Positions 1 to 64,000 of a DNA stretch of 64,000 nt are shown in pieces. Within the stretch, counting starts at the first letter, position 1. Each line of letters starts with the position of its first letter. The notes beneath the pieces are model-generated. The model saw nothing but the letters and a program-made list of their open reading frames with translations. It had not been told where the DNA came from and did not search any database. This DNA comes from a virus: IMG/VR virus record IMGVR_UViG_3300042371_000472, positions 1-64,000 of that record; one strand, given 5' to 3'. The translations under genes and the position numbers were made by a program.

Positions 1-137
1 GCACTGTTGGCTATTTGTCAAGGGACACTGTGGGAGCAGTGAGATGTCTCAGTTGCTCGGTTTGTACTACTTGGTCTTACAAAACCCAGTAGTGGGTGCT
101 GTCAAATGCCCAGCGTGTGGGCACTTTTTGAGGGAGG

Positions 138-185
138 TTTTAGGGGGGTTTTAGGGGGGTTTTCGGGGGGTTTTTAGGGGTTTTT
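138..185 (+). repeat. Telomere-like T4-5(A/C)G4-6 tandem repeat, ~11-bp period, G-quadruplex-capable
   Basis: TTTTAGGGGGG TTTTAGGGGGG TTTTCGGGGGG TTTTTAGGGG TTTTT read directly. Confidence 0.85.
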
Positions 186-503
186 GCCCAATATCAGTTG
201 TTTGGTTAAAAATGGCTAAAAAGCCCAATGTTTACAGGGGTTTTTGGTACACGGAGCGCGCCCTCATTTCCTCTCAGATCGCCTCTAAGGGGGGAGAATG
301 GGTGGAAGGGGCGGAAAGGGGGTAGAGGCTGTCAGAAGCGATTTAAATGGGGTGTGCCGAGGTGTTGAGGGCATTTGATACCGATATGCAGGGGATATGT
401 CATAACAATAGAATTACTGTGGATAACGCGACGCCTAGCGTCAGTCCCTACCCCTATCCCCCAAGCATCCGCCGAGCCTCCGAGGTAGTCCCAAACCTAG
501 GGA

Positions 504-625
504 TTGTTGCATTTGCAACAACTTTGAATTATACCCACACGCTGGGCTTATGCGCCCAATCACCCACGAAACCGCTCAAACATTGAGCATTTGAGCGATT
601 TGGCAAGTTGTTGCATATGCAACAA
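504..625. promoter_or_regulatory. Pair of 18-bp palindromes TTGTTGCA-NN-TGCAACAA (operator-like)
   Basis: 504-521 TTGTTGCA-TT-TGCAACAA; 608-625 TTGTTGCA-TA-TGCAACAA. Confidence 0.6.
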
Positions 626-912
626 GTGTGTGCATACGCACAAATAAGCCTGATTTCATTGATGTTTTCGCGCCCCATCCGAACAGTCATCCGTCAGGTG
701 CATAGGAGACACAGGGGGAGACAGGCGATACACAGGGGGGTATCGGTGGGGATACGGGTGGGGGTACCCCCCCCATGGTTAAGTGGGGTCGGGAAATCGG
801 GAGGGGGGTAGAGGCGACCCCCCAAGCACTGCCCAACTGCCAAATAGCCCTATTCCAACGAGGAGACCGGTTCTATGCTCAGATGGGGTACCCCTAATTC
901 GCCCAAATGTAG

Positions 913-937
913 CCCTATTCTGATATATAATTAGAAA
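913..937 (+). promoter_or_regulatory. Promoter motif CCCTATTCTGAT-TATAAT, probably leaderless
   Basis: TATAAT 926-931, 6 nt before ATG 938, no SD; motif recurs at 1361 and 2321. Confidence 0.7.
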
Positions 938-1360
938 ATGGCAGCATTCCACCACTTAAATGATCAACTGTTTATGCCAAAGAGTTGGTTGCGCTCACTA
1001 CCAGTAGACAATGAACTAGATATCGCTGATGTGGAAGATGCAGGTAGTCGCCAAATCCGAGACCCATATACAAATGAACGGCGTTACACGACACCTGAGG
1101 ATGAATTTTGGGATCGTAAGGGTAATGAGGCAATTAATAGTGGAGTATATAAAAGCGTACAGAGACATGGCATTGTAAATCCCGTAGAACTAGGTGTATC
1201 TGGTAGGACCATAGAAATCAAAAATGGGTACCACAGGGTGGCATCCGCTGATGATCACTCATTTATACCTATTACTTATACAAAAAAAGATCAAGTGGAT
1301 GGTTTACCCATACATTATAACCGTTATAATGAAAATCCTGCATATCCACGCTCTGAGTAA
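938..1360 (+). CDS. ParB/sulfiredoxin N-terminal-domain protein
   Basis: SVQRHGIVNPVEL...IKNGYHRVASA matches ParB-N G-x3-P...GxHR pattern. Confidence 0.75.
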   Translation: MAAFHHLNDQLFMPKSWLRSLPVDNELDIADVEDAGSRQIRDPYTNERRYTTPEDEFWDRKGNEAINSGVYKSVQRHGIVNPVELGVSGRTIEIKNGYHRVASADDHSFIPITYTKKDQVDGLPIHYNRYNENPAYPRSE

Positions 1361-1386
1361 CCCTATTCTGATGTAAAATAGTCAGT
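1361..1386 (+). promoter_or_regulatory. Promoter motif CCCTATTCTGAT-TAAAAT, probably leaderless
   Basis: TAAAAT 1374-1379, 7 nt before ATG 1387. Confidence 0.7.
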
Positions 1387-1857
1387 ATGGCATCTAAAAT
1401 CGTATATCACGGCACATTAAGTGAAGAACCACCCCATGAGCATGGTTATCCCTTCCACGCTGGTACCTTGGCATCTGCTGATGAACGACTAGCAGACGAA
1501 ATTCAGAACGGTGATGGCCCCTACCAAACTGGTGTCGCCAGTATCCATGCCTACGAAGTAGATGACGCCACGCCCACCTCACGCCATGTATGGGGCGACC
1601 CCCTGTTTCGTAAAACGGGTCGTGATTATGATGCACATAGGGCGGTACCCGAACATAAAGAGAACCGTATCTATCCGTATAAAAATGCTCATGAGGATCG
1701 TGGCTCCACTTCTTATGTCATCCCCAGTAATTTTGTGGGTAAGCATGTAAAACACCTCGGTGTACAGTTCCAGAGAATTGTTAACCCCTACGATGGTCGT
1801 GCTGAAGCCGTATATAACGCTATGTCCGTAATGTCTGGTGGGAGGTACAAGTCATGA
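1387..1857 (+). CDS. ADP-ribosyltransferase-like protein (ART-PolyVal-like)
   Basis: N-terminal VYHGT, FHAGT-x3-A-x2-R, C-terminal YKNAHEDRGSTSYVI. Confidence 0.6.
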   Translation: MASKIVYHGTLSEEPPHEHGYPFHAGTLASADERLADEIQNGDGPYQTGVASIHAYEVDDATPTSRHVWGDPLFRKTGRDYDAHRAVPEHKENRIYPYKNAHEDRGSTSYVIPSNFVGKHVKHLGVQFQRIVNPYDGRAEAVYNAMSVMSGGRYKS

Positions 1858-2324
1858 GAGCACACATCAGCAAACAATTCGCCAAAGTGACTAGAAATCC
1901 TGGCGATAACCCTGAACAGTTGCAGATGTTCATGCGTCCACATGAGATTTTGAACAAAATATACAGTTTTTCTGATGATTTAGGTGATGATGATGCATTA
2001 GAGCACCTTGATGACCCCAGAGGGTACCCCAACAGCCAATTACACGCCGATAAACTGGGAGAGGCTATAGATTCAGGATTACACGATGGCATTGAGACTG
2101 ATGGAATTCTGAACCATGTCGTCCTAGAGACATCCCCGCACACAAGTAAATTCCGTATGGGTAATGGTCACCACCGACTGTCAGTTGCTTTAGACCTAGA
2201 GAGTAAGGGTCATCAGGTAGATATTCCCGTGATCCATGATAATAACTTTATGTACGACACCACTGATGAGTACAAGCATATGTACGGAAGACCAAAAAAG
2301 TACTTTGGCTATAAAGAGAACTAA
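1854..2324 (+). CDS. ParB/sulfiredoxin N-terminal-domain protein
   Basis: GIETDGILNHVVL...MGNGHHRLSVA; ATGA overlap with upstream gene. Confidence 0.75.
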   Translation: MRAHISKQFAKVTRNPGDNPEQLQMFMRPHEILNKIYSFSDDLGDDDALEHLDDPRGYPNSQLHADKLGEAIDSGLHDGIETDGILNHVVLETSPHTSKFRMGNGHHRLSVALDLESKGHQVDIPVIHDNNFMYDTTDEYKHMYGRPKKYFGYKEN

Positions 2325-2367
2325 TTCTGATATATAATAGTAAGCATTACCCGATAAGGAGTTCATC

Positions 2368-2745
2368 ATGGCTATGAAAAAAGCAATCGCAAAGCGTCCA
2401 GCACACCTATCCGAACAGTTCCAGCCTAAGGGCCGTTCTGAACTAACCCGCCTGAGTGCCGCTCTTGGTGACTACTTGAATACTGAGCGGGAATACACGC
2501 ATATGGAATATGATAACGAGTATGCCAACGAAGAACCTGAGGACACTGAGGGTGAAGAAGCATTCCGCAGGGAGTACCCCATTGCAAGCCCACAGCGCCA
2601 AGATGCTGGTGCAAACATTAGTGACTCCATAGACGAGCATGATGCCGCTGATATGCTTCAGACCTACCGTCGGAATCGTGATTCAGGTCAGAACCAGCAG
2701 TCCCAACGCGAAGATATCCGTCACGCTTACAAGTACTACCGCTGA
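2368..2745 (+). CDS. Acidic hypothetical protein, paralog of 2757-3188
   Basis: AAGGAG RBS; shares KKAIAK-x-PAH-x2-EQF, GRS-x-LTR, DML-x2-YR-x-NRD, REDIR-x-AYK with next gene. Confidence 0.8.
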   Translation: MAMKKAIAKRPAHLSEQFQPKGRSELTRLSAALGDYLNTEREYTHMEYDNEYANEEPEDTEGEEAFRREYPIASPQRQDAGANISDSIDEHDAADMLQTYRRNRDSGQNQQSQREDIRHAYKYYR

Positions 2746-2756
2746 GGAGAAACATC

Positions 2757-3188
2757 ATGGCTGTTAAAAAATCAATGGCAGGAAAGATTGCCGCTGAGGC
2801 AAAGTCTGCACCGCTGAAGAAGGCAATCGCCAAGAAACCAGCGCATATGCCCGAACAGTTCCCTAACGAGAACCGTAGTTTCCGTGGTCGTTCTGACCTT
2901 ACCCGCTTCAGTCGTGTACTTGGTGGTTACTTGGAAGACTCACGGATGGATCATGCAGACCAGTATGACGAAGGTGAGGCTGAGGAAGAGTTCCGTATGT
3001 CGCACTCTATCGCCGGCCCCATGCGCCAGCGCAACAGCAAGTTCATCACTGATGAGATTGGTGAATACGACGCAGAGGATATGCTCCGCGAGTACCGCCA
3101 GAACCGTGATGCTGGCGACACGGACCAGTCGTACAGCCGTGAGGATATCCGCGAGGCTTACAAAAACCGTGCCGACTACACAGGCTGA
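2757..3188 (+). CDS. Acidic hypothetical protein, paralog of 2368-2745
   Basis: GAGGAG RBS; alignable to upstream gene over most of its length. Confidence 0.8.
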   Translation: MAVKKSMAGKIAAEAKSAPLKKAIAKKPAHMPEQFPNENRSFRGRSDLTRFSRVLGGYLEDSRMDHADQYDEGEAEEEFRMSHSIAGPMRQRNSKFITDEIGEYDAEDMLREYRQNRDAGDTDQSYSREDIREAYKNRADYTG

Positions 3189-3237
3189 TTAGGGTTACTA
3201 ATCCTTCCGCGGAGTAGTAAAAATTTGCCGCTTAATT

Positions 3238-3366
3238 ATGTCTGATGATAAATGCGATACCTCCACACAGTGTGTCTATTGCGGTGGAGAACTGCGTCCT
3301 GAGCATGCACACTATAAGTGCGTTGATTGTGGGCAGAGAGATGCCTGTTGTGAGGGCATCTACTAA
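3238..3366 (+). CDS. 42-aa zinc-ribbon mini-protein (not in ORF track)
   Basis: MSDDKCDTSTQCVYCGGELRPEHAHYKCVDCGQRDACCEGIY; two CxxC pairs. Confidence 0.7.
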   Translation: MSDDKCDTSTQCVYCGGELRPEHAHYKCVDCGQRDACCEGIY

Positions 3367-3388
3367 CTATTTAAGGTAAAATAGTTCT

Positions 3389-4300
3389 ATGGCAAAAGAC
3401 AAAAAAGAAGATGCAATTAGGTATTCGCGCATCTCTCCTGATACTCCCGGTAGTTACACTGCCCTGTCTCATGACTATGTAGGCGGTAACGAGGACATAC
3501 CAGATCGCCGTAGAAGAATTATTGATTACATGGCACATGACCGTGATGGTAACTCTCTGGTATATGCCCAAGTAGTGCAAACGCACGGTCAGACATTCAC
3601 TCGCATGACTGCTCCCGAGAGACAAGTGCGCCAGCCCCCGAACCACCTAGAGCACCTAGTCCCTCCTCACCGTAGGGTGGTAAATAACCCCCCTGGTCGC
3701 CCAATGCCTTCACCTGGTGATTTTGTGCATGTAGCGCAAACACCTATTGTTGATTTAGAACGCACAGATGCTAAATCTAAGCCAGTTCCTGGTAAAGACG
3801 ATTACTTTCATGATGGGACTAACACTCGTCCCGCAAAACCCGGTGAGCAATTAGTAATGTTTGGTATAGAGCATAAGCCTACTCGTAGACAGATAACGAG
3901 TTTATATGCCCGAGATAGTACGGCTGGCAAAATTGCGACTATGAATATCCTTGGTATGGCTGATAATGCATCTATGGATGCCCTTGGTCGTGGCTTAATG
4001 CCTGATGATAACTTGTCAGAGCATAGTTTAGGTTTAGTTAAAAAGTTACATAAAAAAGGTGCTATTCCTGAGGAAGATTTACCTGATAAATTAATTCAAG
4101 GTAACGACATGGATTTTTCTGATGCCGCACGAGTTTTAGATACCCAACATACAAGTAAATTTGACAATGGTGAACTTATTAACCTTAATCATCGCCTACC
4201 GCATGCAAAGGCTCGTATTCGCCAAATCTTAGGACGCTCAGTACCAACTCTTAATACTGAACCTAAGAACGAACAGTTACAACTGGAGGGTTTTGAATGA
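3389..4300 (+). CDS. Paralog family member 1, divergent GNAT-like fold
   Basis: LYARDSTAGKIATMNILGMA...LMPDDNLSEHSLGLVKKLHKKG; ends EQLQLEGFE; TAAAAT 6 nt upstream of ATG. Confidence 0.6.
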   Translation: MAKDKKEDAIRYSRISPDTPGSYTALSHDYVGGNEDIPDRRRRIIDYMAHDRDGNSLVYAQVVQTHGQTFTRMTAPERQVRQPPNHLEHLVPPHRRVVNNPPGRPMPSPGDFVHVAQTPIVDLERTDAKSKPVPGKDDYFHDGTNTRPAKPGEQLVMFGIEHKPTRRQITSLYARDSTAGKIATMNILGMADNASMDALGRGLMPDDNLSEHSLGLVKKLHKKGAIPEEDLPDKLIQGNDMDFSDAARVLDTQHTSKFDNGELINLNHRLPHAKARIRQILGRSVPTLNTEPKNEQLQLEGFE

Positions 4301-5049
4301 CTCGCTATTCTCGCTATATACCACCCAGTGATAAAGAGCAAGGTAGAACATCCGACTATGTACCACACGGTGACCAATATGGTGGAATGGATGATTACTT
4401 CGCACATGATGAGTCTGGTAAAGCCATTGCTATGGCTAGAATTTCCCATGATCCAGGACATACCAGTACAGTCATGGATATCTATGGCGCTAATGCAAAC
4501 ACAGGATTAGCCGAAACTACATTAATTGCTGAGGGACAAAGGGTGCATGATGATACTGCCCTTGATTGGCAAGATGGTTTAACTCGCCCCGCTCAGTCAG
4601 GGGAGCAGTTAGTAATGTTTGGAACTTACCACAGACCAGCACGATCTCAGGTGCATGAGTTATATGCCCGCGATAGTTTGTCTGGTAAGACAGCCGCTAT
4701 GAACTTGGTGGGTATGGCTGATATTGCCTCTACAACTACAACTGGTAAGCACCTAAAGCCATCAGGCAATCTTTCTCCTAATAGTAAGTCATTAGTTGAT
4801 AAGTTGCATAAATCTGGTGCTATTTCTGCTGAGGATATGCCAGGAAGGGTATTTGATAATGCTATTGACTTTAATTATGCAAATCAAATGCTTGATCGTT
4901 ACCCACATAGTAACCAGACCCCGCGCCAAGACTTAAACTCACGATTGCCTCACGCAAAGGCTCGTATTCGTCAAGCGATGGGACGATCTGCACCAAACCT
5001 TAATACAGAGCCTAAATCTGAACAACTTCAGTTGGAGGGTTTTGAATGA
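4297..5049 (+). CDS. Paralog family member 2, divergent GNAT-like fold
   Basis: LYARDSLSGKTAAMNLVGMA...LKPSGNLSPNSKSLVDKLHKSG; ends EQLQLEGFE. Confidence 0.6.
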   Translation: MTRYSRYIPPSDKEQGRTSDYVPHGDQYGGMDDYFAHDESGKAIAMARISHDPGHTSTVMDIYGANANTGLAETTLIAEGQRVHDDTALDWQDGLTRPAQSGEQLVMFGTYHRPARSQVHELYARDSLSGKTAAMNLVGMADIASTTTTGKHLKPSGNLSPNSKSLVDKLHKSGAISAEDMPGRVFDNAIDFNYANQMLDRYPHSNQTPRQDLNSRLPHAKARIRQAMGRSAPNLNTEPKSEQLQLEGFE

Positions 5050-5771
5050 CTAAATATTCATTAAAACAAAAAACTTACTCTACAGTAAATGATAAAGAAA
5101 ATCAAAAACGATTTACTTATCTTGATTATGTAGCGCACAACGATAAAGGTAAGGCAATTGCAAAATTAAATGTAACTCACGAGCCAGAGATTAATGCTAC
5201 TCAACAAACTGGTTTCTATACTGGGAAACCAGTAGCAGACATGGAGATGACACATACAGATACTCCTGTTAATGAATCTAACTGGAATAGTACCCCATAT
5301 ACCCGCCCCGCCATGTCTGGTGAACAAATGGCAATGTTTGGTTATAGGCATGTACCCGCAAAAAGAACAGCATCGGGATTTTATTCAGCAGAGGGTTTGG
5401 GCGGTAGAACTGCCGGAATGACATTACTTGGTATAGCAGATAATGCCTCTACTGAGGCAACTGGTAGAAATATTGTCCCATCAAGTAACCTTTCCCAACA
5501 TAGCGGTGGTTTGGTTGACCGATTGCATAAAAGTGGTCATATTTCTGCTGAAGATATGCCAGAAAACAGATTATCTAATACCCATAGTTTTGAGCAGTCA
5601 GACAGTTTTTTAAGACAGGAACACAAAAATCTGGTTGAAATGGCAGGTTCTAGTTACCACTTAGATGATTTATCTTCCCGAGTACCCGCCGCTCGTACCC
5701 GTATACGAGACCTACTTGGAAATGCTAAAAAGGGTGAAGAGCATAAGCAATTGAGCCTTTGGGATGACTGA
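5046..5771 (+). CDS. Paralog family member 3, divergent GNAT-like fold
   Basis: GLGGRTAGMTLLGIA...VPSSNLSQHSGGLVDRLHKSG; ends KQLSLWDD. Confidence 0.6.
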   Translation: MTKYSLKQKTYSTVNDKENQKRFTYLDYVAHNDKGKAIAKLNVTHEPEINATQQTGFYTGKPVADMEMTHTDTPVNESNWNSTPYTRPAMSGEQMAMFGYRHVPAKRTASGFYSAEGLGGRTAGMTLLGIADNASTEATGRNIVPSSNLSQHSGGLVDRLHKSGHISAEDMPENRLSNTHSFEQSDSFLRQEHKNLVEMAGSSYHLDDLSSRVPAARTRIRDLLGNAKKGEEHKQLSLWDD

Positions 5772-6402
5772 CAAAAGAATTCACCACTTCTACCACCTAT
5801 ATGCGGATGGTAACTGGCAGATGTGTGTAGTTGATCATATCCGCGCATTAGTGCAATATGGTTTGTACGAGAATCTTGCTTCATTAAATATTGGCTTTGT
5901 GGGAACACCTCAGAACATTCTTATGGCTCAGGAATACCTTACTTTAAGGGGATTGACTTATAATGTTGCCGCAACCAGCCCAGATGGATGGGAACAAGTA
6001 ACTCTTGACCCACTTTACGAAATGGCTGTCAATGAACCTGATGCATACTATGTGTACGCACATACCAAGGGTGCGGCTAACTTTGCCCCAATCAACGAAG
6101 TCTGGCGTAATGGTATGACGCGCTTTAACATTGTGAACTGGCAAAGAGCCGTAGAAGTATTAGATGAGGGTTACACCACTGCTGGTTGTCATTACTACCC
6201 CATTAACTTTGACAATCCCAATCCATTTTGGGGTGGCAACTTTTGGTGGGCGACAGGTAAGCACATCACCATGCTAGGTATCTGCGAAAAAGACCACCGC
6301 CACCGCGCTGAAGCATGGGTGGGCAGGATTAACGAAGACCCGTACTACAGACACTACGACCTATTTCCAGTTGGTATTGGAACTGTAGCGGAACCCTTTT
6401 AG
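5764..6402 (+). CDS. Putative glycosyltransferase-like protein (HTKG...WR...GNFWW family)
   Basis: YAHTKG, WRNGM, FWGGNFWWAT, RHRAEAWVG; pattern reminiscent of RgpF-like proteins. Confidence 0.5.
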   Translation: MTDKRIHHFYHLYADGNWQMCVVDHIRALVQYGLYENLASLNIGFVGTPQNILMAQEYLTLRGLTYNVAATSPDGWEQVTLDPLYEMAVNEPDAYYVYAHTKGAANFAPINEVWRNGMTRFNIVNWQRAVEVLDEGYTTAGCHYYPINFDNPNPFWGGNFWWATGKHITMLGICEKDHRHRAEAWVGRINEDPYYRHYDLFPVGIGTVAEPF

Positions 6403-6902
6403 TTCATATTAATGGCGTCAACATAGATGTCACCATGTGTGCGATCAACAATAATATCCACACACTTCCAATTGGTCTCAACAAGAGCCTTGGATAGGTC
6501 TTCTACATCCACATTGCCGTAAAACTCATCAACTGGCATACCAGGTGTACCAACTGCGGCATGGGGGGCGCGTGGGTCAGTAGCGCAAGTAACTAGGAGT
6601 GTTCCACCAGGATTAATTGCCTTTCCCAAGGTAACTAAAATCTTACGGTAATCCTCAGGAGTGACATGCTCAAACACCTCCGTGCAGAGTCCCATGTCCC
6701 ATTTACGAGTCGGCTCCCAATTTGTGGCGTCAGCCACAATGTCTACGCCTTTACCACCAATATGATCAAGAGTTACATATTTGGACTTAGGCCAGAGATC
6801 ACGGGGTGTCCCGTTAATGTTTCTGCCACCAATATCAATGATTGACTTGGGAGATATCTCTAATGACTTATTGACTAAGAATGTCCAGGCTTCTGCATGC
6901 AT
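6399..6902 (-). CDS. Class I SAM-dependent methyltransferase
   Basis: IIDIGG motif I, VDIVADA, CTEVFEH, PGGTLLVT; start reassigned to MHAEAW at 6902. Confidence 0.85.
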   Translation of the reverse strand: MHAEAWTFLVNKSLEISPKSIIDIGGRNINGTPRDLWPKSKYVTLDHIGGKGVDIVADATNWEPTRKWDMGLCTEVFEHVTPEDYRKILVTLGKAINPGGTLLVTCATDPRAPHAAVGTPGMPVDEFYGNVDVEDLSKALVETNWKCVDIIVDRTHGDIYVDAINMN

Positions 6903-6923
6903 ATACATAGTATAATCATAAAT
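6903..6923. promoter_or_regulatory. Bidirectional leaderless promoter with overlapping -10 boxes
   Basis: AGTATAAT: plus TATAAT 6911-6916 then ATG 6924; minus TATACT 6914-6909 then ATG 6902. Confidence 0.7.
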
Positions 6924-7604
6924 ATGCCGATTGAGTACCGTAGATTCCATACACCAGCACAAGACTCAGGTGGTAGGCGTTCACCCGCAAAAACTACCTA
7001 TTTTGCGTTTGACCCACATAGTAAGCGAGATTTGGGGTTAGTTCAGGTAGAGCACCACGACGACACCCAGTGGACTAAGAACGAACCATCAGATAAGAAA
7101 TACTACCCTAAGGATTACAACACAAATCCCGATGCTCGTGTTATTAGTCAGGGGCGTTTGTTCTCTGATTATGGTAAACCAGCACACCGTAAATTGTCCA
7201 TGATGGCTGGAACTATGGGTGGTAATAACACCACGGCAATGAGTCTCATGGCTCTTGCTCACCAGGACGCCACTGAGTCTGGTGTGCCGTTAATTCCTGA
7301 CCATTCTCTGACACGGGACAGCCACAGAGTTGTCCGCCATCTTGCAAAGTTTGGTGTTGTTGACAAACGCGATGTGCCAAAGCGAGCAACGGTACCACCA
7401 GGGCGAGTCACGCCCCTCTTTAGCAATTACATGCACGAGTATGATGGAACTGAAGGGGTAGAGGCAATTCACCCTGATGTTGTTCGTGAGGCGCGCAATA
7501 CATTGGTGGGTCGCGTACGACGCAGTAAGCAAGAGAAAGCGCCTAAGACTAAGCGCGGTCAACCGATTGAGGGACAGCAATCATTGTTTGGAGAGGACCA
7601 ATAA
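6924..7604 (+). CDS. Paralog family member 4, divergent GNAT-like fold
   Basis: GGNNTTAMSLMALA...LIPDHSLTRDSHRVVRHLAKFG; ends GQQSLFGEDQ; start reassigned to MPIEY. Confidence 0.55.
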   Translation: MPIEYRRFHTPAQDSGGRRSPAKTTYFAFDPHSKRDLGLVQVEHHDDTQWTKNEPSDKKYYPKDYNTNPDARVISQGRLFSDYGKPAHRKLSMMAGTMGGNNTTAMSLMALAHQDATESGVPLIPDHSLTRDSHRVVRHLAKFGVVDKRDVPKRATVPPGRVTPLFSNYMHEYDGTEGVEAIHPDVVREARNTLVGRVRRSKQEKAPKTKRGQPIEGQQSLFGEDQ

Positions 7605-7849
7605 TGAACGATATTACAAACATTAAAGCCATCAGCATGCGGATTCTGGCAGTATTTGCCGCCTCAGCACTTGGTGTGGTTGGAGCGGGCGCTATTGCAG
7701 GTGTACCATTATGGAAAGCCTGCCTCATGGCTGGTATCGGTGGTATGTCCACAGTTATTGAAGGACTTGCGCGGGCATACATTGATGATGGTAAGTTAGA
7801 CGCTGGAGAGATCAATTCAGTGTTTGACAAGATTGAAAAGACGGAGTAA
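7604..7849 (+). CDS. Small two-TM membrane protein, holin candidate
   Basis: Two hydrophobic segments, charged C-terminus (DDGKLDAGEIN). Confidence 0.5.
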   Translation: MNDITNIKAISMRILAVFAASALGVVGAGAIAGVPLWKACLMAGIGGMSTVIEGLARAYIDDGKLDAGEINSVFDKIEKTE

Positions 7850-8400
7850 TGCCTGCTCACGAGTACATTAATAAAGACCAAACGCTATTTCATGGAACCA
7901 GCGGACACAATGTAAAGAGCATCCTTCAGCACGGTATATCACCCTCAGGTGATGATGTAATCGCAGGTATTCCTGGCGCATACATGACTACTCGTGAGGT
8001 TGACGCCCGTGCATGGGGTGACCATGTTGTCACGACACAGCCAACTCGTGCATTGCGTATCTATGGGGATATCAATGACGATCCACATTTAGAGAATCAG
8101 CGACAAACCACTCAGGCGTTAAATGACTACCATGACTATGGTAAATCTGATCCTGAAGAATGGTTAGATGATCACGGTGGTCACTTTGACATGAGCCATT
8201 ATGGTACGGGTCATCAGGCAGTCCATAATTGGGCAAAATCTAATAAGAACACTGAGAATGTTGCTGACACACTCTCAAGTTGGGGTTATCATGGCAACCG
8301 CGATAGTATCGCCGCGTGGAGTCCAGATGCAGATGTCACCATCTACAATCCGGAGGAACACTTAAAAGTGACTGGAATTAACGGTCCATCTTTTATATAA
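7849..8400 (+). CDS. ADP-ribosyltransferase-like protein (H-Y type)
   Basis: LFHGTS-x5-SILQHGI...GAYMTT-x4-A-x2-W. Confidence 0.7.
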   Translation: MPAHEYINKDQTLFHGTSGHNVKSILQHGISPSGDDVIAGIPGAYMTTREVDARAWGDHVVTTQPTRALRIYGDINDDPHLENQRQTTQALNDYHDYGKSDPEEWLDDHGGHFDMSHYGTGHQAVHNWAKSNKNTENVADTLSSWGYHGNRDSIAAWSPDADVTIYNPEEHLKVTGINGPSFI

Positions 8401-8451
8401 AAAGTAACTAAAAAGTAATATAAGAAAAAACTACACAATTAGGAGAATCAC

Positions 8452-8718
8452 ATGAGTTCTAACCTTATCCGCGAGCATCTCGCAAGTATCCACGACGATC
8501 TTTTACTAATGGATGGTCTGGATGATGCCATTATCGGCACATCACAAAGAATCAATGAGCCTGTGCTCGCCGTTTATAGTTGGGAAAAGATTATTACAAT
8601 CCTGACAGAGCGCGACAATATGGACTTTGAAGACGCTGTGGAGTTTATTGAATTCAATATCCTTGGCTCTTGGGTCGGAGAAAATACCCCAATTGTTGTC
8701 ATGCCTCTTGACTGGTAG
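8452..8718 (+). CDS. Conserved phage hypothetical protein
   Basis: AGGAG RBS; DGLDDAIIG...EDAVEFIEFNILGSWVGENTP pattern familiar from aquatic phages. Confidence 0.75.
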   Translation: MSSNLIREHLASIHDDLLLMDGLDDAIIGTSQRINEPVLAVYSWEKIITILTERDNMDFEDAVEFIEFNILGSWVGENTPIVVMPLDW

Positions 8719-8745
8719 AATAATCTCCAAAGTATTGGAGGCTAT

Positions 8746-9309
8746 ATGGCTAAGAGAAAAATACCAAAGCGTATTATTGATTGGGATGAAGTAGTCAATA
8801 CTCACGCTGGTTCTGAGGTTCAAGTTCATAAAGACTCTGGCTCATCTGGAGTTAAATACATGAAGGAACATGGTTCGCCATTATTCTCAGTATTAGCCAA
8901 AGACGATACAGGTGAACATCGGTATTTTGGATCAGTTTCTCGTTCTTCTGTTGAGTTTCCCCGTATTAGGATAGATGCAACTCAGTTAGCGGATCATTGG
9001 AACTCCACTACTGGACAAAAATCACGAAATACATTTCTTATGGGTCACCCAATTGCTATGCCCTCATCTACAGAAATGTCGCGGGCACATCGTCTTATCC
9101 TAAAAGCAGGGCAGGCTGGTACTGAGGATGATCCAACTTCTATTATCCACACCCCAAGCCAGCCAGGTCTTTGGACACCCCGACCAAGGCAAACATCAAA
9201 ACCAATACCAGGATTAGTACCTGTACCAGGCATACGGAGAACTTCACCAGTATTTGCTGAACGAGCGGGTATTGGTGATACTGGTTCATTTATGTTTAAC
9301 CCACGGTAG
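8746..9309 (+). CDS. Hypothetical protein
   Basis: GGAGG RBS, 187-aa ORF colinear with neighbours. Confidence 0.7.
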   Translation: MAKRKIPKRIIDWDEVVNTHAGSEVQVHKDSGSSGVKYMKEHGSPLFSVLAKDDTGEHRYFGSVSRSSVEFPRIRIDATQLADHWNSTTGQKSRNTFLMGHPIAMPSSTEMSRAHRLILKAGQAGTEDDPTSIIHTPSQPGLWTPRPRQTSKPIPGLVPVPGIRRTSPVFAERAGIGDTGSFMFNPR

Positions 9310-9357
9310 TGATATATCGTGTAAAATAAAACCATACCGAAACACGGAGGTTTTATA

Positions 9358-9627
9358 ATGGTAATGAATCATAGAGGACAAGACACTACAGCCCGCGTAT
9401 GGATGCATGGCGTTGAAGACATGCGCGCAGGAGCGCGTCGTGGATCAGTAACGCATGCAACTAGTGGTCGTGGTGTAAGCGAACAAGAAGCCGCTGAAAT
9501 GCAAGGCCAGTACGGAGCAGTCCCCGTAGTAAGCGGTGACCCCGAAGGTGAAGGCGACATGGCTGATCAGTGGTTGCAAGAAGCCGAAGCATCCACCATT
9601 GCTGGCAATATGGGTCGCCGCGGATGA
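9358..9627 (+). CDS. Hypothetical protein, paralog of 9624-9926
   Basis: GGAGG RBS; NHRGQDT-x-AR-x-WMHGVEDMR-x2-ARRG, ADQWL. Confidence 0.8.
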   Translation: MVMNHRGQDTTARVWMHGVEDMRAGARRGSVTHATSGRGVSEQEAAEMQGQYGAVPVVSGDPEGEGDMADQWLQEAEASTIAGNMGRRG

Positions 9628-9926
9628 CTCTTAATCACCGAGGACAGGACACGCGCGCTCGTCCGTGGATGCACGGCGTTGAAGACATGCGCGAAAACGC
9701 TCGTCGTGGTACGGCAACCTACGCATTTAGCGACCGTGGAATGAGTGAACAAGAAGCCGTTGAAATGCAAAGGATGCATGGCGTAAGCACTGTAGACCCA
9801 CTTCTTGACGATGGTGTTGAAGATTATGGCGACGCCGCTGACCAATGGTTGAGTGTTAACGACACTAGAGATAACCCCTACATTGGTGGCAGAATGCCAG
9901 ACCCACGAGTAGACAAAAAATACTAG
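9624..9926 (+). CDS. Hypothetical protein, paralog of 9358-9627
   Basis: Start reassigned to MTLNHRGQDT (ATGA overlap). Confidence 0.8.
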   Translation: MTLNHRGQDTRARPWMHGVEDMRENARRGTATYAFSDRGMSEQEAVEMQRMHGVSTVDPLLDDGVEDYGDAADQWLSVNDTRDNPYIGGRMPDPRVDKKY

Positions 9927-9942
9927 TTATACTCGTATAACT
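9925..9942. promoter_or_regulatory. Inverted repeat AGTTATAC-TC-GTATAACT overlapping a -10 (TATACT)
   Basis: Perfect 8-bp arms immediately before ATG 9944. Confidence 0.5.
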
Positions 9943-9943
9943 T

Positions 9944-10102
9944 ATGATCATCACCTATGACATCAACACCCCATATATTGGCGATGTGCGTTCTATTGCG
10001 ATGCGCCGAGCCAAGGCTGAGGGTTGGCAGAATGTCGTAGTGGTGAGCACCTATCCAGTTGGACCCAACTCGTGGTCTGTGACACTCACCGTTTCGCGTT
10101 AA
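9944..10102 (+). CDS. 52-aa hypothetical protein (not in ORF track)
   Basis: MIITYDINTPYIGDVRSIAMRRAKAEGWQNVVVVSTYPVGPNSWSVTLTVSR fills the gap. Confidence 0.6.
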   Translation: MIITYDINTPYIGDVRSIAMRRAKAEGWQNVVVVSTYPVGPNSWSVTLTVSR

Positions 10103-10105
10103 GTC

Positions 10106-10384
10106 ATGTTTGCATTCGGCGTATCAGAAGTTGTACAAGCCTCAATAGTTACCGCAATTGGTGGCATATTGATTGCTTTAATTACTCAATTTACTAGGAG
10201 TAATGCCAAGGATCACGCCATCGTTCAACATAAGTTAGATCAGTTGTCTGATAAGATTATTGATACCCACACGAGCGTTACTGAAGTAAAAGTAGATGTA
10301 AAGTATCTTCGTGAGGATCAGAATCGTTTAGAGAACCGCTTTAACAAACACTTGGAGGACAGGAATGAAAAATCAGATCGCTGA
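10106..10384 (+). CDS. Membrane-anchored coiled-coil protein (lysis-associated candidate)
   Basis: N-terminal TM then heptad-like C-terminus. Confidence 0.6.
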   Translation: MFAFGVSEVVQASIVTAIGGILIALITQFTRSNAKDHAIVQHKLDQLSDKIIDTHTSVTEVKVDVKYLREDQNRLENRFNKHLEDRNEKSDR

Positions 10385-10547
10385 CCAGACAGGTAAGGGC
10401 GCAGTCTTAGGACTTATCGCATATTGCTTCCGCAATAATCCTGAATTCGCCGTTATCCTTATGCCCGCAGTATCCGCTGTAATGGCATGGGCGTCTACCC
10501 TTATTGGTAACCCCAACATTGCATCCTTCTTGGAAAAGAAGAAGTGA
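10365..10547 (+). CDS. Small membrane protein, holin candidate
   Basis: Two hydrophobic stretches, ends KKK; GGAGG RBS. Confidence 0.5.
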   Translation: MKNQIADQTGKGAVLGLIAYCFRNNPEFAVILMPAVSAVMAWASTLIGNPNIASFLEKKK

Positions 10548-11821
10548 AGCGCGCCGTATTTCGGCGCATCACACAATCACTACAGTGGGCTTTAATAGCC
10601 ATCGCAATATTTCCAGTACCATCGGCTAAGGCTGATACGAACCCAATAATTACGGAAATTACCGACTTTTGGTTCTCCTACTCAGAACCAACCCAGTTTT
10701 TGGCACAAACATATCAGTCACCTGGATTTGAATCAGACCCCCAATTGTGGCTTTACAACGACGACACTGGTGAGTTAATCATTTCTAATGATGATTATAT
10801 TGGTCTTCAATCTAAGATTGACTTAGAAGTACCAGCAGGTAATTACCGCTTACGGGCAGGTACTTGTTGCTGGGAGCCTAATGTTTGGCGTGACGGCGTT
10901 GTTTGGAACATTCAATATGAGTTATCATTTAATGGCAATCCCGTAAACACAACGACTACTATTCCGGAGACGACTACAACATGGGTCCCAACTACAACAT
11001 CCACAACTTCAACGACGACGAGTACTACTATTGCCCCAACAACGAGTGTGCCTGTAACGGAAGTTCCGACCACCGAGGCAACGACAACTACGGAAGTCTC
11101 AACGACAACAAACTCCCCAACTACTACGGAGATTACGAGCACTACTGTTGCGGTTACTGTGGCTCCTTCTACAACGCCTATAACGACACAGCCTGTTGGT
11201 ACTGTGGAGGTCCCTCAAACTTCTCTGACGCCTACAACCACTTTAAGTCCCTTTTTCCCGACACCCCTGACGACATCAAGCACGAGTGCGCCCCCGATTG
11301 TTACATCTGCACCTACGACGATTCCAGAGATTCCAGAGAGTACAGAGCCACCTATAACGACCGTACCTGAAGAAGAAACAGTTATACCTGATAACCCTAC
11401 GCCTGAAGAAACTAACCAATTAGCAGATGAACTAGTTTCGTCAATTGACGAATTATCTGATGAAGAAATTACTAATCTAGTAGAATCTATTGATGTAAGT
11501 GAATTAACCGAGGAATCAATCTCCGCTGTCTTTAGCGAAGAAGTACTTAACGAACTATCCGATGAGCAGGTTACAGAACTTATTGATGCCATCGTTCCAA
11601 GTGAACTGTCTGATGAACAGGCTTCGGCTCTGTCAGAAGCACTAACAGACGCCCCTGACGATGTAAAAGAAGAATTTCAGGAACAAATTAATGTGTTCGG
11701 CGGACAATTTGATACCTATGTGCCAACGGGATCATCGGTCTCGGTAGGGGCACGGCGTGTAATAGTCGCGGCAACAGCAGTCGTATTCGCAATGCCCGCC
11801 CCAGTGACCCGAAAGCAGTAA
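10544..11821 (+). CDS. Exported/membrane protein: signal peptide, PPC-like domain, Thr/Pro-rich linker, acidic repeats, C-terminal hydrophobic segment
   Basis: AKA signal cleavage; DPQLWLY...ISNDD...AGNYRL; long T-rich tract. Confidence 0.7.
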   Translation: MKRAVFRRITQSLQWALIAIAIFPVPSAKADTNPIITEITDFWFSYSEPTQFLAQTYQSPGFESDPQLWLYNDDTGELIISNDDYIGLQSKIDLEVPAGNYRLRAGTCCWEPNVWRDGVVWNIQYELSFNGNPVNTTTTIPETTTTWVPTTTSTTSTTTSTTIAPTTSVPVTEVPTTEATTTTEVSTTTNSPTTTEITSTTVAVTVAPSTTPITTQPVGTVEVPQTSLTPTTTLSPFFPTPLTTSSTSAPPIVTSAPTTIPEIPESTEPPITTVPEEETVIPDNPTPEETNQLADELVSSIDELSDEEITNLVESIDVSELTEESISAVFSEEVLNELSDEQVTELIDAIVPSELSDEQASALSEALTDAPDDVKEEFQEQINVFGGQFDTYVPTGSSVSVGARRVIVAATAVVFAMPAPVTRKQ

Positions 11822-11823
11822 CC

Positions 11824-11994
11824 ATGTTTAAGAAATTATGGAAAGAATCATCAGGATTGGCCTGGACCCTCGGCGGTACAGGTCTAGTCCTTATCACCCT
11901 CTCAGGCTCCACCCGTGACCTTGGTGTAGTCATTTCAGTAGTATCATTGTTATTTCATATGGCAGGAGTACTTACCCCTGATGATGACGAATGA
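11824..11994 (+). CDS. 56-aa two-TM membrane protein (not in ORF track)
   Basis: MFKKLWKESSGLAWTLGGTGLVLITLSGSTRDLGVVISVVSLLFHMAGVLTPDDDE. Confidence 0.65.
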   Translation: MFKKLWKESSGLAWTLGGTGLVLITLSGSTRDLGVVISVVSLLFHMAGVLTPDDDE

Positions 11995-12008
11995 GGTATC
12001 ATTAGAGC

Positions 12009-12746
12009 ATGACGAATCGGGCCACATATACACTTACTAAGGGTTTGCCATGGGAAAGGCTTGTCGTCGTCAAAGATCGTCGTACACGCCGTCTGGTTAG
12101 GATTACTGAGGCGCGCGGGGCTGTTAAGACTAGCGATAGTACCGTCAGCGAGTTTAATATTACCCTTACTAATAAGGGTGAGATTCTTATTGCGCTGACC
12201 GCCGAGCAGACTCGTGAACTTCCCGCAGGCGACCTTGAATTTGATGTTATTGCTACCTGCAACCGATTGGTCTATTACACAGGTCAAACGCCAACAATTA
12301 CCCAACCAGTCGTCCGCGGAACCATTTCAGTAGCAGAATCGGACGACATTACACCTTCGGAGGACTCACAGGCAATGGAGATCAGGTTCAAACAATATGT
12401 GGACTTCCGTCGCACATTCACCTGGCGCGATGCCAATGGTGACATTCTTACCGTCACAGACGCATATATGCAGGCAAAGAACGCCGCAGGCACTACGGTT
12501 CTAGACTTACGATGGTACGCCACCGCTCCCAATGAGGCTACAATTCTTGGTCTAACGGCTAACCGTCGCGGGTATATTGCACCCAAGGCTGGGGCTACCT
12601 TAGAAGTTCATATCTCTGATAAGAACAGCATTCCCGCTGGTAATCACCCGTTTGACCTGTTCGTTAAGGACTCCGCTGGGGATTGGGACAACCTCGCATC
12701 GGGAGTACTCTTCGTTCAGGAAGCGGTGTCTACGCCCCCAGCATGA
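12009..12746 (+). CDS. Virion structural protein with two tandem beta-sandwich (BppU-like) repeats
   Basis: Two similar halves (LPAGDLEFDV / IPAGNHPFDL); heads the fibre cluster; TATCAT 6 nt upstream. Confidence 0.55.
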   Translation: MTNRATYTLTKGLPWERLVVVKDRRTRRLVRITEARGAVKTSDSTVSEFNITLTNKGEILIALTAEQTRELPAGDLEFDVIATCNRLVYYTGQTPTITQPVVRGTISVAESDDITPSEDSQAMEIRFKQYVDFRRTFTWRDANGDILTVTDAYMQAKNAAGTTVLDLRWYATAPNEATILGLTANRRGYIAPKAGATLEVHISDKNSIPAGNHPFDLFVKDSAGDWDNLASGVLFVQEAVSTPPA

Positions 12747-13168
12747 GCACTGTAGAGGTATCCAAGCCTGCGGGCACATTTATTACGGTTACCCGCACTA
12801 AGACAGACTCAGTGGTTGAAGAACCCGCTGATCGTCTGCTGGAGATACACGACCCTGGTGTGGCTGGACCCCCTAATGTCCTTACTATAGGAACGGTTAC
12901 CTCAGGTCCAGCCCCTGTGGTAACACTTACTGGTACAGCGCCGTCTCAAACTCTTAATTTTGTTCTACCAGTTGGTGGTAATTACACGCATAACCAAATA
13001 ACTTCGTCTACAACTTGGACAATTACACATAACCTTGGGTTTTTCCCTGCCGTATCCGTAGTGGATAGCGGGGGCAACTATGTGATAGGTGATGTAAACT
13101 ATGTATCACAAAACATTGTAACCGTATCATTCAACGCTTCCTTTGGTGGAAAAGCCTATTTATCGTGA
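12743..13168 (+). CDS. Tail fibre-associated protein
   Basis: TIGTVTSG...LNFVLP and WTITHNLG-x2-P-x-V-x-VVD fibre motifs. Confidence 0.7.
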   Translation: MSTVEVSKPAGTFITVTRTKTDSVVEEPADRLLEIHDPGVAGPPNVLTIGTVTSGPAPVVTLTGTAPSQTLNFVLPVGGNYTHNQITSSTTWTITHNLGFFPAVSVVDSGGNYVIGDVNYVSQNIVTVSFNASFGGKAYLS

Positions 13169-13174
13169 GGTCTC

Positions 13175-14452
13175 ATGTCTAAGTTTCTTACAAATATTGA
13201 TCTAAACGGCAATGAATTACAGAATGTTGTAATTCATAAAGCAGGTACTGCTCCTGCGACCAGCACAAAAACTGGTGGTTTGTATTTTGATACATCCCTT
13301 GATGGGGAAGACAACCCAAGAAACAAACTTAAGTACTACAACGGTAGTGCATGGGTGGAACTATCAGTTGGTCCTTCTGGTACTTGGCAACCAGCAGACG
13401 CTGACCTCACGGCTATTGCCGCCCTTACAGGTACCGCAGGTTTCCTTAAAACCAACGGTTCAGGAACCTGGTCAGTTGACACCAATACATATTTAACTTC
13501 AAGTACTGGTGTCAGTAGCGTCAACGCAAGCGTTGGTGCAGTCACGGGAGTGGCTGTAACTTCTGGGACCCTTGGTCAATTTGCGGCTACTACCTCATCT
13601 GCCCTTGCTGGTGTCATTTCAGATGAGACTGGCTCTGGTGCTCTTGTTTTTGGCACCTCACCAGCCATTACCACCAGTTTGACAACTGGCTCTTCTTCCT
13701 TTGACTTGCTTAACACCACAGTTGCTACTGTCAACTTTGCTGGTGCGGCTACTGCGGTCAATATTGGTGCTTCCAATAGCACCACCACAATCGCTGGTGA
13801 CTTGGTGGTCAACGGTACTACCACTACTATTAATAGCACTACTGTCACCGTAGACGATCTAAACATTGTCCTGGGTTCAGTAACTACCCCAACCAACAGC
13901 ACCGCAAATGGTGGAGGTATCACTGTTGCAGGTGGTGTAGATGGAGACAAAACCTGGAACTGGGTGTCTTCAACTAGTTCATGGACTTCTTCTGAGAACA
14001 TTGATCTTGCCTCAGGTAAAGTGCTTAAAATTGCTGGTACCCAGGTATTATCAGCAACTGAGTACACGGGCAATGCCTCAACAGCCACTACCGCTACCAA
14101 TGTTACTGGTGGTGCCGCTGGTTCAATTGTTTACCAGACTGGTTCTGGAGCAACAAGCACCTTGGCGTTACCAACTACTGGCACTGACCAAGTAATTAGT
14201 GACTTCCGCCTTGTTGGTGGCTCTTCAGCACCTGCATGGTCTGCTCGTAAATTTTCTAAAACTCTTTCAAGTTCTGCTACTTCTTACACCCTTACACATT
14301 TACTTGGTACCGCTGATTTAGTAGTTTCGGTATATGAAATTTCCACAGGAGAAGTTGTGTACGCTGATATTGTTAATACCAGCACTACAACAACTGTATA
14401 CTTTGCCACAGCCCCCACTTCAAACCAATACCGAGTCGTCATTCTTGCTTAA
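13175..14452 (+). CDS. Tail fibre protein
   Basis: G/T/S-rich; DETGSGALVF, GDLVVNGTTTTINST, THLLGT motifs. Confidence 0.75.
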   Translation: MSKFLTNIDLNGNELQNVVIHKAGTAPATSTKTGGLYFDTSLDGEDNPRNKLKYYNGSAWVELSVGPSGTWQPADADLTAIAALTGTAGFLKTNGSGTWSVDTNTYLTSSTGVSSVNASVGAVTGVAVTSGTLGQFAATTSSALAGVISDETGSGALVFGTSPAITTSLTTGSSSFDLLNTTVATVNFAGAATAVNIGASNSTTTIAGDLVVNGTTTTINSTTVTVDDLNIVLGSVTTPTNSTANGGGITVAGGVDGDKTWNWVSSTSSWTSSENIDLASGKVLKIAGTQVLSATEYTGNASTATTATNVTGGAAGSIVYQTGSGATSTLALPTTGTDQVISDFRLVGGSSAPAWSARKFSKTLSSSATSYTLTHLLGTADLVVSVYEISTGEVVYADIVNTSTTTTVYFATAPTSNQYRVVILA

Positions 14453-14472
14453 TCTGTCATTAAAGGACAACA

Positions 14473-15696
14473 GTGGCTAACTTTCTAAAGTCCCTCTTTG
14501 TTAAGGGGGTTGAAATTGATACAGCAGGAGCCTCTAATGGTGATGCCCTTGTATATAACGGAACTAAGTTTGGGGCGGCTTCTGTCGGTGGATCAGCAGT
14601 AGCGGCATTAAACGACCTTACAGATGTTGTTATTACAACACCCCTAGAGTTTCAAACTCTTGAATACAACGGCACAGAGTGGGTTAACACAAACTCTCCA
14701 AGCAGCGTATATGTAAGAAACGCCGAAGCAACAACGATTACAACTGGTACTTGCGTATATCTATTTGGTGCAACTGGCGACCATGCAACAGTAAAGAGGG
14801 CAGATAACAATAGTGACACTACTTCCGCTAAGACAGTTGGTGTTGTTAGTGCAAACATTGCGGCAAGCCAAAATGGCGTAGTTGTAACACAGGGGTATGT
14901 AGATGGTATTAATCTATCAACGGGATATACCGCTGGAGATGTGTTGTGGCTTGGTGAGTCTGGCGCATTTACAAAAACTAAGCCAACTGCCCCAGATCAC
15001 CTTGTATTCATCGGTGTAGTAGTTCGTGCCACTAATAACGGCATTATCTATGTTGCTACCCAAAATGGGTATGAGTTAGACGAACTTCATAATGTCGCCA
15101 TAAATGCTGGAACGCTTGCTACTGGTGATGTGATTCGCTACAACGCTTCTACTTCTTTGTGGGAGAACTCACAAGTAGTAGGCCCAACTGGTCCTACTGG
15201 GGCTACGGGTGCTACTGGTCCGCAAGGCCCAGAAGGCGCTCCTGGCATGAATGGCGCAAATGGTGATACTGGTCCGCAAGGTGATACGGGTCCGCAGGGA
15301 GCAACAGGAGCAACAGGAGCGCAGGGACCACAAGGACCAGGGTTTGAGTTTCTTGGTGAATGGGATTACGCAACGACCTACAACACTGGCGATGTTGTAA
15401 AAGTAACGCCAGCAGCATCATCAACTTACACACCGTCTGTCACTTACATATCTTTGGTAGATAGCAACTTAGACAACTCCCCTCCAGATTCGCCTACGGA
15501 ATGGGCTGTTTTGGTTACTGATGGTCCAGAAGGCCCCTCTGGAGTTACAGTTGTTTCTGACACCGCCCCAGTCGCGCCATCATCAGGCAACTTGTGGTTT
15601 AAGTCTGACACTGGCAACCTTCTTGTGTATTATGACTCGTATTGGATTGACGCAAGTGCGCCAAACTATGCAACTTTGGATGGAGGTAGCGCATAA
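14473..15696 (+). CDS. Tail fibre protein with collagen (Gly-X-Y) segment
   Basis: [10 protein letters not shown]...GPQGPG run; LNDLTDV and ELDELHNV repeats. Confidence 0.8.
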
Positions 15697-16487
15697 TGGC
15701 AATTGACTTCCCAAATAGCCCTACCGCAGGTGACCTCTATACCGCTGGTGGTAAGACCTGGCAGTGGAATAGCACCTATTGGTCTGCTTATGGCACCAGC
15801 CCAGTTTTACGCGCATCTGATGCGCCCCCATCTTCGCCTAACGCAAACGATCTTTGGTATGAAACAGACACTGGTCGCTTATTTGCCTATGTTGGAACAG
15901 CGTGGGTTGAGGTGGGTAACGCCGTAGATATTGCTGGGGCATTACAACCTGGTCAGGTGACTGCTTTGAGTGCGGTTACTACTTTGACTTCGGATGATGT
16001 GTTTCCTGTGGTTGATAATCCTGCTAGTGCTACGGCTTCTAATAAGATTACTTACGGCAACCTTGTAACTAATATGTCTACAAGCATTAGCACTACTGGT
16101 GGCGTATGGACTGACTACACACCTACCCTTGTGCAAAGTTCGGCGGTCACTAAAACTGTTGTTCTTGCAAGATATTTTCAATTTCAAAAACTTGTTATTG
16201 TCACAATAGTCATGAATGTTACGGGTTCTGGTGTTAATGCTAATGCCGTAACTGTTGGTCTACCTATAGCAGCACGAACCAATGTAAACCAAATAGTTGG
16301 AAGTGGTTACATTTTTGATAACGGTGGAGTTGGCCCTCAGTTTACTTATAACTGTTCAGCCTATCTGTCTACCACTACATCATTTTTGGCTCTTTATCAA
16401 GCAGGAAGTCCATGGGGTTCTAACCCTAGTTATGCTTTAGCAAGTGGCGACCAACTTGCATTTGTACTTACTTATGAGGCGGCATAA
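15696..16487 (+). CDS. Tail fibre protein
   Basis: MAIDFPNSP-x2-G...WQWN N-terminus; DLWYETDTG; WTDYTPT. Confidence 0.75.
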   Translation: MAIDFPNSPTAGDLYTAGGKTWQWNSTYWSAYGTSPVLRASDAPPSSPNANDLWYETDTGRLFAYVGTAWVEVGNAVDIAGALQPGQVTALSAVTTLTSDDVFPVVDNPASATASNKITYGNLVTNMSTSISTTGGVWTDYTPTLVQSSAVTKTVVLARYFQFQKLVIVTIVMNVTGSGVNANAVTVGLPIAARTNVNQIVGSGYIFDNGGVGPQFTYNCSAYLSTTTSFLALYQAGSPWGSNPSYALASGDQLAFVLTYEAA

Positions 16488-17677
16488 TGGCTATTACTTT
16501 TCCAGCATCACCAACAAACGGTCAGGTCTTTACTTCAGGCAGTAAGTCATGGCAGTGGGATGGCACAACCTGGATTTCTTACGCCGCTAATATTTCACCG
16601 TCTGTCTTTAAGGTAGACGCAACTAACGCTAGGGTTGGTGTCAATAATCAGTCTCCTGCGTATGCGTTGGATGTTAATGGCACTATTGAGGGAACACAGT
16701 TTTTGCAGGGTACGGATTATCTAAGTCCGTATCAGGGTTTTCGTAACAAGATCATTAACGGTGACTTTAGTATTAACCAACGAGGTTTTACCAGTTTAAC
16801 TACTGGCGCATACTTTTTTGATAGATGGACATTTGGCAATAACACGGGAACTGTCACAGTTACACCACAAACTTTTACTGTTGGCTCGCCTGCTGCAACA
16901 GGGTATGAGTCACCAAATTATGCAAGACAAGTTGTGTCTGGTCAATCGGGTACTTCTGCTATTGCATATATTGCTCAGTTGATTGAGGATGTTAGAACAT
17001 TTGCGAACAGTACAATTACTGTTTCTTTTTATGCAAGAGCATCAAGTGGTACACCAAAAATTGCATTAGAAATACTTCAAAACTTTGGTACTGGTGGTTC
17101 ACCTTCATCATTTGTTTCTACTTATGCAGGACAAGCAACTATTAACACAAGTTGGACTAGATATTCCATAACTACCACTATCCCAAATATCAACGGTAAA
17201 ACTATTGGCTCTACTGCTAACACTTCATCTTTACAGATACAATTATGGACATCCGCTGGTACTGATTTTAACTCTCGTACTGGTTCACTTGGTATTCAGA
17301 GTAATACTTTTGATATTTGGGGTGTTCAGGTTGAGCGTGGCAGTGTTGCTACACCTTTTGAACAGCGACCTATTGGTACGGAACTAGCGTTATGCCAACG
17401 GTATTACTATAAATCAGGCTATGTATGGGGCAATGTTTTGGGCAGTGGATTTATTGCAAACAACAGCAACCAGTTTGGTGAGGCTTTTCGTTTTGATTTC
17501 CCAACAACAATGAGAGCAACTCCAACATTGACTTACACATTTTTTAATAATGATAATGCTGTTGTGTTAAGCACTGGCTCTACTGCAAATTGTGTTATTT
17601 TGCGTGAAACTTGTATCAATACTAATTTTCCATATTCTAGTTTTTCTTTTGACTATGTAGTATCGGCGGAACTATGA
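16487..17677 (+). CDS. Tail fibre / receptor-binding protein
   Basis: [10 protein letters not shown]-terminus; [15 protein letters not shown]...[28 protein letters not shown]. Confidence 0.8.
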
Positions 17678-17853
17678 TGGCATATAAACTCATTGCTGAA
17701 ATTACCCCAAGAGGGGACTTGTTCTACCATGAAGCAGTTTTACGAATTGAAGATAATGCTAGAGTGCCGTTTGACCCCGCTAACTCTGACTATCAAAAGT
17801 ATCTAGCATGGCTCGCTGAAGGTAACACCCCCGAAGAATGGACGGCTGAATAA
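17674..17853 (+). CDS. 59-aa tail fibre chaperone-like protein (not in ORF track)
   Basis: [23 protein letters not shown] directly after fibre gene. Confidence 0.7.
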
Positions 17854-18398
17854 TGGCTCGTAACGCACTCATTCAATTACGGCGTGATACCGCCGCTAAC
17901 TGGACCTCAACTAACCCAACTCTTGCCTCAGGTGAAATGGGCTTTGAAACAGACACAGGAAAACTCAAAGTTGGAACTGGTTCTACGGCATGGACATCTT
18001 TGCTGTATGCAACTGATGCTTCTGAAATTACTGGAACTGTTATTAATGGGACAACCACAACTGGTGCGAGTGGTGTCGGTTACATGGGTCTGCCTCAAAA
18101 TACTACTACCACAGGTTCTTATACGATAGTTGCGGCTGATGCTGGGAAACACATTTATTCCACTGCGACTCGCACAATAACCATTCCCTCTAATGCAAGC
18201 GTTGCTATGCCTATTGGTACCACTATTACTTTTGCTAACGCTACAGGCGCAACCGCAACTATTGCAATCACATCTGACACTTTACTTTTGGTTAGTAGTG
18301 GAACAACTGGTTCTAGAACTCTTGCCCCATTTGGAATGGCAACTGCTGTTAAAGTTGCTTCAACGACATGGATGATTAGCGGAAACGGATTGACCTAA
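17853..18398 (+). CDS. Fibre protein with Mtd (major tropism determinant) N-terminal-like domain
   Basis: IQLRRDTAANWTSTNPTLASGEMGFETDTGKLKVG. Confidence 0.8.
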   Translation: MARNALIQLRRDTAANWTSTNPTLASGEMGFETDTGKLKVGTGSTAWTSLLYATDASEITGTVINGTTTTGASGVGYMGLPQNTTTTGSYTIVAADAGKHIYSTATRTITIPSNASVAMPIGTTITFANATGATATIAITSDTLLLVSSGTTGSRTLAPFGMATAVKVASTTWMISGNGLT

Positions 18399-19228
18399 TG
18401 GCTGGTGTTGTTTCTGGTTTAATTGGGAGCAGTAGAAGTAGTTTGTATACTACTGGTGGCATTACATGGACTACTGCTGGCACTGGCTATAAGGGTGTCT
18501 ATTTCCAATCTAGCGGTACATTCACCATATTAAATGGCGTTAGAGATATTGAAACTTTTGTGATATCAGGCGGAAGTGGTGGAGGTGGTGGTGCCAATTT
18601 TTATAATTATGCACAATCTGGCGGAGGTGGTGGTGCTGCTGGCAATAAAACAAACTCAACTATTAGTAATGCTCCTCTTGGTGCCTATACCATAACTGTA
18701 GGTGGAGGTGGGGCTGGTGGAACTAGGGCGGTTGTATTTGATTATGATGGAGGTGCTGGAGGTACTGGAGGTACTGGAGGTACTTCATCTATTGCTAAAT
18801 CTGGTATAACTACTATTTCAAGAACTGGGCCAACTGGTGGTACTGGTGGGTATGTTAACTATAATGTCCAATACTGGCTTGGTGGTACTGGTGCATCAAA
18901 TGTTTTATATAGTGGTGCAAATGGGTCTGCATTTGGGGGTTCGCAGTATCGCTATATGGGTGGAGGCGGTGGAGCAGGTGCTGGTGGTAACGGTTCTGGA
19001 CCTAGTTTCTCCCTTATTTACGATGGCGGAGTAGGTGGTGCTTCTGGGTTTATTACTGGGAGTGATGTATACGGTTATGGTGGGTATGGTGGCACAGCGT
19101 ATGGTCGTTATGGGTCTAATTTAGTGGTGGGTTCAGGTGGTGCAGGCGGTGCAGGTGCGGATGATGCAACCTACGGTCCAGGGTTTACGGGTTATGGTGG
19201 TGGAGTATATTTAAGGTGGTTAATATGA
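18398..19228 (+). CDS. Glycine-rich tail fibre protein
   Basis: GGGGG repeats, YTITVGGGGAGG, terminal GGGVYLRW. Confidence 0.75.
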   Translation: MAGVVSGLIGSSRSSLYTTGGITWTTAGTGYKGVYFQSSGTFTILNGVRDIETFVISGGSGGGGGANFYNYAQSGGGGGAAGNKTNSTISNAPLGAYTITVGGGGAGGTRAVVFDYDGGAGGTGGTGGTSSIAKSGITTISRTGPTGGTGGYVNYNVQYWLGGTGASNVLYSGANGSAFGGSQYRYMGGGGGAGAGGNGSGPSFSLIYDGGVGGASGFITGSDVYGYGGYGGTAYGRYGSNLVVGSGGAGGAGADDATYGPGFTGYGGGVYLRWLI

Positions 19229-19638
19229 GTCATTGGGCACGAATAGATGAAAATAATATTGTTACTGATGTTCTAGTTGGCAATAATGATGAACCCGACG
19301 AAGGCTACCAATGGTTTGTTGACAACCTTGGTGGAAGATGGATTCAAACATCCGTTAACACTCACGGTGGTATTCATAAGAATGGCAAAGAACCAGTACG
19401 GAAAAACTATGCTGGAATTGGTTACACATACGATGAAGCATTAGATGCTTTTATTCCACCCAAGCCAACAGAATTTCCCTCATTTGTCGTTGACCCCGAA
19501 ACAGGTTTATGGACTACTCCTGTTCCACGACCAGATGGCGATGAACCTTGGGGATGGAATGAATCTGCTCAAGAGTGGGTTATTATGGATATTCCAGTAC
19601 TAGAAAATGAAGTGTTACCCCCAACAACAGGAGAATAA
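19225..19638 (+). CDS. Tail fibre-associated protein
   Basis: MSHWARIDENNIV...WIQTS...RKNYAGIGYTYD...FIPPKP. Confidence 0.75.
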   Translation: MSHWARIDENNIVTDVLVGNNDEPDEGYQWFVDNLGGRWIQTSVNTHGGIHKNGKEPVRKNYAGIGYTYDEALDAFIPPKPTEFPSFVVDPETGLWTTPVPRPDGDEPWGWNESAQEWVIMDIPVLENEVLPPTTGE

Positions 19639-19641
19639 ATA

Positions 19642-19782
19642 ATGTCTAATGTACAACTAGATGTCAACAAGATTGTTGAATCGCTCGTCAACCAGATTTC
19701 ACAGCAGGCCCAGCGTATCGCTGTCCTAGAGGCTACGATTGATGCTATACAGAAAGCCAATAACGAGGAAGTTACTGAGTAA
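19642..19782 (+). CDS. 46-aa coiled-coil protein (not in ORF track)
   Basis: MSNVQLDVNKIVESLVNQISQQAQRIAVLEATIDAIQKANNEEVTE; AGGAG RBS. Confidence 0.6.
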   Translation: MSNVQLDVNKIVESLVNQISQQAQRIAVLEATIDAIQKANNEEVTE

Positions 19783-19784
19783 CT

Positions 19785-20045
19785 ATGTTTAACCCAGGTG
19801 GCAAGATTTATAGGGCGCTCGTTAAGTCGTCCGACAGCACCACGGGTGAAATCTATGTGTCTTTGCCCCATGTTATGGGTGAAAATAGTTATCTACCTCT
19901 GTCTTATGTGGATAGGGAGGCAATTGGTGGCGTCTGGTCCGTACCCACACCGGGTGATATGATTATCGTTGCAAGCGACGACGACCAGTTTTCTAATGTA
20001 TTCTGGTTAAAGACAACTACTGGAACCGACGGCGGTTCAGCCTAA
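19785..20045 (+). CDS. Stand-alone baseplate spike OB-fold domain (gp5/gpV N-terminal-like)
   Basis: IYRALV-x2-SD-x3-GEIYVSLP...VPTPGDMIIV...VFW. Confidence 0.55.
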   Translation: MFNPGGKIYRALVKSSDSTTGEIYVSLPHVMGENSYLPLSYVDREAIGGVWSVPTPGDMIIVASDDDQFSNVFWLKTTTGTDGGSA

Positions 20046-20056
20046 AGGAGATACTT

Positions 20057-20866
20057 ATGAATTACCCCTGCATCAAATTGGTGGTCCCAACCGCTCTCAA
20101 ACAGTATAAGAACGGTCAGTTAGCACCAAGCGTTTTGGCTTCCGTTAAAACTGGCGGAAAGATGTACGCACCAGTTGCAGAGCAATTCAATAAGTTGTAC
20201 GACGCCGCTCTCGCCGCTGGCTTCAAGTTGAAGAATGTGGGCGACTACCGCTCATTTGAAGGTCAACTAACAATGTTTATGGACCGCTATGTCACCGAAG
20301 ATACTGGTACTGGCGTTACACGCAAGTACGAGGGTAAGACATGGTACCTCAAGAAGGGTAAAGCCCCTTCAGCCGCTCCAGACCCCACGGGTCTCAAGGG
20401 TTCAAACCATGGCTGGGGTCTCGCAATTGACCTTGGTTATGATGTCAACGGCAAACTTACCTCAATGGGTGGCAAGTGTTTTGAGTGGATGTGCGCTAAT
20501 GCCCCCTCATATGGTTTCTACTTGCAGGGTTCTGACCCTAAGTCAAAAGAGTTTGAGGCATGGCACTGGCAGTACTGCCTCGGTGATGCCACCCCTAATG
20601 GCGCACCCGCTCCCGTAGCACCAGCCACCGCTCCTGCACCTGCTCCAGCAGGCGCACCCGCACTTACTTTTACTTACCCAGGAACACCCGTTAAGCAGGG
20701 TTCAAAGGGTGACGCCGTCAAGTTGGTTCAGGCAATCGTTGGCGCAAAGCCCGATGGTGACTTTGGTGCCAAGACCCATGAACTTGTCCGTAACTGGCAG
20801 AAGTCCAAGGGTCTTACTTATGATGGCGTTGTTGGTCCGACGACATGGAAAGCCATGTTCGGCTGA
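20057..20866 (+). CDS. Endolysin: peptidase M15 (VanY-like) plus peptidoglycan-binding domain
   Basis: YRS-x3-Q, SNHGWGLAID, EAWHW; PDGDFG / YDGVVGPTTW. Confidence 0.9.
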   Translation: MNYPCIKLVVPTALKQYKNGQLAPSVLASVKTGGKMYAPVAEQFNKLYDAALAAGFKLKNVGDYRSFEGQLTMFMDRYVTEDTGTGVTRKYEGKTWYLKKGKAPSAAPDPTGLKGSNHGWGLAIDLGYDVNGKLTSMGGKCFEWMCANAPSYGFYLQGSDPKSKEFEAWHWQYCLGDATPNGAPAPVAPATAPAPAPAGAPALTFTYPGTPVKQGSKGDAVKLVQAIVGAKPDGDFGAKTHELVRNWQKSKGLTYDGVVGPTTWKAMFG

Positions 20867-20872
20867 TAAACA

Positions 20873-21445
20873 GTGGCGACTAAAAAACGAGGATTAGGTC
20901 CAGCCGCCCTAAGTGTCTGGGACAGATTAGAACAAGGAAAAGAAGACGGTGGCTCTACGGGCCGCATAGATAAAACTACAGGCGCCCGTCTGCCACCTAC
21001 TGACCTTGCACAGGGGTTAAACGCTCTTATCCCAAGCGGTGGCGACTTTGAGGTCTACTGGGTACAACCAGTAGACCAGTACTACATGGGTCCGACCAAG
21101 AGTTCTTGCGTCGTGGCTCATGTGTTCATTCCCGTTGCTACTAGGGATGAAGTAACTGAAGACATGGGTATTGGGGACAGCGTTGATGAGGGCATAGATA
21201 TCCTTTCTAAGCAATTCTCTAGAATACGAAAGACTGACCGATCCAAGGGCGGTTCCTCATATAACATCCTCGGATATGTATATGTGATGTTTCGTAACCG
21301 CGCTGGAGTCACCAGTGGCGTTTACAAATATGGACCCATGCCGTTAGACATCTACCGCAATTATCGTGAGTACAGTTCTAAGGGTAAGGGTATTAGACAG
21401 ATTCTTGAACCATTTGGATACACTAAGAGCAATTGGCCCGTTTAA
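20873..21445 (+). CDS. KTSC-domain-like protein with insertion
   Basis: KSSCV...YVYVMF...VYKYGPMPLDIY...SSKGK. Confidence 0.55.
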   Translation: MATKKRGLGPAALSVWDRLEQGKEDGGSTGRIDKTTGARLPPTDLAQGLNALIPSGGDFEVYWVQPVDQYYMGPTKSSCVVAHVFIPVATRDEVTEDMGIGDSVDEGIDILSKQFSRIRKTDRSKGGSSYNILGYVYVMFRNRAGVTSGVYKYGPMPLDIYRNYREYSSKGKGIRQILEPFGYTKSNWPV

Positions 21446-21460
21446 CAACAAGGAATTACA

Positions 21461-21868
21461 ATGAGAGCATTTCTAGCCATGTCAGCATGGTTGGCGTCAA
21501 TCGTTTGGGTAATAGTAAGCGTTATCCTTATGTCCCCCATGACAGGCATCGCCCTACTGATTAGTTGTTTCATATCGTTCCTAATATTCAGGGATACCAT
21601 GAACGCCGTGCAGGCAGTCGGTCCCGTGTACTGGATTTGTAGAGATATTGTTCCCCCTAATACCCGCCTTTTTGCGTGGGGGTTTATGCGCCAGACATCT
21701 GCTCCTTGGCGCGTCGGTAAAGGCATCCAAATACGCTTTAAAAAGCACACCTTTCAAATCGGACTTTCTCGTAAAGGTAAGCAGGTATCTGATGACACTG
21801 GCTTGCTATATGCTGTCCAAGGGCGGTATCTTGATGACAAGCCTAAGGAAATCAGGGACTGGAAATGA
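21461..21868 (+). CDS. Membrane protein
   Basis: Two N-terminal TM segments; AAGGA RBS. Confidence 0.65.
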   Translation: MRAFLAMSAWLASIVWVIVSVILMSPMTGIALLISCFISFLIFRDTMNAVQAVGPVYWICRDIVPPNTRLFAWGFMRQTSAPWRVGKGIQIRFKKHTFQIGLSRKGKQVSDDTGLLYAVQGRYLDDKPKEIRDWK

Positions 21869-22086
21869 TGAGACGCAAACCTAAGACTGATCTCCCAAAG
21901 ATTGCCCGACTCCAAAAGATGACTAAGAGTGAGTTAGCCACATGGGGAGAGCAGTGCCTGATCTACACCTGCCAGTCATTTGATAACTGGCGTTACCGTG
22001 ATGGGACTAATGCTGAGGTACTCCAGGCCGCAGAAGTATTCCACGAGATATTAAAAGAAATCGCCTCCAGAGATATCAGTAAGTAA
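21865..22086 (+). CDS. Hypothetical protein upstream of terminase
   Basis: ATGA overlap, colinear. Confidence 0.65.
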   Translation: MMRRKPKTDLPKIARLQKMTKSELATWGEQCLIYTCQSFDNWRYRDGTNAEVLQAAEVFHEILKEIASRDISK

Positions 22087-22119
22087 TACTGCCTTGATTT
22101 TTGTTTTATACTTACTCTT

Positions 22120-23694
22120 ATGAGTGAAGAATCAGATGTTGAGGATACGGAATACAACGAAGACATTGGTGACTATCAAGAGGAAGAACTAGACGAAACA
22201 TCTACGGAATTCGTTGACCAACTGGTCATGAAGTTAATCGTCTTTACCGAAGAGTTCTGTAATGTCACCCTGTTCCCCTATCAGGTCCCGATTGCCTATC
22301 GGATCATTGAGTCCATCGTCCTTGGCGACGGTGAAGAACTAACCCTCGTTGCGACCCGTCAGTCTGGTAAGTCTGAGGTTCTTTCTAATGTCATGGCATC
22401 CATGATGGTCATTCTCCCGCGCCTGTCCAAGGTCTACCCAACATGGCTGGGTAAGTTTGAGAAGGGCTTTTGGTGTGGTGTGTTTGCCCCCGTTGAGGAT
22501 CAGGCTGACACGGTGTTTGGTCGTATCGTCAGCAAGTTGACCAGCGAACACGCCATGAACTTCCTCCTTGATCCTGAGATTGATGATAAGGCGTCATCAG
22601 GTGGCGCTCGCGGTAAGGGTCGTATTATCAGCCTGAAGAAGTCAGGGTCACTCTGCCGTATGCAGACCTGTAACCCTAAGGCAAAGATTGAATCTAAGAC
22701 CTACCACTTCGTCATGATTGACGAAGCACAAGAGGCCGATGAGTTCATGATTTCTAAATCAATTAAGCCGATGTTAGCGTTCAACAACGGTTCTATTGTT
22801 CTTACGGGCACGGCTACTAGGAATAAGTCTTACTTTTATAAGATGATCCAGTTTAATAAGCGCCGTGACACAAACGCCAGACGGGGCCACAGACAGGCGC
22901 ACTTTGAGTATGACTGGCGAGTTGCCGCTAAATACAACGATAACTACGGCAAGTTCATTGCTAAGGAAAAGACCCGTATCGGGGAAGACTCCGACGAGTT
23001 CCAAATGTCCTACTGCAACAAGTGGATTTTGGAAAAGGGTATGTTTGTCACCGAGGAACGCCTAGAGCGCCTGTACGACCCGTCTATGGCTATTGTGAAG
23101 AAGTGGTGGCGTAGCCCCATTGTCATGGGTATAGATGTGGCGCGAACCAATGACTCCACCGTGGCTACAGCCGTATGGGTGGACTGGGACCACCCTGATG
23201 GGTTTGGTTTCTTTGAGCACCGCGTCCTTGACTGGCTGGAAATCAACAATGTTGAGTGGGAACAGCAGTACTTTGAAATGATTGACTTCATCCGTAACTT
23301 TGATGTCTACCGCATTGGTGTGGACTCTCAAGGTGTGGGTGGCGCTGTTACCGAGCGACTACAACTCTTGCTCCCTGAGATTGAGGTAGTCGCTGTCTCG
23401 TCTGACGCCAAGACTCAGAACGAGCGTTGGGTACACCTGACCGAATTAATGCAACGAGAGCAGTTGATTATTCCTGGGCACTCCAAGGCGCGCCGTACCC
23501 GATCATGGAAAAAGTTCAACCAGCAGATGTGCGACCTTGAAAAGGTTTACCGTGGCCCGTACCTACTAGCCGCCGCTCCTGATGAGAAGGGTGCATTTGA
23601 TGACTACCCCGATTCTCTAGCAATTGCTTGCAGTATGACGGCATTAGAAGTAATGCCAATGGTGGAGTCATTTAACTCTCCCTTTTATAGGTAA
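22120..23694 (+). CDS. terL: Terminase large subunit
   Basis: Walker A RQSGKS, Walker B VMIDEAQ, RNase H MGIDVA and DDYPDS. Confidence 0.93.
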   Translation: MSEESDVEDTEYNEDIGDYQEEELDETSTEFVDQLVMKLIVFTEEFCNVTLFPYQVPIAYRIIESIVLGDGEELTLVATRQSGKSEVLSNVMASMMVILPRLSKVYPTWLGKFEKGFWCGVFAPVEDQADTVFGRIVSKLTSEHAMNFLLDPEIDDKASSGGARGKGRIISLKKSGSLCRMQTCNPKAKIESKTYHFVMIDEAQEADEFMISKSIKPMLAFNNGSIVLTGTATRNKSYFYKMIQFNKRRDTNARRGHRQAHFEYDWRVAAKYNDNYGKFIAKEKTRIGEDSDEFQMSYCNKWILEKGMFVTEERLERLYDPSMAIVKKWWRSPIVMGIDVARTNDSTVATAVWVDWDHPDGFGFFEHRVLDWLEINNVEWEQQYFEMIDFIRNFDVYRIGVDSQGVGGAVTERLQLLLPEIEVVAVSSDAKTQNERWVHLTELMQREQLIIPGHSKARRTRSWKKFNQQMCDLEKVYRGPYLLAAAPDEKGAFDDYPDSLAIACSMTALEVMPMVESFNSPFYR

Positions 23695-23743
23695 ACTATG
23701 GTACGATAAGTGGAGATAAACCCCTACTAGGAGGAATCCATAG

Positions 23744-24145
23744 ATGGCAGTTGCACCTGTTCCCATGTTCCCAGAAAAAGGCACCCCAGTGTTTGAGCGT
23801 TCGTACGCCCCAAGCATTCCGGGTAACCGTGGCCCGCTCCGCTTTGAAGAAGGCGTAGCCACCGATACCGATGTCCCTTATGACTTCGGCGTTGGTGCTT
23901 ATGAGGACACCGCCCCGTCGCCCATGCGACAGAACCATAACAACCCTGAGATGTTCTACAAGTACGCTGAGGAAACAATGCGCGAGCGCGCCCACATCGG
24001 GTCGTCTTCGTGGATTGAGGCCCCGACCGTTCTTGGTGAATTCGTACAGGGTTCAATGGCTGGAGACTACATCCCGCAGTTTGAATACTCGTACAACACG
24101 GGCGGTCACATGAACCGCCCGAACCCAACAGTCGTTTACGACTGA
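23744..24145 (+). CDS. Conserved phage protein (probably virion-associated)
   Basis: AGGAGG RBS; GPLRFEEGVATDTDVP motif. Confidence 0.7.
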   Translation: MAVAPVPMFPEKGTPVFERSYAPSIPGNRGPLRFEEGVATDTDVPYDFGVGAYEDTAPSPMRQNHNNPEMFYKYAEETMRERAHIGSSSWIEAPTVLGEFVQGSMAGDYIPQFEYSYNTGGHMNRPNPTVVYD

Positions 24146-24147
24146 TC

Positions 24148-24621
24148 ATGGGTGATACCGGGAATTTCTCGGTAGTTGGCCCGGCACCGAGTAGTACATT
24201 CGGGTCATCCCCGGAACTGTCTAATTATCAGGCAGTTGCGGGGATGTTTCGTCGCGTCCAAAAAGGTAATGAATTAGTTACGGCGCGCGCTGACAACTTT
24301 GGTATTGTTACCAAGATTTCTAGCCCCTTCGTGCCTAGCCCCCTCGGTGGCAAAGTAGCACTCAATATGCCCCGCTATGCATCAGGTATTGGTGAATTCG
24401 TTCTTGATCCGATGCAGAACTTCAAGTCTGAGAAGTTAGACCTAGAGGGCCGTAAGTACGGCAACTCTACGATTACTAACCCAGGTCAGAAGTTTGATTC
24501 TAATAAGTTACGCCGTAAAGGCGTCTCATCTTATAACCGCTATAAGGCTGGTAAGACTTCTTATATGCCAGGCCGATTTGGGCATAGTTCATACAAGCCC
24601 GGAAAGATTCAGGCGTTCTGA
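24148..24621 (+). CDS. Basic hypothetical protein
   Basis: Colinear ORF. Confidence 0.65.
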   Translation: MGDTGNFSVVGPAPSSTFGSSPELSNYQAVAGMFRRVQKGNELVTARADNFGIVTKISSPFVPSPLGGKVALNMPRYASGIGEFVLDPMQNFKSEKLDLEGRKYGNSTITNPGQKFDSNKLRRKGVSSYNRYKAGKTSYMPGRFGHSSYKPGKIQAF

Positions 24622-26051
24622 TGGCTAAGAAAAAGAAAAAGTTAATTGCACCAGTCCGCGATACGACGCGCACGGATAGCCCTGTTGATCCTGGATACCC
24701 AATCCCAGCAAAAGCACCATCATACAGAGATATTCCTACTAAAAAAGGTAGAAAAGCCATTGATACTGCAATGTCACAGGCTGGTAAGAATGCGTATGGG
24801 TCACCAATACGCATGGCTGATGCTGTGGCAACTCGTGTAAATGCTCTTCAAGCGGCTCTGGCTCGCACAACCTTTCAAGTCGGACTTGGTAATCAACCTA
24901 TGGGGTCACACATTCCCCCAGGATTAGGTTGGTATGGTGAGCACCAACAGGCATACAGAGAGGCATCAGAAAGAACAGGTACCCGTATTGGAAGCCTTAT
25001 TGACGCTGGTGCTGTAGCCAGTGCTCGTAACACTCCTGAGAAAGAACGATTAGCCGCTGAATCAGCAGGTTATATCGCCGCTAACCCTGATCGTAAAGTA
25101 ACAATTACTGATGAGATGGCTCCGCACATGGGTAATCCAGATATTAAACCGGGGGAACACCGCATCGGGACAGGCCGCGACGGTGATGGTTTATCAGACG
25201 AAGATGTAGCGCATATCGGTTACGCAGAGACCCAAGCACTTAAGGGTTTGGGTCATGTAAATAAACAAGGAAACGCCCTTAGCGATAAAAGATTTACTCC
25301 AAGAGAATTTACTGGAGTAACTTTGGATTCGGCGGGACGCGATGTCGGTGCTAAGGTTGTCGCTGTCGCTCGCGGAAAAACATTTGATGAGGTTACTAAG
25401 GGAGCGACTCCTAAGACTCGTAACTTTTCACGAGCAACTCATTTAATGAGTCGTGAAGAAACTGCATATAACTCAGAAGTTCTTAGGCGCATAGCGTCAG
25501 TTCCTACCTTTGTAGAAGGTGACGGAAAGGGTGGAACAAATTATTCCTATCAGGAACATCTTTTTTCTCCATATGAAAAAACTGCGGCTGAGATTGCAAA
25601 CTTTGATCCAAGCACGGCAGATGAAAGTGTTGAAGATTATGTGATGAACGAAATGAGTGCCCATGTAGCCGCGTCTAAGGGTAAAACTGGTAAAACGGCT
25701 AGAGAAGCACAAGAAATTGTAAAACCACCAAAGGGTAAAAATGTATTTGACCCTAGTTTTGATCCTGAGGAAATGCGTCATGCATTTAATGAGGAATCTA
25801 CGCGACGGGCCGCTATGCAAATTGGTATTGCTGGGGAAAGCCTAACTACGCGGGGCGCTCAGGCTATTTCATGGGTGGAACGCCGACGACATACTCTTGG
25901 TGAAGATAAAGAATACAACAAAGCCCAAAAGCAACTTGCTAAGGATGCCAAGAAGGCAAGTAAGGCAAAAGAAAAAGCACCCACTCCCCCAACTGTTACT
26001 GAGGATAAAGGACCTACTCCTGAAGAAAGAGGACAACTTACATTGTTCTAA
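24621..26051 (+). CDS. Divergent HhH/DNA-glycosylase-like phage protein with C-terminal QLTLF
   Basis: GLGWY...GAVASAR...PKTRNF...AA-x3-G...AQAISWVERR. Confidence 0.45.
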   Translation: MAKKKKKLIAPVRDTTRTDSPVDPGYPIPAKAPSYRDIPTKKGRKAIDTAMSQAGKNAYGSPIRMADAVATRVNALQAALARTTFQVGLGNQPMGSHIPPGLGWYGEHQQAYREASERTGTRIGSLIDAGAVASARNTPEKERLAAESAGYIAANPDRKVTITDEMAPHMGNPDIKPGEHRIGTGRDGDGLSDEDVAHIGYAETQALKGLGHVNKQGNALSDKRFTPREFTGVTLDSAGRDVGAKVVAVARGKTFDEVTKGATPKTRNFSRATHLMSREETAYNSEVLRRIASVPTFVEGDGKGGTNYSYQEHLFSPYEKTAAEIANFDPSTADESVEDYVMNEMSAHVAASKGKTGKTAREAQEIVKPPKGKNVFDPSFDPEEMRHAFNEESTRRAAMQIGIAGESLTTRGAQAISWVERRRHTLGEDKEYNKAQKQLAKDAKKASKAKEKAPTPPTVTEDKGPTPEERGQLTLF

Positions 26052-26117
26052 TTGTTATCGCAATAACAGTACTTTCTAGGCTCTGATAACCTTTCCTTCC
26101 CAGTAGAAGGAGAGAGT

Positions 26118-26276
26118 ATGCGCCCGTCAGATGCCGCATTAATTACACAATATCTTAAGAGACTTGCGCCCCGTGGACACACAGAGGAGCAAGAGGTGCT
26201 ACGGTTGATATCAGTTCTTGGAGGAATCCAGAAAATGTCACACAATAAGGAGCAGAAAGTTGAGCGAGTTAAGTAA
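26118..26276 (+). CDS. 52-aa hypothetical protein (not in ORF track)
   Basis: AAGGAG RBS; MRPSDAALITQYLKRLAPRG... Confidence 0.6.
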   Translation: MRPSDAALITQYLKRLAPRGHTEEQEVLRLISVLGGIQKMSHNKEQKVERVK

Positions 26277-26526
26277 TGAATTGCTCTCGCGTGGTCCAAT
26301 TAATTGGGGGTGTGGTATTGCCACCCTCAGGGACGAACTTCACGGAGATGAACTAACCGCACTAAACACCGCATTAGAAAGAATTATGACTGACCCAGGA
26401 AAGGGTAGGTCTAAGGTATATTCTTCTATGTGGTTAGCGAATGTGCTAGTTAAGCACGGACATCAAATTAGCCGAAGCACCATAGAACGACATATAAAGG
26501 GGAAGTGCAGTTGTGGCAAGCCTTAG
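26260..26526 (+). CDS. HTH / Zn-binding small protein
   Basis: ISRSTIERHIKGKCSC; TTG start after AAGGAG. Confidence 0.6.
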   Translation: MSELSNELLSRGPINWGCGIATLRDELHGDELTALNTALERIMTDPGKGRSKVYSSMWLANVLVKHGHQISRSTIERHIKGKCSCGKP

Positions 26527-27658
26527 TGATGATTTAGGAACACCCCCAGCAAAAGCAACATTGGGAAAGATTGCGGAGTTATTAAACCGCAATAACATTG
26601 ATGTTGAAGAAGTGGGGTCAATCAAGCGCGTATCCCTCTACCAATCACTCACTAAGAATGACCAAGGTCAGGCTGAGGTTCACGACCTCATGGGTATCCA
26701 ATTCAACCCCAAGTGGGCTGAAGGGCCTGATTGGCCCGTGGTACAACCAGGGCCGTCAATCAAACTCCCAGTACGCAAAGTAATACAAAGTAATACAGAG
26801 GGATACAAAGTAGCGGTTATCCTCCCCGACATGCAGATCGGTTACTACCGAAATGCTGACGGGAGCCTGGAACCCACCCATGATGAAGAGGCTCTCTCTA
26901 TCTCCATGGCAATTATCAAGAAGTTGAATCCTGACCGAATTATCATGGTCGGTGACAACCTTGACTTTCCTGAGTTCGGTAAGTACCGTCTCAGCCCAGC
27001 ATACGCAATTACTACTCAGGCATCTATTGACCGCGCCACAACACTATGCGCGGAACTTCGTGCCGCCGCACCAAACGCCGTCATAGATTGGATTTCAGGT
27101 AACCATGAAGAACGACTCGTCAACTTCATCTTGGACAATGCAAAGGTTTCGTTCGGCTTGCGTCGGGGGAATACTCCGGATTCTTGGCCTTGCCTTAGTG
27201 TGCCTTATCTATGTCGTTTCAATGATTACGGGGTTAATTATGTGGCTGGCTACCCTGCTGGACAAGTATGGATTAATCAAAGGCTCAAAGTCATCCACGG
27301 AAACAAGGTCAGGTCTAACGGTTCAACCGCCCACGCCTACCTCAACGACAGCAAGGTATCCGTCATCTACGGGCACATTCACCGTAGGGAATGGGCTGAA
27401 CGGTCACGCGAGGACTGGGATGGGGCAAAGACCATCATGGCGGCGTCACCAGGGACACTAGCCCGCTGTGACGGTGCTGTACCCAGTACCAAGGGCGGTA
27501 TGGACCTAGACGGTCGCCCAATGACCATTGTGGAGGACTGGCAACAGGGTCTAGCCGTTGTCTCTTATGAGGATGGCGAAGGCGCCTTTTGGTATGAACA
27601 GATACCTATCCATAATAAGACCGCTTTTTTCCGTGGTAAGGTTTACTCTCCGGAATGA
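26513..27658 (+). CDS. Calcineurin-like metallophosphoesterase
   Basis: PDMQ, GDNLD, GNHE, IHG, GHIHR motifs. Confidence 0.9.
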   Translation: MASLSDDLGTPPAKATLGKIAELLNRNNIDVEEVGSIKRVSLYQSLTKNDQGQAEVHDLMGIQFNPKWAEGPDWPVVQPGPSIKLPVRKVIQSNTEGYKVAVILPDMQIGYYRNADGSLEPTHDEEALSISMAIIKKLNPDRIIMVGDNLDFPEFGKYRLSPAYAITTQASIDRATTLCAELRAAAPNAVIDWISGNHEERLVNFILDNAKVSFGLRRGNTPDSWPCLSVPYLCRFNDYGVNYVAGYPAGQVWINQRLKVIHGNKVRSNGSTAHAYLNDSKVSVIYGHIHRREWAERSREDWDGAKTIMAASPGTLARCDGAVPSTKGGMDLDGRPMTIVEDWQQGLAVVSYEDGEGAFWYEQIPIHNKTAFFRGKVYSPE

Positions 27659-27954
27659 TTGGGGTGGGTCGTATGTCTGACAAGGAAAACCTTAAGGCAG
27701 TTGTTGTCGTTTGGGATGACGCGTTTGATGGCCCTGGTGGATGGATTGATCCAGCCAAGTATGAACCACGCATTATTGACCCCATTACTATTGGCTGGGT
27801 TATAGATGAACATGCCGAGAAGTACCTGACCTTGTACTCGTCCTTCTATTATGACGATGATGGTATACTTATTTGTTCAAATCCTATGCATATTCCTCGT
27901 GGTATGATTAGGTCTATTACTCCCGTAAAGATAAAGAAGTCAGGGGACAGTTGA
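27655..27954 (+). CDS. Conserved phage hypothetical protein
   Basis: VVWDDA-x5-W...TIGW...IPRGMI. Confidence 0.7.
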   Translation: MIGVGRMSDKENLKAVVVVWDDAFDGPGGWIDPAKYEPRIIDPITIGWVIDEHAEKYLTLYSSFYYDDDGILICSNPMHIPRGMIRSITPVKIKKSGDS

Positions 27955-28601
27955 TGGGTCTACGCCGTAGGAATAGAGGATCACGCGCTGATACTCGTCG
28001 TGGTGAATTGTCACCCGCTGAAATTGCAAAGCATGGACCACAAAAGCCTGATGATGGGTTTTCTATACGCACATCTGGTCGTGGTGCAGGTGGTCCTGCT
28101 CGTAATGTTTTTTCTGTTGGTTATGCACCCGAATCAGGTCGCGGGGCTGAAGTTCCAGTAGACCCCTCTGAACCTGCAACTACCCAACTTCTTGACTTTA
28201 ACCGACGAAACGCAGATGTACTGGGTTCCCCAGGCGCAAATATGATTCAAGGTGGCTGGCATGACCCGTCAACTGGCATTGTCCAGCAAGATACCTCTGT
28301 AGCACTACCAAAAACTGCTGGTGGTCTTGAAGCCGCTATGCAAATTGGGGCATTGGGTCGTCAAGATTCCATAGGTAATGTTGGCCCTAATGCCAAAACC
28401 CCATATATCGGTGACATAAAAATTCCTACGCATCTACATCCAGAGCAATTTTGGCATGAGGGAACTTCACCCCTTGTGACAGATAAGGGCATTGACCCCA
28501 CATCGGGACGACGCCGTGTAAGTATTCTTCCACCGCGTCAAGAAATGGTCGGCGTAGAAGCATCAATTTTAGCCGAACAACTCGGATTACCTAAGGATTA
28601 A
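27951..28601 (+). CDS. Hypothetical protein, possible SAM-lyase/DUF3293-like fold
   Basis: GGWHD...QDTS...EAAMQIGALGRQDSI; contains HLHPEQF. Confidence 0.4.
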   Translation: MMGLRRRNRGSRADTRRGELSPAEIAKHGPQKPDDGFSIRTSGRGAGGPARNVFSVGYAPESGRGAEVPVDPSEPATTQLLDFNRRNADVLGSPGANMIQGGWHDPSTGIVQQDTSVALPKTAGGLEAAMQIGALGRQDSIGNVGPNAKTPYIGDIKIPTHLHPEQFWHEGTSPLVTDKGIDPTSGRRRVSILPPRQEMVGVEASILAEQLGLPKD

Positions 28602-28606
28602 CCCCA

Positions 28607-30280
28607 ATGCCCGTTGACTTTTGGTCACCATCCTATAGAGCATCATCCAGCGACCTCACGGTCTCTATCTCGCCTTTGGGCTTGGTGGAGTTAGCCGATG
28701 AGGAATTTGAAGTACATGGACCGCGCCTAAACCGCTATTCATCGTGCTGGGCATGGTACCTCGGTCACCACTGGTCCTACCGCCGTGAGATGGGCGAACA
28801 GAACATCACAATGAATTACATCCGCACCATGTCGGATTACATCACTAACTTCTGTTTTGGTAAAGGCATTCAGTTCAAAACGCCAGAACAGAACGCCGCC
28901 ATTATTCCCCATTTGTTACAAACAGTATGGGAACAACATAACTCTAAGCACTATGTCTTATGGGAAATGGGTCAGTTGGCTGGTGTAACTGGTGACTGCT
29001 TTGTCAAGGTCGCTTACGAAGAACCTTTTGTTGACTCCGCTGGCATCACTCACGCTGGTCGTATTCGCGTTATTCCGCTAAACCCAGCACACTGTTTCCC
29101 TGAGTACCACCCACACGACCGTGACCGTATCTTGCGGTTTAAGTTAAAGTACCGCTTTTGGGGTACCAGCCCTGAGGGCACCCGTCAGGTGTATACCTTT
29201 ACTGAAATCTTGACTGAGGATTCTGTAGAGCAGTACATCAATGATGAATTGATTGACCAATACGATAATGCTATTGGTATTATTCCTATCATTCATATCC
29301 CTAACATGACCATTTCGTCATCGCCATGGGGTCATTCGGACATCTGGGACATCATCTCGCTCAACCGCGAACTGAATGAAAAGATGACTGAAGTATCAGA
29401 CATTATTAACTACCACGCCGCACCAGTCACTATCATCACTGGCGCCAAGGCAAGCCAGTTAGAGCGCGGACCTAAAAAGGTTTGGGCTGGTCTTCCTAAG
29501 GACGCCAATGTATTCAACCTTGAATCCAGCGGAAACATGGCTGGTGCATTGGAATACATCCAGTTTATTAAGCGCGCCATGCACGAAATCACTGGTGTAC
29601 CTGAGACAGCCTTAGGTCAGTTCCAACCAGTATCTAATACATCAGGCGTGGCATTGGCTATTCAGTACCAGCCAATGATGAATAAGTACAACCAAAAGAA
29701 GATTCACTTCACTAAGGGTCTAGAGAAGATCAACGAAGTAATCATCCGTACTGCGGCTGTATTTGAACCTCAGATGCTTCAGTACAACCCAAGCCTTGGG
29801 GCAATGCCCGAGCCTGATCAGGCGTATGCGCTTGACCCTGCTGACCCGCTTACCTACCAGACCCAAGTTCACTGGCCTGAGCCATTGCCTGTTGATGTTC
29901 TTATCAAACTTAACGAAGTTCAAGCCAAGATGGCTCTTGGCTTAGAGTCCAAGGAAGGCGCATTGCGCGCTCTTGGTGAAGAGTTCCCCCGTGAGAAATT
30001 GCTTGAAATCTTTGAGGAATTGCGTGACGACTCCTTGGACCAAGGTGCGTTAGATATGGTGCGCGCTCAAATACAGCAGGCAGTAATGATTACTACTGGT
30101 ATTTTCCCCGGACAAGGTGGAGAGAATAGTGTAGTATCTGGTGGTGAAAACACAGCCGAAGGACAAGCAGGTCCTCCTATGGGAGGTATCGGTGACGCCG
30201 AAGGACAGATGATTAACAACATAATCCAACGAGCATACGGAGCAAGGCTTGCCCAGCGTCGTGTGCCCGACGAAGAATAA
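28607..30280 (+). CDS. Portal protein (SPP1 gp6-like)
   Basis: 557 aa, IPIIHIPN...WGHSDI...SGVAL, position before scaffold and capsid. Confidence 0.9.
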   Translation: MPVDFWSPSYRASSSDLTVSISPLGLVELADEEFEVHGPRLNRYSSCWAWYLGHHWSYRREMGEQNITMNYIRTMSDYITNFCFGKGIQFKTPEQNAAIIPHLLQTVWEQHNSKHYVLWEMGQLAGVTGDCFVKVAYEEPFVDSAGITHAGRIRVIPLNPAHCFPEYHPHDRDRILRFKLKYRFWGTSPEGTRQVYTFTEILTEDSVEQYINDELIDQYDNAIGIIPIIHIPNMTISSSPWGHSDIWDIISLNRELNEKMTEVSDIINYHAAPVTIITGAKASQLERGPKKVWAGLPKDANVFNLESSGNMAGALEYIQFIKRAMHEITGVPETALGQFQPVSNTSGVALAIQYQPMMNKYNQKKIHFTKGLEKINEVIIRTAAVFEPQMLQYNPSLGAMPEPDQAYALDPADPLTYQTQVHWPEPLPVDVLIKLNEVQAKMALGLESKEGALRALGEEFPREKLLEIFEELRDDSLDQGALDMVRAQIQQAVMITTGIFPGQGGENSVVSGGENTAEGQAGPPMGGIGDAEGQMINNIIQRAYGARLAQRRVPDEE

Positions 30281-30333
30281 AACCGTTATTTAACAATTGC
30301 TAATAAAAGCCCAACAACAAAGAGGTAAGGAAA

Positions 30334-31119
30334 ATGAGTAACGCCTTTAATGGTGACGGGATTATGATCCCCGTTGAAAGCACATCCCAAGAACAGCAGG
30401 CCCCTAAGACTGAGGGTCGCGTGTTCACTGAGACTGAGGTTGAAGCAATTCGCCGTCAGGAGAAGGACAAGTTGTACCGACGCGTTGAAGACGCTGACGG
30501 TCGTGTCAAGACCCTTGAGGAGCAATTGAGCATCATCGCTCAGGAGCGCGAAGCCGCTCGCAAAGAAGCCGATGAGCGCGCCAAGACTGAGGCTGAAATC
30601 CTCCGCCAGCGCGAAATCCAAGAACTCAGCGCAAAAGAACTCCTCGCCAAGCGCGAAGATGAATTCAACCAGCGCATTAATCAGGTTGAGCAGGAATGGC
30701 GTTCCAAGTTTGAAGACATGGAACAACAGCGCCAAGTGCAGGAAGCGCTTCTTGAAAAAGAACGACGCATCCAGCAGATTGATTCTTACCGTCAGCGCCG
30801 TTTGGCGGAAGAGCAAGAAACAATTATCCCGGAATTGATTGACCTCATTGCGGGTAATAGTGAAGAAGATATTGAAAACAGTATTGCAGTACTTCGTGAT
30901 CGGAGTAGTGCTATAATTGAATCAATCCAACAGGCGACCTCACAAAGTGGTCGTCTGCGGGGACCGCAGGTAACTGCGCCCCCGACTGGGCCAATGGACA
31001 ACCAACAGGAATACCAAACGATGTCTGCGGATGATATCCGTAATATGCCGATGGATCAGTACACGAAAATGCGCGAACGGCTCATGCAAGCGACTCGGAC
31101 CTCCCGAGGCCGTTTCTAA
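30334..31119 (+). CDS. Capsid scaffolding protein
   Basis: E/Q/R-rich coiled coil between portal and MCP. Confidence 0.8.
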   Translation: MSNAFNGDGIMIPVESTSQEQQAPKTEGRVFTETEVEAIRRQEKDKLYRRVEDADGRVKTLEEQLSIIAQEREAARKEADERAKTEAEILRQREIQELSAKELLAKREDEFNQRINQVEQEWRSKFEDMEQQRQVQEALLEKERRIQQIDSYRQRRLAEEQETIIPELIDLIAGNSEEDIENSIAVLRDRSSAIIESIQQATSQSGRLRGPQVTAPPTGPMDNQQEYQTMSADDIRNMPMDQYTKMRERLMQATRTSRGRF

Positions 31120-31162
31120 AACCAAATAACCCAACAACTAACTATCCACGGAGGATATTAAA

Positions 31163-32272
31163 ATGGCCCTTCCCGCCCCAGTAGGAGGTGCGATTACCGG
31201 AGCAGGTCTTGGTTCAATTACCACGACCGGTTACTCCAGTGACGCAACTCTTTCCCCAGCAATTCAACAGATTTGGTCCAAGGAAATCTTGTTCCAAGCC
31301 ATGCCCGTCCTGCGTTTTGAGCAGTTCGCCGTGAAGAAGACGGAACTCGGTGTTCAGCCGGGTTTAACCATCAACTTCATGCGCTACAACAACCTCAGCG
31401 TAAACGAGGACTCAGGCGCAAACCTTACTGAAGGTGTGCGTATGGAGCCGGTTTCGCTGACCGCTAGCCAGATTCAGATCACCGTATCTGAAAACGGTCA
31501 GGCTGTCGCCGTTACCGAATTGTTGCTCAATGCATCGTTTGACGATGTTATGGCTTCCTCGTCACGCTTGCTCGGTCGCCACATGGCACAAAGCATGGAC
31601 ACCCAAGCCCGTAACACCTTGTACAAGGCTGGCGTTCCCTTCGGTGGCGGCTCTGCTGTTGCTCCGTCGGTCGTCTTCGGTCGCACCGCCGCTTCGGCTC
31701 GTGGCGCACTCAGCCCGTACGACTCGGGTACCCTCGGTACCGCTTCTGCACCTGGCTACCTCTCGCCTGCATCCATCAAGGACGCAGTTGAAGTTCTCGC
31801 TGGTCAGAACATCCCGCGTTTGGGCGACACCTATGTCTGCTTCGTTCACCCATCACAGAGCCGCTCGCTCCGCGACTGGCCCGAGTTTATTGAAGTCACG
31901 AAGTACGCCGCACCTGGCAACTTCATGCTCGGTGAAATCGGTCGTATCTACGATGTCGTGTTCATTGAAACCACACAGGTCAAGAAGGGCTTGGACGCAA
32001 CTGCGTCTGGCGCTCCGTTGTACGAACTTGGCGCAACCTTGGACAGCAACGCTTCGGCGGGCTACCAGGAAAACGCTGACGCTTACAACGCCATCATGAT
32101 CGGTGACAACGCATTTGGTCACGCCATTGCATTGCCAGTGGAACTCCGTGACGGTGGTGTCATTGACTTCGGTCGTGAACACGGCTTGGCTTGGTACGCA
32201 ATTTGGGGCTTCGGAGTTATCACTCACGAATCCCGCGTTATCTTGAACACCCTCGGTGGCTCAATCGCCTGA
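31163..32272 (+). CDS. Major capsid protein (N4-gp56 family)
   Basis: LTEGV, YVCFVHP, GEIGRIYDVVFIET, DFGRE-x3-AWY; strong codon bias. Confidence 0.92.
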   Translation: MALPAPVGGAITGAGLGSITTTGYSSDATLSPAIQQIWSKEILFQAMPVLRFEQFAVKKTELGVQPGLTINFMRYNNLSVNEDSGANLTEGVRMEPVSLTASQIQITVSENGQAVAVTELLLNASFDDVMASSSRLLGRHMAQSMDTQARNTLYKAGVPFGGGSAVAPSVVFGRTAASARGALSPYDSGTLGTASAPGYLSPASIKDAVEVLAGQNIPRLGDTYVCFVHPSQSRSLRDWPEFIEVTKYAAPGNFMLGEIGRIYDVVFIETTQVKKGLDATASGAPLYELGATLDSNASAGYQENADAYNAIMIGDNAFGHAIALPVELRDGGVIDFGREHGLAWYAIWGFGVITHESRVILNTLGGSIA

Positions 32273-32293
32273 TCCCCTGGATCAGTCTAGTGT

Positions 32294-32329
32294 TGGTGGT
32301 GGGGGAGAAATCCCCCACCATTAATAATT
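32294..32329 (+). terminator. Stem-loop after capsid gene
   Basis: TGGTGGGGGA-GAAA-TCCCCCACCA followed by AT-rich tract. Confidence 0.6.
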
Positions 32330-32356
32330 TCACACAACAAACAATAGGAGAAAAAC

Positions 32357-32626
32357 ATGGCATCGCGTAAAGATACGATGGCTTTTGCAGAACAACAAGA
32401 TGACATTGATGAAGCAGTGGAAGTCTTGGAAGAAACCCCTAAGGCTGTCACTGAGTCTAAGGCCAGCGCACAGGCAAGTGATTTTGTCACTGCTCGCGTT
32501 AAAGGTACATGGAAAATGTACTGGGGCCGTAGCACCTTTGATTTCGTAGACGGTAAGCGTTACAAACTCCCACGCGACCTCTACAACTACCTCGTACAGC
32601 ACTCAAACATCTACGACACCCTCTGA
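32357..32626 (+). CDS. Capsid-adjacent small protein
   Basis: AGGAG RBS; acidic N-terminus, F-x2-GKRYKLP. Confidence 0.75.
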   Translation: MASRKDTMAFAEQQDDIDEAVEVLEETPKAVTESKASAQASDFVTARVKGTWKMYWGRSTFDFVDGKRYKLPRDLYNYLVQHSNIYDTL

Positions 32627-32634
32627 GGTAACTA

Positions 32635-34047
32635 ATGGCACTGATCGTCCCCAACGCTACTGCGACAGGGTCTTCCAACAAGTACTCAAACATCAACCAA
32701 GCCGAACCCGACTCGGTTGACTTTGAAGCACTTGGAAATACCCTGAACTATATTCGCAGTGGCGGTGGGGTTACGGTCGCAGGTGGCACCACAGTAAGTG
32801 TTGCCGCTGGTGTAGCCATTATTAATGGAGTGCCATATTCTTTTGATGCGCTTTCTTTTAACCCCGCCGACGCAACCGCCACGCGGTTTGACCTTATTGT
32901 GGTTCGTCTGTCAGGAAGTACCGCCACACTTACGCTGGTATCGGGTGCTGAGAATGATACTAACCCTACGCTTCCACAGAGTACTAACACTCTCGCTAGT
33001 GGGACTACTCCCTTAGTTGGCTCTAACTACTATCCAAGTACCGATGCCTTAATTTGCTCTGTATACCGCATTCCATCAGGAACTTTAACTGATGCAAATA
33101 TCGTGGATAAGCGCGTTTTAAACTCAGCGCCTGTCACTTACACTACTGCGTCTGCCCCTACATCTAATGCTAAGGATGTCATTGGAGATACTGTTATTTC
33201 TGGTGGCGTTACTTACATTAAAACTGCCGCCCTTACTTGGGCGACATTATCCACAAGTGCTGATGTTGAGGGAGCAAAGATTCCCATTGGTGGCATTTTT
33301 GCCTTTGCTGGTACGCATAACACCACCGCATCCCCTAATGCCGCTTTTTACCTTGAATGTAATGGTCAGTCTCTCTCTAAGAGCGCCAACTCAAACCAAT
33401 ACTTACCATTGTTTAACGCAATTGGTTATTCGTTTGGTGGTAGTGGTGACTCATTTACGCTACCAAACCTAGTTGCTGATACTGGTGTAGTTGGTGCAAC
33501 TGCGGCACAAATTAACACAGATGGCAAGACAGCCAGTTCAGCAAATACGGCTACCTTAAGTCTGTCTACACTTCCTGCTCATACCCACACACATAGCACC
33601 TTAGTTGGAGAGAAGTCTGGAACAACAAGTTTTGGTACTAAGACTGGTTACCCCTCAACTGCCACTACCTTGACTGGTTCTGTTACTGGTACATCCCACA
33701 GTCATTACACCTCCGATGGTCAGTCGGCACCTAATCGCGCATTCCCTGTAAGTATTACAAATGCTTACCCAACTGATGGCTATGTTATACCTCCGTATAG
33801 CCAACAGGGTGGTAACGGTATGGCTATTAAGGCAACTGCTGATACAGTTACTGGTAGTTCTAGTACTGGTGGTACAGCATCAATTACTATTCCTACAAAC
33901 CTTGCAGTAAATACTAATATTGGTAGTACAACTACTACTATTGATGTGGGTACTGTTGCGGGTACTACGAATAGTACTGGTTCCACTAGTGCATTCAGTA
34001 TCCTTTCTAAGAGCATCCGTGTTCGCTGGTTTATTCGCCACACATGA
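32635..34047 (+). CDS. Collar-domain fibre protein
   Basis: PIGGIFAFAG...YLECNGQSL...LFNAIG-x2-FGG...FTLPNL...LPAHTH. Confidence 0.8.
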   Translation: MALIVPNATATGSSNKYSNINQAEPDSVDFEALGNTLNYIRSGGGVTVAGGTTVSVAAGVAIINGVPYSFDALSFNPADATATRFDLIVVRLSGSTATLTLVSGAENDTNPTLPQSTNTLASGTTPLVGSNYYPSTDALICSVYRIPSGTLTDANIVDKRVLNSAPVTYTTASAPTSNAKDVIGDTVISGGVTYIKTAALTWATLSTSADVEGAKIPIGGIFAFAGTHNTTASPNAAFYLECNGQSLSKSANSNQYLPLFNAIGYSFGGSGDSFTLPNLVADTGVVGATAAQINTDGKTASSANTATLSLSTLPAHTHTHSTLVGEKSGTTSFGTKTGYPSTATTLTGSVTGTSHSHYTSDGQSAPNRAFPVSITNAYPTDGYVIPPYSQQGGNGMAIKATADTVTGSSSTGGTASITIPTNLAVNTNIGSTTTTIDVGTVAGTTNSTGSTSAFSILSKSIRVRWFIRHT

Positions 34048-34199
34048 GTGACACACCGATTGAACCAGTTGAAAATGTACCCGCGGAGCAGATCATTCTG
34101 AAGCGCGGTTTTATGGTTCACCGACTTAGAGATACTCAACCAGGAGTTAACCAGGCCGCACAAGACTCAATTCCGGGAGCAGGCTCCGGCGATCAATAG
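34044..34199 (+). CDS. 51-aa hypothetical protein (not in ORF track)
   Basis: MSDTPIEPVENVPAEQIILKRG...; ATGA overlap. Confidence 0.55.
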   Translation: MSDTPIEPVENVPAEQIILKRGFMVHRLRDTQPGVNQAAQDSIPGAGSGDQ

Positions 34200-34213
34200 T
34201 AAGATAGGGATTC

Positions 34214-35014
34214 ATGGCAACTATTAAAGATATTGAGGAAATTGCAAGAACCTATCTACGAGATTTCCCGAAGTTCTTTCAGGTATCTTTTCCCGTCGTA
34301 GGTCGCACATATGAGTTGGGTCATATCAACCTTGATACCAGCAGTATTTGGGTTGCCAAGCACTCGGGGTCAGGCTCTGCCTCAACCCTGGCTCCTTCCG
34401 ACTATACGATTGACCCCCGTAATGGTGTGCTCCGACTCGCTAGTACTTTGCCCTCAGGAACAAACTTGCTTGTTGAGGGTTACTACTACGAATGGGTTAC
34501 ACCCACCGATCTTAGTTTTTATACTAAACATGCCGTTGAAAAGCACCTAGTAAATACTGGTATTGGTATTGAAGAATTAGCCCCTGTTGTTATCAATGCA
34601 ATTGGCATCGCCGCAATCTGTGAATCTTTATGGGCATTGATGACCGAGTTCAGTCGTGACATTGATGTCATGACCTCAGAATCAATCCATATCCCAGCCA
34701 GTCAGCGTTTCCGCATGGTACAAGGACTCCTTGCCCAGTGGGAAGAGGAGTACAAGCGCCACGCCGTCGCTCTTAACATTGGTTATGACCGCATGGAGGT
34801 GTTCACCCTTCGCCGTACTTCCCGCAGTACTAACTTCCTTGTTCCTCTGTACCGCGCTCGTGAACTTGGGGACTACACAATGCCTGAACGCCTATGGCCC
34901 ACTATTGACGCAGGTATCGTGGAGCATGAAATCAAGGAAGAAGAACTCCGTACAGATGTTCTTATTGATGGCGCTATTCCTACCGGATCATTCTCTAACA
35001 TTTCGTATTTCTGA
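34214..35014 (+). CDS. Head-to-tail adaptor (neck) protein
   Basis: Position; DYTIDPRNGVL, IPASQRF. Confidence 0.65.
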   Translation: MATIKDIEEIARTYLRDFPKFFQVSFPVVGRTYELGHINLDTSSIWVAKHSGSGSASTLAPSDYTIDPRNGVLRLASTLPSGTNLLVEGYYYEWVTPTDLSFYTKHAVEKHLVNTGIGIEELAPVVINAIGIAAICESLWALMTEFSRDIDVMTSESIHIPASQRFRMVQGLLAQWEEEYKRHAVALNIGYDRMEVFTLRRTSRSTNFLVPLYRARELGDYTMPERLWPTIDAGIVEHEIKEEELRTDVLIDGAIPTGSFSNISYF

Positions 35015-35016
35015 TT

Positions 35017-35556
35017 ATGGATGTCCGCAGAGAGTTATCCATAATTAGGAAGCATTACCGCTCGTACCATGATCAGGCTGGAGAGTCCATCGTATGGCAC
35101 GAGTTTATACCGCTAGGTAACAGTGCCTCGGCTTCTAGCCTCTATGACGATGTCTATGATGAGGGCACCTACGGTAATGGTGGTCGGCGCTACAAAACTG
35201 GCGTAGTCGTCCCAGTCCTAATGATTACTGAATCTGAGGACCAAAAGCGCGCTATTCCTGAAGGTCGTCAGCCTACTCAATTGACTAACTTCGTGGCGTC
35301 TATTGATGACTTCCGAGCCGCTGGTATTACTGCTCCTTGGGAATATCAGAACCGCTTGAACGACATGTTCCAGTATGACGGTCGCTACTTCAGCGTGGTG
35401 TCTTACCGAGTCCGTGGTCGCGCCCGAGATGATGTCATGCTCGTCGTTGAGGGTATTGAGACCTACATCTCACAGGAAATGGTCAATGATCCAGGTCCTA
35501 CCCCTTATTCAATTTCTGACCTTCCTTGGCCTACATCAATAGCAAATTTAGGATAA
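35017..35556 (+). CDS. Head closure / neck protein
   Basis: Position; DMFQYDGRYFSV. Confidence 0.6.
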   Translation: MDVRRELSIIRKHYRSYHDQAGESIVWHEFIPLGNSASASSLYDDVYDEGTYGNGGRRYKTGVVVPVLMITESEDQKRAIPEGRQPTQLTNFVASIDDFRAAGITAPWEYQNRLNDMFQYDGRYFSVVSYRVRGRARDDVMLVVEGIETYISQEMVNDPGPTPYSISDLPWPTSIANLG

Positions 35557-35619
35557 AATACATGTATTGGAGATGCGCGTCTTCAATGTACATTGCCTAG
35601 ATTCTCAAAGGAGGTAGTT

Positions 35620-36030
35620 ATGTCTTTCTATACCTTTGGCATCAAATCTATGGCTTATAGGGACTCATTAATCCCTATCTCTGATGATGATCCGGTTGTT
35701 CAGATGATCCAAGCCTTTGAGGGTAAGGATAACAAGTTTAGTAAAGCCGTTACAAGTGGCATTAAAAAGTACGAAAAAGAAGCGCGTTCTAACCTGGCTA
35801 CGCATGCCGAGTGGGCTGAAGTTGCCCCGCATCTTACAATTGACCTCTCTGCCGATGGGCAGTCGCTCTCATATTCCGTACAGGGTGGCTCCGAGATTGA
35901 GCAAAAGTATATGGAACTTGAGTACGGTGGTCCTAATAGTGGTGCTGGTGGTCGTGTTCGCTCTATGGCAAATAGCGGTGATGTACTGGCTAAAATTATT
36001 GATAATGCCCTAGCCGAGGTCATGGAATGA
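35620..36030 (+). CDS. Neck/tail completion protein
   Basis: LEYG motif; GGAGG RBS supports start 35620. Confidence 0.55.
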   Translation: MSFYTFGIKSMAYRDSLIPISDDDPVVQMIQAFEGKDNKFSKAVTSGIKKYEKEARSNLATHAEWAEVAPHLTIDLSADGQSLSYSVQGGSEIEQKYMELEYGGPNSGAGGRVRSMANSGDVLAKIIDNALAEVME

Positions 36031-36707
36031 CTAACCCTGGATTCCTGTTGGCGGAAGACGCCGCTGTTAAGACCCGTTTCTCGGGTATGACCGTAACAGA
36101 CGATAAAAATGCGGCACGACCCGTACAGGTGTTCTTCCGTTACCCTGAGGGTGACACAGAGCGTACCTACCCATTTATTACTATTGAAATGATTGACATT
36201 GTCCATGCCTTGGACCGTCAGCATTCAGAAGTACAGTTATATGCCTCCACTAGCGGAGCCGCTTCTTTGCAATATACGGGTCCAAATGACCTTCAGTACT
36301 GGCCTAGTGAGCACCAAAACTTTACGCAATTTGCTGGCTCTGCACCTATGGTTACTACCACTGAATTTGTGCCAGTAGACATCCTGTACCAGGTCTCCAC
36401 CTACACCCGCTCTGCCTTACATGACCGCCAACTTAGTTCTCAAATGCTTCATAGTCGCGCCCGTTTGCGCTATGGCTTTATAGATGTTCCTGAGGATGGA
36501 ACCATCCGCAGGTTTGATCTCCTTGATTGGGTTACAGCCGACCTCCTTGACCCGGAGGCTGGTTACCGAAAGAGGATATTTAGAAAAGTGTATACACTAA
36601 AAATGTCCGCAGAAATGACAACTACTAGTATGGTAGCCTCTAAGCGAGTTGCTACAATTAGTAGTAGTATTTCTGATAAGAACTCCAACCTGACCGAAAC
36701 CTATTAA
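36027..36707 (+). CDS. Tail terminator-like protein
   Basis: YPFITI, position before sheath. Confidence 0.6.
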   Translation: MTNPGFLLAEDAAVKTRFSGMTVTDDKNAARPVQVFFRYPEGDTERTYPFITIEMIDIVHALDRQHSEVQLYASTSGAASLQYTGPNDLQYWPSEHQNFTQFAGSAPMVTTTEFVPVDILYQVSTYTRSALHDRQLSSQMLHSRARLRYGFIDVPEDGTIRRFDLLDWVTADLLDPEAGYRKRIFRKVYTLKMSAEMTTTSMVASKRVATISSSISDKNSNLTETY

Positions 36708-36729
36708 TTAATCCACTGGAGGATTACTC

Positions 36730-38292
36730 ATGGCTTATACCCGCCCCGGAGTCTATGTAACAGAATCTCCGTTAAAGACAATCGTACGAGCAGACAATGG
36801 AACCGCTACTGCGGCTTTTGTTGGCATTAACCCTCGTGGCCCGCTTACCCCAACATTGATTACCTCATGGTCTTCATACACCGCACAGTTCGGTGATCTG
36901 AACCAGGCGTATGACTTGGGTTATGCCGTGTACCAGTTCTTTGCCAATGGTGGTCGTGCTTGTTATGTATCACGCGCTGTCTACGCTAATGCTGTTACCG
37001 CCACTGCTAGTTCGGTTATGTTCTACAAGCCAAATACTGCTGGCGCATCGGCATCGTTGTTTAACGCCACAGCCCTTGATCCAGGAACCTTTGGTAACAA
37101 CATCTCATTGACAACCACTGCTGGTACCACATCTTTGGATGTGGCTACAAATACCTTCCCAACATTTAACTTGTCAGTGTCCTTGAATGGCGCAGAAGTT
37201 GAATCATGGAATGAACTCAGTCCATCACCAAGCAGTAGTCGTTACGCACCAACCGTTGTTAACACATACTCTTCATATGTAAACATCACTAACTTTGCGG
37301 CACAAACATCAGCATCTGCTGGGTTTAGTTATAGCAACGCAAGCGTTTCTGGATTTATTACAAAGTCACTTACTGGTGGTACTGAGGGTACTGCCGCCGC
37401 TGGAGAAACCGCACCTGCGGACTGGGACATCCCGTTCTCTGTTGCACTTAATAAGTTGGTTGATCTTCCTGAGCCTCTCATTATTAATGCGGTCGGGCAG
37501 TTCCGTTCTGAAATTGTTAAGTCAGCACTTTCAGTTGCCCAGACCCGTGGTGATTCATTTGTAATTATTGATCCAGACCCCGCATTAACAACTCAGGTTG
37601 CTATCTCAGGAGTGGCTAACACTTATAACACTAATCAGGGTTATGGCGCAATGTACTACCCAATGTTGACAATGACTGACCCCACTAAGACTGGTGTCGG
37701 AGCAATTCGTAACACATTCCCAGGTGGTGCAGTCGCTGGTATGTTTGCCCGCACTGAAGTAGAGCGCACGGTTGCTAAGGCCCCCGCAGGTTATGGTCTT
37801 GAGGTTCGCAACGCTCTTGGTCTTGCTACTCCATTCTCGGAGTCAACAGTTGGTTTGCTGTATGAATCAGGTGTTAACACCTTTAAGGCAGTGCCTGGTG
37901 CTGGAATCATCATCCAAGGTGCCCGTACCTTGAACTTGACTAAGCCTGATAAGTACATCCCCGTGCGCCGTACCTTGAACTATGTCAAGAATGGCTCAAA
38001 GGAACTTACTCAATTCGCAATCTTTGAACCCAACGATTCGCGCCTGTGGGCAGGCATCACTGGAAAACTCAATAAGTTCTTGAGTGACCTTTGGGGATCA
38101 GGTGGGCTTAAGGGTCGTACCCCAAGTGAGGCGTTCTATGTTGTGTGTGACTCCACAAATAACACATCAACATCTATTGATAATGGACAAGTTAATATAC
38201 AAATCGGTGTGTCATTGTTGTACCCAGCAGAATTTATTGTTATTAATGTAAGTCAATGGCTTGGTGGAAATACCACCATTGAAACTATCTAA
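36730..38292 (+). CDS. Tail sheath protein
   Basis: RPGVYV, FFANGGRACYV, KAPAG, GARTL, YIPVRR, FEPND, PAEFIV. Confidence 0.95.
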   Translation: MAYTRPGVYVTESPLKTIVRADNGTATAAFVGINPRGPLTPTLITSWSSYTAQFGDLNQAYDLGYAVYQFFANGGRACYVSRAVYANAVTATASSVMFYKPNTAGASASLFNATALDPGTFGNNISLTTTAGTTSLDVATNTFPTFNLSVSLNGAEVESWNELSPSPSSSRYAPTVVNTYSSYVNITNFAAQTSASAGFSYSNASVSGFITKSLTGGTEGTAAAGETAPADWDIPFSVALNKLVDLPEPLIINAVGQFRSEIVKSALSVAQTRGDSFVIIDPDPALTTQVAISGVANTYNTNQGYGAMYYPMLTMTDPTKTGVGAIRNTFPGGAVAGMFARTEVERTVAKAPAGYGLEVRNALGLATPFSESTVGLLYESGVNTFKAVPGAGIIIQGARTLNLTKPDKYIPVRRTLNYVKNGSKELTQFAIFEPNDSRLWAGITGKLNKFLSDLWGSGGLKGRTPSEAFYVVCDSTNNTSTSIDNGQVNIQIGVSLLYPAEFIVINVSQWLGGNTTIETI

Positions 38293-38300
38293 GGAGAAAC

Positions 38301-38903
38301 ATGGCAGTTTTAACTCGTACCGATCCATTGCGTGACTTTAAGTTCACGGTAAAAATTATCCCAACAGGGGAACTGGAATCCGCTACCACAGGTATCGGTA
38401 ATCTTGGTTTTGCTGTTGTTACTGGTCTGAGCGTTACCAACGAAATGATCCCTTATCGTGAAGGTGGTATGAACACCCATCCGCACAAGATGATTGGTCA
38501 GTCAGACTTTAACCCCATTACCTTTAGTCGTGGTGTGTTTGAAAAGCAGGACCAATTGTGGCGCTGGCAACAATTCATGCACTCATGGACCCAGGGTTCT
38601 CTTGCTGACAATACTGGTAGCACTGGCAGTCGTAATGACTACCGTTGTAACATTATTGTAACGGTTTATGACCACCCGTATTCGGCGGCTATTGCAGAGG
38701 GCGGTAACGCTGGTTACGCAATTGACCCAGGTTCGGCTGGGCGCAATGTTGTTCCTGGTAATAAGAAACTTGAATTCACAATCTATAACGCATGGCCCGC
38801 TGGCTTTGCATTGGGTGACCTCAACGCTGGTAACAGTTCAATCATGATCCAACAGATGACGGTTAACCATGAAGGTTTTGAAATTGACTGGGACCCAACC
38901 TGA
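38301..38903 (+). CDS. Tail tube protein (T4 gp19-like)
   Basis: DPLRDFKF, YREGG, ITFSRG, NAWP, DLNA, HEG. Confidence 0.92.
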   Translation: MAVLTRTDPLRDFKFTVKIIPTGELESATTGIGNLGFAVVTGLSVTNEMIPYREGGMNTHPHKMIGQSDFNPITFSRGVFEKQDQLWRWQQFMHSWTQGSLADNTGSTGSRNDYRCNIIVTVYDHPYSAAIAEGGNAGYAIDPGSAGRNVVPGNKKLEFTIYNAWPAGFALGDLNAGNSSIMIQQMTVNHEGFEIDWDPT

Positions 38904-38956
38904 CACACAACACCTATTAGGGTGCTACATTAGAAGTAAGTAATAAGGAGCATTAC

Positions 38957-39730
38957 ATGACAACAAATGTCCAAAGTTTTGATGCTATCTCTACGGAGAG
39001 CGCACCAACCATGCCTAAGTCACCCAATACTGGTGTTGAACTTATCCGTGGAATTGAATTAGGAAGTGATTGGATTACAAACGCAATCGTTCGGGAAATG
39101 ACTGGTGAGGATGAAGAATTCCTTTCCAGTATGGAAGCCCGAACGACTTCTAACTATGGCGAGTATGTACTTGCATTGTTGAAGCGCGTTGTTGTTTCAA
39201 TTGGTGATATCTCAGTTAAGCAAACCCCAGCAGTTCTCAATGAGTTAATTATTGGGGATCGGGACTTGTTGTTCTTAGCGGTTATCCGTGCCACATACGG
39301 TGAAACGCGAGAATTCAAAGTCTCGTGTCCACATTGCAACCAGTCAAACGATCTACTTATTGACCTGCATTCTGACTTCCCAATTGAGGGAGATCAGGAA
39401 TCAGCCCGCAAGCCCATCAAGGTTGTCCTCAGGGATGGCTCAACACTCGTGTTGAATCACCCTAACTCTGATGACAGTGCGCGGATTGGTCGCTCAGGTA
39501 AAAATACAGCCCAACAGAACACCATGATGATCGCCCGTTGCGCTCAGATTGATGTGCCCAATAAAGAACAATGGGCACGGAATCTCAGTATCGCGGATCG
39601 TTCTACCATTATCAGTGCAGTATTCAGCGCCAAAGTTGGCCCGACTCCTCGGGAGGTGAATGCCCCGTGCGGACACTGTAGTGAGGAGATTACATTGATG
39701 TTTGACTGGGTCTCACTTTTATTCGGTTAA
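38957..39730 (+). CDS. Tail assembly chaperone / baseplate hub assembly protein
   Basis: VREMTGEDEE, GDRD-x-L-x3-IR-x-TYG, CPHC and CGHC. Confidence 0.8.
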   Translation: MTTNVQSFDAISTESAPTMPKSPNTGVELIRGIELGSDWITNAIVREMTGEDEEFLSSMEARTTSNYGEYVLALLKRVVVSIGDISVKQTPAVLNELIIGDRDLLFLAVIRATYGETREFKVSCPHCNQSNDLLIDLHSDFPIEGDQESARKPIKVVLRDGSTLVLNHPNSDDSARIGRSGKNTAQQNTMMIARCAQIDVPNKEQWARNLSIADRSTIISAVFSAKVGPTPREVNAPCGHCSEEITLMFDWVSLLFG

Positions 39731-39869
39731 TATTGATAATATATATTGGGAATACAACTCCATAGCCACTGTTTATAAAGGTTTTTCTTTAAATGAGATA
39801 AAGAACATGCCCGTCAGAGAACGGCTGTTCTGGGGAAAGTTAGCACGGTGGCAAAGTAACGGAGGGTAA
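39702..39869 (+). CDS. Chaperone C-terminal extension ORF in +1 frame (likely frameshift product)
   Basis: HFYSVNIDNIYWEYNSIATVYKGFSLNEIKNMPVRERLFWGKLARWQSNGG; no N-terminal ATG; TAA overlaps tape-measure ATG. Confidence 0.7.
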   Translation: MTGSHFYSVNIDNIYWEYNSIATVYKGFSLNEIKNMPVRERLFWGKLARWQSNGG

Positions 39870-42586
39870 TGATGACAGAACCAAACATTTCAGGAAATAG
39901 CAGTGGTTCTGCGTCTATGCCTGTTATTTCGGGTGACCAAAAGGGTCTTGCAAAACTAACAAAGCAAGCAAATGCTTTAAAAAGTGCCCTTGATGGTGTT
40001 GCTAAATCATTAGACCTAATTACCGTTAAGGGTAACAAGGCTGTCGCGGCTCTAAAGGGTATTAATGGTAGTAGCAGTGGTGTTACTACTGGTGCTACCC
40101 CAGGATCACAGGGTCACCCCACTCTAGTTAATAGTTCTCCTGTACCTACTACTAGTAGCAACACGCGGTACGCACTCAGTCCAGACGCGAGTGGTAGCGG
40201 TAGTAGCCGTGGTATGTCTGCATTGCAGGTATTCCAACAAAATGCTTCTCCATTTGCTATGGGAGTAGTCGGGGCGGCTACCGCAGTTGGTAGTGTGGTT
40301 GGTGCTGGTGTTTCGGCTATGGACGCGCGTATTGCGCGAGGATACGAATACTCATCATCCGCTGACAAGATGTCAGTCCTGTACCAGCAGATTACTGGTC
40401 TCAGTAATGCTGGTGTCCGTAGTGCTTATCGCCAGCCTTTAACTAATTACCGCCTTGGTCAAAATGGCATCAACGCCCTAATGGGAATGCAGGCATCTAC
40501 TGGTATTAGCGCCCTTGGTAACGCTTCTACTGTTGAGGGTCTGAACGCTCTATCGGGATACAGCCTTGGTGCTGAGGGTGTTACCAGCATGCTCACTAGT
40601 TTGGGTAGCGCCCAAACCACTAACCGTATGTTCATGATGACTGGTCAAAGTCTATATATGCCTGGGGGTGGTCAGCGTAGTGGTACGGAAGTTATTCAAA
40701 ACTTGGCGCGAGCATCGGGTTTAATGAACCTCAGAAATCCTGGTGGGGCATTACAACAAGGAAGTAACACTCGTGCCCGCTTGGCAGACATGGGTGTGGA
40801 TACTGCTACACAGGACCTAGTTATCCAGTACGCCATGGCAAACCAAAAATATGGTGCCAAGGGCGGCAAGGGAATGTACGACCCTTCCAGTAAATCCCAA
40901 AGACAATTTGTAGGTATTGAAGATAACTTTGCTACTCAAATTGAAGAAACTATGAAGGTTAAGACTAACCGTGAAGAAGACTTCTACGGTCGTCAACAGG
41001 ATAATTTTGCCAAACTTGAAAAAGCAACCCAAAGCCTTGAAGAAATGTTTGGAAGACTTGAAGACAGACTCCAAGGAATTATTGGTAAGGGTATTGAAAC
41101 CAAACCTGGTCGTAAGATCGCTGGTGGTGCACTTAAGGCAGTAGGGCCAGCCGCTATGTTGGCTGGTGCCGCAATGTCTTCTACTGGTGCTGGCGCCGCG
41201 TTTGGTGTACCACTAATGGCTCTTGGAGCGTTGGCAACTGCTTTTGGTTCATCCATAGATGGGGGTGACCCAGGTCCTGGGCGTAATCTACCCTCAATCG
41301 GTAAAACTGGTGACCCAAACACAGCAGGTGGTTCAGGGAAAATGCACCCTACGATGCAACAGCGCGTGGATCAACTTGTTGCCGCTTCAGGTGGCAAGGT
41401 GGGTATTGGTCAAGGTTACCGAAGTAAGGCTGAGCAAGAAACTATGTTCCGCTCGCGCTACCGTAAGACTTCTAGCCCTACCGATGCTAACGGTAAGAAG
41501 AATTGGGAATGGGATGGTTCTTACTGGGAGCATGTAAGTGGCGCTCAAGCCGCACCCCCTGGACGATCAATGCACGAAATTGGTCTTGCGGCTGACTTAA
41601 CTGGTGATATGGCTTGGGTACAAGCAAACGCTGGTCGTTTTGGTTTGAAACATTTTGCGGGCATGGGAGAACCTTGGCATGTCCAGCCAGCAGAACTCCC
41701 TAATGGTCGTACTGAGTATGAAAAGCAGGGACGCCCTTGGGGTGGAGAACCAATGTCATCAGGAAGTGGGCCATCAGGGAAAACGGAACACACTCGTGAT
41801 TCATATACTGGTGGTAATACAACTACTGCGGGTATAACCACAGCATCCTTTGCAGGAATGAGTATGGCTGATGCTATCGCTTCCTTCCGAGCAAGTGGGT
41901 TCCTTGGTTCTACTGGATTAAGTGGTGGCTCAGGCAGTCCGAGACGACGAGGTGGTGGTGCTGGGTCTACACCTAACTCCACTCCGACAAAAACAGGTGG
42001 TCAGTTATCTGGTGAAGATGTAGCGCGTTTTGCATATAACGCTGGATTCCGTGGTGAGAATTTAGTTAAGGCAGTCGCTATTGCTTACCGTGAAAGTAGG
42101 TGGAATGCAGGGTCATATAACCCTGATGCTTCTACTAAGGACCTTTCATATGGTCTTATGCAGATCAACATGCTGGGTGCCCTAGGTCCGGCGCGTCTTA
42201 AGCAATTTGGTCTTTCTAAAAATGAAGACCTTTATGATCCTGCGATAAATATGAAAGCCGCCTTTCAGATGTCTGGTGGTAATAATTTCTATGCATGGGG
42301 TCCTTATAAGGGTAAGGACCCGTTATATAGCACTAACCCTGAAGCCGCCCGACAAGCGGTAACAAATGCGGGTTTTAGTACAGAGGGTGACCCTGACATC
42401 CGTTCCTCAGCGCGAGGTAGTGGTATGAGTGTTTCTACTTTAACAACTGGGGCAACTTTTAACATCTCACCAGTAATTAATGTTAATGGTGGTGGTAACC
42501 CGCAGGCTGACGCACAAGTAATTGCCCGTGAGGTAGTAACAATTATTGAGCGCGAAATGCGATTAAAGAATATGAGGAATGCATAA
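39869..42586 (+). CDS. Tape measure protein with M15-like peptidase and lytic transglycosylase domains
   Basis: GYRS-x3-Q...SMHEIGLAAD...EPWH; AIAYRES...SYGLMQIN. Confidence 0.85.
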   Translation: MMTEPNISGNSSGSASMPVISGDQKGLAKLTKQANALKSALDGVAKSLDLITVKGNKAVAALKGINGSSSGVTTGATPGSQGHPTLVNSSPVPTTSSNTRYALSPDASGSGSSRGMSALQVFQQNASPFAMGVVGAATAVGSVVGAGVSAMDARIARGYEYSSSADKMSVLYQQITGLSNAGVRSAYRQPLTNYRLGQNGINALMGMQASTGISALGNASTVEGLNALSGYSLGAEGVTSMLTSLGSAQTTNRMFMMTGQSLYMPGGGQRSGTEVIQNLARASGLMNLRNPGGALQQGSNTRARLADMGVDTATQDLVIQYAMANQKYGAKGGKGMYDPSSKSQRQFVGIEDNFATQIEETMKVKTNREEDFYGRQQDNFAKLEKATQSLEEMFGRLEDRLQGIIGKGIETKPGRKIAGGALKAVGPAAMLAGAAMSSTGAGAAFGVPLMALGALATAFGSSIDGGDPGPGRNLPSIGKTGDPNTAGGSGKMHPTMQQRVDQLVAASGGKVGIGQGYRSKAEQETMFRSRYRKTSSPTDANGKKNWEWDGSYWEHVSGAQAAPPGRSMHEIGLAADLTGDMAWVQANAGRFGLKHFAGMGEPWHVQPAELPNGRTEYEKQGRPWGGEPMSSGSGPSGKTEHTRDSYTGGNTTTAGITTASFAGMSMADAIASFRASGFLGSTGLSGGSGSPRRRGGGAGSTPNSTPTKTGGQLSGEDVARFAYNAGFRGENLVKAVAIAYRESRWNAGSYNPDASTKDLSYGLMQINMLGALGPARLKQFGLSKNEDLYDPAINMKAAFQMSGGNNFYAWGPYKGKDPLYSTNPEAARQAVTNAGFSTEGDPDIRSSARGSGMSVSTLTTGATFNISPVINVNGGGNPQADAQVIAREVVTIIEREMRLKNMRNA

Positions 42587-44424
42587 TGGCAATTAACTCT
42601 TATACATCAAACCAGTGGTATAACTACCCAACTGGCGTGACTGGTCCAGGTAACCACAAGTCTTTAGCGCGCACTAATAAAGACAATCCTGAGTTTATGT
42701 TCCCAGGAAACCCTCGTAAAAATCTTGGTATTGGAGGACAAGATACTAAAATTCAACGAGGTTTTATGCGTTGCCTATTGACTGAGATTGACGGGGCACC
42801 AAAAGATTTACCTAACCGAAGGTTCTTCTTTCAATTTAACCCTGAGCGCATTATGCGTAGTGTTTCACTTTCTAGTGGTATGACAAATGTATTATTTCAA
42901 GACCCAGGTCAGTTTTCTGTTGCAACTCCAGGTAACGCCACTTTCTCATTTGACATCATGCTTAACCGAGAGATGGAAGTTAACAACCATACTAACTTCT
43001 CAGGTAAAAGAACAACTGATGTTCCCCCGCCCCTTAACCTTAATGACCTTAACAATATTGTAGGTAACGGAATTGGAACACCAACTGGGCAGGATGTCGG
43101 TCAGATTGGTGTACTCGCAGACCTGATGATTATGGACAGTATTATTGGTCAAGGTATTTCTGACGATATTATTTCTGCTTTATCTAAATTGACTAGCCGC
43201 AGTAGCACATGGGATTCATCAGACTCATCGTCAGGGGCATCTGCTGGTACTGACCCTAACTTTATTTCAGAGACAGATGCAAGTAACGCTTTTAAAGCAA
43301 TTCGTGGTAACAGCGCATTTCTAGTAAGCACACCAGTCCGCATTGTGTTCTCGTCAATGTTTATGGTTGATGGTTTTATCCAAGCATCATCTGTCAACTT
43401 TACAAAGTTCAATAACAGCATGGTGCCAACTATGTGCGTCATTAATGTTCAAGTTGAGGCAAAGTACATTGGATTTGCTAAAAAAGATACATATTTGACT
43501 CAATCATTAAATGAATTAAGACCCGCACCTACATCTGCTGACGCTGGGGCGGGTGCACCTAAAAATATAGTTGGCGACCCAGAGGAATACGCTTTATTAT
43601 TAAAAGCAATATCAGATTCAAGTAATTATCAAATACATGTTGCTGGTATAAATGACAACTCTGCTGGATGGACTCCCGGTAATGTGGATGGACCTGTTCC
43701 TGGTAATTACAGAATAATGGACTTACTCAGTTTTGATAATCTTTTACTAAGAATGGGTTTTGTAGATTCTGATGAAGATACAACTAAAAAAGGTCTTGGA
43801 AAGTTATTCTATGATTCAAATTATAAATTAACTGTTAAACATACACCAAGAGTTCGTGTATGGAGATCATTTAGTGGTAATGAACAAGATGAAGAAAAAA
43901 TTAATGGAAGAACGGCAACCTTTGGTGATAAAGGTCCAGGCACATTAGAAAAAAGTTTCCAGAATTGGCTGATTCGTGCTGTGGTACGGAATGTTCTACT
44001 TCTAGATGTAGAGGGAACTCCAGTAGTAATTAATGATTTGGCGGGATGGAAAAAGTACCGATCATACGGTGGTGGCAATTCAGATTTTGGTGATGTAAAA
44101 ACTGTGGATAAAAACTATGACAATAAAGAAAATCGTGTATTTTCTAAAGCATCAGATAATGGTGTATCTAAATCTGTGGCTAAGTCACTGTTTTTTCAGG
44201 GTGTAAACGCGGATAACGCCGACGATATCGTATTACTTGTAGAGTATAGTTTAGATATAGAAGCAACAATACAAAGATCAGACGGTAAAAACTCAACTGT
44301 ATTTTTACCTTTTACTAAAAAAGTATTTCAAAAACGAAAATCTATGATTTATGCAGATATGAAAATGCAAATATATGGTAGCCAAACCACCACTACTGGT
44401 GGAGGGGGCGGGGGTAGTTTTTAA
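42586..44424 (+). CDS. Tail tube initiator / baseplate protein
   Basis: FQFNPE, PVRIVF, GFIQASSVNF-x2-F...PT. Confidence 0.65.
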   Translation: MAINSYTSNQWYNYPTGVTGPGNHKSLARTNKDNPEFMFPGNPRKNLGIGGQDTKIQRGFMRCLLTEIDGAPKDLPNRRFFFQFNPERIMRSVSLSSGMTNVLFQDPGQFSVATPGNATFSFDIMLNREMEVNNHTNFSGKRTTDVPPPLNLNDLNNIVGNGIGTPTGQDVGQIGVLADLMIMDSIIGQGISDDIISALSKLTSRSSTWDSSDSSSGASAGTDPNFISETDASNAFKAIRGNSAFLVSTPVRIVFSSMFMVDGFIQASSVNFTKFNNSMVPTMCVINVQVEAKYIGFAKKDTYLTQSLNELRPAPTSADAGAGAPKNIVGDPEEYALLLKAISDSSNYQIHVAGINDNSAGWTPGNVDGPVPGNYRIMDLLSFDNLLLRMGFVDSDEDTTKKGLGKLFYDSNYKLTVKHTPRVRVWRSFSGNEQDEEKINGRTATFGDKGPGTLEKSFQNWLIRAVVRNVLLLDVEGTPVVINDLAGWKKYRSYGGGNSDFGDVKTVDKNYDNKENRVFSKASDNGVSKSVAKSLFFQGVNADNADDIVLLVEYSLDIEATIQRSDGKNSTVFLPFTKKVFQKRKSMIYADMKMQIYGSQTTTTGGGGGGSF

Positions 44425-44426
44425 CT

Positions 44427-44687
44427 ATGGCATTCGTACAGTCAATTTCTCGTTACTTCACACAACCATCTCCCGATGGCAGTGGTTCATATGTGTCTAC
44501 TCGTAAATATGGTGATGGATCAAAATATTATAGTTACACATCAGTAGAGGGTGATACTTTTGACCGCCTTGCATATCGTACTTTATTTGATCCAGAACGC
44601 TATTGGGAAATTGCAGACCTGAATCCACATGTTCCTTTTCCCGATGAAATACCCGTAGGCACCTTGGTTCGGATTCCAATTAAATGA
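44427..44687 (+). CDS. LysM-like baseplate protein (gpX-like)
   Basis: EGDTFDRLA...YWEIADLNP...GTLVRIP. Confidence 0.85.
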   Translation: MAFVQSISRYFTQPSPDGSGSYVSTRKYGDGSKYYSYTSVEGDTFDRLAYRTLFDPERYWEIADLNPHVPFPDEIPVGTLVRIPIK

Positions 44688-45847
44688 TCTTTACATCGCA
44701 TAGCCGCATATCACCAAATATTAACTTTGTGATAGACAACGCCCCTATGCGATATATGTCTATTGTTCAAATGGAGTTGGGACTTGCTGAAAACCAGCAT
44801 GACATCCTGCGTGTCCGAGTGGCTGGTGTACCACCGCGATTACTTACAGAATACTTATCCAAACCCGTCCTTTGTTACTGGGGATTTGGCGTAGATAAAC
44901 ATGAGTTCTGTGGGTACATCGCATCAGTTGAACCTTCATTTAGAAACTCTGACGGTGTAATTAATGGGAGTACCTTCCAACTAGTTGAACTTGTGTGTAT
45001 GGGTGCCTCATATAACATGCGCGCTAAGAAAACACGGCTGTGGGAAAACGCATCTATTCAAAGTGTTGCGATAACCCTGGCAGACGAATATAAGTTCAGC
45101 GTATCTACAGTCTCTGAGTCATTTGCATACCCGCGCATTGTTCAGTCAGAAGAATCTGACTGGGAGTTTTTAAACAAGGTCGCAGATATGTATGGTCTGT
45201 CTGTGTCAATGCATGGCACACACATACATGTATGGAACCCAATGAATTCATTGGGGCGCCAAATCTCATACCATCAACTCAAAAATGTTAAAGCGCGTAA
45301 TGGTGACCCTAAAACTTACCCCGCAATGATTCTGTCAATGCAGGGAGTATTTGGTGACTCTATTGATCCACTAAGCAGTCATACGCTGTTGGCAACCGTG
45401 TTAGATAACCAGGGTAAAACTTATACATCAAATAACTTTAATGAAACTACTGGATTTGGTAAACCTATTGATATAAACATTACTGACAGTATTAGTATTA
45501 ACGCCACCTCTACTACTATGGCAGATACTATTGTTACGGCTAATAGCCGTGGCATTAACACCCTTACCGCAAAGTTATCCTTAACTGGTACTGCGGGAGT
45601 GCTACCGGGTGGGATTGTCAGTATTTCTAATTTTGAATCTAACTTTGAGGGATTTTGGTATGTCAAAGAGGTTACCCATACAGTTACTCGTGATGAGTTC
45701 TTTACACAAATGACTGTGTCGCGCAAAGATACAAACGATATCAATGCGTACATGACTATGCAGTCAACTATGCCTGAGGTACCAGAGTCGTCGTTTGTGA
45801 ATGGTATTTGGCGTTCATCTAGACAAATGGAGGATATCTATGTTTAA
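44684..45847 (+). CDS. Baseplate hub (gpD/gp27-like)
   Basis: QSEESDWEFL-x3-A; GFWYVKEVTH. Confidence 0.8.
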   Translation: MIFTSHSRISPNINFVIDNAPMRYMSIVQMELGLAENQHDILRVRVAGVPPRLLTEYLSKPVLCYWGFGVDKHEFCGYIASVEPSFRNSDGVINGSTFQLVELVCMGASYNMRAKKTRLWENASIQSVAITLADEYKFSVSTVSESFAYPRIVQSEESDWEFLNKVADMYGLSVSMHGTHIHVWNPMNSLGRQISYHQLKNVKARNGDPKTYPAMILSMQGVFGDSIDPLSSHTLLATVLDNQGKTYTSNNFNETTGFGKPIDINITDSISINATSTTMADTIVTANSRGINTLTAKLSLTGTAGVLPGGIVSISNFESNFEGFWYVKEVTHTVTRDEFFTQMTVSRKDTNDINAYMTMQSTMPEVPESSFVNGIWRSSRQMEDIYV

Positions 45848-45959
45848 AGTAATCCTTAAAGGAATTTTAATAACTCTTATTGGAGCATTTATTATGAGCA
45901 GTTATGTTTCATGGTGCGCCTACGGTTTGTACAAAAGTGTTCATGGTGATACCAAATGA
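45840..45959 (+). CDS. 39-aa membrane peptide at the usual spike-gene position (not in ORF track)
   Basis: MFKVILKGILITLIGAFIMSSYVSWCAYGLYKSVHGDTK; GGAGG RBS; overlaps both neighbours. Confidence 0.55.
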   Translation: MFKVILKGILITLIGAFIMSSYVSWCAYGLYKSVHGDTK

Positions 45960-46357
45960 AAGCAATATACTTACCATTTCAATTTAAGAATGGTGGTATC
46001 GCCACGGTTGGTGACTTTGATGCCATTATTAAACAACAAATCTTAGATGTCTTGACAGTATCTAGGCAGGAGCGTGTTATGCGCCCTGATTATGGTGTTG
46101 GCGCATATGGCATGCTGTATGAATTAATTGATCCGCTTGTTTGGGAAGACTTTAAAGAAGTCGCTATGCGGGAAATCTCTGACAATGTTCGTGGTGTGGC
46201 TATCCGAGATATTGTTATATCGGATAAGGACCAAAGCCAAATGTCAAATACACAGACATCCATATCTATATCTGTATTTTATGAAATATTACCATCACAA
46301 AAATCCAGTGTTACACTGAGTGTGAGCGACTTCTTAAGTGAGGATAACTATGCCTAA
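45956..46357 (+). CDS. Baseplate wedge gp25/gpW-like
   Basis: LPF...ERVMRPDYG. Confidence 0.9.
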   Translation: MKAIYLPFQFKNGGIATVGDFDAIIKQQILDVLTVSRQERVMRPDYGVGAYGMLYELIDPLVWEDFKEVAMREISDNVRGVAIRDIVISDKDQSQMSNTQTSISISVFYEILPSQKSSVTLSVSDFLSEDNYA

Positions 46358-47846
46358 TTTTGACTACACATCACGAGACTATAACGCTATTCGCTCGTCC
46401 CTTCAGGCACGAGCATCTAGTTCTACACCGGAATGGTCAGGGAGTGATCCCTCAGACTTTATGTCATCTTTGATTGACTTATGGGCATACAACGCAGATA
46501 TTCTTCATTATTATATTGACCGTGCTTCTACTGAAGCATTCTTATCAACTGCCACCCAGCGTGAAAGTGTTCTGGCAATGGCTAATCTTTATGGCTACAC
46601 GCCTAACTACATGCGTTCCTCTACTGCTACTTTAACACTCACTAACAGCGGTGCCTCCGTATCTATTGCGGCAAACACTCCATTTGTATCAACTGATGGT
46701 TTGTACTTTTTTAATGAAACAGCAACGACTATTCCTGCACTATCAACGGGAACCGTAGTGGTTCGTCAGGGAGTTAAATACTCAAATGAACCTGCTATTT
46801 CAGATGCTAATGCAACATTAACTAAGAGCAATGGTAATGCTAGTCAAAGATTTAATATCTATCGCCAAAGTGTAGATGCTGAGTCGGTCGTTGTGAATGT
46901 CGCTGAGGGTTCTTTTGGTGAAATTAAAACTTGGACACGAGTTAATGGCCTTACCTCATATGGCCCCGATGACTCGGTATTTGCAGTAGCGGTTACCTCA
47001 TCGGGGGTAACTCAGGTTGTATTTGGTAATGGCATCAACGGACGCATTCCGCCAATCAACTCACCAATCACAGTTACCTATATTCAATCCGCTGGTGCTG
47101 TCGGTAATGTTGCGGCTGGAACAATCACTACTATTGGTAACAGTCTGTACCCAACCATTACCTCAGTAACAAATGCTGTAGCGGCTGGTGGGGGCTTAGA
47201 TTTTGAAAGTATTGACGCAATTAAACAAGCCATCCCTAGTACCGTTCGGACACGCAATGGTGCAGTGACACTCTCTGACTTTGCTGATATTGCTTTAACA
47301 ATTCAGGGTGTTTCTAAGGCTGTTATCTCGTACCTCGGATCAGCCTCTACTGGTGCTTCCATCACAGCAACAGTGCTTGATAATCAAACAGCGTACCTTA
47401 CGGATGGTTCCGCCTCTGTGAGTGTCCCACAAACACTTCGTGACCGCGTTTCACGCGAGTTGTTGGAAAACGCAATGCTTGGAGTAACTCTTATTAATGT
47501 GCCATCTTCAGTTAGTTTTACTAAAATTTATGTATATTTAGATTTGTTTGTTACCTCTAACTACATTCAATCAGTTGTTAAAGCCGAAGTACAGAGCGCA
47601 TTAGAATCGCTATTTGCTTTTGGGAGTGTATCTTTTGGAGACACGGTAACTGTGGGTGAGATTTACCGAACAGCCATGGCTATTGCTGGTGTTGATTATG
47701 TGATTGTTAAAGGGTTTACTACCAGTACGGTAGGCACTCCTTCAACTACGATTGATAATAACGGAAAAATTACCGTAGCCTCTAATCAACTTCCAAAGTT
47801 GGGTATTGTTACTATTACACCTACTGGAGGAGTGGCGGCAGTCTAA
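46350..47846 (+). CDS. Baseplate J-like protein
   Basis: DYTSRDY, EAFLSTA-x2-RES, FGNGINGRIP, GGLDFES, AVTLSDF. Confidence 0.9.
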   Translation: MPNFDYTSRDYNAIRSSLQARASSSTPEWSGSDPSDFMSSLIDLWAYNADILHYYIDRASTEAFLSTATQRESVLAMANLYGYTPNYMRSSTATLTLTNSGASVSIAANTPFVSTDGLYFFNETATTIPALSTGTVVVRQGVKYSNEPAISDANATLTKSNGNASQRFNIYRQSVDAESVVVNVAEGSFGEIKTWTRVNGLTSYGPDDSVFAVAVTSSGVTQVVFGNGINGRIPPINSPITVTYIQSAGAVGNVAAGTITTIGNSLYPTITSVTNAVAAGGGLDFESIDAIKQAIPSTVRTRNGAVTLSDFADIALTIQGVSKAVISYLGSASTGASITATVLDNQTAYLTDGSASVSVPQTLRDRVSRELLENAMLGVTLINVPSSVSFTKIYVYLDLFVTSNYIQSVVKAEVQSALESLFAFGSVSFGDTVTVGEIYRTAMAIAGVDYVIVKGFTTSTVGTPSTTIDNNGKITVASNQLPKLGIVTITPTGGVAAV

Positions 47847-50125
47847 TGGCCCGTATATCTTTTACACTAAAAAGTAATGTTGGTAGTGCGGCAAGCACTA
47901 CTGGTTCATTCCTTCAAGCCGCCTCAGTCAACTATGGGGCAGATAACCCATCAGCATTAAAGGCTGATGGTTATGTAACTACGCCAACAAGTGTCCCCGG
48001 CTCTTTGTCATTCCTATCAGCGTCACCAACTGATTACGATAAGGTTTACTTATCTTGGGGTATTACGACGGCGTTGGCTACAGAAGTAGTTTCAACACCT
48101 GCTATTACAACTTTAGAATTGCGCTACTCCTTAATTGGTCCACCGCAAACTCTTGCTGAGGGCATAGAGTTTGCACAACCTATTACAGCAGATAACAGTT
48201 CCTCTTCATTTACACATGTTGATTTGCCTAGCGGAAAATGGATTTATTACACGCTGTTTGCTAAGTACGAATCAACTGATACCAGATCATGGTATGAACG
48301 AGTTGTCTCAACTGAGGTACTTGTACCTCAGGATTATGGTTACTCTAATAATCTATTCCGACGCATACCTTTACATTACCGAATCCAAGATGAGCAAATT
48401 GGCTTAACTAATTTACTAATTCCCAAAAATGATCCTAATTATGACAAGATAGCAAGTCTACCTGAGTCTCTTAAAATAGCAGGACCACTACAACGGATGC
48501 TTGATGTATTTGGTTGGGAAATCAATGTCATCAAAACAATCATTGATTATGTGATGAAACAAAAAGACCCATTTGTTGCTAACAGTGAGATGATTGAAAA
48601 ACTGGCTGTAGAGGTTGGACTTCCTTTGTCTGTCGTTGACTTAGGCACTGCAAAACTGCGTGAGTTAATCGCTAACTTTACATATCTAACGCAAAACGAA
48701 GGATTGCTGACTGGTGTAGAGGAGTACATTACGGCTATTACTGGGTGCCATACCGAGATTAATAATGCCCAGCCTGACCTATTAACTAGTACTCATCATG
48801 CTATGACCTCGGCGTCAGTTACCACATCTGCATCAGTTGCACCAGCAACCAACCAATGGCTTTTGGAAAGTTCAGCGCACACAATGACAGCCGCTAGTGC
48901 CTACACATATTCCGATATGTTCACAACACCAAAGGCTTTGGCGATTACTCACTCAAGTGGAGCCAGTGTTCAAATGGCTTGCTTGAAAGCAAAAGTACAA
49001 AATGTAAGCCAAGCAAGTCGTTTATACATGGACTTTGGCGCTACATACAACGGTTCAGGAGCAAGTGTTATTGGGTGTTGGCTGGGTGCATCAGTACTAC
49101 CAGCGGCGTCAGTTTCTTACGCACCAGTTACTGGCGCTTCCACATCTCTTATTAACTTTATTACAACTACTACTAATAGTAGTACTAGCGTCTTTGAATG
49201 GCCCGTAGACTTTGGTGTATGTGGTGATGGGTCGTTAAGCACAACAGATATGTACTTGCATATTTGGATTGCCTCCCAATCCTCTAACACAGGGTCTTTA
49301 TATCTTATTCCTAATAGAGTAACAACTTTAAATAGGTATCCGTATTACATAGATGTTTATTCGCGCAGGCTAAACCTCGTGCGCGATCCACAATTTACGA
49401 TTACTCCAAGTACGGCACTACAGGCAACCAGCGCTTCTGCTTATTGGCGAGTCGCAACTACCTCGGGGTCAGTGTCATCCGTTATTGCGAACAAGGTGTT
49501 TACTGCAACACCGAGTACCTCAGCCTCAGTAACGCTATCTACAGATGTAAATAATGGTGGCACTATGCAATACACACCAATTAGCACTGACACTGATTAC
49601 TTTTTGTCCATTGATGACTACAATGACAATATTGTTCAGGTAAGTGTAAAGAACTTAGATGGCTCAATTACCATAGCCTCAGCCACGACACCATACATAC
49701 AAGACACTATTTCAGGTATAGCAAAACGCAAGTACTGGAAATTGGAGTTTGTTGACAATTACCCGTGGTACCCGCGTAACTCATACTTATACCATCTAGA
49801 GATTACTGCCACGGCTACTGCGACAAGTCCATTAAAGGTAAGTCGCCCATTGTTTGAACCATCAGCACCTAATGCATACTTTGATGGTAACAGTGATAAT
49901 GGTGGTTGGCTTGGTGGCTCAGAAACGCCTGGTGCGGCTGATTACCGCTGGGGACAGAGTACGGCTCACACAAAGTTCTCGTACTACACCGCTGACTACC
50001 GACGAGTAGTTGAGGCAACTAAGAGAATGATTGAATACATGGTTCCTGTAACTGAAACAACCTATGCTCTTGCTAACCTGAGATTCAACCGAATCCCGGG
50101 TTACACAGGAGCAACAGTATTGTGA
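47846..50125 (+). CDS. Baseplate wedge / tail protein (gpI-like region plus extensions)
   Basis: LFRRIPLHYR...LQRMLDVFG; YFDG; follows baseplate J. Confidence 0.65.
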   Translation: MARISFTLKSNVGSAASTTGSFLQAASVNYGADNPSALKADGYVTTPTSVPGSLSFLSASPTDYDKVYLSWGITTALATEVVSTPAITTLELRYSLIGPPQTLAEGIEFAQPITADNSSSSFTHVDLPSGKWIYYTLFAKYESTDTRSWYERVVSTEVLVPQDYGYSNNLFRRIPLHYRIQDEQIGLTNLLIPKNDPNYDKIASLPESLKIAGPLQRMLDVFGWEINVIKTIIDYVMKQKDPFVANSEMIEKLAVEVGLPLSVVDLGTAKLRELIANFTYLTQNEGLLTGVEEYITAITGCHTEINNAQPDLLTSTHHAMTSASVTTSASVAPATNQWLLESSAHTMTAASAYTYSDMFTTPKALAITHSSGASVQMACLKAKVQNVSQASRLYMDFGATYNGSGASVIGCWLGASVLPAASVSYAPVTGASTSLINFITTTTNSSTSVFEWPVDFGVCGDGSLSTTDMYLHIWIASQSSNTGSLYLIPNRVTTLNRYPYYIDVYSRRLNLVRDPQFTITPSTALQATSASAYWRVATTSGSVSSVIANKVFTATPSTSASVTLSTDVNNGGTMQYTPISTDTDYFLSIDDYNDNIVQVSVKNLDGSITIASATTPYIQDTISGIAKRKYWKLEFVDNYPWYPRNSYLYHLEITATATATSPLKVSRPLFEPSAPNAYFDGNSDNGGWLGGSETPGAADYRWGQSTAHTKFSYYTADYRRVVEATKRMIEYMVPVTETTYALANLRFNRIPGYTGATVL

Positions 50126-50376
50126 CATTACTAATAGGCGGCTTAGCCGTTTATAAAATTATTCATATCATTACAAGTGCCTTGCCAAAGAAATTGAATG
50201 GCTGGGTCATTGTTTTGTCTGGGGCAATTCTGGGGATCATTATTTCTGTCTTCATATCTTCAGAGAATGTTGTGTTTAGTGGGTTGGCTATGGCTACAAT
50301 TGCCAGTGCCACTCACTCGGTGTTGCGATTGATCACTCTCGTAGGTGACTCATCAATACGCCAGTCCTTCCAATAG
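50122..50376 (+). CDS. Membrane protein
   Basis: Multiple hydrophobic segments. Confidence 0.65.
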   Translation: MTLLIGGLAVYKIIHIITSALPKKLNGWVIVLSGAILGIIISVFISSENVVFSGLAMATIASATHSVLRLITLVGDSSIRQSFQ

Positions 50377-50385
50377 GAGAACAAC

Positions 50386-51213
50386 ATGCCCACCAAGAAA
50401 GTTATTGGTGTTATCGGAAAAGGTAACGCCAGCCTCAACATCATTGAAGACTCATTGTCCGAACTGGTCAATGACAGTATCTTTGTCTTGCCGTGGTACG
50501 GCGGTAAGCCTGACGAAAGTCTTGACCGCGTCTACACCGCAATCATTGACTTCGGTCATGAGTACATCATGGTCGGTAACCGTATTCCGCGCTCAGTCTT
50601 AAAAGATGCCAAGGATTGGGAAGATACTGAGGATGCAAACTCCGCAGTACTCAATTATGTACAACGATTAGCGGGTGAGAAGTCATTGCTCGTTTTGTGG
50701 GATGACGCTCCTGAAACTGAAGACACATTGCTGAAGGCTCATGCCAGCGGTATCCGTTTGCTTGACCTCACAAATGCACTTGCGCCAATTGATGTCGTTG
50801 ATGTGCGGGAAGTTGAAGAAATCACTGAAGTGCCCGCAGTTAAAACGGACCGAGAAGAAGCACTTGAGAAAGTCCTTAATGGAATTAAGGAGAAACAAAT
50901 TGCTGAGGAATCTAAACCCGAGGCATTTACTGAAGAAGAATTGCGTATGCAACCAATTGCATCACTGCGCCGTCAGGCTAAATTGCTTGGTATTGAAATT
51001 GAGAAAACTACGACCAAGGAACAACTCATTGGCATCCTGCTGAATGGCCTTGATGACATTGGGTTGGTTGAACCTGAGATCGTTAATGAAGCGACCGCTA
51101 CCTCGGTAACTCTCCACCGCGCCGATGGCTCATCAGTTACCTACATGTTTGCCAGTGACAAGATTGAGCATGTGGAAAGTTTGCTGAGCGCAATACAACT
51201 CTTGGCAATGTAG
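50386..51213 (+). CDS. Hypothetical protein (Rossmann-like N-terminus, helix-extension-helix motif)
   Basis: VIGVIGKG; LRRQAKLLGI...TKEQLI. Confidence 0.65.
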   Translation: MPTKKVIGVIGKGNASLNIIEDSLSELVNDSIFVLPWYGGKPDESLDRVYTAIIDFGHEYIMVGNRIPRSVLKDAKDWEDTEDANSAVLNYVQRLAGEKSLLVLWDDAPETEDTLLKAHASGIRLLDLTNALAPIDVVDVREVEEITEVPAVKTDREEALEKVLNGIKEKQIAEESKPEAFTEEELRMQPIASLRRQAKLLGIEIEKTTTKEQLIGILLNGLDDIGLVEPEIVNEATATSVTLHRADGSSVTYMFASDKIEHVESLLSAIQLLAM

Positions 51214-51245
51214 TCACATTCATTTCAAAATGTAGCCACAATAAG

Positions 51246-51272
51246 AAACACCCCCTTTTGGGGGGTGTTTTT
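51246..51272. terminator. Bidirectional intrinsic terminator
   Basis: AAACACCCCC-TTTTG-GGGGGTGTTT-TT between convergent genes. Confidence 0.85.
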
Positions 51273-51277
51273 GTTAT

Positions 51278-51391
51278 TCACTTCTTTTTAGCAGGAGACT
51301 TTTTGGCTGGTGCTTTCTTTGCTTTTGCTGGACCTTTTCCATATCCAGGGTCCTTCTTATCTTTGAGACCACATCCACATGCTGTACACAT
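51278..51391 (-). CDS. 37-aa Cys/Lys-rich mini-protein (not in ORF track)
   Basis: MCTACGCGLKDKKDPGYGKGPAKAKKAPAKKSPAKKK; GGAGG RBS. Confidence 0.7.
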   Translation of the reverse strand: MCTACGCGLKDKKDPGYGKGPAKAKKAPAKKSPAKKK

Positions 51392-51392
51392 A

Positions 51393-51560
51393 TTACTTTC
51401 CTCCCTTCTTAGACGCTTTCATATTGTCAATAAGGTTAGGGTAAGGACGACCTGCGGCTTTAGCAGAGGCTTTTGCCTTAGCCTTTTGTTCAGGGGTTAG
51501 TTTTTTATCTGACTTAGTTGGGTCTTTAGTTTCCCAAACTTTCTTTTTCTTCTCAGCCAT
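51393..51560 (-). CDS. 55-aa basic protein (not in ORF track)
   Basis: MAEKKKVWETKDPTKSDKKLTPEQKAKAKASAKAAGRPYPNLIDNMKASKKGGK. Confidence 0.75.
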   Translation of the reverse strand: MAEKKKKVWETKDPTKSDKKLTPEQKAKAKASAKAAGRPYPNLIDNMKASKKGGK

Positions 51561-51562
51561 GA

Positions 51563-51826
51563 TTACTTCTTTCCTCGGTTACGGGCGCGATTCTTAGATG
51601 GGTCTTCCTTAACTAATTTGCCATCTTTGGTATGGGACAGATCATCTCCACCCTTACCCATGATTCCACGCTTACGACGCTCTTCTGAGAGTTCGCGGCG
51701 CTTCTCTTTCTGTTCGGGCTTAGCGTTAAATTTCTTATCTGTTTCAGCCTTCTTCTCCCGAGCCTCAGGATGATCTCGGTAATACTTTGCTGTTCTCTTT
51801 GGGTTTTCTGTTTTACGGGGAGCCAT
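51563..51826 (-). CDS. Basic protein with degenerate HNH-like tail
   Basis: GGDDLSH...SKNRARN; start MAPRK coupled to upstream stop. Confidence 0.7.
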   Translation of the reverse strand: MAPRKTENPKRTAKYYRDHPEAREKKAETDKKFNAKPEQKEKRRELSEERRKRGIMGKGGDDLSHTKDGKLVKEDPSKNRARNRGKK

Positions 51827-52116
51827 TACCATTTCACCTTGTCGGCCCAATAAGCCGCGCTCATCTTACCCCTAGCAATATTCTTACCGTGGCGAGCCTT
51901 AAACGATGCGCGCTTATCCTTCATGCGCTCAGACTCTCCTTCTTTGGGTTTTCCTGCTGTCTCAGCGCCCTGTTCACCAAACCTAATCAACTTGACGGTC
52001 TCTCCTTGTTTTGCAAGGACCGCATGTGATTTGGTGGGATGATCAGGTGTCGCCTTCGGCTTGTTATAACCCGAGAAGGTTTCTCCACTGCGTGTGTATT
52101 TATTCTTTTCAACCAT
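51826..52116 (-). CDS. Conserved basic phage protein
   Basis: KLIRFG...FKARH...SAAYWADKVKW. Confidence 0.8.
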   Translation of the reverse strand: MVEKNKYTRSGETFSGYNKPKATPDHPTKSHAVLAKQGETVKLIRFGEQGAETAGKPKEGESERMKDKRASFKARHGKNIARGKMSAAYWADKVKW

Positions 52117-52126
52117 GATGGTTACC

Positions 52127-52570
52127 TCACTTAACCGATGCTCGTAGTTGCCATGACCATTTCATTTGACTGTCAACCCTCTCGGATAAGAAGTTTGCAA
52201 TACCCTGCTGGTCGGCTTTGTTTGCTTCTTTGAATGAGGCATTTAACTGAGCGATCAGTGCCTCGTTAGCCTTCAACAATGCCGTTGACATTGCCTTAGG
52301 ATTCGGACTTACTTCTTTGAATTCAAGTGTCCGAAGATCAATAAACTTCTGAAGATTGAACGGCGCATAATCATCCAGTTTGCGGATGTTCTCAGCGACT
52401 GGGTCAATCATCGTGTAGGCATCTTCATAGATGTCTGAGAAGAGAGCGTGGTACTGACTAAAGTCAGCACCCTCAACATTCCAGTGGAATCCGTGCGCCA
52501 TGAAGTAAAAGGTGACGATGTCGGATAGCAGAGTTTTGAGGGATTTGGTAAGGGCTGGGGCTGTCGCCAT
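52127..52570 (-). CDS. dps: Dps ferritin-like DNA-protection protein
   Basis: HGFHWNVEG-x2-F-x3-H-x-LF...D-x2-AE-x-IR...W-x-L. Confidence 0.92.
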   Translation of the reverse strand: MATAPALTKSLKTLLSDIVTFYFMAHGFHWNVEGADFSQYHALFSDIYEDAYTMIDPVAENIRKLDDYAPFNLQKFIDLRTLEFKEVSPNPKAMSTALLKANEALIAQLNASFKEANKADQQGIANFLSERVDSQMKWSWQLRASVK

Positions 52571-52584
52571 GTGTGGACTCCTTG

Positions 52585-52692
52585 TATGGAATGGGGCGCT
52601 TATAGCATAACTCTACACTATAGCGCCCCATCCATAACCACCACGCCGGTGATAGGGCAGACCGGCGATCCCGAGGAGAACCACCAACTCGG
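52585..52692 (-). other. Three consecutive hairpins upstream of dps (structured leader candidate)
   Basis: Stems 52585-52636, 52644-52667, 52671-52692; minus-strand TATGAT at 52705-52700. Confidence 0.5.
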
Positions 52693-52779
52693 TGTCTAAA
52701 TCATACAGAAAGAAATCAGTGTACGCAACACTTGTTTGGCGTTTCTTGTGTATGCTTTCCGACACCACAAGGAGCCACC

Positions 52780-54030
52780 ATGTCTAGAAAATTCAACGGA
52801 CCATTTGCGGCGGTCCCAATATGGGCGATTGACTTGATCACTAAAAAGGGCACCCCAACACACTCGCACATCCTCATGTGCATCATAAGGTTGACCCCAT
52901 TTGAGGGTGCACCGATCATGACTACTGACGACATTTCCAACCTCTCAGGGGTGTCACCGTCTACAGTTAAGCGTTCAATTAAATGGTTAGAATTGCACAA
53001 AGTTGTGACATCAACTGTGCTTTCAGCCAACCGCGGGAAGAGCATTGTCGTCAATTACCGCAGACCCAAAGGGGGGTTCACCAGTGACCTAGCACTGCGT
53101 AAAGGTGGGGTCACCAGTGACCTACCTACCCCCAAAGGGGGGGTCACCCATGACCTACCAGGGGGGTCACCCATGACACCCCCCCGAGGCTCTGAGCAGG
53201 GGGAACGCGTCTCTATAGATAGTACTCTAGAAATAGTACATAGGAAAATGTCTAACGACATTTTCCTATGTGGGCTTCGCCCGAAAAAACAACAAGGAGA
53301 ATCCATGCCTACCTTTGGCGCTGACCCTGATGACGACCGACCGTGGGATGAAAACATCCTGCTTAAGAAGAATGCAAATGAAGTAACAGAAGTTTTAAAC
53401 CATTTCAACCTAACCGCTAGAAAGGTTGGGGGAACCCCGACGACAGTCGCTGACACACCAGCGTTTCGCTCACAGGTCAAGCGTCTGATTAAGGCTGGGG
53501 TCAAGCCCCAAGAGTTGCAGAAGATGACCGATGAGTTCTTCACCCTGTCTCGGAATGTGGAGTCCCCCACCCCATGGAGAACTTTCTGTTCCCGCGAGGT
53601 CCAAGAATCCATGATGTCCAAAATGGCTGGGGTCTCACAGAAATCCCCAATGCTCGGTTGGGTCTCCGACGACTTTGAACATGGGGCTGACCTCCCGTGG
53701 GATGAAGCCATGAACGAAAAAATGAAGAGAGTCATTTGGAGGCGCGGGATGGATGTTGCCTACAGGTACCCCGAATTGCTGGTGGGTATCGCTGAAGTAA
53801 CCTTTGAGGACATCTCAGTTTTTGATACTATGATCCAGTCGGCATCGTTCCTGATCACAAATTGCACGACAATGCTTGACAACGATCTCGCTCCTGTGCG
53901 TAGTATCTTGACAGACGCAGGAATTGCCATCCCTGAAGATATTCTTGCCCGTAAGAACTTGCGTGAGTTAGCACCATCTCTCAAGCAAGCCGTAGTTAAT
54001 TACCAACTCACAAGGAGAACCACAACATGA
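52780..54030 (+). CDS. Replication initiator with N-terminal winged HTH
   Basis: ISNLSGVSPSTVKRSIKWL; internal iterons; precedes DnaC-like gene; AAGGAG supports start 52780. Confidence 0.75.
   Translation: MSRKFNGPFAAVPIWAIDLITKKGTPTHSHILMCIIRLTPFEGAPIMTTDDISNLSGVSPSTVKRSIKWLELHKVVTSTVLSANRGKSIVVNYRRPKGGFTSDLALRKGGVTSDLPTPKGGVTHDLPGGSPMTPPRGSEQGERVSIDSTLEIVHRKMSNDIFLCGLRPKKQQGESMPTFGADPDDDRPWDENILLKKNANEVTEVLNHFNLTARKVGGTPTTVADTPAFRSQVKRLIKAGVKPQELQKMTDEFFTLSRNVESPTPWRTFCSREVQESMMSKMAGVSQKSPMLGWVSDDFEHGADLPWDEAMNEKMKRVIWRRGMDVAYRYPELLVGIAEVTFEDISVFDTMIQSASFLITNCTTMLDNDLAPVRSILTDAGIAIPEDILARKNLRELAPSLKQAVVNYQLTRRTTT
53065..53243 (+). repeat. Four iteron-like repeats plus AT-rich tract; probable replication origin
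   Basis: GGGG(G/T)TCACC(AG/CA)TGAC with TCACC at 53078, 53111, 53144, 53167. Confidence 0.75.
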
Positions 54031-54620
54031 TCTCAGCACCGCCGACCGACTGGAAATCTGCACGATGGTGGCAGAACCGACCGCTAGAGGAACGCCTTGA
54101 GTGGGCAAATTTCCCACCACGATGGAAGGGTGCTGAATACGATTCGTCGCTGGTATCAGACAAGACTTACCACGCCATTGCCAAGTTCATCAATGGTGAG
54201 TCCACTGGCTTGTTTCTGCATGGGCCAAGCGGTTCAGGAAAGACACCCATTGCTGTCGCCATCCTGAAAGACATCCTCAGAACTAAGCCCATGTCAGGTC
54301 GGTTTATCACTGCCGAGCGTTATGTGGACATGCTCAAAGACCAGTTTGATCATGACAACGAACTTCCCGAGATGTACTCCATGCCACACATCGTCAAGTA
54401 CCTCAAGGGTGTTTTTGACATCGTTGTGCTTGATGCAGTTGGAGAAGAACGATCAACTGAATTCTCACAACATGAGGTCGGCAGTTTGTTACGCCGACGC
54501 AATGAAGACCTTCGTAAAACAATTATCACAACAAACCTGTCACCAACTGAATTCATTCGGCGGTACGGAGAGCGTGTTGCGACAGTTCTTGAGGACATGA
54601 CGATCAGCACGGTGTCCTGA
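54027..54620 (+). CDS. DnaC/IstB-like AAA+ helicase loader
   Basis: GPSGSGKT, VVLDAVGEE, TIITTNL. Confidence 0.88.
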   Translation: MISAPPTDWKSARWWQNRPLEERLEWANFPPRWKGAEYDSSLVSDKTYHAIAKFINGESTGLFLHGPSGSGKTPIAVAILKDILRTKPMSGRFITAERYVDMLKDQFDHDNELPEMYSMPHIVKYLKGVFDIVVLDAVGEERSTEFSQHEVGSLLRRRNEDLRKTIITTNLSPTEFIRRYGERVATVLEDMTISTVS

Positions 54621-55054
54621 TGCAGGGCAATGATCTAGCCCCATACGCACCGATACAGCAAGCAGTTTTGTTTGAGGGAGTCTTAGCAAGTTATCCAAAA
54701 GGTACAAAGTCAGTCCGCAATTGGTTTGCATCAAAAGCCAAAGACATGCCGACTTTGGTTAACACCATGAAACCAAATGAACTACCGCTGAAGTCACTCA
54801 ATGACTCAATCAACCGACGCGGTATCGGTACATTGGTTTACACATTCATGCCAGTTGAGGCAGTGCCCGAAATTGAACACTGGTTAATACGCAAGGGAGT
54901 TTCTACTTCGGTAGAGGCTTACCCTGATGTTGAAACATTGGCAGAAGACCTACGCTTCAACAGAAGTATTCATGTTATTTATGTTGCCACCCAAGAACAG
55001 CAAGCAATCATTGGGATACGCGCTACAGTGCTTGGTTCCGAAAGAGCGTGGTAA
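54620..55054 (+). CDS. Hypothetical protein (possibly degenerate HAD-like)
   Basis: VLFEGVL; coupled to neighbours. Confidence 0.6.
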   Translation: MQGNDLAPYAPIQQAVLFEGVLASYPKGTKSVRNWFASKAKDMPTLVNTMKPNELPLKSLNDSINRRGIGTLVYTFMPVEAVPEIEHWLIRKGVSTSVEAYPDVETLAEDLRFNRSIHVIYVATQEQQAIIGIRATVLGSERAW

Positions 55055-55056
55055 TC

Positions 55057-56310
55057 ATGTCGTCACCCGAACATCTTCTAGTTTCAAAGATCATCCAAAC
55101 TGCTGACATTGCGACGCCGTTAAAATCCGGGGTTAAGGAAGAACATTTCTCAGACACATGGCAAGGTGTGTGGCACTGGCTTACAGGTTTTTACCGCGAG
55201 CACAATGCCGTACCGACAGCGCGTGTATTCAAGTCACAGTACGCCGACATCCAGTTGTACGATGCCGAGGCTGAAACATTCTCACGACTCATTGAGGAAA
55301 TCTTTCAGGCACATACCCAGCACCGTTTGATTGAGGTCATTTCAACAACAATGCCGTTGTTGAATGTTGGTCGTACCAAAGATGCCCTAGACACACTGAC
55401 GGTCGGTATCCAAACAGCCGCAGTTGAAGTGTCCCGTATGCGGGACATTGACATCATTCAAAACTGGGAAACGCGCGTTATGCGCTACGAAGAAATGCGT
55501 AGCACACCAAACTCCCTACGCGGTATCCCGACAGGATTCTTTGGCTTAGACAGGATTACCTCAGGTCTCAGACCGCAACAGTTTGTTGTGTTCGTAGGTG
55601 AGCCTAAGCGTGGTAAGTCTTTGTTTGCTCTTATCATTGCAAACTCCTGCCACATCCACGGAAAGATTCCTATGTTCGTTTCTTTTGAAATGAGCATTGA
55701 GGAACAAGAAGCGCGTTACGACGCCATCATCTCTAAGACCCCGTTCAACAAGATTCTGCGTGGTGAACTAGACAACAAAGAAATGGAACGCATTCGTCGC
55801 GCCCTCATGCAACGCAAGAACATGCAACCGTTTATTTTCAGCGAGGACACCTCATCACTTACGACCATCTCAGCCCTGACAGGCAAGGTCAAGGAGTACG
55901 CACCCGATCTGCTAATCGTTGACGGCGTGTACCTCATGGATGACGAGGAAGGTGAAGCCAAGGGAAGCCCTCAGGCACTTACCAACATCACCCGTGGTCT
56001 AAAGCGCATGTCTCAAAAACTTGACATTCCTGTTGTAGCAACGACGCAGGCTCTTGGTTGGAAACTTGGCAACAAGAAGACGCGAGCAATTACTACCGAC
56101 GCAATTGGTTACTCATCCTCGTTCGTGCAAGACGCAGACCTAGTGCTCGGCGTTGAGCGCAACCCCGACTTAGACGACCAAGCAATCATCCGAGTAGTCG
56201 CGGCTCGTTCAGCACCGACAGGTGAAGTACACATTAAGTGGGACTGGGAAAACATGGACTTCTCGGAGGTGACTGCGGATGGCTACGGTGTCGGAGACGC
56301 ATTTGACTGA
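55057..56310 (+). CDS. dnaB: DnaB-like replicative helicase
   Basis: GIPTGF-x2-LD, GEPKRGKS, SFEMS, IVDGVYLM, QDAD. Confidence 0.93.
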   Translation: MSSPEHLLVSKIIQTADIATPLKSGVKEEHFSDTWQGVWHWLTGFYREHNAVPTARVFKSQYADIQLYDAEAETFSRLIEEIFQAHTQHRLIEVISTTMPLLNVGRTKDALDTLTVGIQTAAVEVSRMRDIDIIQNWETRVMRYEEMRSTPNSLRGIPTGFFGLDRITSGLRPQQFVVFVGEPKRGKSLFALIIANSCHIHGKIPMFVSFEMSIEEQEARYDAIISKTPFNKILRGELDNKEMERIRRALMQRKNMQPFIFSEDTSSLTTISALTGKVKEYAPDLLIVDGVYLMDDEEGEAKGSPQALTNITRGLKRMSQKLDIPVVATTQALGWKLGNKKTRAITTDAIGYSSSFVQDADLVLGVERNPDLDDQAIIRVVAARSAPTGEVHIKWDWENMDFSEVTADGYGVGDAFD

Positions 56311-57196
56311 TCTTGGGAATGTTCTCAAGACACTCGGCGTAGATATTCGCCGTGCCGAAGGTAGGGAAATCTCAGGGCGTTGCCCAGTCCATAAGCGCGT
56401 GACGGGTCGTGAAGACGGTTCCCCATCGTGGAGCATGAGCGCCGAGACTGGTTTGTGGATTTGTTTCTCGTGCGGTGCCCGTGGGACATTGAGCATGCTG
56501 GTCTCAGAATTAACTGGCGAACCAGACGCAATTATGGCTGTCCATCACTTTTTGATTGATCGCAACTTAGAAAGACTTACTTCTGAGGTAGAAGTAGTTA
56601 AAAAGAAACCCGAAGTTGATTGGATTTCATTTTCAAAGTTTGGTTCCGCACCGGATTCAGAACTTAGGAAACGAGCGATTGACCCTGATCAAGCCCGAAT
56701 GTATGGTATCCGTTGGGATACAGAACGAGCCGCTTGGGTTATTCCCATCGTCAATCAGTTCGGTGATCTCCAAGGATGGCAGACCAAGGCTCGTGATTGG
56801 GTACGCAACTTCCCAGTAGGTGTAAAGAAGTCTGAGAGCCTCTTTGGGATTGAACGCTTCAAGGGGGGCACAGCAATCTTGGTGGAATCCCCACTAGATG
56901 TTGTGCGCTTTGCCAGTGTCTTTGACAAGCCACAGGCATTAGCCACTTTCGGAGCGGCTGTTAGCACCAAACAAATCGCACTACTAGCCTCAGTTGCTGA
57001 CAAAGTCATCATTGCAATGGATAATGACGACGCTGGAAAACAATCTTCTAAAAAGTTCTTTAAATCACTGCCTTACTTCCGCAAAGGTGTATGGTGGTGG
57101 GATTATTCAGGTACTACTGCCAAAGACATTGGCGACATGACCAACGACGAAATAGAACTTGGACTACTAAATTCTTCACAGATGCCGAATTGGTAA
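56279..57196 (+). CDS. dnaG: DNA primase (CHC2 Zn finger + TOPRIM)
   Basis: CPVH...CFSC; LVESPLD; MDNDDAG; KDIGD. Confidence 0.9.
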   Translation: MATVSETHLTDLGNVLKTLGVDIRRAEGREISGRCPVHKRVTGREDGSPSWSMSAETGLWICFSCGARGTLSMLVSELTGEPDAIMAVHHFLIDRNLERLTSEVEVVKKKPEVDWISFSKFGSAPDSELRKRAIDPDQARMYGIRWDTERAAWVIPIVNQFGDLQGWQTKARDWVRNFPVGVKKSESLFGIERFKGGTAILVESPLDVVRFASVFDKPQALATFGAAVSTKQIALLASVADKVIIAMDNDDAGKQSSKKFFKSLPYFRKGVWWWDYSGTTAKDIGDMTNDEIELGLLNSSQMPNW

Positions 57197-57236
57197 TCTG
57201 TGCTGTTATATTGACAAACCAACCAAGGAGGACCAA

Positions 57237-57671
57237 ATGCCCAAAATTATTAGACAAGAACCAGCACCGTCTGAGGACAACTACATCCACAGGCTTACCG
57301 AGGAATACCTCAAGGCAAAGACCTTCAGTGATTTAGCCACTGCCCGTACCGAAGAATTCAAAAAAGAGTTGTCAGCGTTAGTTGATGCCGAAGGTTATGC
57401 CGACCACAAGGGAAGCAAGTGGATTGAGACCAAGGGCGGTATCCAGTTAAAGCGTGAGCGCCGTGTCTCAGTTTCGCTCAATCATGAGTCTGCTCGTGCA
57501 TGGGCTGAGAAGAATGACCTATGGGATCAGATATCTGTTACCGTACAGATGCTTGACGAAGACGCCCTCGCCACAGTGGCTTGGGAACACCCACAACTGC
57601 AATCAGAAATCCAGGAACTGTACTCCGAAAAGGAATCGTGGGCTTTTAAGGTTATTGAACCTAAAAAGTAA
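57237..57671 (+). CDS. Hypothetical protein
   Basis: AAGGAGG RBS. Confidence 0.75.
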   Translation: MPKIIRQEPAPSEDNYIHRLTEEYLKAKTFSDLATARTEEFKKELSALVDAEGYADHKGSKWIETKGGIQLKRERRVSVSLNHESARAWAEKNDLWDQISVTVQMLDEDALATVAWEHPQLQSEIQELYSEKESWAFKVIEPKK

Positions 57672-57704
57672 TACATGATAACCTTAAACCAAAGGGAGGC
57701 AGTC

Positions 57705-57887
57705 ATGTCTAAGTCAATAACCGATCAAGTACCTCCCGGGAGATGGGAATGTCCGAAATGTGGCTCTCTACTGGAGACAATGATCCCAACGAACGGACCC
57801 CCTCTGTGTTCCCGACACACTGGTGGCGCCGTTCCGTTCGTAGCGACAACGAAGAAACCTGCGAAGGAGACTCCGAGTTCATCCTGA
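57705..57887 (+). CDS. Zinc-finger mini-protein
   Basis: CPKC...CSRH; GGAGG RBS. Confidence 0.65.
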   Translation: MSKSITDQVPPGRWECPKCGSLLETMIPTNGPPLCSRHTGGAVPFVATTKKPAKETPSSS

Positions 57888-57889
57888 CC

Positions 57890-58054
57890 ATGGATGCTGT
57901 CGTCAGCCTATTACGCGTCATCTCTGTATGCCCAACCGAAGACTTAGCAAATGCACTATGCGACCCTGATACTGGTGTCTCACTAGATGAGCAGGAACGA
58001 TTAGTCATATGGTGCGATAACTTGGCAGATAATATTTCTAATTACGAGGACTAA
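57890..58054 (+). CDS. Small hypothetical protein
   Basis: Gap-filling ORF from MDAVVSLL. Confidence 0.45.
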   Translation: MDAVVSLLRVISVCPTEDLANALCDPDTGVSLDEQERLVIWCDNLADNISNYED

Positions 58055-58055
58055 A

Positions 58056-58484
58056 ATGGGGATTGACCCAATTGATTTGATGGGTGACCTGCCTAATTGG
58101 CCTGGTTCTCGTCCACCTAAAAATAGAGGAAAAAGTAAACCAATGGTCGTTGATACGGTCAATGGTGCAAAATCTAAGTATTACCGAATTAACGGTGAAG
58201 ATATAGAAATGTTTACAATTGGCGAAGCCGCGAGAGCATTAAACCGAACGGCAAGTACACTACGAATGTGGGAGCATCAAGGGTGGATACCAAAAACGAA
58301 CTACAGGACATCAGCGCCGAGGAAGCCTCAATTACCAAACAAAGTTCCGAAGGGTCGTCGCCTGTACACCCGCAAACAGGTAGAATTCCTGAAAGACTGT
58401 ATAAAGCGCTTCAACTTGGACGACAAAAACTCCAAGCAATGGAACGACTTTAGACATTACGCAATCACACACTGGCCCAAGTGA
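58056..58484 (+). CDS. MerR-like HTH DNA-binding protein
   Basis: FTIGEAARALNRTASTLRMWEHQGWIP...RRLYT. Confidence 0.85.
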   Translation: MGIDPIDLMGDLPNWPGSRPPKNRGKSKPMVVDTVNGAKSKYYRINGEDIEMFTIGEAARALNRTASTLRMWEHQGWIPKTNYRTSAPRKPQLPNKVPKGRRLYTRKQVEFLKDCIKRFNLDDKNSKQWNDFRHYAITHWPK

Positions 58485-58620
58485 CTTGGGAAATTATTAA
58501 GAAAAACGCGCCGAACAGCAAATCGCAAGATATGCTCGGTCACCAAGAACTTATCGGTCGCCAAAAGCGCCTGACAAGTAACCAATAAACACAAACACAA
58601 ACACACGAGAAAGAAAAATC

Positions 58621-59346
58621 ATGCCTAAGTACGATGATGACGACTTTGAGAAAGATGAAGTCGCTTACGAAGCCCCACGAAAGTCACGAGCCATTGAGGA
58701 CGATGACGACGACGATGACACCCCCGTGCGTAAATCAGCCAAGGTTGAAGACGCACCCCGCAAGTTAATCCGCGGTGGTTGGGAAGGCGTTAGCCAGTTG
58801 AAGTCCGCAGTCAGTGACTCTTCATATGCACAGCGCCTCAAGGTTACTGAGGAACCTGTAATTATCAAGTTCCTTGAATCTGCCCCCTATGCGGCTTATC
58901 GCCAGCATTGGATGGAGCGCACTGGTCAAAAGTCATTCACATGCATCGCAAATATTGATGAGCGTGGATGCCCACTATGCGAATCAGGTAACAAGCCCAG
59001 CAACAAGTTTGCTTTCAATGTGGCTCTCCTAATTCCAAACGAAGAACCTGTGCTCCGTTCATACGAAGTTGGCACCCGAGTTATTGACCAGTTGAAGAAC
59101 TTCAATGACGATCCACGCCAAGGACCACTCCCCAAGCACTATTGGGCTGTTTCACGCTCAGGCAAGGGTGCGACCACCGCTACCAACCATCAGTTGGTAA
59201 AGGCTCGTGACCTTGAAGAGGAATGGGGAGTCCAAGACTTGAGCGATGCCGAACTGACTAAGTTCCTTCGCCTTGCCTATACGGATGAGATTGTCCCGAT
59301 CCCTAACCGCAAGGACTTGCTCGCTGTCTCAGCGGAATATTCATGA
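58621..59346 (+). CDS. Single-stranded DNA-binding protein (Zn-binding, gp32-like)
   Basis: QHW...FTC...CPLC; acidic terminus; position before polymerase. Confidence 0.75.
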   Translation: MPKYDDDDFEKDEVAYEAPRKSRAIEDDDDDDDTPVRKSAKVEDAPRKLIRGGWEGVSQLKSAVSDSSYAQRLKVTEEPVIIKFLESAPYAAYRQHWMERTGQKSFTCIANIDERGCPLCESGNKPSNKFAFNVALLIPNEEPVLRSYEVGTRVIDQLKNFNDDPRQGPLPKHYWAVSRSGKGATTATNHQLVKARDLEEEWGVQDLSDAELTKFLRLAYTDEIVPIPNRKDLLAVSAEYS

Positions 59347-61442
59347 ACATCAGTGTTCGTAGCGAGGGGAGGGGCGTAACAACCCCTCCCCTTGTTGTTT
59401 CTACGATTGAAGAAATACACGAGATAGTTAAAATCGTGCAAAGCGTGGGCGCATTCGCATTTGATGTGGAGACACGCGGTGTAGTTGAGCGTCATGCCGA
59501 CGCCATGAATGCGTTCAACACTGAACTCAAACAGCACCTAGCCGACATGGTGTCTACATCCCAATCAGTTAGGGATGCCACACGCGAACGACTTATGGAT
59601 AAGTGGAGAGGCATTATTGCCCTTGACCCCTTGCGTAACGAAGTCTTTTGGATTGGTATTGCCACCGATGGCTACTCATGGGCTATCCCAATGGGTCATC
59701 TATGTGGCGAAGTCATCACACCCGAAGAGGTTGGTGACGGTTCAACCGTCCCCCCAACGGGTTACCGCAAGTTAAAGAAAGATGGCACTGAGTCAGAAGC
59801 AAAGACTCGGTATCGCATTCCCGCCGTATTCAGCGAACCACCACAACAATTATCTCGCTCTGATGTATTTCAAGCATTAGAACCATTGTTTTCTGACCCA
59901 AATATCATAAAGGTGGGTCACAATGTCAAGTTTGACGCCAGATCAATTCGCAAATACCTAAATGTTGAGTTGCCTATGTCAGGATTTATGGACACGATGC
60001 TCATGCAACACATCGTGAATGAAAATCTCAGTGGCTACAGCCTGACAAATTTAATCTCCTATAACTATGGTGGGCATGACGCCTACTACAAAGAGGGCAA
60101 ACTCGGCAAGATCATCAATACTGTGGCGTTCTCGTCGGCTACCAAATATGTACACCTAGATGTCCGCTGGACATGGATGCTGTACAAACGACTGTGGAAT
60201 CAGATCAAGAATAAAGCAGGTCTAAGAAATGCTCTTGATCAGGACATGATCGTACTCCGTGTCATTATGGACATGGAAGACATTGGTATTCCTGTTAAGA
60301 AAAGCGCCATGGTTGTCCTTGGTCGTGAACTGGATGGGCGTATGCGTGATCTGTTAAATGAGATGTCACAGTTCACCCCCTTAGGGTTCAACCCCGATAG
60401 TAATAAGAGCAAGCAAGAGTTCTTATTTAAAAGTAAGGCAGAGGGCGGTCTTGGTTTAAAGTCCCACAAGAAAACCGCCAAGGGAGCCTCGTCTGTTGAC
60501 GAAGAAGCACTGCGGTTTGTTGAAAAAGCACATCCCTTGATTCCTATGCTTCTTGAATGGCAGGAAATCAAGAAGATGAAATCAACCTATGTTGAGAGTC
60601 TTCTTCTAAAGTTGGTCAACAACAGCCTGCACCCGTCATACCACTTGCACCGAACCGCTACTGGACGCCTCTCGTCAAGTAACCCCAATCTACAAAACAT
60701 CCCAAGAGACTCAAGTATCCGCAGTTTGTTTGTTGCACCAGCCGGTCATACATTGCTCGTGGCTGACTATGATCAGATTGAACTAAGGGTTATGTGTATG
60801 TTTTCTAAGGATAAGAATATGAGTAAGTTCTTCCTTGAAGAGCAGGACATTCACGCTGGCGCCGCCGCTCTTGTCCTAAACAAACCAGTAGCAGATGTAA
60901 CCTCCGAAGAACGACAATTGGGCAAGGGAGTTAACTTCTTGACGGCATATGGCGGTGGTGCACAGAAACTTGCTAGTACTACGGGTATTACTGAAAATAG
61001 AGCACGAGAAGTAATTAATAACTATTACAAACAATTTAGCGGAATATCTTTGTGGAAGAAAACTGAAATAGTAAAAGCACAAATGTGCGGGCATGTCAAC
61101 ACACTGTCAGGTCGTCGTCGTCGGCTACCTGAACTTCACAGCCGTGATGACGGTGCACGAGCACGGGCAGAGCGCCAAGCCATCAATGCCATTGTTCAGG
61201 GTTCCGCGGCTGACATCTGTAAGATTGCTATGATTGATGTCCACGAAGCATTGAAGCCTTTCAATGCCAAGATATTAGTACAGGTACACGACGAATTAGT
61301 GGTAGCAGTTCCAAATGAAAATGTAGAAGAAGCACAAAAAGTAATGGTTCAAGCCATGGGTCACGACCGAATTATCAATGGCATCCCATTGAAGGTATCC
61401 TGTCATTCAGCAAATACATGGTCGGAGGCTAAGGGAAAATGA
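59343..61442 (+). CDS. polA: Family A DNA polymerase with 3'-5' exonuclease
   Basis: FDVET, GHNVKFD, TGRLSS, ADYDQIELR, R-x3-K-x2-NF-x3-YG, VHDE. Confidence 0.95.
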   Translation: MNISVRSEGRGVTTPPLVVSTIEEIHEIVKIVQSVGAFAFDVETRGVVERHADAMNAFNTELKQHLADMVSTSQSVRDATRERLMDKWRGIIALDPLRNEVFWIGIATDGYSWAIPMGHLCGEVITPEEVGDGSTVPPTGYRKLKKDGTESEAKTRYRIPAVFSEPPQQLSRSDVFQALEPLFSDPNIIKVGHNVKFDARSIRKYLNVELPMSGFMDTMLMQHIVNENLSGYSLTNLISYNYGGHDAYYKEGKLGKIINTVAFSSATKYVHLDVRWTWMLYKRLWNQIKNKAGLRNALDQDMIVLRVIMDMEDIGIPVKKSAMVVLGRELDGRMRDLLNEMSQFTPLGFNPDSNKSKQEFLFKSKAEGGLGLKSHKKTAKGASSVDEEALRFVEKAHPLIPMLLEWQEIKKMKSTYVESLLLKLVNNSLHPSYHLHRTATGRLSSSNPNLQNIPRDSSIRSLFVAPAGHTLLVADYDQIELRVMCMFSKDKNMSKFFLEEQDIHAGAAALVLNKPVADVTSEERQLGKGVNFLTAYGGGAQKLASTTGITENRAREVINNYYKQFSGISLWKKTEIVKAQMCGHVNTLSGRRRRLPELHSRDDGARARAERQAINAIVQGSAADICKIAMIDVHEALKPFNAKILVQVHDELVVAVPNENVEEAQKVMVQAMGHDRIINGIPLKVSCHSANTWSEAKGK
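59365..59401 (+). terminator. Terminator-like hairpin inside the 5' end of the polymerase ORF
   Basis: AGGGGAGGGG-cgtaacaa-CCCCTCCCCT-TGTTGTTT. Confidence 0.65.
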
Positions 61443-61924
61443 ACGAAGAGTATGAACCATTAAACCATAGGACATTTCTTCTCACCATGTCCCCACAGGA
61501 TGGTCAAGAGATTGCCGAGATGGCTGGTTTCTCGCTTCCCTCAGAAGAAGTCATGGAACAGGAAACTACAGATGTTATGGGTAAGTGGTTTACCCTAAAG
61601 GCTCTCGGGCTACTTGACGACATCCACAAATGCTCAGAATGGGTGTCCCATATCATCCAGTTGCAGAATGATCTTGACGAAAAAGAGGTTGATGTTTCTG
61701 TCGCCCTCTTTACTTCATTTGGTGTCTCACTTATAACCATGCTGTTAGATAACCAAGACATTAAAATCTGCGGTGAAATTCCATTGGTTATCCCACCCGA
61801 TGCACTCAGCCAGGTGATCTCAGTGATTAGTATGTTCACAATTGACCCTCCTGACTTTGACGACGAAGATGATGGATGGGACGCATATTTCAACGGAGAA
61901 CAGGAGGATGAAGACGATGAGTGA
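61439..61924 (+). CDS. Acidic hypothetical protein
   Basis: ATGA overlap, colinear. Confidence 0.7.
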   Translation: MNEEYEPLNHRTFLLTMSPQDGQEIAEMAGFSLPSEEVMEQETTDVMGKWFTLKALGLLDDIHKCSEWVSHIIQLQNDLDEKEVDVSVALFTSFGVSLITMLLDNQDIKICGEIPLVIPPDALSQVISVISMFTIDPPDFDDEDDGWDAYFNGEQEDEDDE

Positions 61925-62288
61925 CTGGTGGTCAAGAAAAATAGGTAATCAACCCTCACCCCCTCCTCGGACGCCTCCATCAACTATGCCGTCTAGTCCG
62001 AGTAACATTAGGTTCCCTCAGGTACAACAGCCTGCACCTCAGGCTCAGGCTCAAGTCCAAGCATCTATTGACGCAAACGGGGAAATAAACATGGGTGAAG
62101 CGATTCGTTCATGGAAGGGCGGGGAAGCATCTCGCCGTGAAACACATGATTGTCCCGACTGTGGTAGTAACCTAGTATTCAGCCGATCAAAAGCAATGAT
62201 TAATGGACATGCCCCAGCACCACGCTGTTACTGCTGTGGTTGGAATGGTAAATACACACAAGCAGACCAATCTTCTTGGTCTATCTAG
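61917..62288 (+). CDS. Zinc-ribbon protein
   Basis: MSDWW start; CPDC...CYCC. Confidence 0.7.
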   Translation: MSDWWSRKIGNQPSPPPRTPPSTMPSSPSNIRFPQVQQPAPQAQAQVQASIDANGEINMGEAIRSWKGGEASRRETHDCPDCGSNLVFSRSKAMINGHAPAPRCYCCGWNGKYTQADQSSWSI

Positions 62289-62309
62289 CAATCACCAAAC
62301 GGAGAACTA

Positions 62310-63323
62310 ATGGACACCTTTGAGTCAATCAAAGACATCATCAATAAGAAACATGGTGCCAACACCATCATCAAGGGTTCAGAGATGCGTAAAGAACTTC
62401 CCCGTATCACTACGGGAGTCTTGGCATTTGACCTGATGCTCGGCGGTGGTTGGCCTGTCAACCAGTGGTCTGAGATCATTGGAGACGAATCATCAGGTAA
62501 GACTGCCCTTGTTCTAAAGACAATCGCGGCTAACCAAGCCTTAGACCCCGACTGGGTCGTCCTATGGATCGCTGCTGAGGAGTTTGTTCCTGAGTATGCC
62601 CAAGCCATTGGTATTGACTTAGAGCGCATTTGGATTGTTGAAACCAACATCATGGAACAGGCGTACGACCTGATCACCAAGGCTCTAGATAACCGAGCCG
62701 TGGATTGCATCGTGGTTGACTCATTCCCAGCACTCATTCCTAACGATGAGAATGAAAAGATGATGGAAGAGTTCACCGTAGGTCTCGGTGCCCGACTCAC
62801 CAGCAAGTTTATGAAGAAGAGCGCCAAGGCTCAGAAGCGTTCAATGGTTAATGCCGACCGTGGTTGCACAGGTTTAATGATTAACCAGTGGCGCGAAAAG
62901 ATTGGTGTTATGTATGGTGACCCACGAACTACCCCTGGGGGTAAGGCTAAGAACTATCATTACTTCACTCGCGTAGAAGTTAAACGCGATGAGTGGATCA
63001 AGGAAAAAGACGAAGCCTTCGGTCAGGTCATCAAAGCGCGTACTTTAAAGAATAAGACTTACCGCCCACAACAGACAGCACAGGTTGATTTTTACTTTGC
63101 GGATGGTAGCGCCAGTGGTTTTAAACTCGGTGAGTTTGACACCATTAAAGATATCGTTAATATTGCTATTGCTATTAACGCCATCACACGCGCTGGTGCG
63201 TTCTACTCATTCAACGGTCAGAAATGGCAGGGTAAGGACGCTGTCCTTGCATCAGTCCGTGAAGACCTCGGTCTTAGGGATGCCCTCACTGAAGTCGCAC
63301 GAAACCATTTCGCTGTCAAATGA
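62310..63323 (+). CDS. recA: RecA-family recombinase
   Basis: GDESSGKT, IVVDS, INQWREKIGVMYGDPRTTPGG. Confidence 0.95.
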   Translation: MDTFESIKDIINKKHGANTIIKGSEMRKELPRITTGVLAFDLMLGGGWPVNQWSEIIGDESSGKTALVLKTIAANQALDPDWVVLWIAAEEFVPEYAQAIGIDLERIWIVETNIMEQAYDLITKALDNRAVDCIVVDSFPALIPNDENEKMMEEFTVGLGARLTSKFMKKSAKAQKRSMVNADRGCTGLMINQWREKIGVMYGDPRTTPGGKAKNYHYFTRVEVKRDEWIKEKDEAFGQVIKARTLKNKTYRPQQTAQVDFYFADGSASGFKLGEFDTIKDIVNIAIAINAITRAGAFYSFNGQKWQGKDAVLASVREDLGLRDALTEVARNHFAVK

Positions 63324-63652
63324 TCATTGGCTCAGACGGTAGCGAAAAGCGATACATTCAGAAGAAATCGCGCAAGCAAGAAGACCGAACAGCGTCTGCC
63401 TATAAGGGGAGCCGTAACGCTGGGTCAGGATCGGGTTGGTTGCGTAAGAATGATGTCAGATCAGAACATTTTCTTATTGAGAATAAGTTTACAGATAACC
63501 TTAAGTCTTACTCAATCAAGTTTACGGACCTCCGTGATCTAGAAACTGTGGCTATCAAAGAAGACCGAACACCAGTATTACAATTTGACTTAGGTGGCAA
63601 GAGGTATGTCATCCTGCGCGAAGACGACTTTTTGGAGATGATCAGTGAGTAG
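63320..63652 (+). CDS. Holliday junction resolvase-like PD-(D/E)XK nuclease
   Basis: QE-x3-A...GSG...NDV...IENK. Confidence 0.75.
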   Translation: MIIGSDGSEKRYIQKKSRKQEDRTASAYKGSRNAGSGSGWLRKNDVRSEHFLIENKFTDNLKSYSIKFTDLRDLETVAIKEDRTPVLQFDLGGKRYVILREDDFLEMISE

Positions 63653-64000
63653 CAGTAAATGGTTATTAGACCAGTTCAAAGAAAATGCCAAATCAACTGG
63701 ACGGATCGTACCAATTGTCCGAGTCCAGGCGTCATTAGAGAATGCCAATGGTCAGGCTAAGCGCGATACCTTAGGCTTACACCCCAGCGAAATCTGCAAG
63801 AAGGATTGGTGTCCGCGCTCGTCATGGTATGCAATTAAGGGTTTCCCTAAACCAGCCGAGACACTCACCTTTGGTCGCCTTAACATCTTTGCTGAAGGTA
63901 ACGCCATCCACCATAAGTGGCAACAGTGGTTACGAAACGCTGGAGTTCTACGGGGACTATTCAAGTGCAATGCCTGTGGGACTGTCTCAGAAGAAGACTT
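63645..64000 (+). CDS. Cas4-like/RecB-family exonuclease, partial (runs off window)
   Basis: GTG start; LHPSEIC-x3-WCPR-x3-Y...FAEGNAIHHKWQ. Confidence 0.7.
   Translation, partial: MSSSKWLLDQFKENAKSTGRIVPIVRVQASLENANGQAKRDTLGLHPSEICKKDWCPRSSWYAIKGFPKPAETLTFGRLNIFAEGNAIHHKWQQWLRNAGVLRGLFKCNACGTVSEED

Follow-up and report, generated by a model that had tools for sequence, protein, structure and literature searches.

Clamp-binding-like terminal peptides on GNAT-like paralogs and a DUF7178-related protein of a lake actinobacteria phage

RESULTS

Genes and features of the locus

The window, that is, the whole stretch of 64,000 nt analysed here, comes from a lake phage, presumably of actinobacteria, whose genome (92,482 bp, 98%-complete) carries 155 called ORFs over its full 92 kb. 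C-terminal peptides of the Q-x-x-L-[FW] type (hereafter tags) are found on five proteins, of which four are paralogs arranged in tandem (3389-7604) and the fifth is a protein of 476 aa (24621-26051). All peptides that an earlier note on this DNA had quoted as resembling clamp-binding motifs were recovered at their positions, and for the fourth paralog the start preferred in that note, 6924, fits the N-termini of the other paralogs better than the start of the longest ORF at 6897. The genes referred to below are the following.

938 to 1360, + strand: second putative ParB/Srx-like protein, a weak candidate, with a GYHR motif found by eye and an N-terminal HLNDQLF
1854 to 2324, + strand: ParB/Srx-like protein, with N-terminal HISKQF ... 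EQLQMF (nt 1860-1931) followed by a variable acidic linker
3389 to 4300, + strand: GNAT-like paralog 1, 303 aa, tag EQLQLEGFE-stop (nt 4271-4297), internal GEQLVMFG
4297 to 5049, + strand: GNAT-like paralog 2, 250 aa, tag EQLQLEGFE-stop (nt 5020-5046), internal GEQLVMFG (nt 4600-4623)
5046 to 5771, + strand: GNAT-like paralog 3, 241 aa, tag KQLSLWDD-stop (nt 5745-5768), internal GEQMAMFG
6924 to 7604, + strand: GNAT-like paralog 4, divergent, tag GQQSLFGEDQ-stop (nt 7572-7601), internal QGRLF
7849 to 8400: weak PARP-like ART gene near the tagged genes, itself without a tag
22120 to 23694, + strand: large terminase, upstream anchor of the 476-aa gene neighbourhood
24621 to 26051, + strand: 476-aa helical protein, DUF7178-related, with a K/A/P-rich linker and then GQLTLF-stop (nt 26031-26048)
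28607 to 30280, + strand: portal, downstream anchor of the same neighbourhood
54027 to 61442, + strand: replication genes (DnaC-like loader, DnaB, DnaG, PolA)

The carriers are all separate ORFs of 140-476 aa, with no multi-domain fusion as in polyvalent proteins, and none of them matched Pfam or PHROG. A scan of positions 1-12000 for promoters and terminators gave nothing above chance.

Occurrence of the tags

A tag lies within the last 14 residues of 5 of the 155 called ORFs, where residue shuffles expect 0.07 and none of 2000 reaches five; with the paralogs collapsed to one, two tagged proteins remain against 0.06 expected (3 of 2000 shuffles reach two). This enrichment was obtained with a pattern picked post hoc, after the data had been seen. 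When 7164 ORFs from a six-frame scan of the phage genome and related loci (L001-L091) were considered, 83 of the 84 tagged ORFs fell into four protein families and the remaining one was noise, the chance rate being about one per 3500-7000 ORFs. A looser pattern also matches the ORFs at 20057-20866 and 39869-42586, through GQLTMF and EQETMF; these lie inside what we take to be VanY-type lysin motifs, are unrelated to the tag and were not retained.

The carriers had been described as unrelated or distantly related. This holds for the 476-aa protein, which is a family of its own, but not for the other four, which form one paralog family, so that the independent C-terminal instances in the window amount to two families, with one N-terminal instance in addition. 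Since other complete genomes of the lineage have only 0-2 strictly tagged ORFs each, a multi-protein strategy would be local to this clade, and it rests largely on a single paralog expansion.

The GNAT-like paralogs

The AF2 model of paralog 2 has a pLDDT of 83.6. Its top Foldseek matches are acetyltransferases (best E 0.016, probability 0.97), and VIA gave middling Z scores of 5.5-7.1 with rmsd 2.6-3.7 Å over about 100 aligned residues within residues 1-187; there were 107 chains with Z of at least 5, and the 50 listed are almost all acetyltransferases. The label GNAT-like thus has support at the fold level, and the paralogs at 3389-7604 are predicted to share the GNAT alpha/beta fold, including the divergent paralog 4, which is 23% identical to paralog 2. 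Ahead of a long helix the paralogs have a conserved loop, R-D-S-x-x-G-K-T-A, which differs from the canonical motif for binding the acetyl-CoA pyrophosphate, Q/R-x-x-G-x-G/A.

The tag is kept in all 77 homologs of paralog 2. Over the last nine codons of the paralogs ending in EQLQLEGFE, pairwise differences were synonymous in 111 cases and non-synonymous in none, compared with 46 synonymous and 86 non-synonymous differences over the nine codons just upstream; judged from these codons, the tag is under selection at the peptide level. In the orthologues P0010 and P0026, EQLSLWDD stands in place of EQLQLEGFE. The latter form lies farther from the clamp pentapeptide consensus than the other tags do.

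The tail of paralog 2 (residues 237-250) is modelled with pLDDT below 50, as is that of the 476-aa protein (residues 455-476), in whose family the linker varies freely in both length and sequence; the placement of the tags at the C-terminus after a flexible tail, as first proposed, is thereby borne out. The internal motifs that had been counted with the tags fared differently. In the GNAT-like family the region around the internal Q-x-x-[LM]-F is modelled as ordered, with pLDDT about 85, which shows that such a motif can be structural. QEHLF of the 476-aa protein aligns with a Q-G-x-L-D-L block common to the whole family and was discarded for that reason. Internal motifs thus probably belong to folded domains.

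ParB-like proteins and other neighbours

In the protein at 1854-2324, EQLQMF occupies residues 21-26. GHHR and GYHR sites are present in the two ParB/Srx-like proteins (1854-2324 and 938-1360), for which there was no Pfam match, and 938-1360 also gave no match to HMM profiles. The label ParB-like gets some, tentative support at the fold level from Atlas neighbours (TM 0.44-0.52), 26-98% of whose members contain ParB_N. In relatives of the phage the tag is also found on a small WhiB-adjacent protein outside the structural module.

The 476-aa protein between terminase and portal

The locus scan was made with subgroup alignment A4, since A3 was too diverse, and for the most distant relatives the gene contexts were taken from IMG/VR loci only. 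The gene is flanked by terminase in 57 and by portal in 54 of 71 loci. DUF7178 (PF23802) did not match the protein of the window at E <=0.01, and HMM-linked relatives scored 14.5-27.0 bits against it (cut-off 27) over part of the profile. We speak of a DUF7178-related helical protein; the former label glycosylase-like found no support. Foldseek searches of the PDB with the model returned noise only and the Atlas gave no usable match. A similar fold is seen in segments of polyvalent proteins of the ART-PolyVal kind, which are capsid-delivered.

Among 137 non-redundant tails in the family, Q-x-x-[LMIF]-[FWL] lies within the 25 C-terminal residues of 72, whose consensus is [PK]-G-Q-[LG]-[ST]-L-F. 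Position 3 is S or T in 45 of these 72, position 4 is L in 66 and position 5 is F in 64; in 53 the motif stands at the very end. The contigs bearing the tag range from 44 to 67% G+C. In full-length distant relatives the strict tag is kept in 40 of 89 against a background of 0.6%, persisting to the limit of HMM detection; relative P0156 ends in EYRLF. Tags are thus conserved in homologs while linkers drift; conservation in homologs was one of the points on which the earlier note had made its idea depend.

Host and absence of a clamp gene

Two WhiB genes encoded by the phage point to Actinobacteria as the host phylum, and the closest cultured terminases are those of Streptomyces phages. The earlier note had seen no clamp gene in the window; in the whole 98%-complete genome there is no match to beta-clamp, gp45-type or PCNA-type domains (PF00712, PF02767, PF02768, PF09116, PF00705), models that a very divergent clamp could evade, and five related near-complete genomes have no match to PF00712 or PF02768. 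DnaB, DnaG and PolA, said to lack an obvious motif, are all present, and neither a strict tag nor a clamp occurs among the replication genes at 54027-61442. As the phage has no clamp gene, the host clamp would be the likely target of the tags.

When genome contigs were searched for the host, the GNAT-like family had no match, and all matches of the phage RecA were phage-like contigs that had been binned with unrelated MAGs. A nucleotide search of cultured phages with window bases 1-25,000 gave no match, nor did tblastn searches of them with paralog 2 (4297-5049) or with four relatives of the 476-aa protein, and Streptomyces phage LuckySocke, the nearest cultured relative by terminase, has neither the GNAT-like nor the 476-aa family. 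No cultured model system was found among the cultured phages searched.

DISCUSSION

We consider the Q-x-x-L-[FW] peptides to be short linear motifs that serve for docking from flexible protein termini and that, with a probability that we put at roughly 0.6, insert into the hydrophobic cleft of the host DnaN. The interpretation of the set as clamp-directed is in this way partly supported, whereas a jamming of the replisome, or a ride on it, is something that we only infer. The beta-clamp-binding consensus is QL[SD]LF (PMC12867686), which QLTLF, QLSLW and QQSLF of the window match, as does the consensus of the 476-aa family, and to which EQLQLEGFE is a looser fit. Further likenesses come from repair proteins of the phylum to which the host presumably belongs. 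The experimentally proven clamp motif of mycobacterial ImuB, QLPLWG (PMC10421592), resembles the phage tags QLSLWDD and QLSLWGDQG, and the C-terminal clamp peptides of NucS, whose end is needed in vivo, are ELTLF and EYRLF (PMC11551767), to be compared with the LTLF-stop of the window and the EYRLF-stop of P0156, in both cases at the extreme C-terminus. The phage tags would then be mimics competing for the cleft. Interchangeable forms (QLxLF, QLSLW, QxSLxF and QLxLxGF) are found in both families and even within one phage, a degeneracy in line with the tolerance for which the clamp cleft is known. The motif may also stand at either end, C-terminal in the GNAT-like and 476-aa families and N-terminal in the ParB-like family, as in Hda and MuC.

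Under such a model the phage would replicate with its own PolA, DnaB and DnaG and would not need a clamp, and DNA-loaded host clamps could serve as a landing pad that gathers the tagged proteins where DNA is nicked or being replicated; these would comprise a diversifying set of GNAT-like acyltransferases, the DUF7178-related protein and, probably, the ParB-like one. Several tagged proteins might also vie with polymerases and repair enzymes of the host for both pockets of the clamp. The fixed place of the 476-aa gene between terminase and portal suggests that its product may be either a virion-delivered effector or a linker of clamp-marked replicated DNA to packaging, as proposed for T4.

That same place, within the packaging module, could also mean that the tag docks on a hub of the phage itself (portal, scaffold, capsid or terminase) and loads stand-alone effectors into the head for injection, as a separate-gene counterpart of a polyvalent protein. 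The likeness in fold between the 476-aa protein and ART-PolyVal segments is in keeping with this, as is the putative ART gene nearby, and GNAT, ParB and ART domains are typical capsid-packaged polyvalent cargo (PMC5512222). Moreover, terminase, portal and capsid are about 54-57% identical among tag-bearing contigs, all of which share one head module, so that conservation of the tag is compatible with a conserved phage receptor. However, no known capsid-targeting signal resembles the tag, the ART gene does not carry it, the WhiB-adjacent protein bears it outside the structural module, the ParB-like family has it at the N-terminus, and the close resemblance to NucS and ImuB would have to be a coincidence; we regard head loading as rather unlikely, though a serious alternative.

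Binding to a host hub other than the clamp seems to us distinctly improbable, be it RNA polymerase, another protein of the replisome or of DNA repair, or a protease or unfoldase recognising hydrophobic C-termini. C-terminal hydrophobic peptides are indeed read by several bacterial machines, and a second motif, h-x-x-Q-F, frequently found just upstream of the tag, hints at a composite site absent from known clamp clients, but the consensus of Q1, S/T3, L4 and F5 matches the clamp motif and is, to our knowledge, unlike the SSB tail or ssrA-type degrons. Least credible is that the peptides are structural ends for oligomerisation or autoinhibition, resembling clamp motifs by chance. The ordered internal motif of the GNAT-like family is a precedent of sorts, but the tails are modelled as disordered, the same tag is carried by at least four unrelated families, the linkers vary freely, and the chance rate is low.

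Docking on the host DnaN would have partial precedents. Inhibitors made by staphylococcal phages target the host clamp via its peptide cleft, and so does TnpA of the Tn3 family, a mobile-element protein (PMC11417375); these belong to other families than the carriers described here and have other aims, pure inhibition and target-site choice, respectively. MuC and Mor, the late and middle transcription activators of phage Mu, have terminal near-consensus motifs, bind the host beta clamp and are toxic through it when overexpressed (PMC12867686). Mu is a phage of Proteobacteria and its MuC a small transcription factor that binds DNA, whereas the carriers described here come from an actinophage, are GNAT-like, ParB-like or DUF7178-related, and are putative clamp binders. 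In T4, as cited in PMC12867686, the gp45 clamp has the clients gp43, gp33 and gp55, and a coupling of packaging to the clamp has been reported; going by that account, the likeness lies in several phage proteins with a common terminal hydrophobic clamp tag and in the proposed link to packaging, but in T4 the clamp and its loader are both phage-encoded. Polyvalent proteins share the GNAT, ParB-like and ART repertoire as domains of one polypeptide, in contrast to the separate genes found here, and the text of PMC5512222 contains neither the word 'clamp' nor the tag motif. With Mu already published, and with a multi-protein set owed mostly to one expansion, the claim of a new host-takeover strategy has to be reduced, and the finding is less singular than the earlier note held.

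As a tentative and possible, though on balance doubtful, fuller picture, a clampless actinophage lineage may use the host clamp as a common landing pad, by means of an ancient, fast-evolving 476-aa family with a NucS-like tail and, in this clade, 3-5 tagged GNAT-like acyltransferases and a ParB-like protein. Acting together, these proteins would modify or cleave clamp-marked DNA or components of the replisome and displace the polymerases and mismatch repair of the host; they might further couple packaging to replicated DNA. If the tails do bind DnaN, this would give a place of action to the DUF7178-related, GNAT-like and small WhiB-adjacent families. It would also mean that phages replicating without a clamp still exploit that of the host, through mimicry of the very peptide in which host repair enzymes end, and that the tails are peptide ligands, of natural origin, for the clamp cleft of Actinobacteria, where griselimycin binds.

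Distribution of the tag

Five proteins of the phage end in a peptide of the Q-x-x-L-[FW] type, which resembles the binding motif of the bacterial beta-clamp (DnaN):

3389-4300, + strand, GNAT-like paralog 1, ending EQLQLEGFE
4297-5049, + strand, GNAT-like paralog 2, ending EQLQLEGFE
5046-5771, + strand, GNAT-like paralog 3, ending KQLSLWDD
6924-7604, + strand, GNAT-like paralog 4, ending GQQSLFGEDQ
24621-26051, + strand, DUF7178-related protein of 476 aa, ending GQLTLF

The earlier note had read such peptides, all of which are indeed found in the sequence, as clamp-binding tags on dispersed, unrelated or distantly related effectors, and had proposed a check for enrichment against all ORFs. The enrichment is there, as 5 of the 155 ORFs of the whole genome are tagged within their last 14 residues, against 0.07 in shuffles. 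The carriers are less diverse than was claimed: the four GNAT-like genes are paralogs of 23-46% identity, and it is the 476-aa protein that represents a separate family. With the paralogs collapsed to one, 2 tagged proteins stand against 0.06 expected, a number reached by 3 of 2000 shuffles.

Across 7164 ORFs from a six-frame scan of this genome and the related IMG/VR loci L001-L091, 84 were tagged, and 83 of these belong to four families.

Tagged ORFs by family in the six-frame scan
Relatives of the 476-aa protein: 48
GNAT-like paralogs: 27
Protein of 101-109 aa adjoining WhiB, in high-G+C relatives: 6
Stop-to-stop ORF of 340 aa directly upstream of the 476-aa family gene (L050 and L051): 2

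The 101-109-aa protein ends in Q-x-R-L-F and lies directly downstream of a WhiB homologue (L029, L046, L069, L072, L076 and L089). Because nearly all tagged ORFs fall into these families, the tag occurs by chance in about one of several thousand ORFs, a rate with which genome-wide counts in three further complete genomes of the lineage agree. Those genomes hold 0-2 strictly tagged ORFs apiece, so a set of five tagged proteins is peculiar to this clade and owes its size chiefly to the expansion of the GNAT-like genes. One false positive was set aside, a lysin-type motif (YRS-x-x-x-Q-x-x-MF) common to the endolysin (20057-20866) and the tape-measure protein (39869-42586), which imitates the loose tag pattern.

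The GNAT-like paralogs

Relatives of the phage carry three to five GNAT-like copies, and among 77 homologues the C-terminal tag is kept in all unless truncated. The forms of the tag are equivalent, since EQLQLEGFE is replaced by EQLQLSLWDE or EQLSLWDD in near-identical orthologues. In the last nine codons of EQLQLEGFE tails (eight distinct DNA versions), 111 synonymous and 0 non-synonymous pairwise differences were counted, versus 46 and 86 in the preceding nine codons; selection on the tag is thus on the peptide and not on the DNA.

The paralogs gave no sequence-profile match, their CoA-binding motif is non-canonical and their N-terminal half is variable and rich in indels. In the structure model (pLDDT 83.6) the tail, residues 237-250, is disordered. 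Acetyltransferases head the Foldseek matches (best E 0.016, probability 0.97), among them TacT and AtaT, toxins that acetylate tRNA, and in an exhaustive structural search they made up nearly all of the 50 chains listed (Z 5.5-7.1; 107 chains at Z >= 5). Since both searches agree, the modelled fold can be described as GNAT-like, as the earlier note had it. An internal motif that had also been counted as a docking tag fares less well: Q104 and F108 are invariant, and the segment is ordered in the model (pLDDT about 85) and runs directly into a core strand. A role in the fold or active site is more probable for it than one as a freely exposed docking tag, a docking motif in a loop being the lesser possibility.

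The 476-aa family

Searched with a profile, 1.84 billion representatives yielded 104 relatives of the 476-aa protein. The family keeps GQL[ST]LF after a K/A/P-rich linker that varies in length and sequence; its tag consensus is [PK]-G-Q-[LG]-[ST]-L-F, at the very end of the protein in 53 of 72 tags. Q-x-x-L-[FWLY] lies in the last ten residues of 40 of 89 full-length relatives versus 0.6% of random windows from the same proteins, and many other relatives show variants (such as QLPGF, QLTLPGFE or QQSLGF), a basic tail after the tag, or two tandem tags. QEHLF, inside the protein, was rejected as a tag, as it aligns with a family-wide Q-G-x-L-D-L block.

In the 71 IMG/VR loci with the family (G+C 44-67%), a terminase homologue lies upstream in 57 and a portal homologue downstream in 54. 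The terminase, portal and capsid of related loci are ~54-57% identical to those of the window, and the 476-aa family is too diverged for tblastn; its gene evolves fast but has a fixed slot and a fixed tail. Also between terminase and portal is a candidate calcineurin-like metallophosphoesterase (26513-27658; Pfam E 1.1e-4, below cut-off); Streptomyces phage LuckySocke has a gene annotated as 'phosphoesterase' upstream of the terminase instead.

The model is helical (pLDDT 79.9) with a disordered tail (residues 455-476). It had no match in the PDB, and in BFVD it matched uncharacterised phage proteins and segments of ART-PolyVal polyvalent proteins (E down to 2.5e-11). Distant relatives touch Pfam DUF7178 and phrog_3842, both uncharacterised in function. 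The "glycosylase-like" label once given to carriers finds no support.

The ParB-like protein and a second motif

1854-2324, + strand, ParB/Srx-like protein

The "ParB-like" label agrees with ParB/Srx-like neighbours of this protein in the ESM Atlas. Across 25 homologues its first 35 residues, in which HISKQF and EQLQMF lie, hardly vary, and the acidic linker that comes after them is variable. Besides Q-x-x-L-F there is a second short motif, h-x-x-Q-F (HISKQF, HLSEQF, HMPEQF, LSSQF, LGEQF), which is frequently placed 3-20 residues ahead of the tag, or stands alone at N-termini. Its sites are:

1860-1931 of the window
2368-2745 and 2757-3188, at the N-termini
1021-1788 of the related locus L050
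tails of the relatives P0122, P0126, P0130, P0142 and P0180

GNAT-like variants end in LGPQFTQMQLEGFE. Together the two motifs may make up a docking module of two parts. In the replication module, the 144-aa product of 54620-55054, encoded between DnaB and the DnaC-like loader, has a possible N-terminal tag, QQAVLF (residues 13-18).

Genome context and host

The 92,482-bp record is 98% complete (CheckV), and the window covers its first 64 kb; nearly all genes are on the + strand:

about 10-50 kb, tail fibre, lysis, terminase, portal, capsid and tail genes
54-63 kb, DnaC-like loader, DnaB, DnaG primase, family-A polymerase and RecA
73312-73512 and 75513-75710 of the whole genome, outside the window, two WhiB-family genes scoring above the Pfam cut-off

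Among 14 control genomes, Corynebacterium alone matched the WhiB profile, and the nearest cultured terminases are those of Streptomyces phages (46-47% identity). Because of the two WhiB genes and these closest cultured terminases, the host is almost certainly an actinobacterium. The G+C content of the window is 41-50%, and a freshwater actinobacterium is suggested.

Several other genes were noted. The 183-aa product of 7849-8400 is a candidate ADP-ribosyltransferase (ART), with a weak PARP-catalytic-domain match (E 0.0033, below cut-off), an N-terminal H-G-T motif and no C-terminal tag. The small overlapping ORFs 9358-9627 and 9570-9926 are paralogs, both beginning N-H-R-G-Q-D-T-x-A-R-x-W-M-H-G-V-E-D-M-R. 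Preceding the tail-fibre genes, 10544-11821 (425 aa) resembles a mucin-like protein that is secreted or displayed at the surface: it begins like a signal peptide and has a long stretch rich in Thr, Ser and Pro, a region of acidic repeats and a hydrophobic C-terminal segment. At 6402-6924, between a 212-aa ORF (5764-6402) and the fourth paralog, ~520 bases lack any convincing gene on the + strand; the minus-strand ORF of 187 aa that overlaps them may be spurious.

Discussion

The tag consensus equals QL[SD]LF, the bacterial clamp-binding motif as quoted in a study of phage Mu (PMC12867686), and among proven actinobacterial clamp peptides three are nearly the same as tags described here. ImuB has QLPLWG (PMC10421592), compared with paralog ends QLSLWDD or QLSLWGDQG. 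NucS ends in ELTLF-stop in Corynebacterium glutamicum and in EYRLF-stop in Mycobacterium smegmatis, where loss of these five residues abolishes mismatch repair (PMC11551767); LTLF-stop recurs in a tag of the window and EYRLF-stop in one relative. We consider the tag to be probably a clamp-docking motif (probability about 0.6). The absence of a clamp gene, stated for the window in the earlier note, extends to the whole genome, in which beta-clamp, gp45-type and PCNA-type domains were searched and none found, and two DnaN domains gave no match in five other tag-bearing genomes (85-100% complete). Should the tag indeed be a clamp motif, it would therefore target the clamp of the host.

An alternative is that the tag serves to load separate effector proteins into the phage head via a conserved phage receptor. 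All tag-bearing contigs have one head module in common, with the 476-aa gene inside it, and the 476-aa fold and the set of GNAT, ParB and ART domains are reminiscent of the polyvalent proteins delivered by capsids, in the description of which the clamp is not mentioned (PMC5512222). However, the structural module does not include the small tagged protein next to WhiB, the ParB-like protein has its motif at the N-terminus, the putative ART bears no tag, and the residue-level likeness to host clamp peptides would have to be coincidence, so we regard head loading as unlikely. Binding to some other host hub seems less probable still, and a tag with no docking role is very improbable.

Clamp motifs have already been published for phage and transposon proteins (PMC12867686, PMC11417375); what appears to be new here are the carrier families, the clampless actinophage lineage and the proposed mimicry of the NucS tail. 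With PolA, DnaB and DnaG for its replication, the phage would not need the host clamp. If clamp docking is the function of the tag, that clamp would serve as a landing pad on which the tagged enzymes reach DNA that is nicked or being replicated. A precedent is MuC of phage Mu, which has two terminal motifs, binds the host clamp and is toxic through it (PMC12867686). The tagged proteins may in addition vie with host polymerases and NucS.

What the first reader, a model, noticed from the sequence alone, without database searches (positions are those of the whole stretch)
938..28601. Second shared tag H-[LIM]-x2-3-QF: candidate capsid-loading or processing signal for a 'distributed polyvalent protein'
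Seen: HHLNDQLF (938), HLGVQF (1387), AHISKQF (1854), AHLSEQF (2368), AHMPEQF (2757), ILSKQF (insertion in the KTSC-like 20873 protein), HLHPEQF (27951), usually near an N-terminus or domain edge. Established: ParB, ART, GNAT and related domains are typical of phage/plasmid polyvalent proteins delivered with DNA, and T4 internal proteins use a short N-terminal capsid targeting sequence. Inference: the domains normally fused in one giant protein are here split into small genes, each tagged for packaging into the head and ejection, forming a modular, swappable anti-host payload. No prohead protease gene is evident between portal and capsid.
Basis: partly seen in the sequence, partly recalled or inferred. 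Interest (0 to 1): 0.8.

Follow-up and report, generated by a model that had tools for sequence, protein, structure and literature searches.

The report
Portable QF peptide on phage effectors
A 92-kb lake-water phage and its relatives put one short peptide (basic residues, then H-[L/I/M]-x-x-Q-F) at the ends of unrelated small enzymes, so it looks like a real address or docking label, but what reads it (the phage head or a partner in the infected cell) is untested.

Summary
All seven listed peptides are at the stated places. Five fit H-[LIM]-x2-3-QF (0.2 expected). Two do not: g938 is QLF, and g20873 has no H.

Within this genome alone the excess is weak. Paralogy leaves four lineages, and about 1 in 10 shuffled proteomes gives an equally extreme best pattern.

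Relatives settle it. Five further protein families, absent from the window or untagged there, carry the strict motif. All five lie in the same hypervariable enzyme cluster. Overall 9 of 261 families carry it (0.37 expected), 7 of them within 35 residues of a protein end.

The peptide sits at N-termini, in C-terminal tails and in loops. Codons differ between copies, so selection acts on the protein.

In three families it lies just before a sliding-clamp-binding-like QLxΦ[F/W] peptide. In one family the two peptides occupy the same tail in different genomes.

The phage has portal, scaffold and capsid genes but no detectable prohead protease or MuF, so a processing signal is unlikely.

My reading is a portable docking motif:
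- Partner in the infected cell: about 0.4.

Other AI notes in this scan report shared-tag phage effector sets in other genomes.

The parts
1854..2324 (+). g1854, ParB_N-like protein of 156 aa. QF tag HISKQF at nt 1863-1880 (residues 4-9), followed 11 residues later by EQLQMF.
   Evidence: N-terminal residues 7-31 are invariant in 13 homologs of 71-84% identity. ParB_N lead from the ESM Atlas.
2368..2745 (+). g2368, acidic protein of 125 aa. Tag AKRPAHLSEQF, with the core at nt 2404-2421.
   Evidence: Paralog of g2757. The block KKAIAK-x-PAH-x3-QF is invariant in the family while the rest is about 50% identical.
2757..3188 (+). g2757, acidic protein of 143 aa with a Lys/Ala-rich N-terminus. Tag AKKPAHMPEQF, with the core at nt 2844-2861.
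1387..1857 (+). g1387, ART-fold protein of 156 aa. HLGVQF at nt 1753-1770, 28 residues from the C-terminus, inside predicted strand 121-132.
   Evidence: AF2 model with pLDDT 74, about 90 at the motif. Foldseek top hits are all ART superfamily: RES, cholix, pertussis, diphtheria, ParT, tankyrase. The paralog in L034 lacks this copy and has HMSRQF near its N-terminus instead.
938..1360 (+). g938, ParB-like paralog of g1854. N-terminal HHLNDQLF (nt 950-973) is a variant ending in QLF, not QF.
   Evidence: Conserved as MVAFHHLNDQLF in L043 at 55% identity.
27951..28601 (+). g27951, well-folded alpha/beta protein of 216 aa just upstream of the portal gene. HLHPEQF at nt 28431-28451, in a turn at the start of a variable loop.
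   Evidence: AF2 pLDDT 87.7. IP-x-HL-x3-QF is kept in about 9 of 17 family representatives, and H to D goes with loss of QF. No PDB match. BFVD matches include domains of long phage proteins.
20873..21445 (+). g20873, 190 aa. ILSKQF at nt 21200-21217 in a variable insertion. No H.
   Evidence: L-S-x-x-QF persists in homologs of 33-36% identity (LSQRQF, LSSAQF) but is absent in others.
3389..7604 (+). Four paralogs (g3389, g4297, g5046, g6897). Their C-terminal tails carry the other tag here (EQLQLEGFE*, KQLSLWDD*, GQQSLFGEDQ*). The homologous tails in relative G006 carry the QF tag (AKKAHMGPQF, GRPAKHMGPQF).
7849..8400 (+). g7849, second ART/PARP-like protein. N-terminus MPAHEYINKDQTLFHGT.
   Evidence: Weak Pfam PARP and Tpt1 hits. 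N-terminus.
918..931 (+). Promoter-like 14-mer TTCTGATATATAAT, ending 6 nt before the ATG of g938. An identical copy lies at 2325-2338 upstream of g2368.
   Evidence: These are the only two copies in the genome. Sequences read.
28607..32272 (+). Context: portal (28607-30280), scaffold homolog (30334-31119) and major capsid protein (31163-32272), with no protease gene.
   Evidence: PHROG hits. The scaffold is 32% identical to the annotated scaffolding protein of Streptomyces phage LuckySocke. Protease families absent.

Best explanation
The peptide is a portable short linear motif. Best consensus: one or two basic residues, then H-[L/I/M]-[S/G/P]-x-Q-F, with Q-F the constant part.

Shown here:
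- It has been placed on the N-terminus, the C-terminal tail or an exposed loop of unrelated small enzymes in one fast-changing gene cluster of this phage lineage.
- It is kept by selection on the protein.

Inferred:
- It docks these enzymes onto one common partner.
- The most likely setting is the infected cell. There it would work beside, or as a companion to, the neighbouring QLxΦ[F/W] peptide, which looks like a bacterial sliding-clamp-binding motif. The two would bring ART, ParB-like and other enzymes to the same hub.

The partner itself is unknown.
For: Non-random and replicated out of sample.

Five families outside the defining set carry it, all inside the cluster:
- A 133-aa protein, MNPMRHMSTQF.
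- A 122-aa Cys-His-Asp protein (residue pattern by eye).
- The C-terminal tails of two g3389-type paralogs in G006.
- A ParB-like 162-aa protein in G008, AHLSQQF.
- A 213-aa protein in G008, SHMSSGQF.

Other points:
- Codons differ between copies (Ser is AGC or TCC; CAC/CAT; CAG/CAA) and upstream DNA is unrelated. Selection therefore acts on the peptide.
- ART paralogs carry one copy each, but at different ends.
- In G006 a ParB-like and an ART-like protein begin with near-identical peptides, MPIKGNRGGQF and MAIKGNKGNQF.
- Link to the clamp-like tag: QF-A-EQLPMF in G008, SQFEQLKLF* in G008, QF-11 aa-EQLQMF in g1854. The same tail position holds one tag here and the other in G006.
- Freedom of position (N-terminus, C-terminus, internal) is typical of clamp-binding motifs, which is my recollection of that literature. 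It is not typical of the T4 head-loading sequence.
- Two copies of a consensus -10-like element (TATAAT) precede g938 and g2368. This hints at host-polymerase, non-late transcription.
Against: - No partner is identified, and no known hub is known to read H-Φ-x-x-Q-F.
- The QF peptide does not fit the clamp-binding consensus.
- Many tagged proteins have the QF tag alone.
- g27951 and g20873, which carry loop copies, are encoded among head-assembly genes. That suits a virion role better.
- In g1387 the motif is predicted inside a core strand, where a docking peptide would not be free.
- In L043 and L045, relatives of the same lineage, the strict form is replaced by variants (SLHDDQF, KLHQTQF, PTGPQF), so the definition is soft.
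- The promoter inference rests on a consensus match only.
Confidence: 0.4

Rival explanations
1. Head-loading label. The peptide binds the scaffold, portal or inner capsid surface during assembly. The tagged enzymes are then packed in the head and injected with the DNA, as with the T4 capsid targeting sequence, the N-terminal 30 residues of P1 DarB, or encapsulin cargo-loading peptides.
For: - The enzyme set (ART, ParB-like and others) matches what phages are known or predicted to package (PMC5512222).
- In T4, very diverse internal proteins share only a conserved targeting sequence (PMC3012670).
- Cluster content turns over quickly between relatives of the same lineage, as expected for arms-race cargo.
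- Loop copies occur in g27951 (next to the portal gene) and g20873, both among morphogenesis genes.
- The g27951 fold occurs inside long multi-domain phage proteins.
Against: - No prohead protease and no MuF anchor.
- The tag is not restricted to a free N-terminus.
- The cluster lies 20 kb from the head genes and has its own consensus-like promoters.
- There is no significant similarity between the tags and the scaffold C-terminus.
- No cultured relative carries these genes, so no virion proteome exists.
Confidence: 0.3
2. No common function. The matches would be a mix of paralogy, fold-intrinsic strands (first strand of ART or ParB folds, catalytic strand of g1387) and post-hoc pattern picking.
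For: - In this genome alone the pattern is no more extreme than the best pattern in about 10% of shuffles.
- Two pairs are paralogs.
- The g1387 copy is in a confident strand.
- In ART-like proteins the F abuts the strand that leads to the catalytic H-G-[ST].
- The strict motif is missing from L043-L045.
Against: - Out-of-sample recurrence in five further families, all in the cluster.
- The same peptide sits in disordered-looking C-terminal tails in G006.
- Two different folds in G006 share near-identical N-terminal peptides.
- The tag block is the most conserved part of the acidic family.
Confidence: 0.12
3. A recognition site for cleavage, or a degradation signal. A host protease, or the cluster's own Cys-His-Asp protein in some relatives, would trim or destroy the tagged enzymes to time their activity.
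For: - A 122-aa protein with a Cys...His...Asp pattern sits in the cluster in one relative (pattern by eye only).
- N-terminal basic-plus-hydrophobic peptides can act as protease tags (general knowledge).
Against: - This genome has no detectable protease.
- Internal loop copies and a strand copy are poor cleavage sites.
- No mature-end data exist.
Confidence: 0.08

Closest known systems
Capsid targeting sequence of phage T4 internal proteins and Alt (reviewed in PMC3012670), and the N-terminal packaging signal of P1 DarB (PMC9024508)
   Same: A short peptide is shared by otherwise unrelated, fast-evolving phage effector proteins, one of which in T4 (Alt) is an ART.
   Different: - The T4 signal is a free N-terminal peptide of about 10 residues, removed by the prohead protease after loading onto a scaffolding core.
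- Here there is no protease.
- The peptide also occurs in C-terminal tails and loops.
- Packaging is untested.
- Sequence similarity to the T4 peptide was not tested.
Bacterial sliding-clamp-binding motifs (QL[SD]LF and variants; recalled from the literature, not read here)
   Same: - A 5-6 residue peptide with Q and a terminal aromatic residue.
- It can be N-terminal, internal or C-terminal, usually on a flexible tail.
- It lets many unrelated proteins dock on one hub.
- Here it lies next to peptides that do fit that consensus (QLKLF*, QLTLF*, QLSLWDD*).
   Different: The QF peptide has its hydrophobic residue before the Q and lacks the x-L-F after it, so it does not fit the clamp consensus. 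No clamp gene is in the phage.
Encapsulin cargo-loading peptides (recalled)
   Same: Short terminal peptides on unrelated enzymes that direct them into a shell built from the same fold as phage capsids, without proteolysis.
   Different: - Different sequence.
- Encapsulin cargo genes sit beside the shell gene.
- No evidence here that the peptide binds the capsid protein.
Polyvalent proteins of phages and conjugative elements (Iyer et al. 2017, PMC5512222)
   Same: The same repertoire of effector domains. That paper notes solo versions of these domains encoded with late structural genes and suggests that they are packaged.
   Different: Here every enzyme is a separate small gene. No fused form of g27951 was found by sequence. 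No MuF anchor.

Membership tests
T4-type capsid targeting sequence | Located at the free N-terminus of the precursor | tested here: not met
   N-terminal in g1854, g2368 and g2757 (residues 4-30). C-terminal tails in G006, 28 residues from the C-terminus in g1387, and in loops in g27951 and g20873.
T4-type capsid targeting sequence | Removed by a prohead protease encoded by the phage | tested here: not met
   No Peptidase_S78, ClpP, S49 or S77 match in the 98%-complete genome. Only a scaffold homolog lies between portal and capsid genes.
T4-type capsid targeting sequence | Shared by otherwise unrelated effector proteins | tested here: met
   Nine families, including ART-fold, ParB_N-like and acidic proteins.
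T4-type capsid targeting sequence | Sufficient to load a protein into the head | not testable with these tools
   Needs virion proteomics or a reporter fusion. No cultured relative carries the genes.
Sliding-clamp-binding motif | Sequence fits Q-L-x-L-F or Q-x-x-Φ-x-Φ | tested here: not met
   After Q-F come AKV, QPK, PNE, HVI and so on, with no L-F two residues on. Neighbouring peptides such as QLKLF*, QLTLF* and QLSLW do fit.
Sliding-clamp-binding motif | Free position on flexible termini of many unrelated partners | tested here: met
   N-terminal, C-terminal and internal copies. The tails are rich in Pro, Lys and Glu.
Sliding-clamp-binding motif | Binds the clamp's hydrophobic cleft | not testable with these tools
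   No co-folding tool was available. The host is unknown.
Polyvalent protein | Two or more effector domains in one polypeptide | tested here: not met
   All tagged proteins are single-domain and 120-230 aa. No longer homologs of g27951.
Polyvalent protein | Domain repertoire (ART, ParB, GNAT and others) | tested here: inconclusive
   The ART fold is supported for g1387. ParB_N for g1854 is only a lead. No Pfam or PDB sequence hit. GNAT is unverified.

The most novel reading that the evidence does not exclude
A two-label address system in a siphovirus without a prohead protease. The QF peptide would load separate small enzymes into the head, much as encapsulins load cargo. The neighbouring QLxΦ[F/W] peptide would then take them to the host sliding clamp after injection. 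The phage's injected arsenal and its target would both be readable from sequence.
Probability: 0.1. Interest if true: 0.85.

Novelty: new variant of a known kind. Interest (0 to 1): 0.58.

Why it matters
Shared address peptides are known for a few model phages, and clamp-binding peptides for bacterial replication proteins. A third, differently spelled peptide that moves between protein ends and between folds, in an uncultured group of actinobacterial phages, would do two things. It would give a sequence-only way to list that group's effector enzymes. It would also give a handle (the peptide) for fishing out the partner they converge on. If the partner is the head, this is tag-directed cargo loading without proteolysis. 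If the partner is a host hub, the peptide marks a new docking site that phages exploit.

Tried and rejected
- **DNA- or RNA-level element:** rejected. Codons and flanks differ between copies.
- **Tandem duplication or a shared roughly 35-aa module between the g1387 C-terminus, the g1854 N-terminus and the acidic family:** profile comparisons put the best local match on the motif but only at E 0.015-0.05. Not established.
- **Scaffold mimicry:** no significant alignment of the tags with the scaffold C-terminus. The best was P = 0.02 for one of six, uncorrected.
- **Fused (polyvalent) forms of g27951:** none found by sequence.
- **Homologs in cultured phages, to reach virion proteomes:** none for g27951 or g1854. 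No DNA match for the cluster.
- **Pfam and PHROG:** no hits for any tagged protein.
- **PDB sequence search with the g1854 family:** nothing meaningful.
- **PDB fold search for g27951:** no match.
- **Shared late-promoter motif linking the cluster to head genes:** none found.
- **Relaxed near-matches:** the capsid protein N-arm (LRFEQF) and the scaffold (MPMDQY) contain near-matches to a relaxed pattern. That pattern is common enough to expect them by chance.


Full report
**What the window is**

The window is the first 64 kb of a 92,482-bp phage contig whose ends overlap by 134 bp. Earlier notes of this scan call it a lake-water phage of an actinobacterium.

- Its capsid protein is 60% identical to that of Streptomyces phage BRock and its relatives.
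- Large terminase is at 22120-23694, portal at 28607-30280 and major capsid protein at 31163-32272.
- The gene between portal and capsid (30334-31119) is homologous to the annotated scaffolding protein of Streptomyces phage LuckySocke.

**Checking the observation**

Five fit H-[LIM]-x2-3-QF: g1387, g1854, g2368, g2757 and g27951. The other two do not:

- g938 ends in QLF. It aligns with the second peptide of its paralog g1854 (EQLQMF), not with the QF peptide.
- g20873 lacks the H.

Three copies (four counting g938) are N-terminal. The others are not:

- The g1387 copy is 28 residues from the C-terminus, inside a long strand predicted with pLDDT near 90.
- The g27951 copy is in a short turn between two strands of a confidently folded protein (pLDDT 87.7).

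**Is it more than chance?**

Within this genome the count is 5 against 0.20 expected. That figure overstates the case for two reasons:

- g2368 and g2757 are paralogs, as are g938 and g1854.
- The pattern was chosen after looking. I scored every pattern of the same form on shuffled proteomes. The best one was as extreme as this in about one shuffle in ten. The best pattern in the real proteome was a different one, E-Q-x2-3-M-F.

Relatives provide the real test. IMG/VR holds several, including a complete 99-kb genome, G006, whose capsid protein is 86% identical. The same gene cluster in these relatives holds extra genes that also carry the strict motif:

- A 133-aa protein beginning MNPMRHMSTQF, and a 122-aa protein with an internal SHILSGQF. 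Both lie between the ART and ParB-like genes of one relative, where six consecutive genes carry the motif.
- The C-terminal tails of two g3389-type paralogs in G006 (AKKAHMGPQF and GRPAKHMGPQF, about 20 residues from the end).
- Two proteins in G008 (ESIAHLSQQF and SKSHMSSGQF, both N-terminal).

The counts:

- Among 54 families with no homolog in this genome, 2 have the motif against 0.07 expected (P about 0.002).
- Over 261 families pooled, 9 have it against 0.37 expected, and 7 of these within 35 residues of an end against 0.17.
- That null uses one representative per family, so it is somewhat low. With 462 proteins in all, the correction is less than twofold.
- As a control, 42.8 kaa around the head genes of eight relatives contain a relaxed form only in the g27951 homolog.

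The excess is therefore specific to the enzyme cluster plus g27951.

**What kind of thing it is**

- The DNA encoding the copies differs at synonymous positions and in Ser codon family, and the upstream DNA is unrelated. The constraint is on the peptide.
- In the acidic family, KKAIAK-x-PAH-x3-QF is invariant while the rest of the protein is about half identical.
- In the g1854 family the first 31 residues are nearly invariant.
- The peptide moves. ART-like paralogs have it near the C-terminus (g1387), near the N-terminus (HMSRQF in L034, though the start codon is uncertain), or as N-terminal variants (KLHQTQF, KGNKGNQF, MRKRQF).
- In G006 a ParB-like and an ART-like protein start with almost the same eleven residues ending in QF.
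- L043-L045 lack the strict form and show SLHDDQF, KLHQTQF and PTGPQF at N-termini instead.
- The robust core is therefore [S/G/P]-x-Q-F preceded by H, a hydrophobic residue and basic residues.

**Link to the other tag**

The cluster also carries QLxΦ[F/W] peptides at extreme C-termini: QLSLWDD*, QQSLFGEDQ*, EQLQLEGFE* and QLTLF*.

- The QF peptide lies directly before such a peptide in two G008 proteins (GQFAEQLPMF; SQFEQLKLF*).
- It lies 11 residues before one in g1854.
- In the g3389 family the same tail carries QLxΦF in this genome and the QF peptide in G006.
- The internal GEQLVMFG of that family is conserved in-fold across relatives and is not a tag.
- The phage has no clamp gene of its own.

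**What the proteins are**

- g1387 has an ART fold. Every leading Foldseek hit is an ART-superfamily toxin or PARP, although each hit is weak.
- g1854 is ParB_N-like by language-model and model-structure neighbours only.
- g27951 has no solved relative. It matches predicted phage proteins, including single domains of 767-1102 aa proteins annotated with Zeta-toxin or XkdF domains. No fused form was found by sequence.
- None of the tagged proteins hits Pfam or PHROGs.

**How it most likely works**

Shown: a selected, portable terminal or loop peptide on unrelated enzymes of one cluster. Inferred: it docks them on a common partner.

Two partners are plausible. I lean slightly (0.4) to a partner in the infected cell, for four reasons:

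- The positional freedom.
- The flexible Pro/Lys/Glu-rich tails.
- The physical linkage to clamp-binding-like peptides.
- The two copies of a consensus -10-like element. One ends 6 nt before the ATG of g938, which would give a leaderless message. Leaderless messages are common in Actinobacteria, by my recollection.

Head loading (0.3) remains a live rival:

- It has good precedent in T4 and P1.
- The domain set is that of packaged effectors.
- g27951 and g20873 sit among morphogenesis genes.
- It would have to work without proteolysis. No prohead protease or MuF is detectable.
- I found no similarity between the tags and the scaffold C-terminus.

A pure chance or fold-intrinsic reading (0.12) fits the g1387 strand copy and perhaps the 122-aa protein, but not the tail copies. 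A cleavage or degradation signal (0.08) has little support.

**Comparison and novelty**

The kind is known: one short peptide shared by a phage's diverse effectors, or many proteins sharing one hub-docking peptide. This spelling, its mobility between ends and folds, and its pairing with a clamp-like peptide are not described in what I could read. It fails the defining tests of a T4-type targeting sequence (free N-terminus, protease). It also fails the sequence test of a clamp-binding motif.

Other AI notes in this scan report shared-tag effector sets in other phages and in an actinobacterial plasmid. In the plasmid case a later check counted internal copies against a tag that needs a free start. 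The same caution applies here.

**Limits**

- Gene calls are my own longest-ORF calls.
- The start of the L034 ART-like gene is uncertain.
- The two AF2 models rest on shallow alignments (5 and 17 sequences).
- No complex prediction was available.

Noticed in passing
window 918-931 and 2325-2338: An identical 14-mer, TTCTGATATATAAT, occurs only at these two places in the genome. The first ends 6 nt before the ATG of g938 (possible leaderless transcript). The second lies 29 nt before g2368, ahead of an AAGGAG ribosome-binding site.
   Followed up: partly
window 24621-26051: A 476-aa protein between terminase and portal ends in a Lys/Pro-rich tail and the peptide GQLTLF at the very C-terminus, a textbook-looking clamp-binding motif. 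No Pfam or PHROG hit.
   Followed up: no
window 20873-20920: The N-terminus of g20873 (KKRGLGPAAL) resembles the N-terminal ParA-stimulating peptide of ParB proteins (my recollection only). It is conserved as KKRGLG or RRGLD in relatives.
   Followed up: no
window 27951-28601: g27951 folds with high confidence but has no match among solved structures. Its fold recurs as one domain of very long uncharacterised phage proteins.
   Followed up: partly
window 1747-1761 against L034:1555-2235: In the alignment, V-K-H-L-G of g1387 matches V-E-Y-L-G of its 226-aa paralog. The latter looks like the usual ART catalytic Glu-aromatic strand, so g1387 may have lost the catalytic Glu where its QF peptide arose.
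   Followed up: no
G006 (L079) 75158-76027, minus strand: A ParB-like and an ART-like protein of different folds begin with nearly the same 11 residues, M-x-I-K-G-N-x-G-x-Q-F.
   Followed up: partly
window 1-134 and genome 92349-92482: The contig's first 134 bases are repeated at its end, so this is a circular assembly or a short terminal repeat.
   Followed up: yes
window 3389-7604: The internal G-E-Q-L-V-M-F-G of the four paralogs is conserved in-fold in distant relatives (DQLKMF, PSELF). It should not be counted as a terminal tag.
   Followed up: partly
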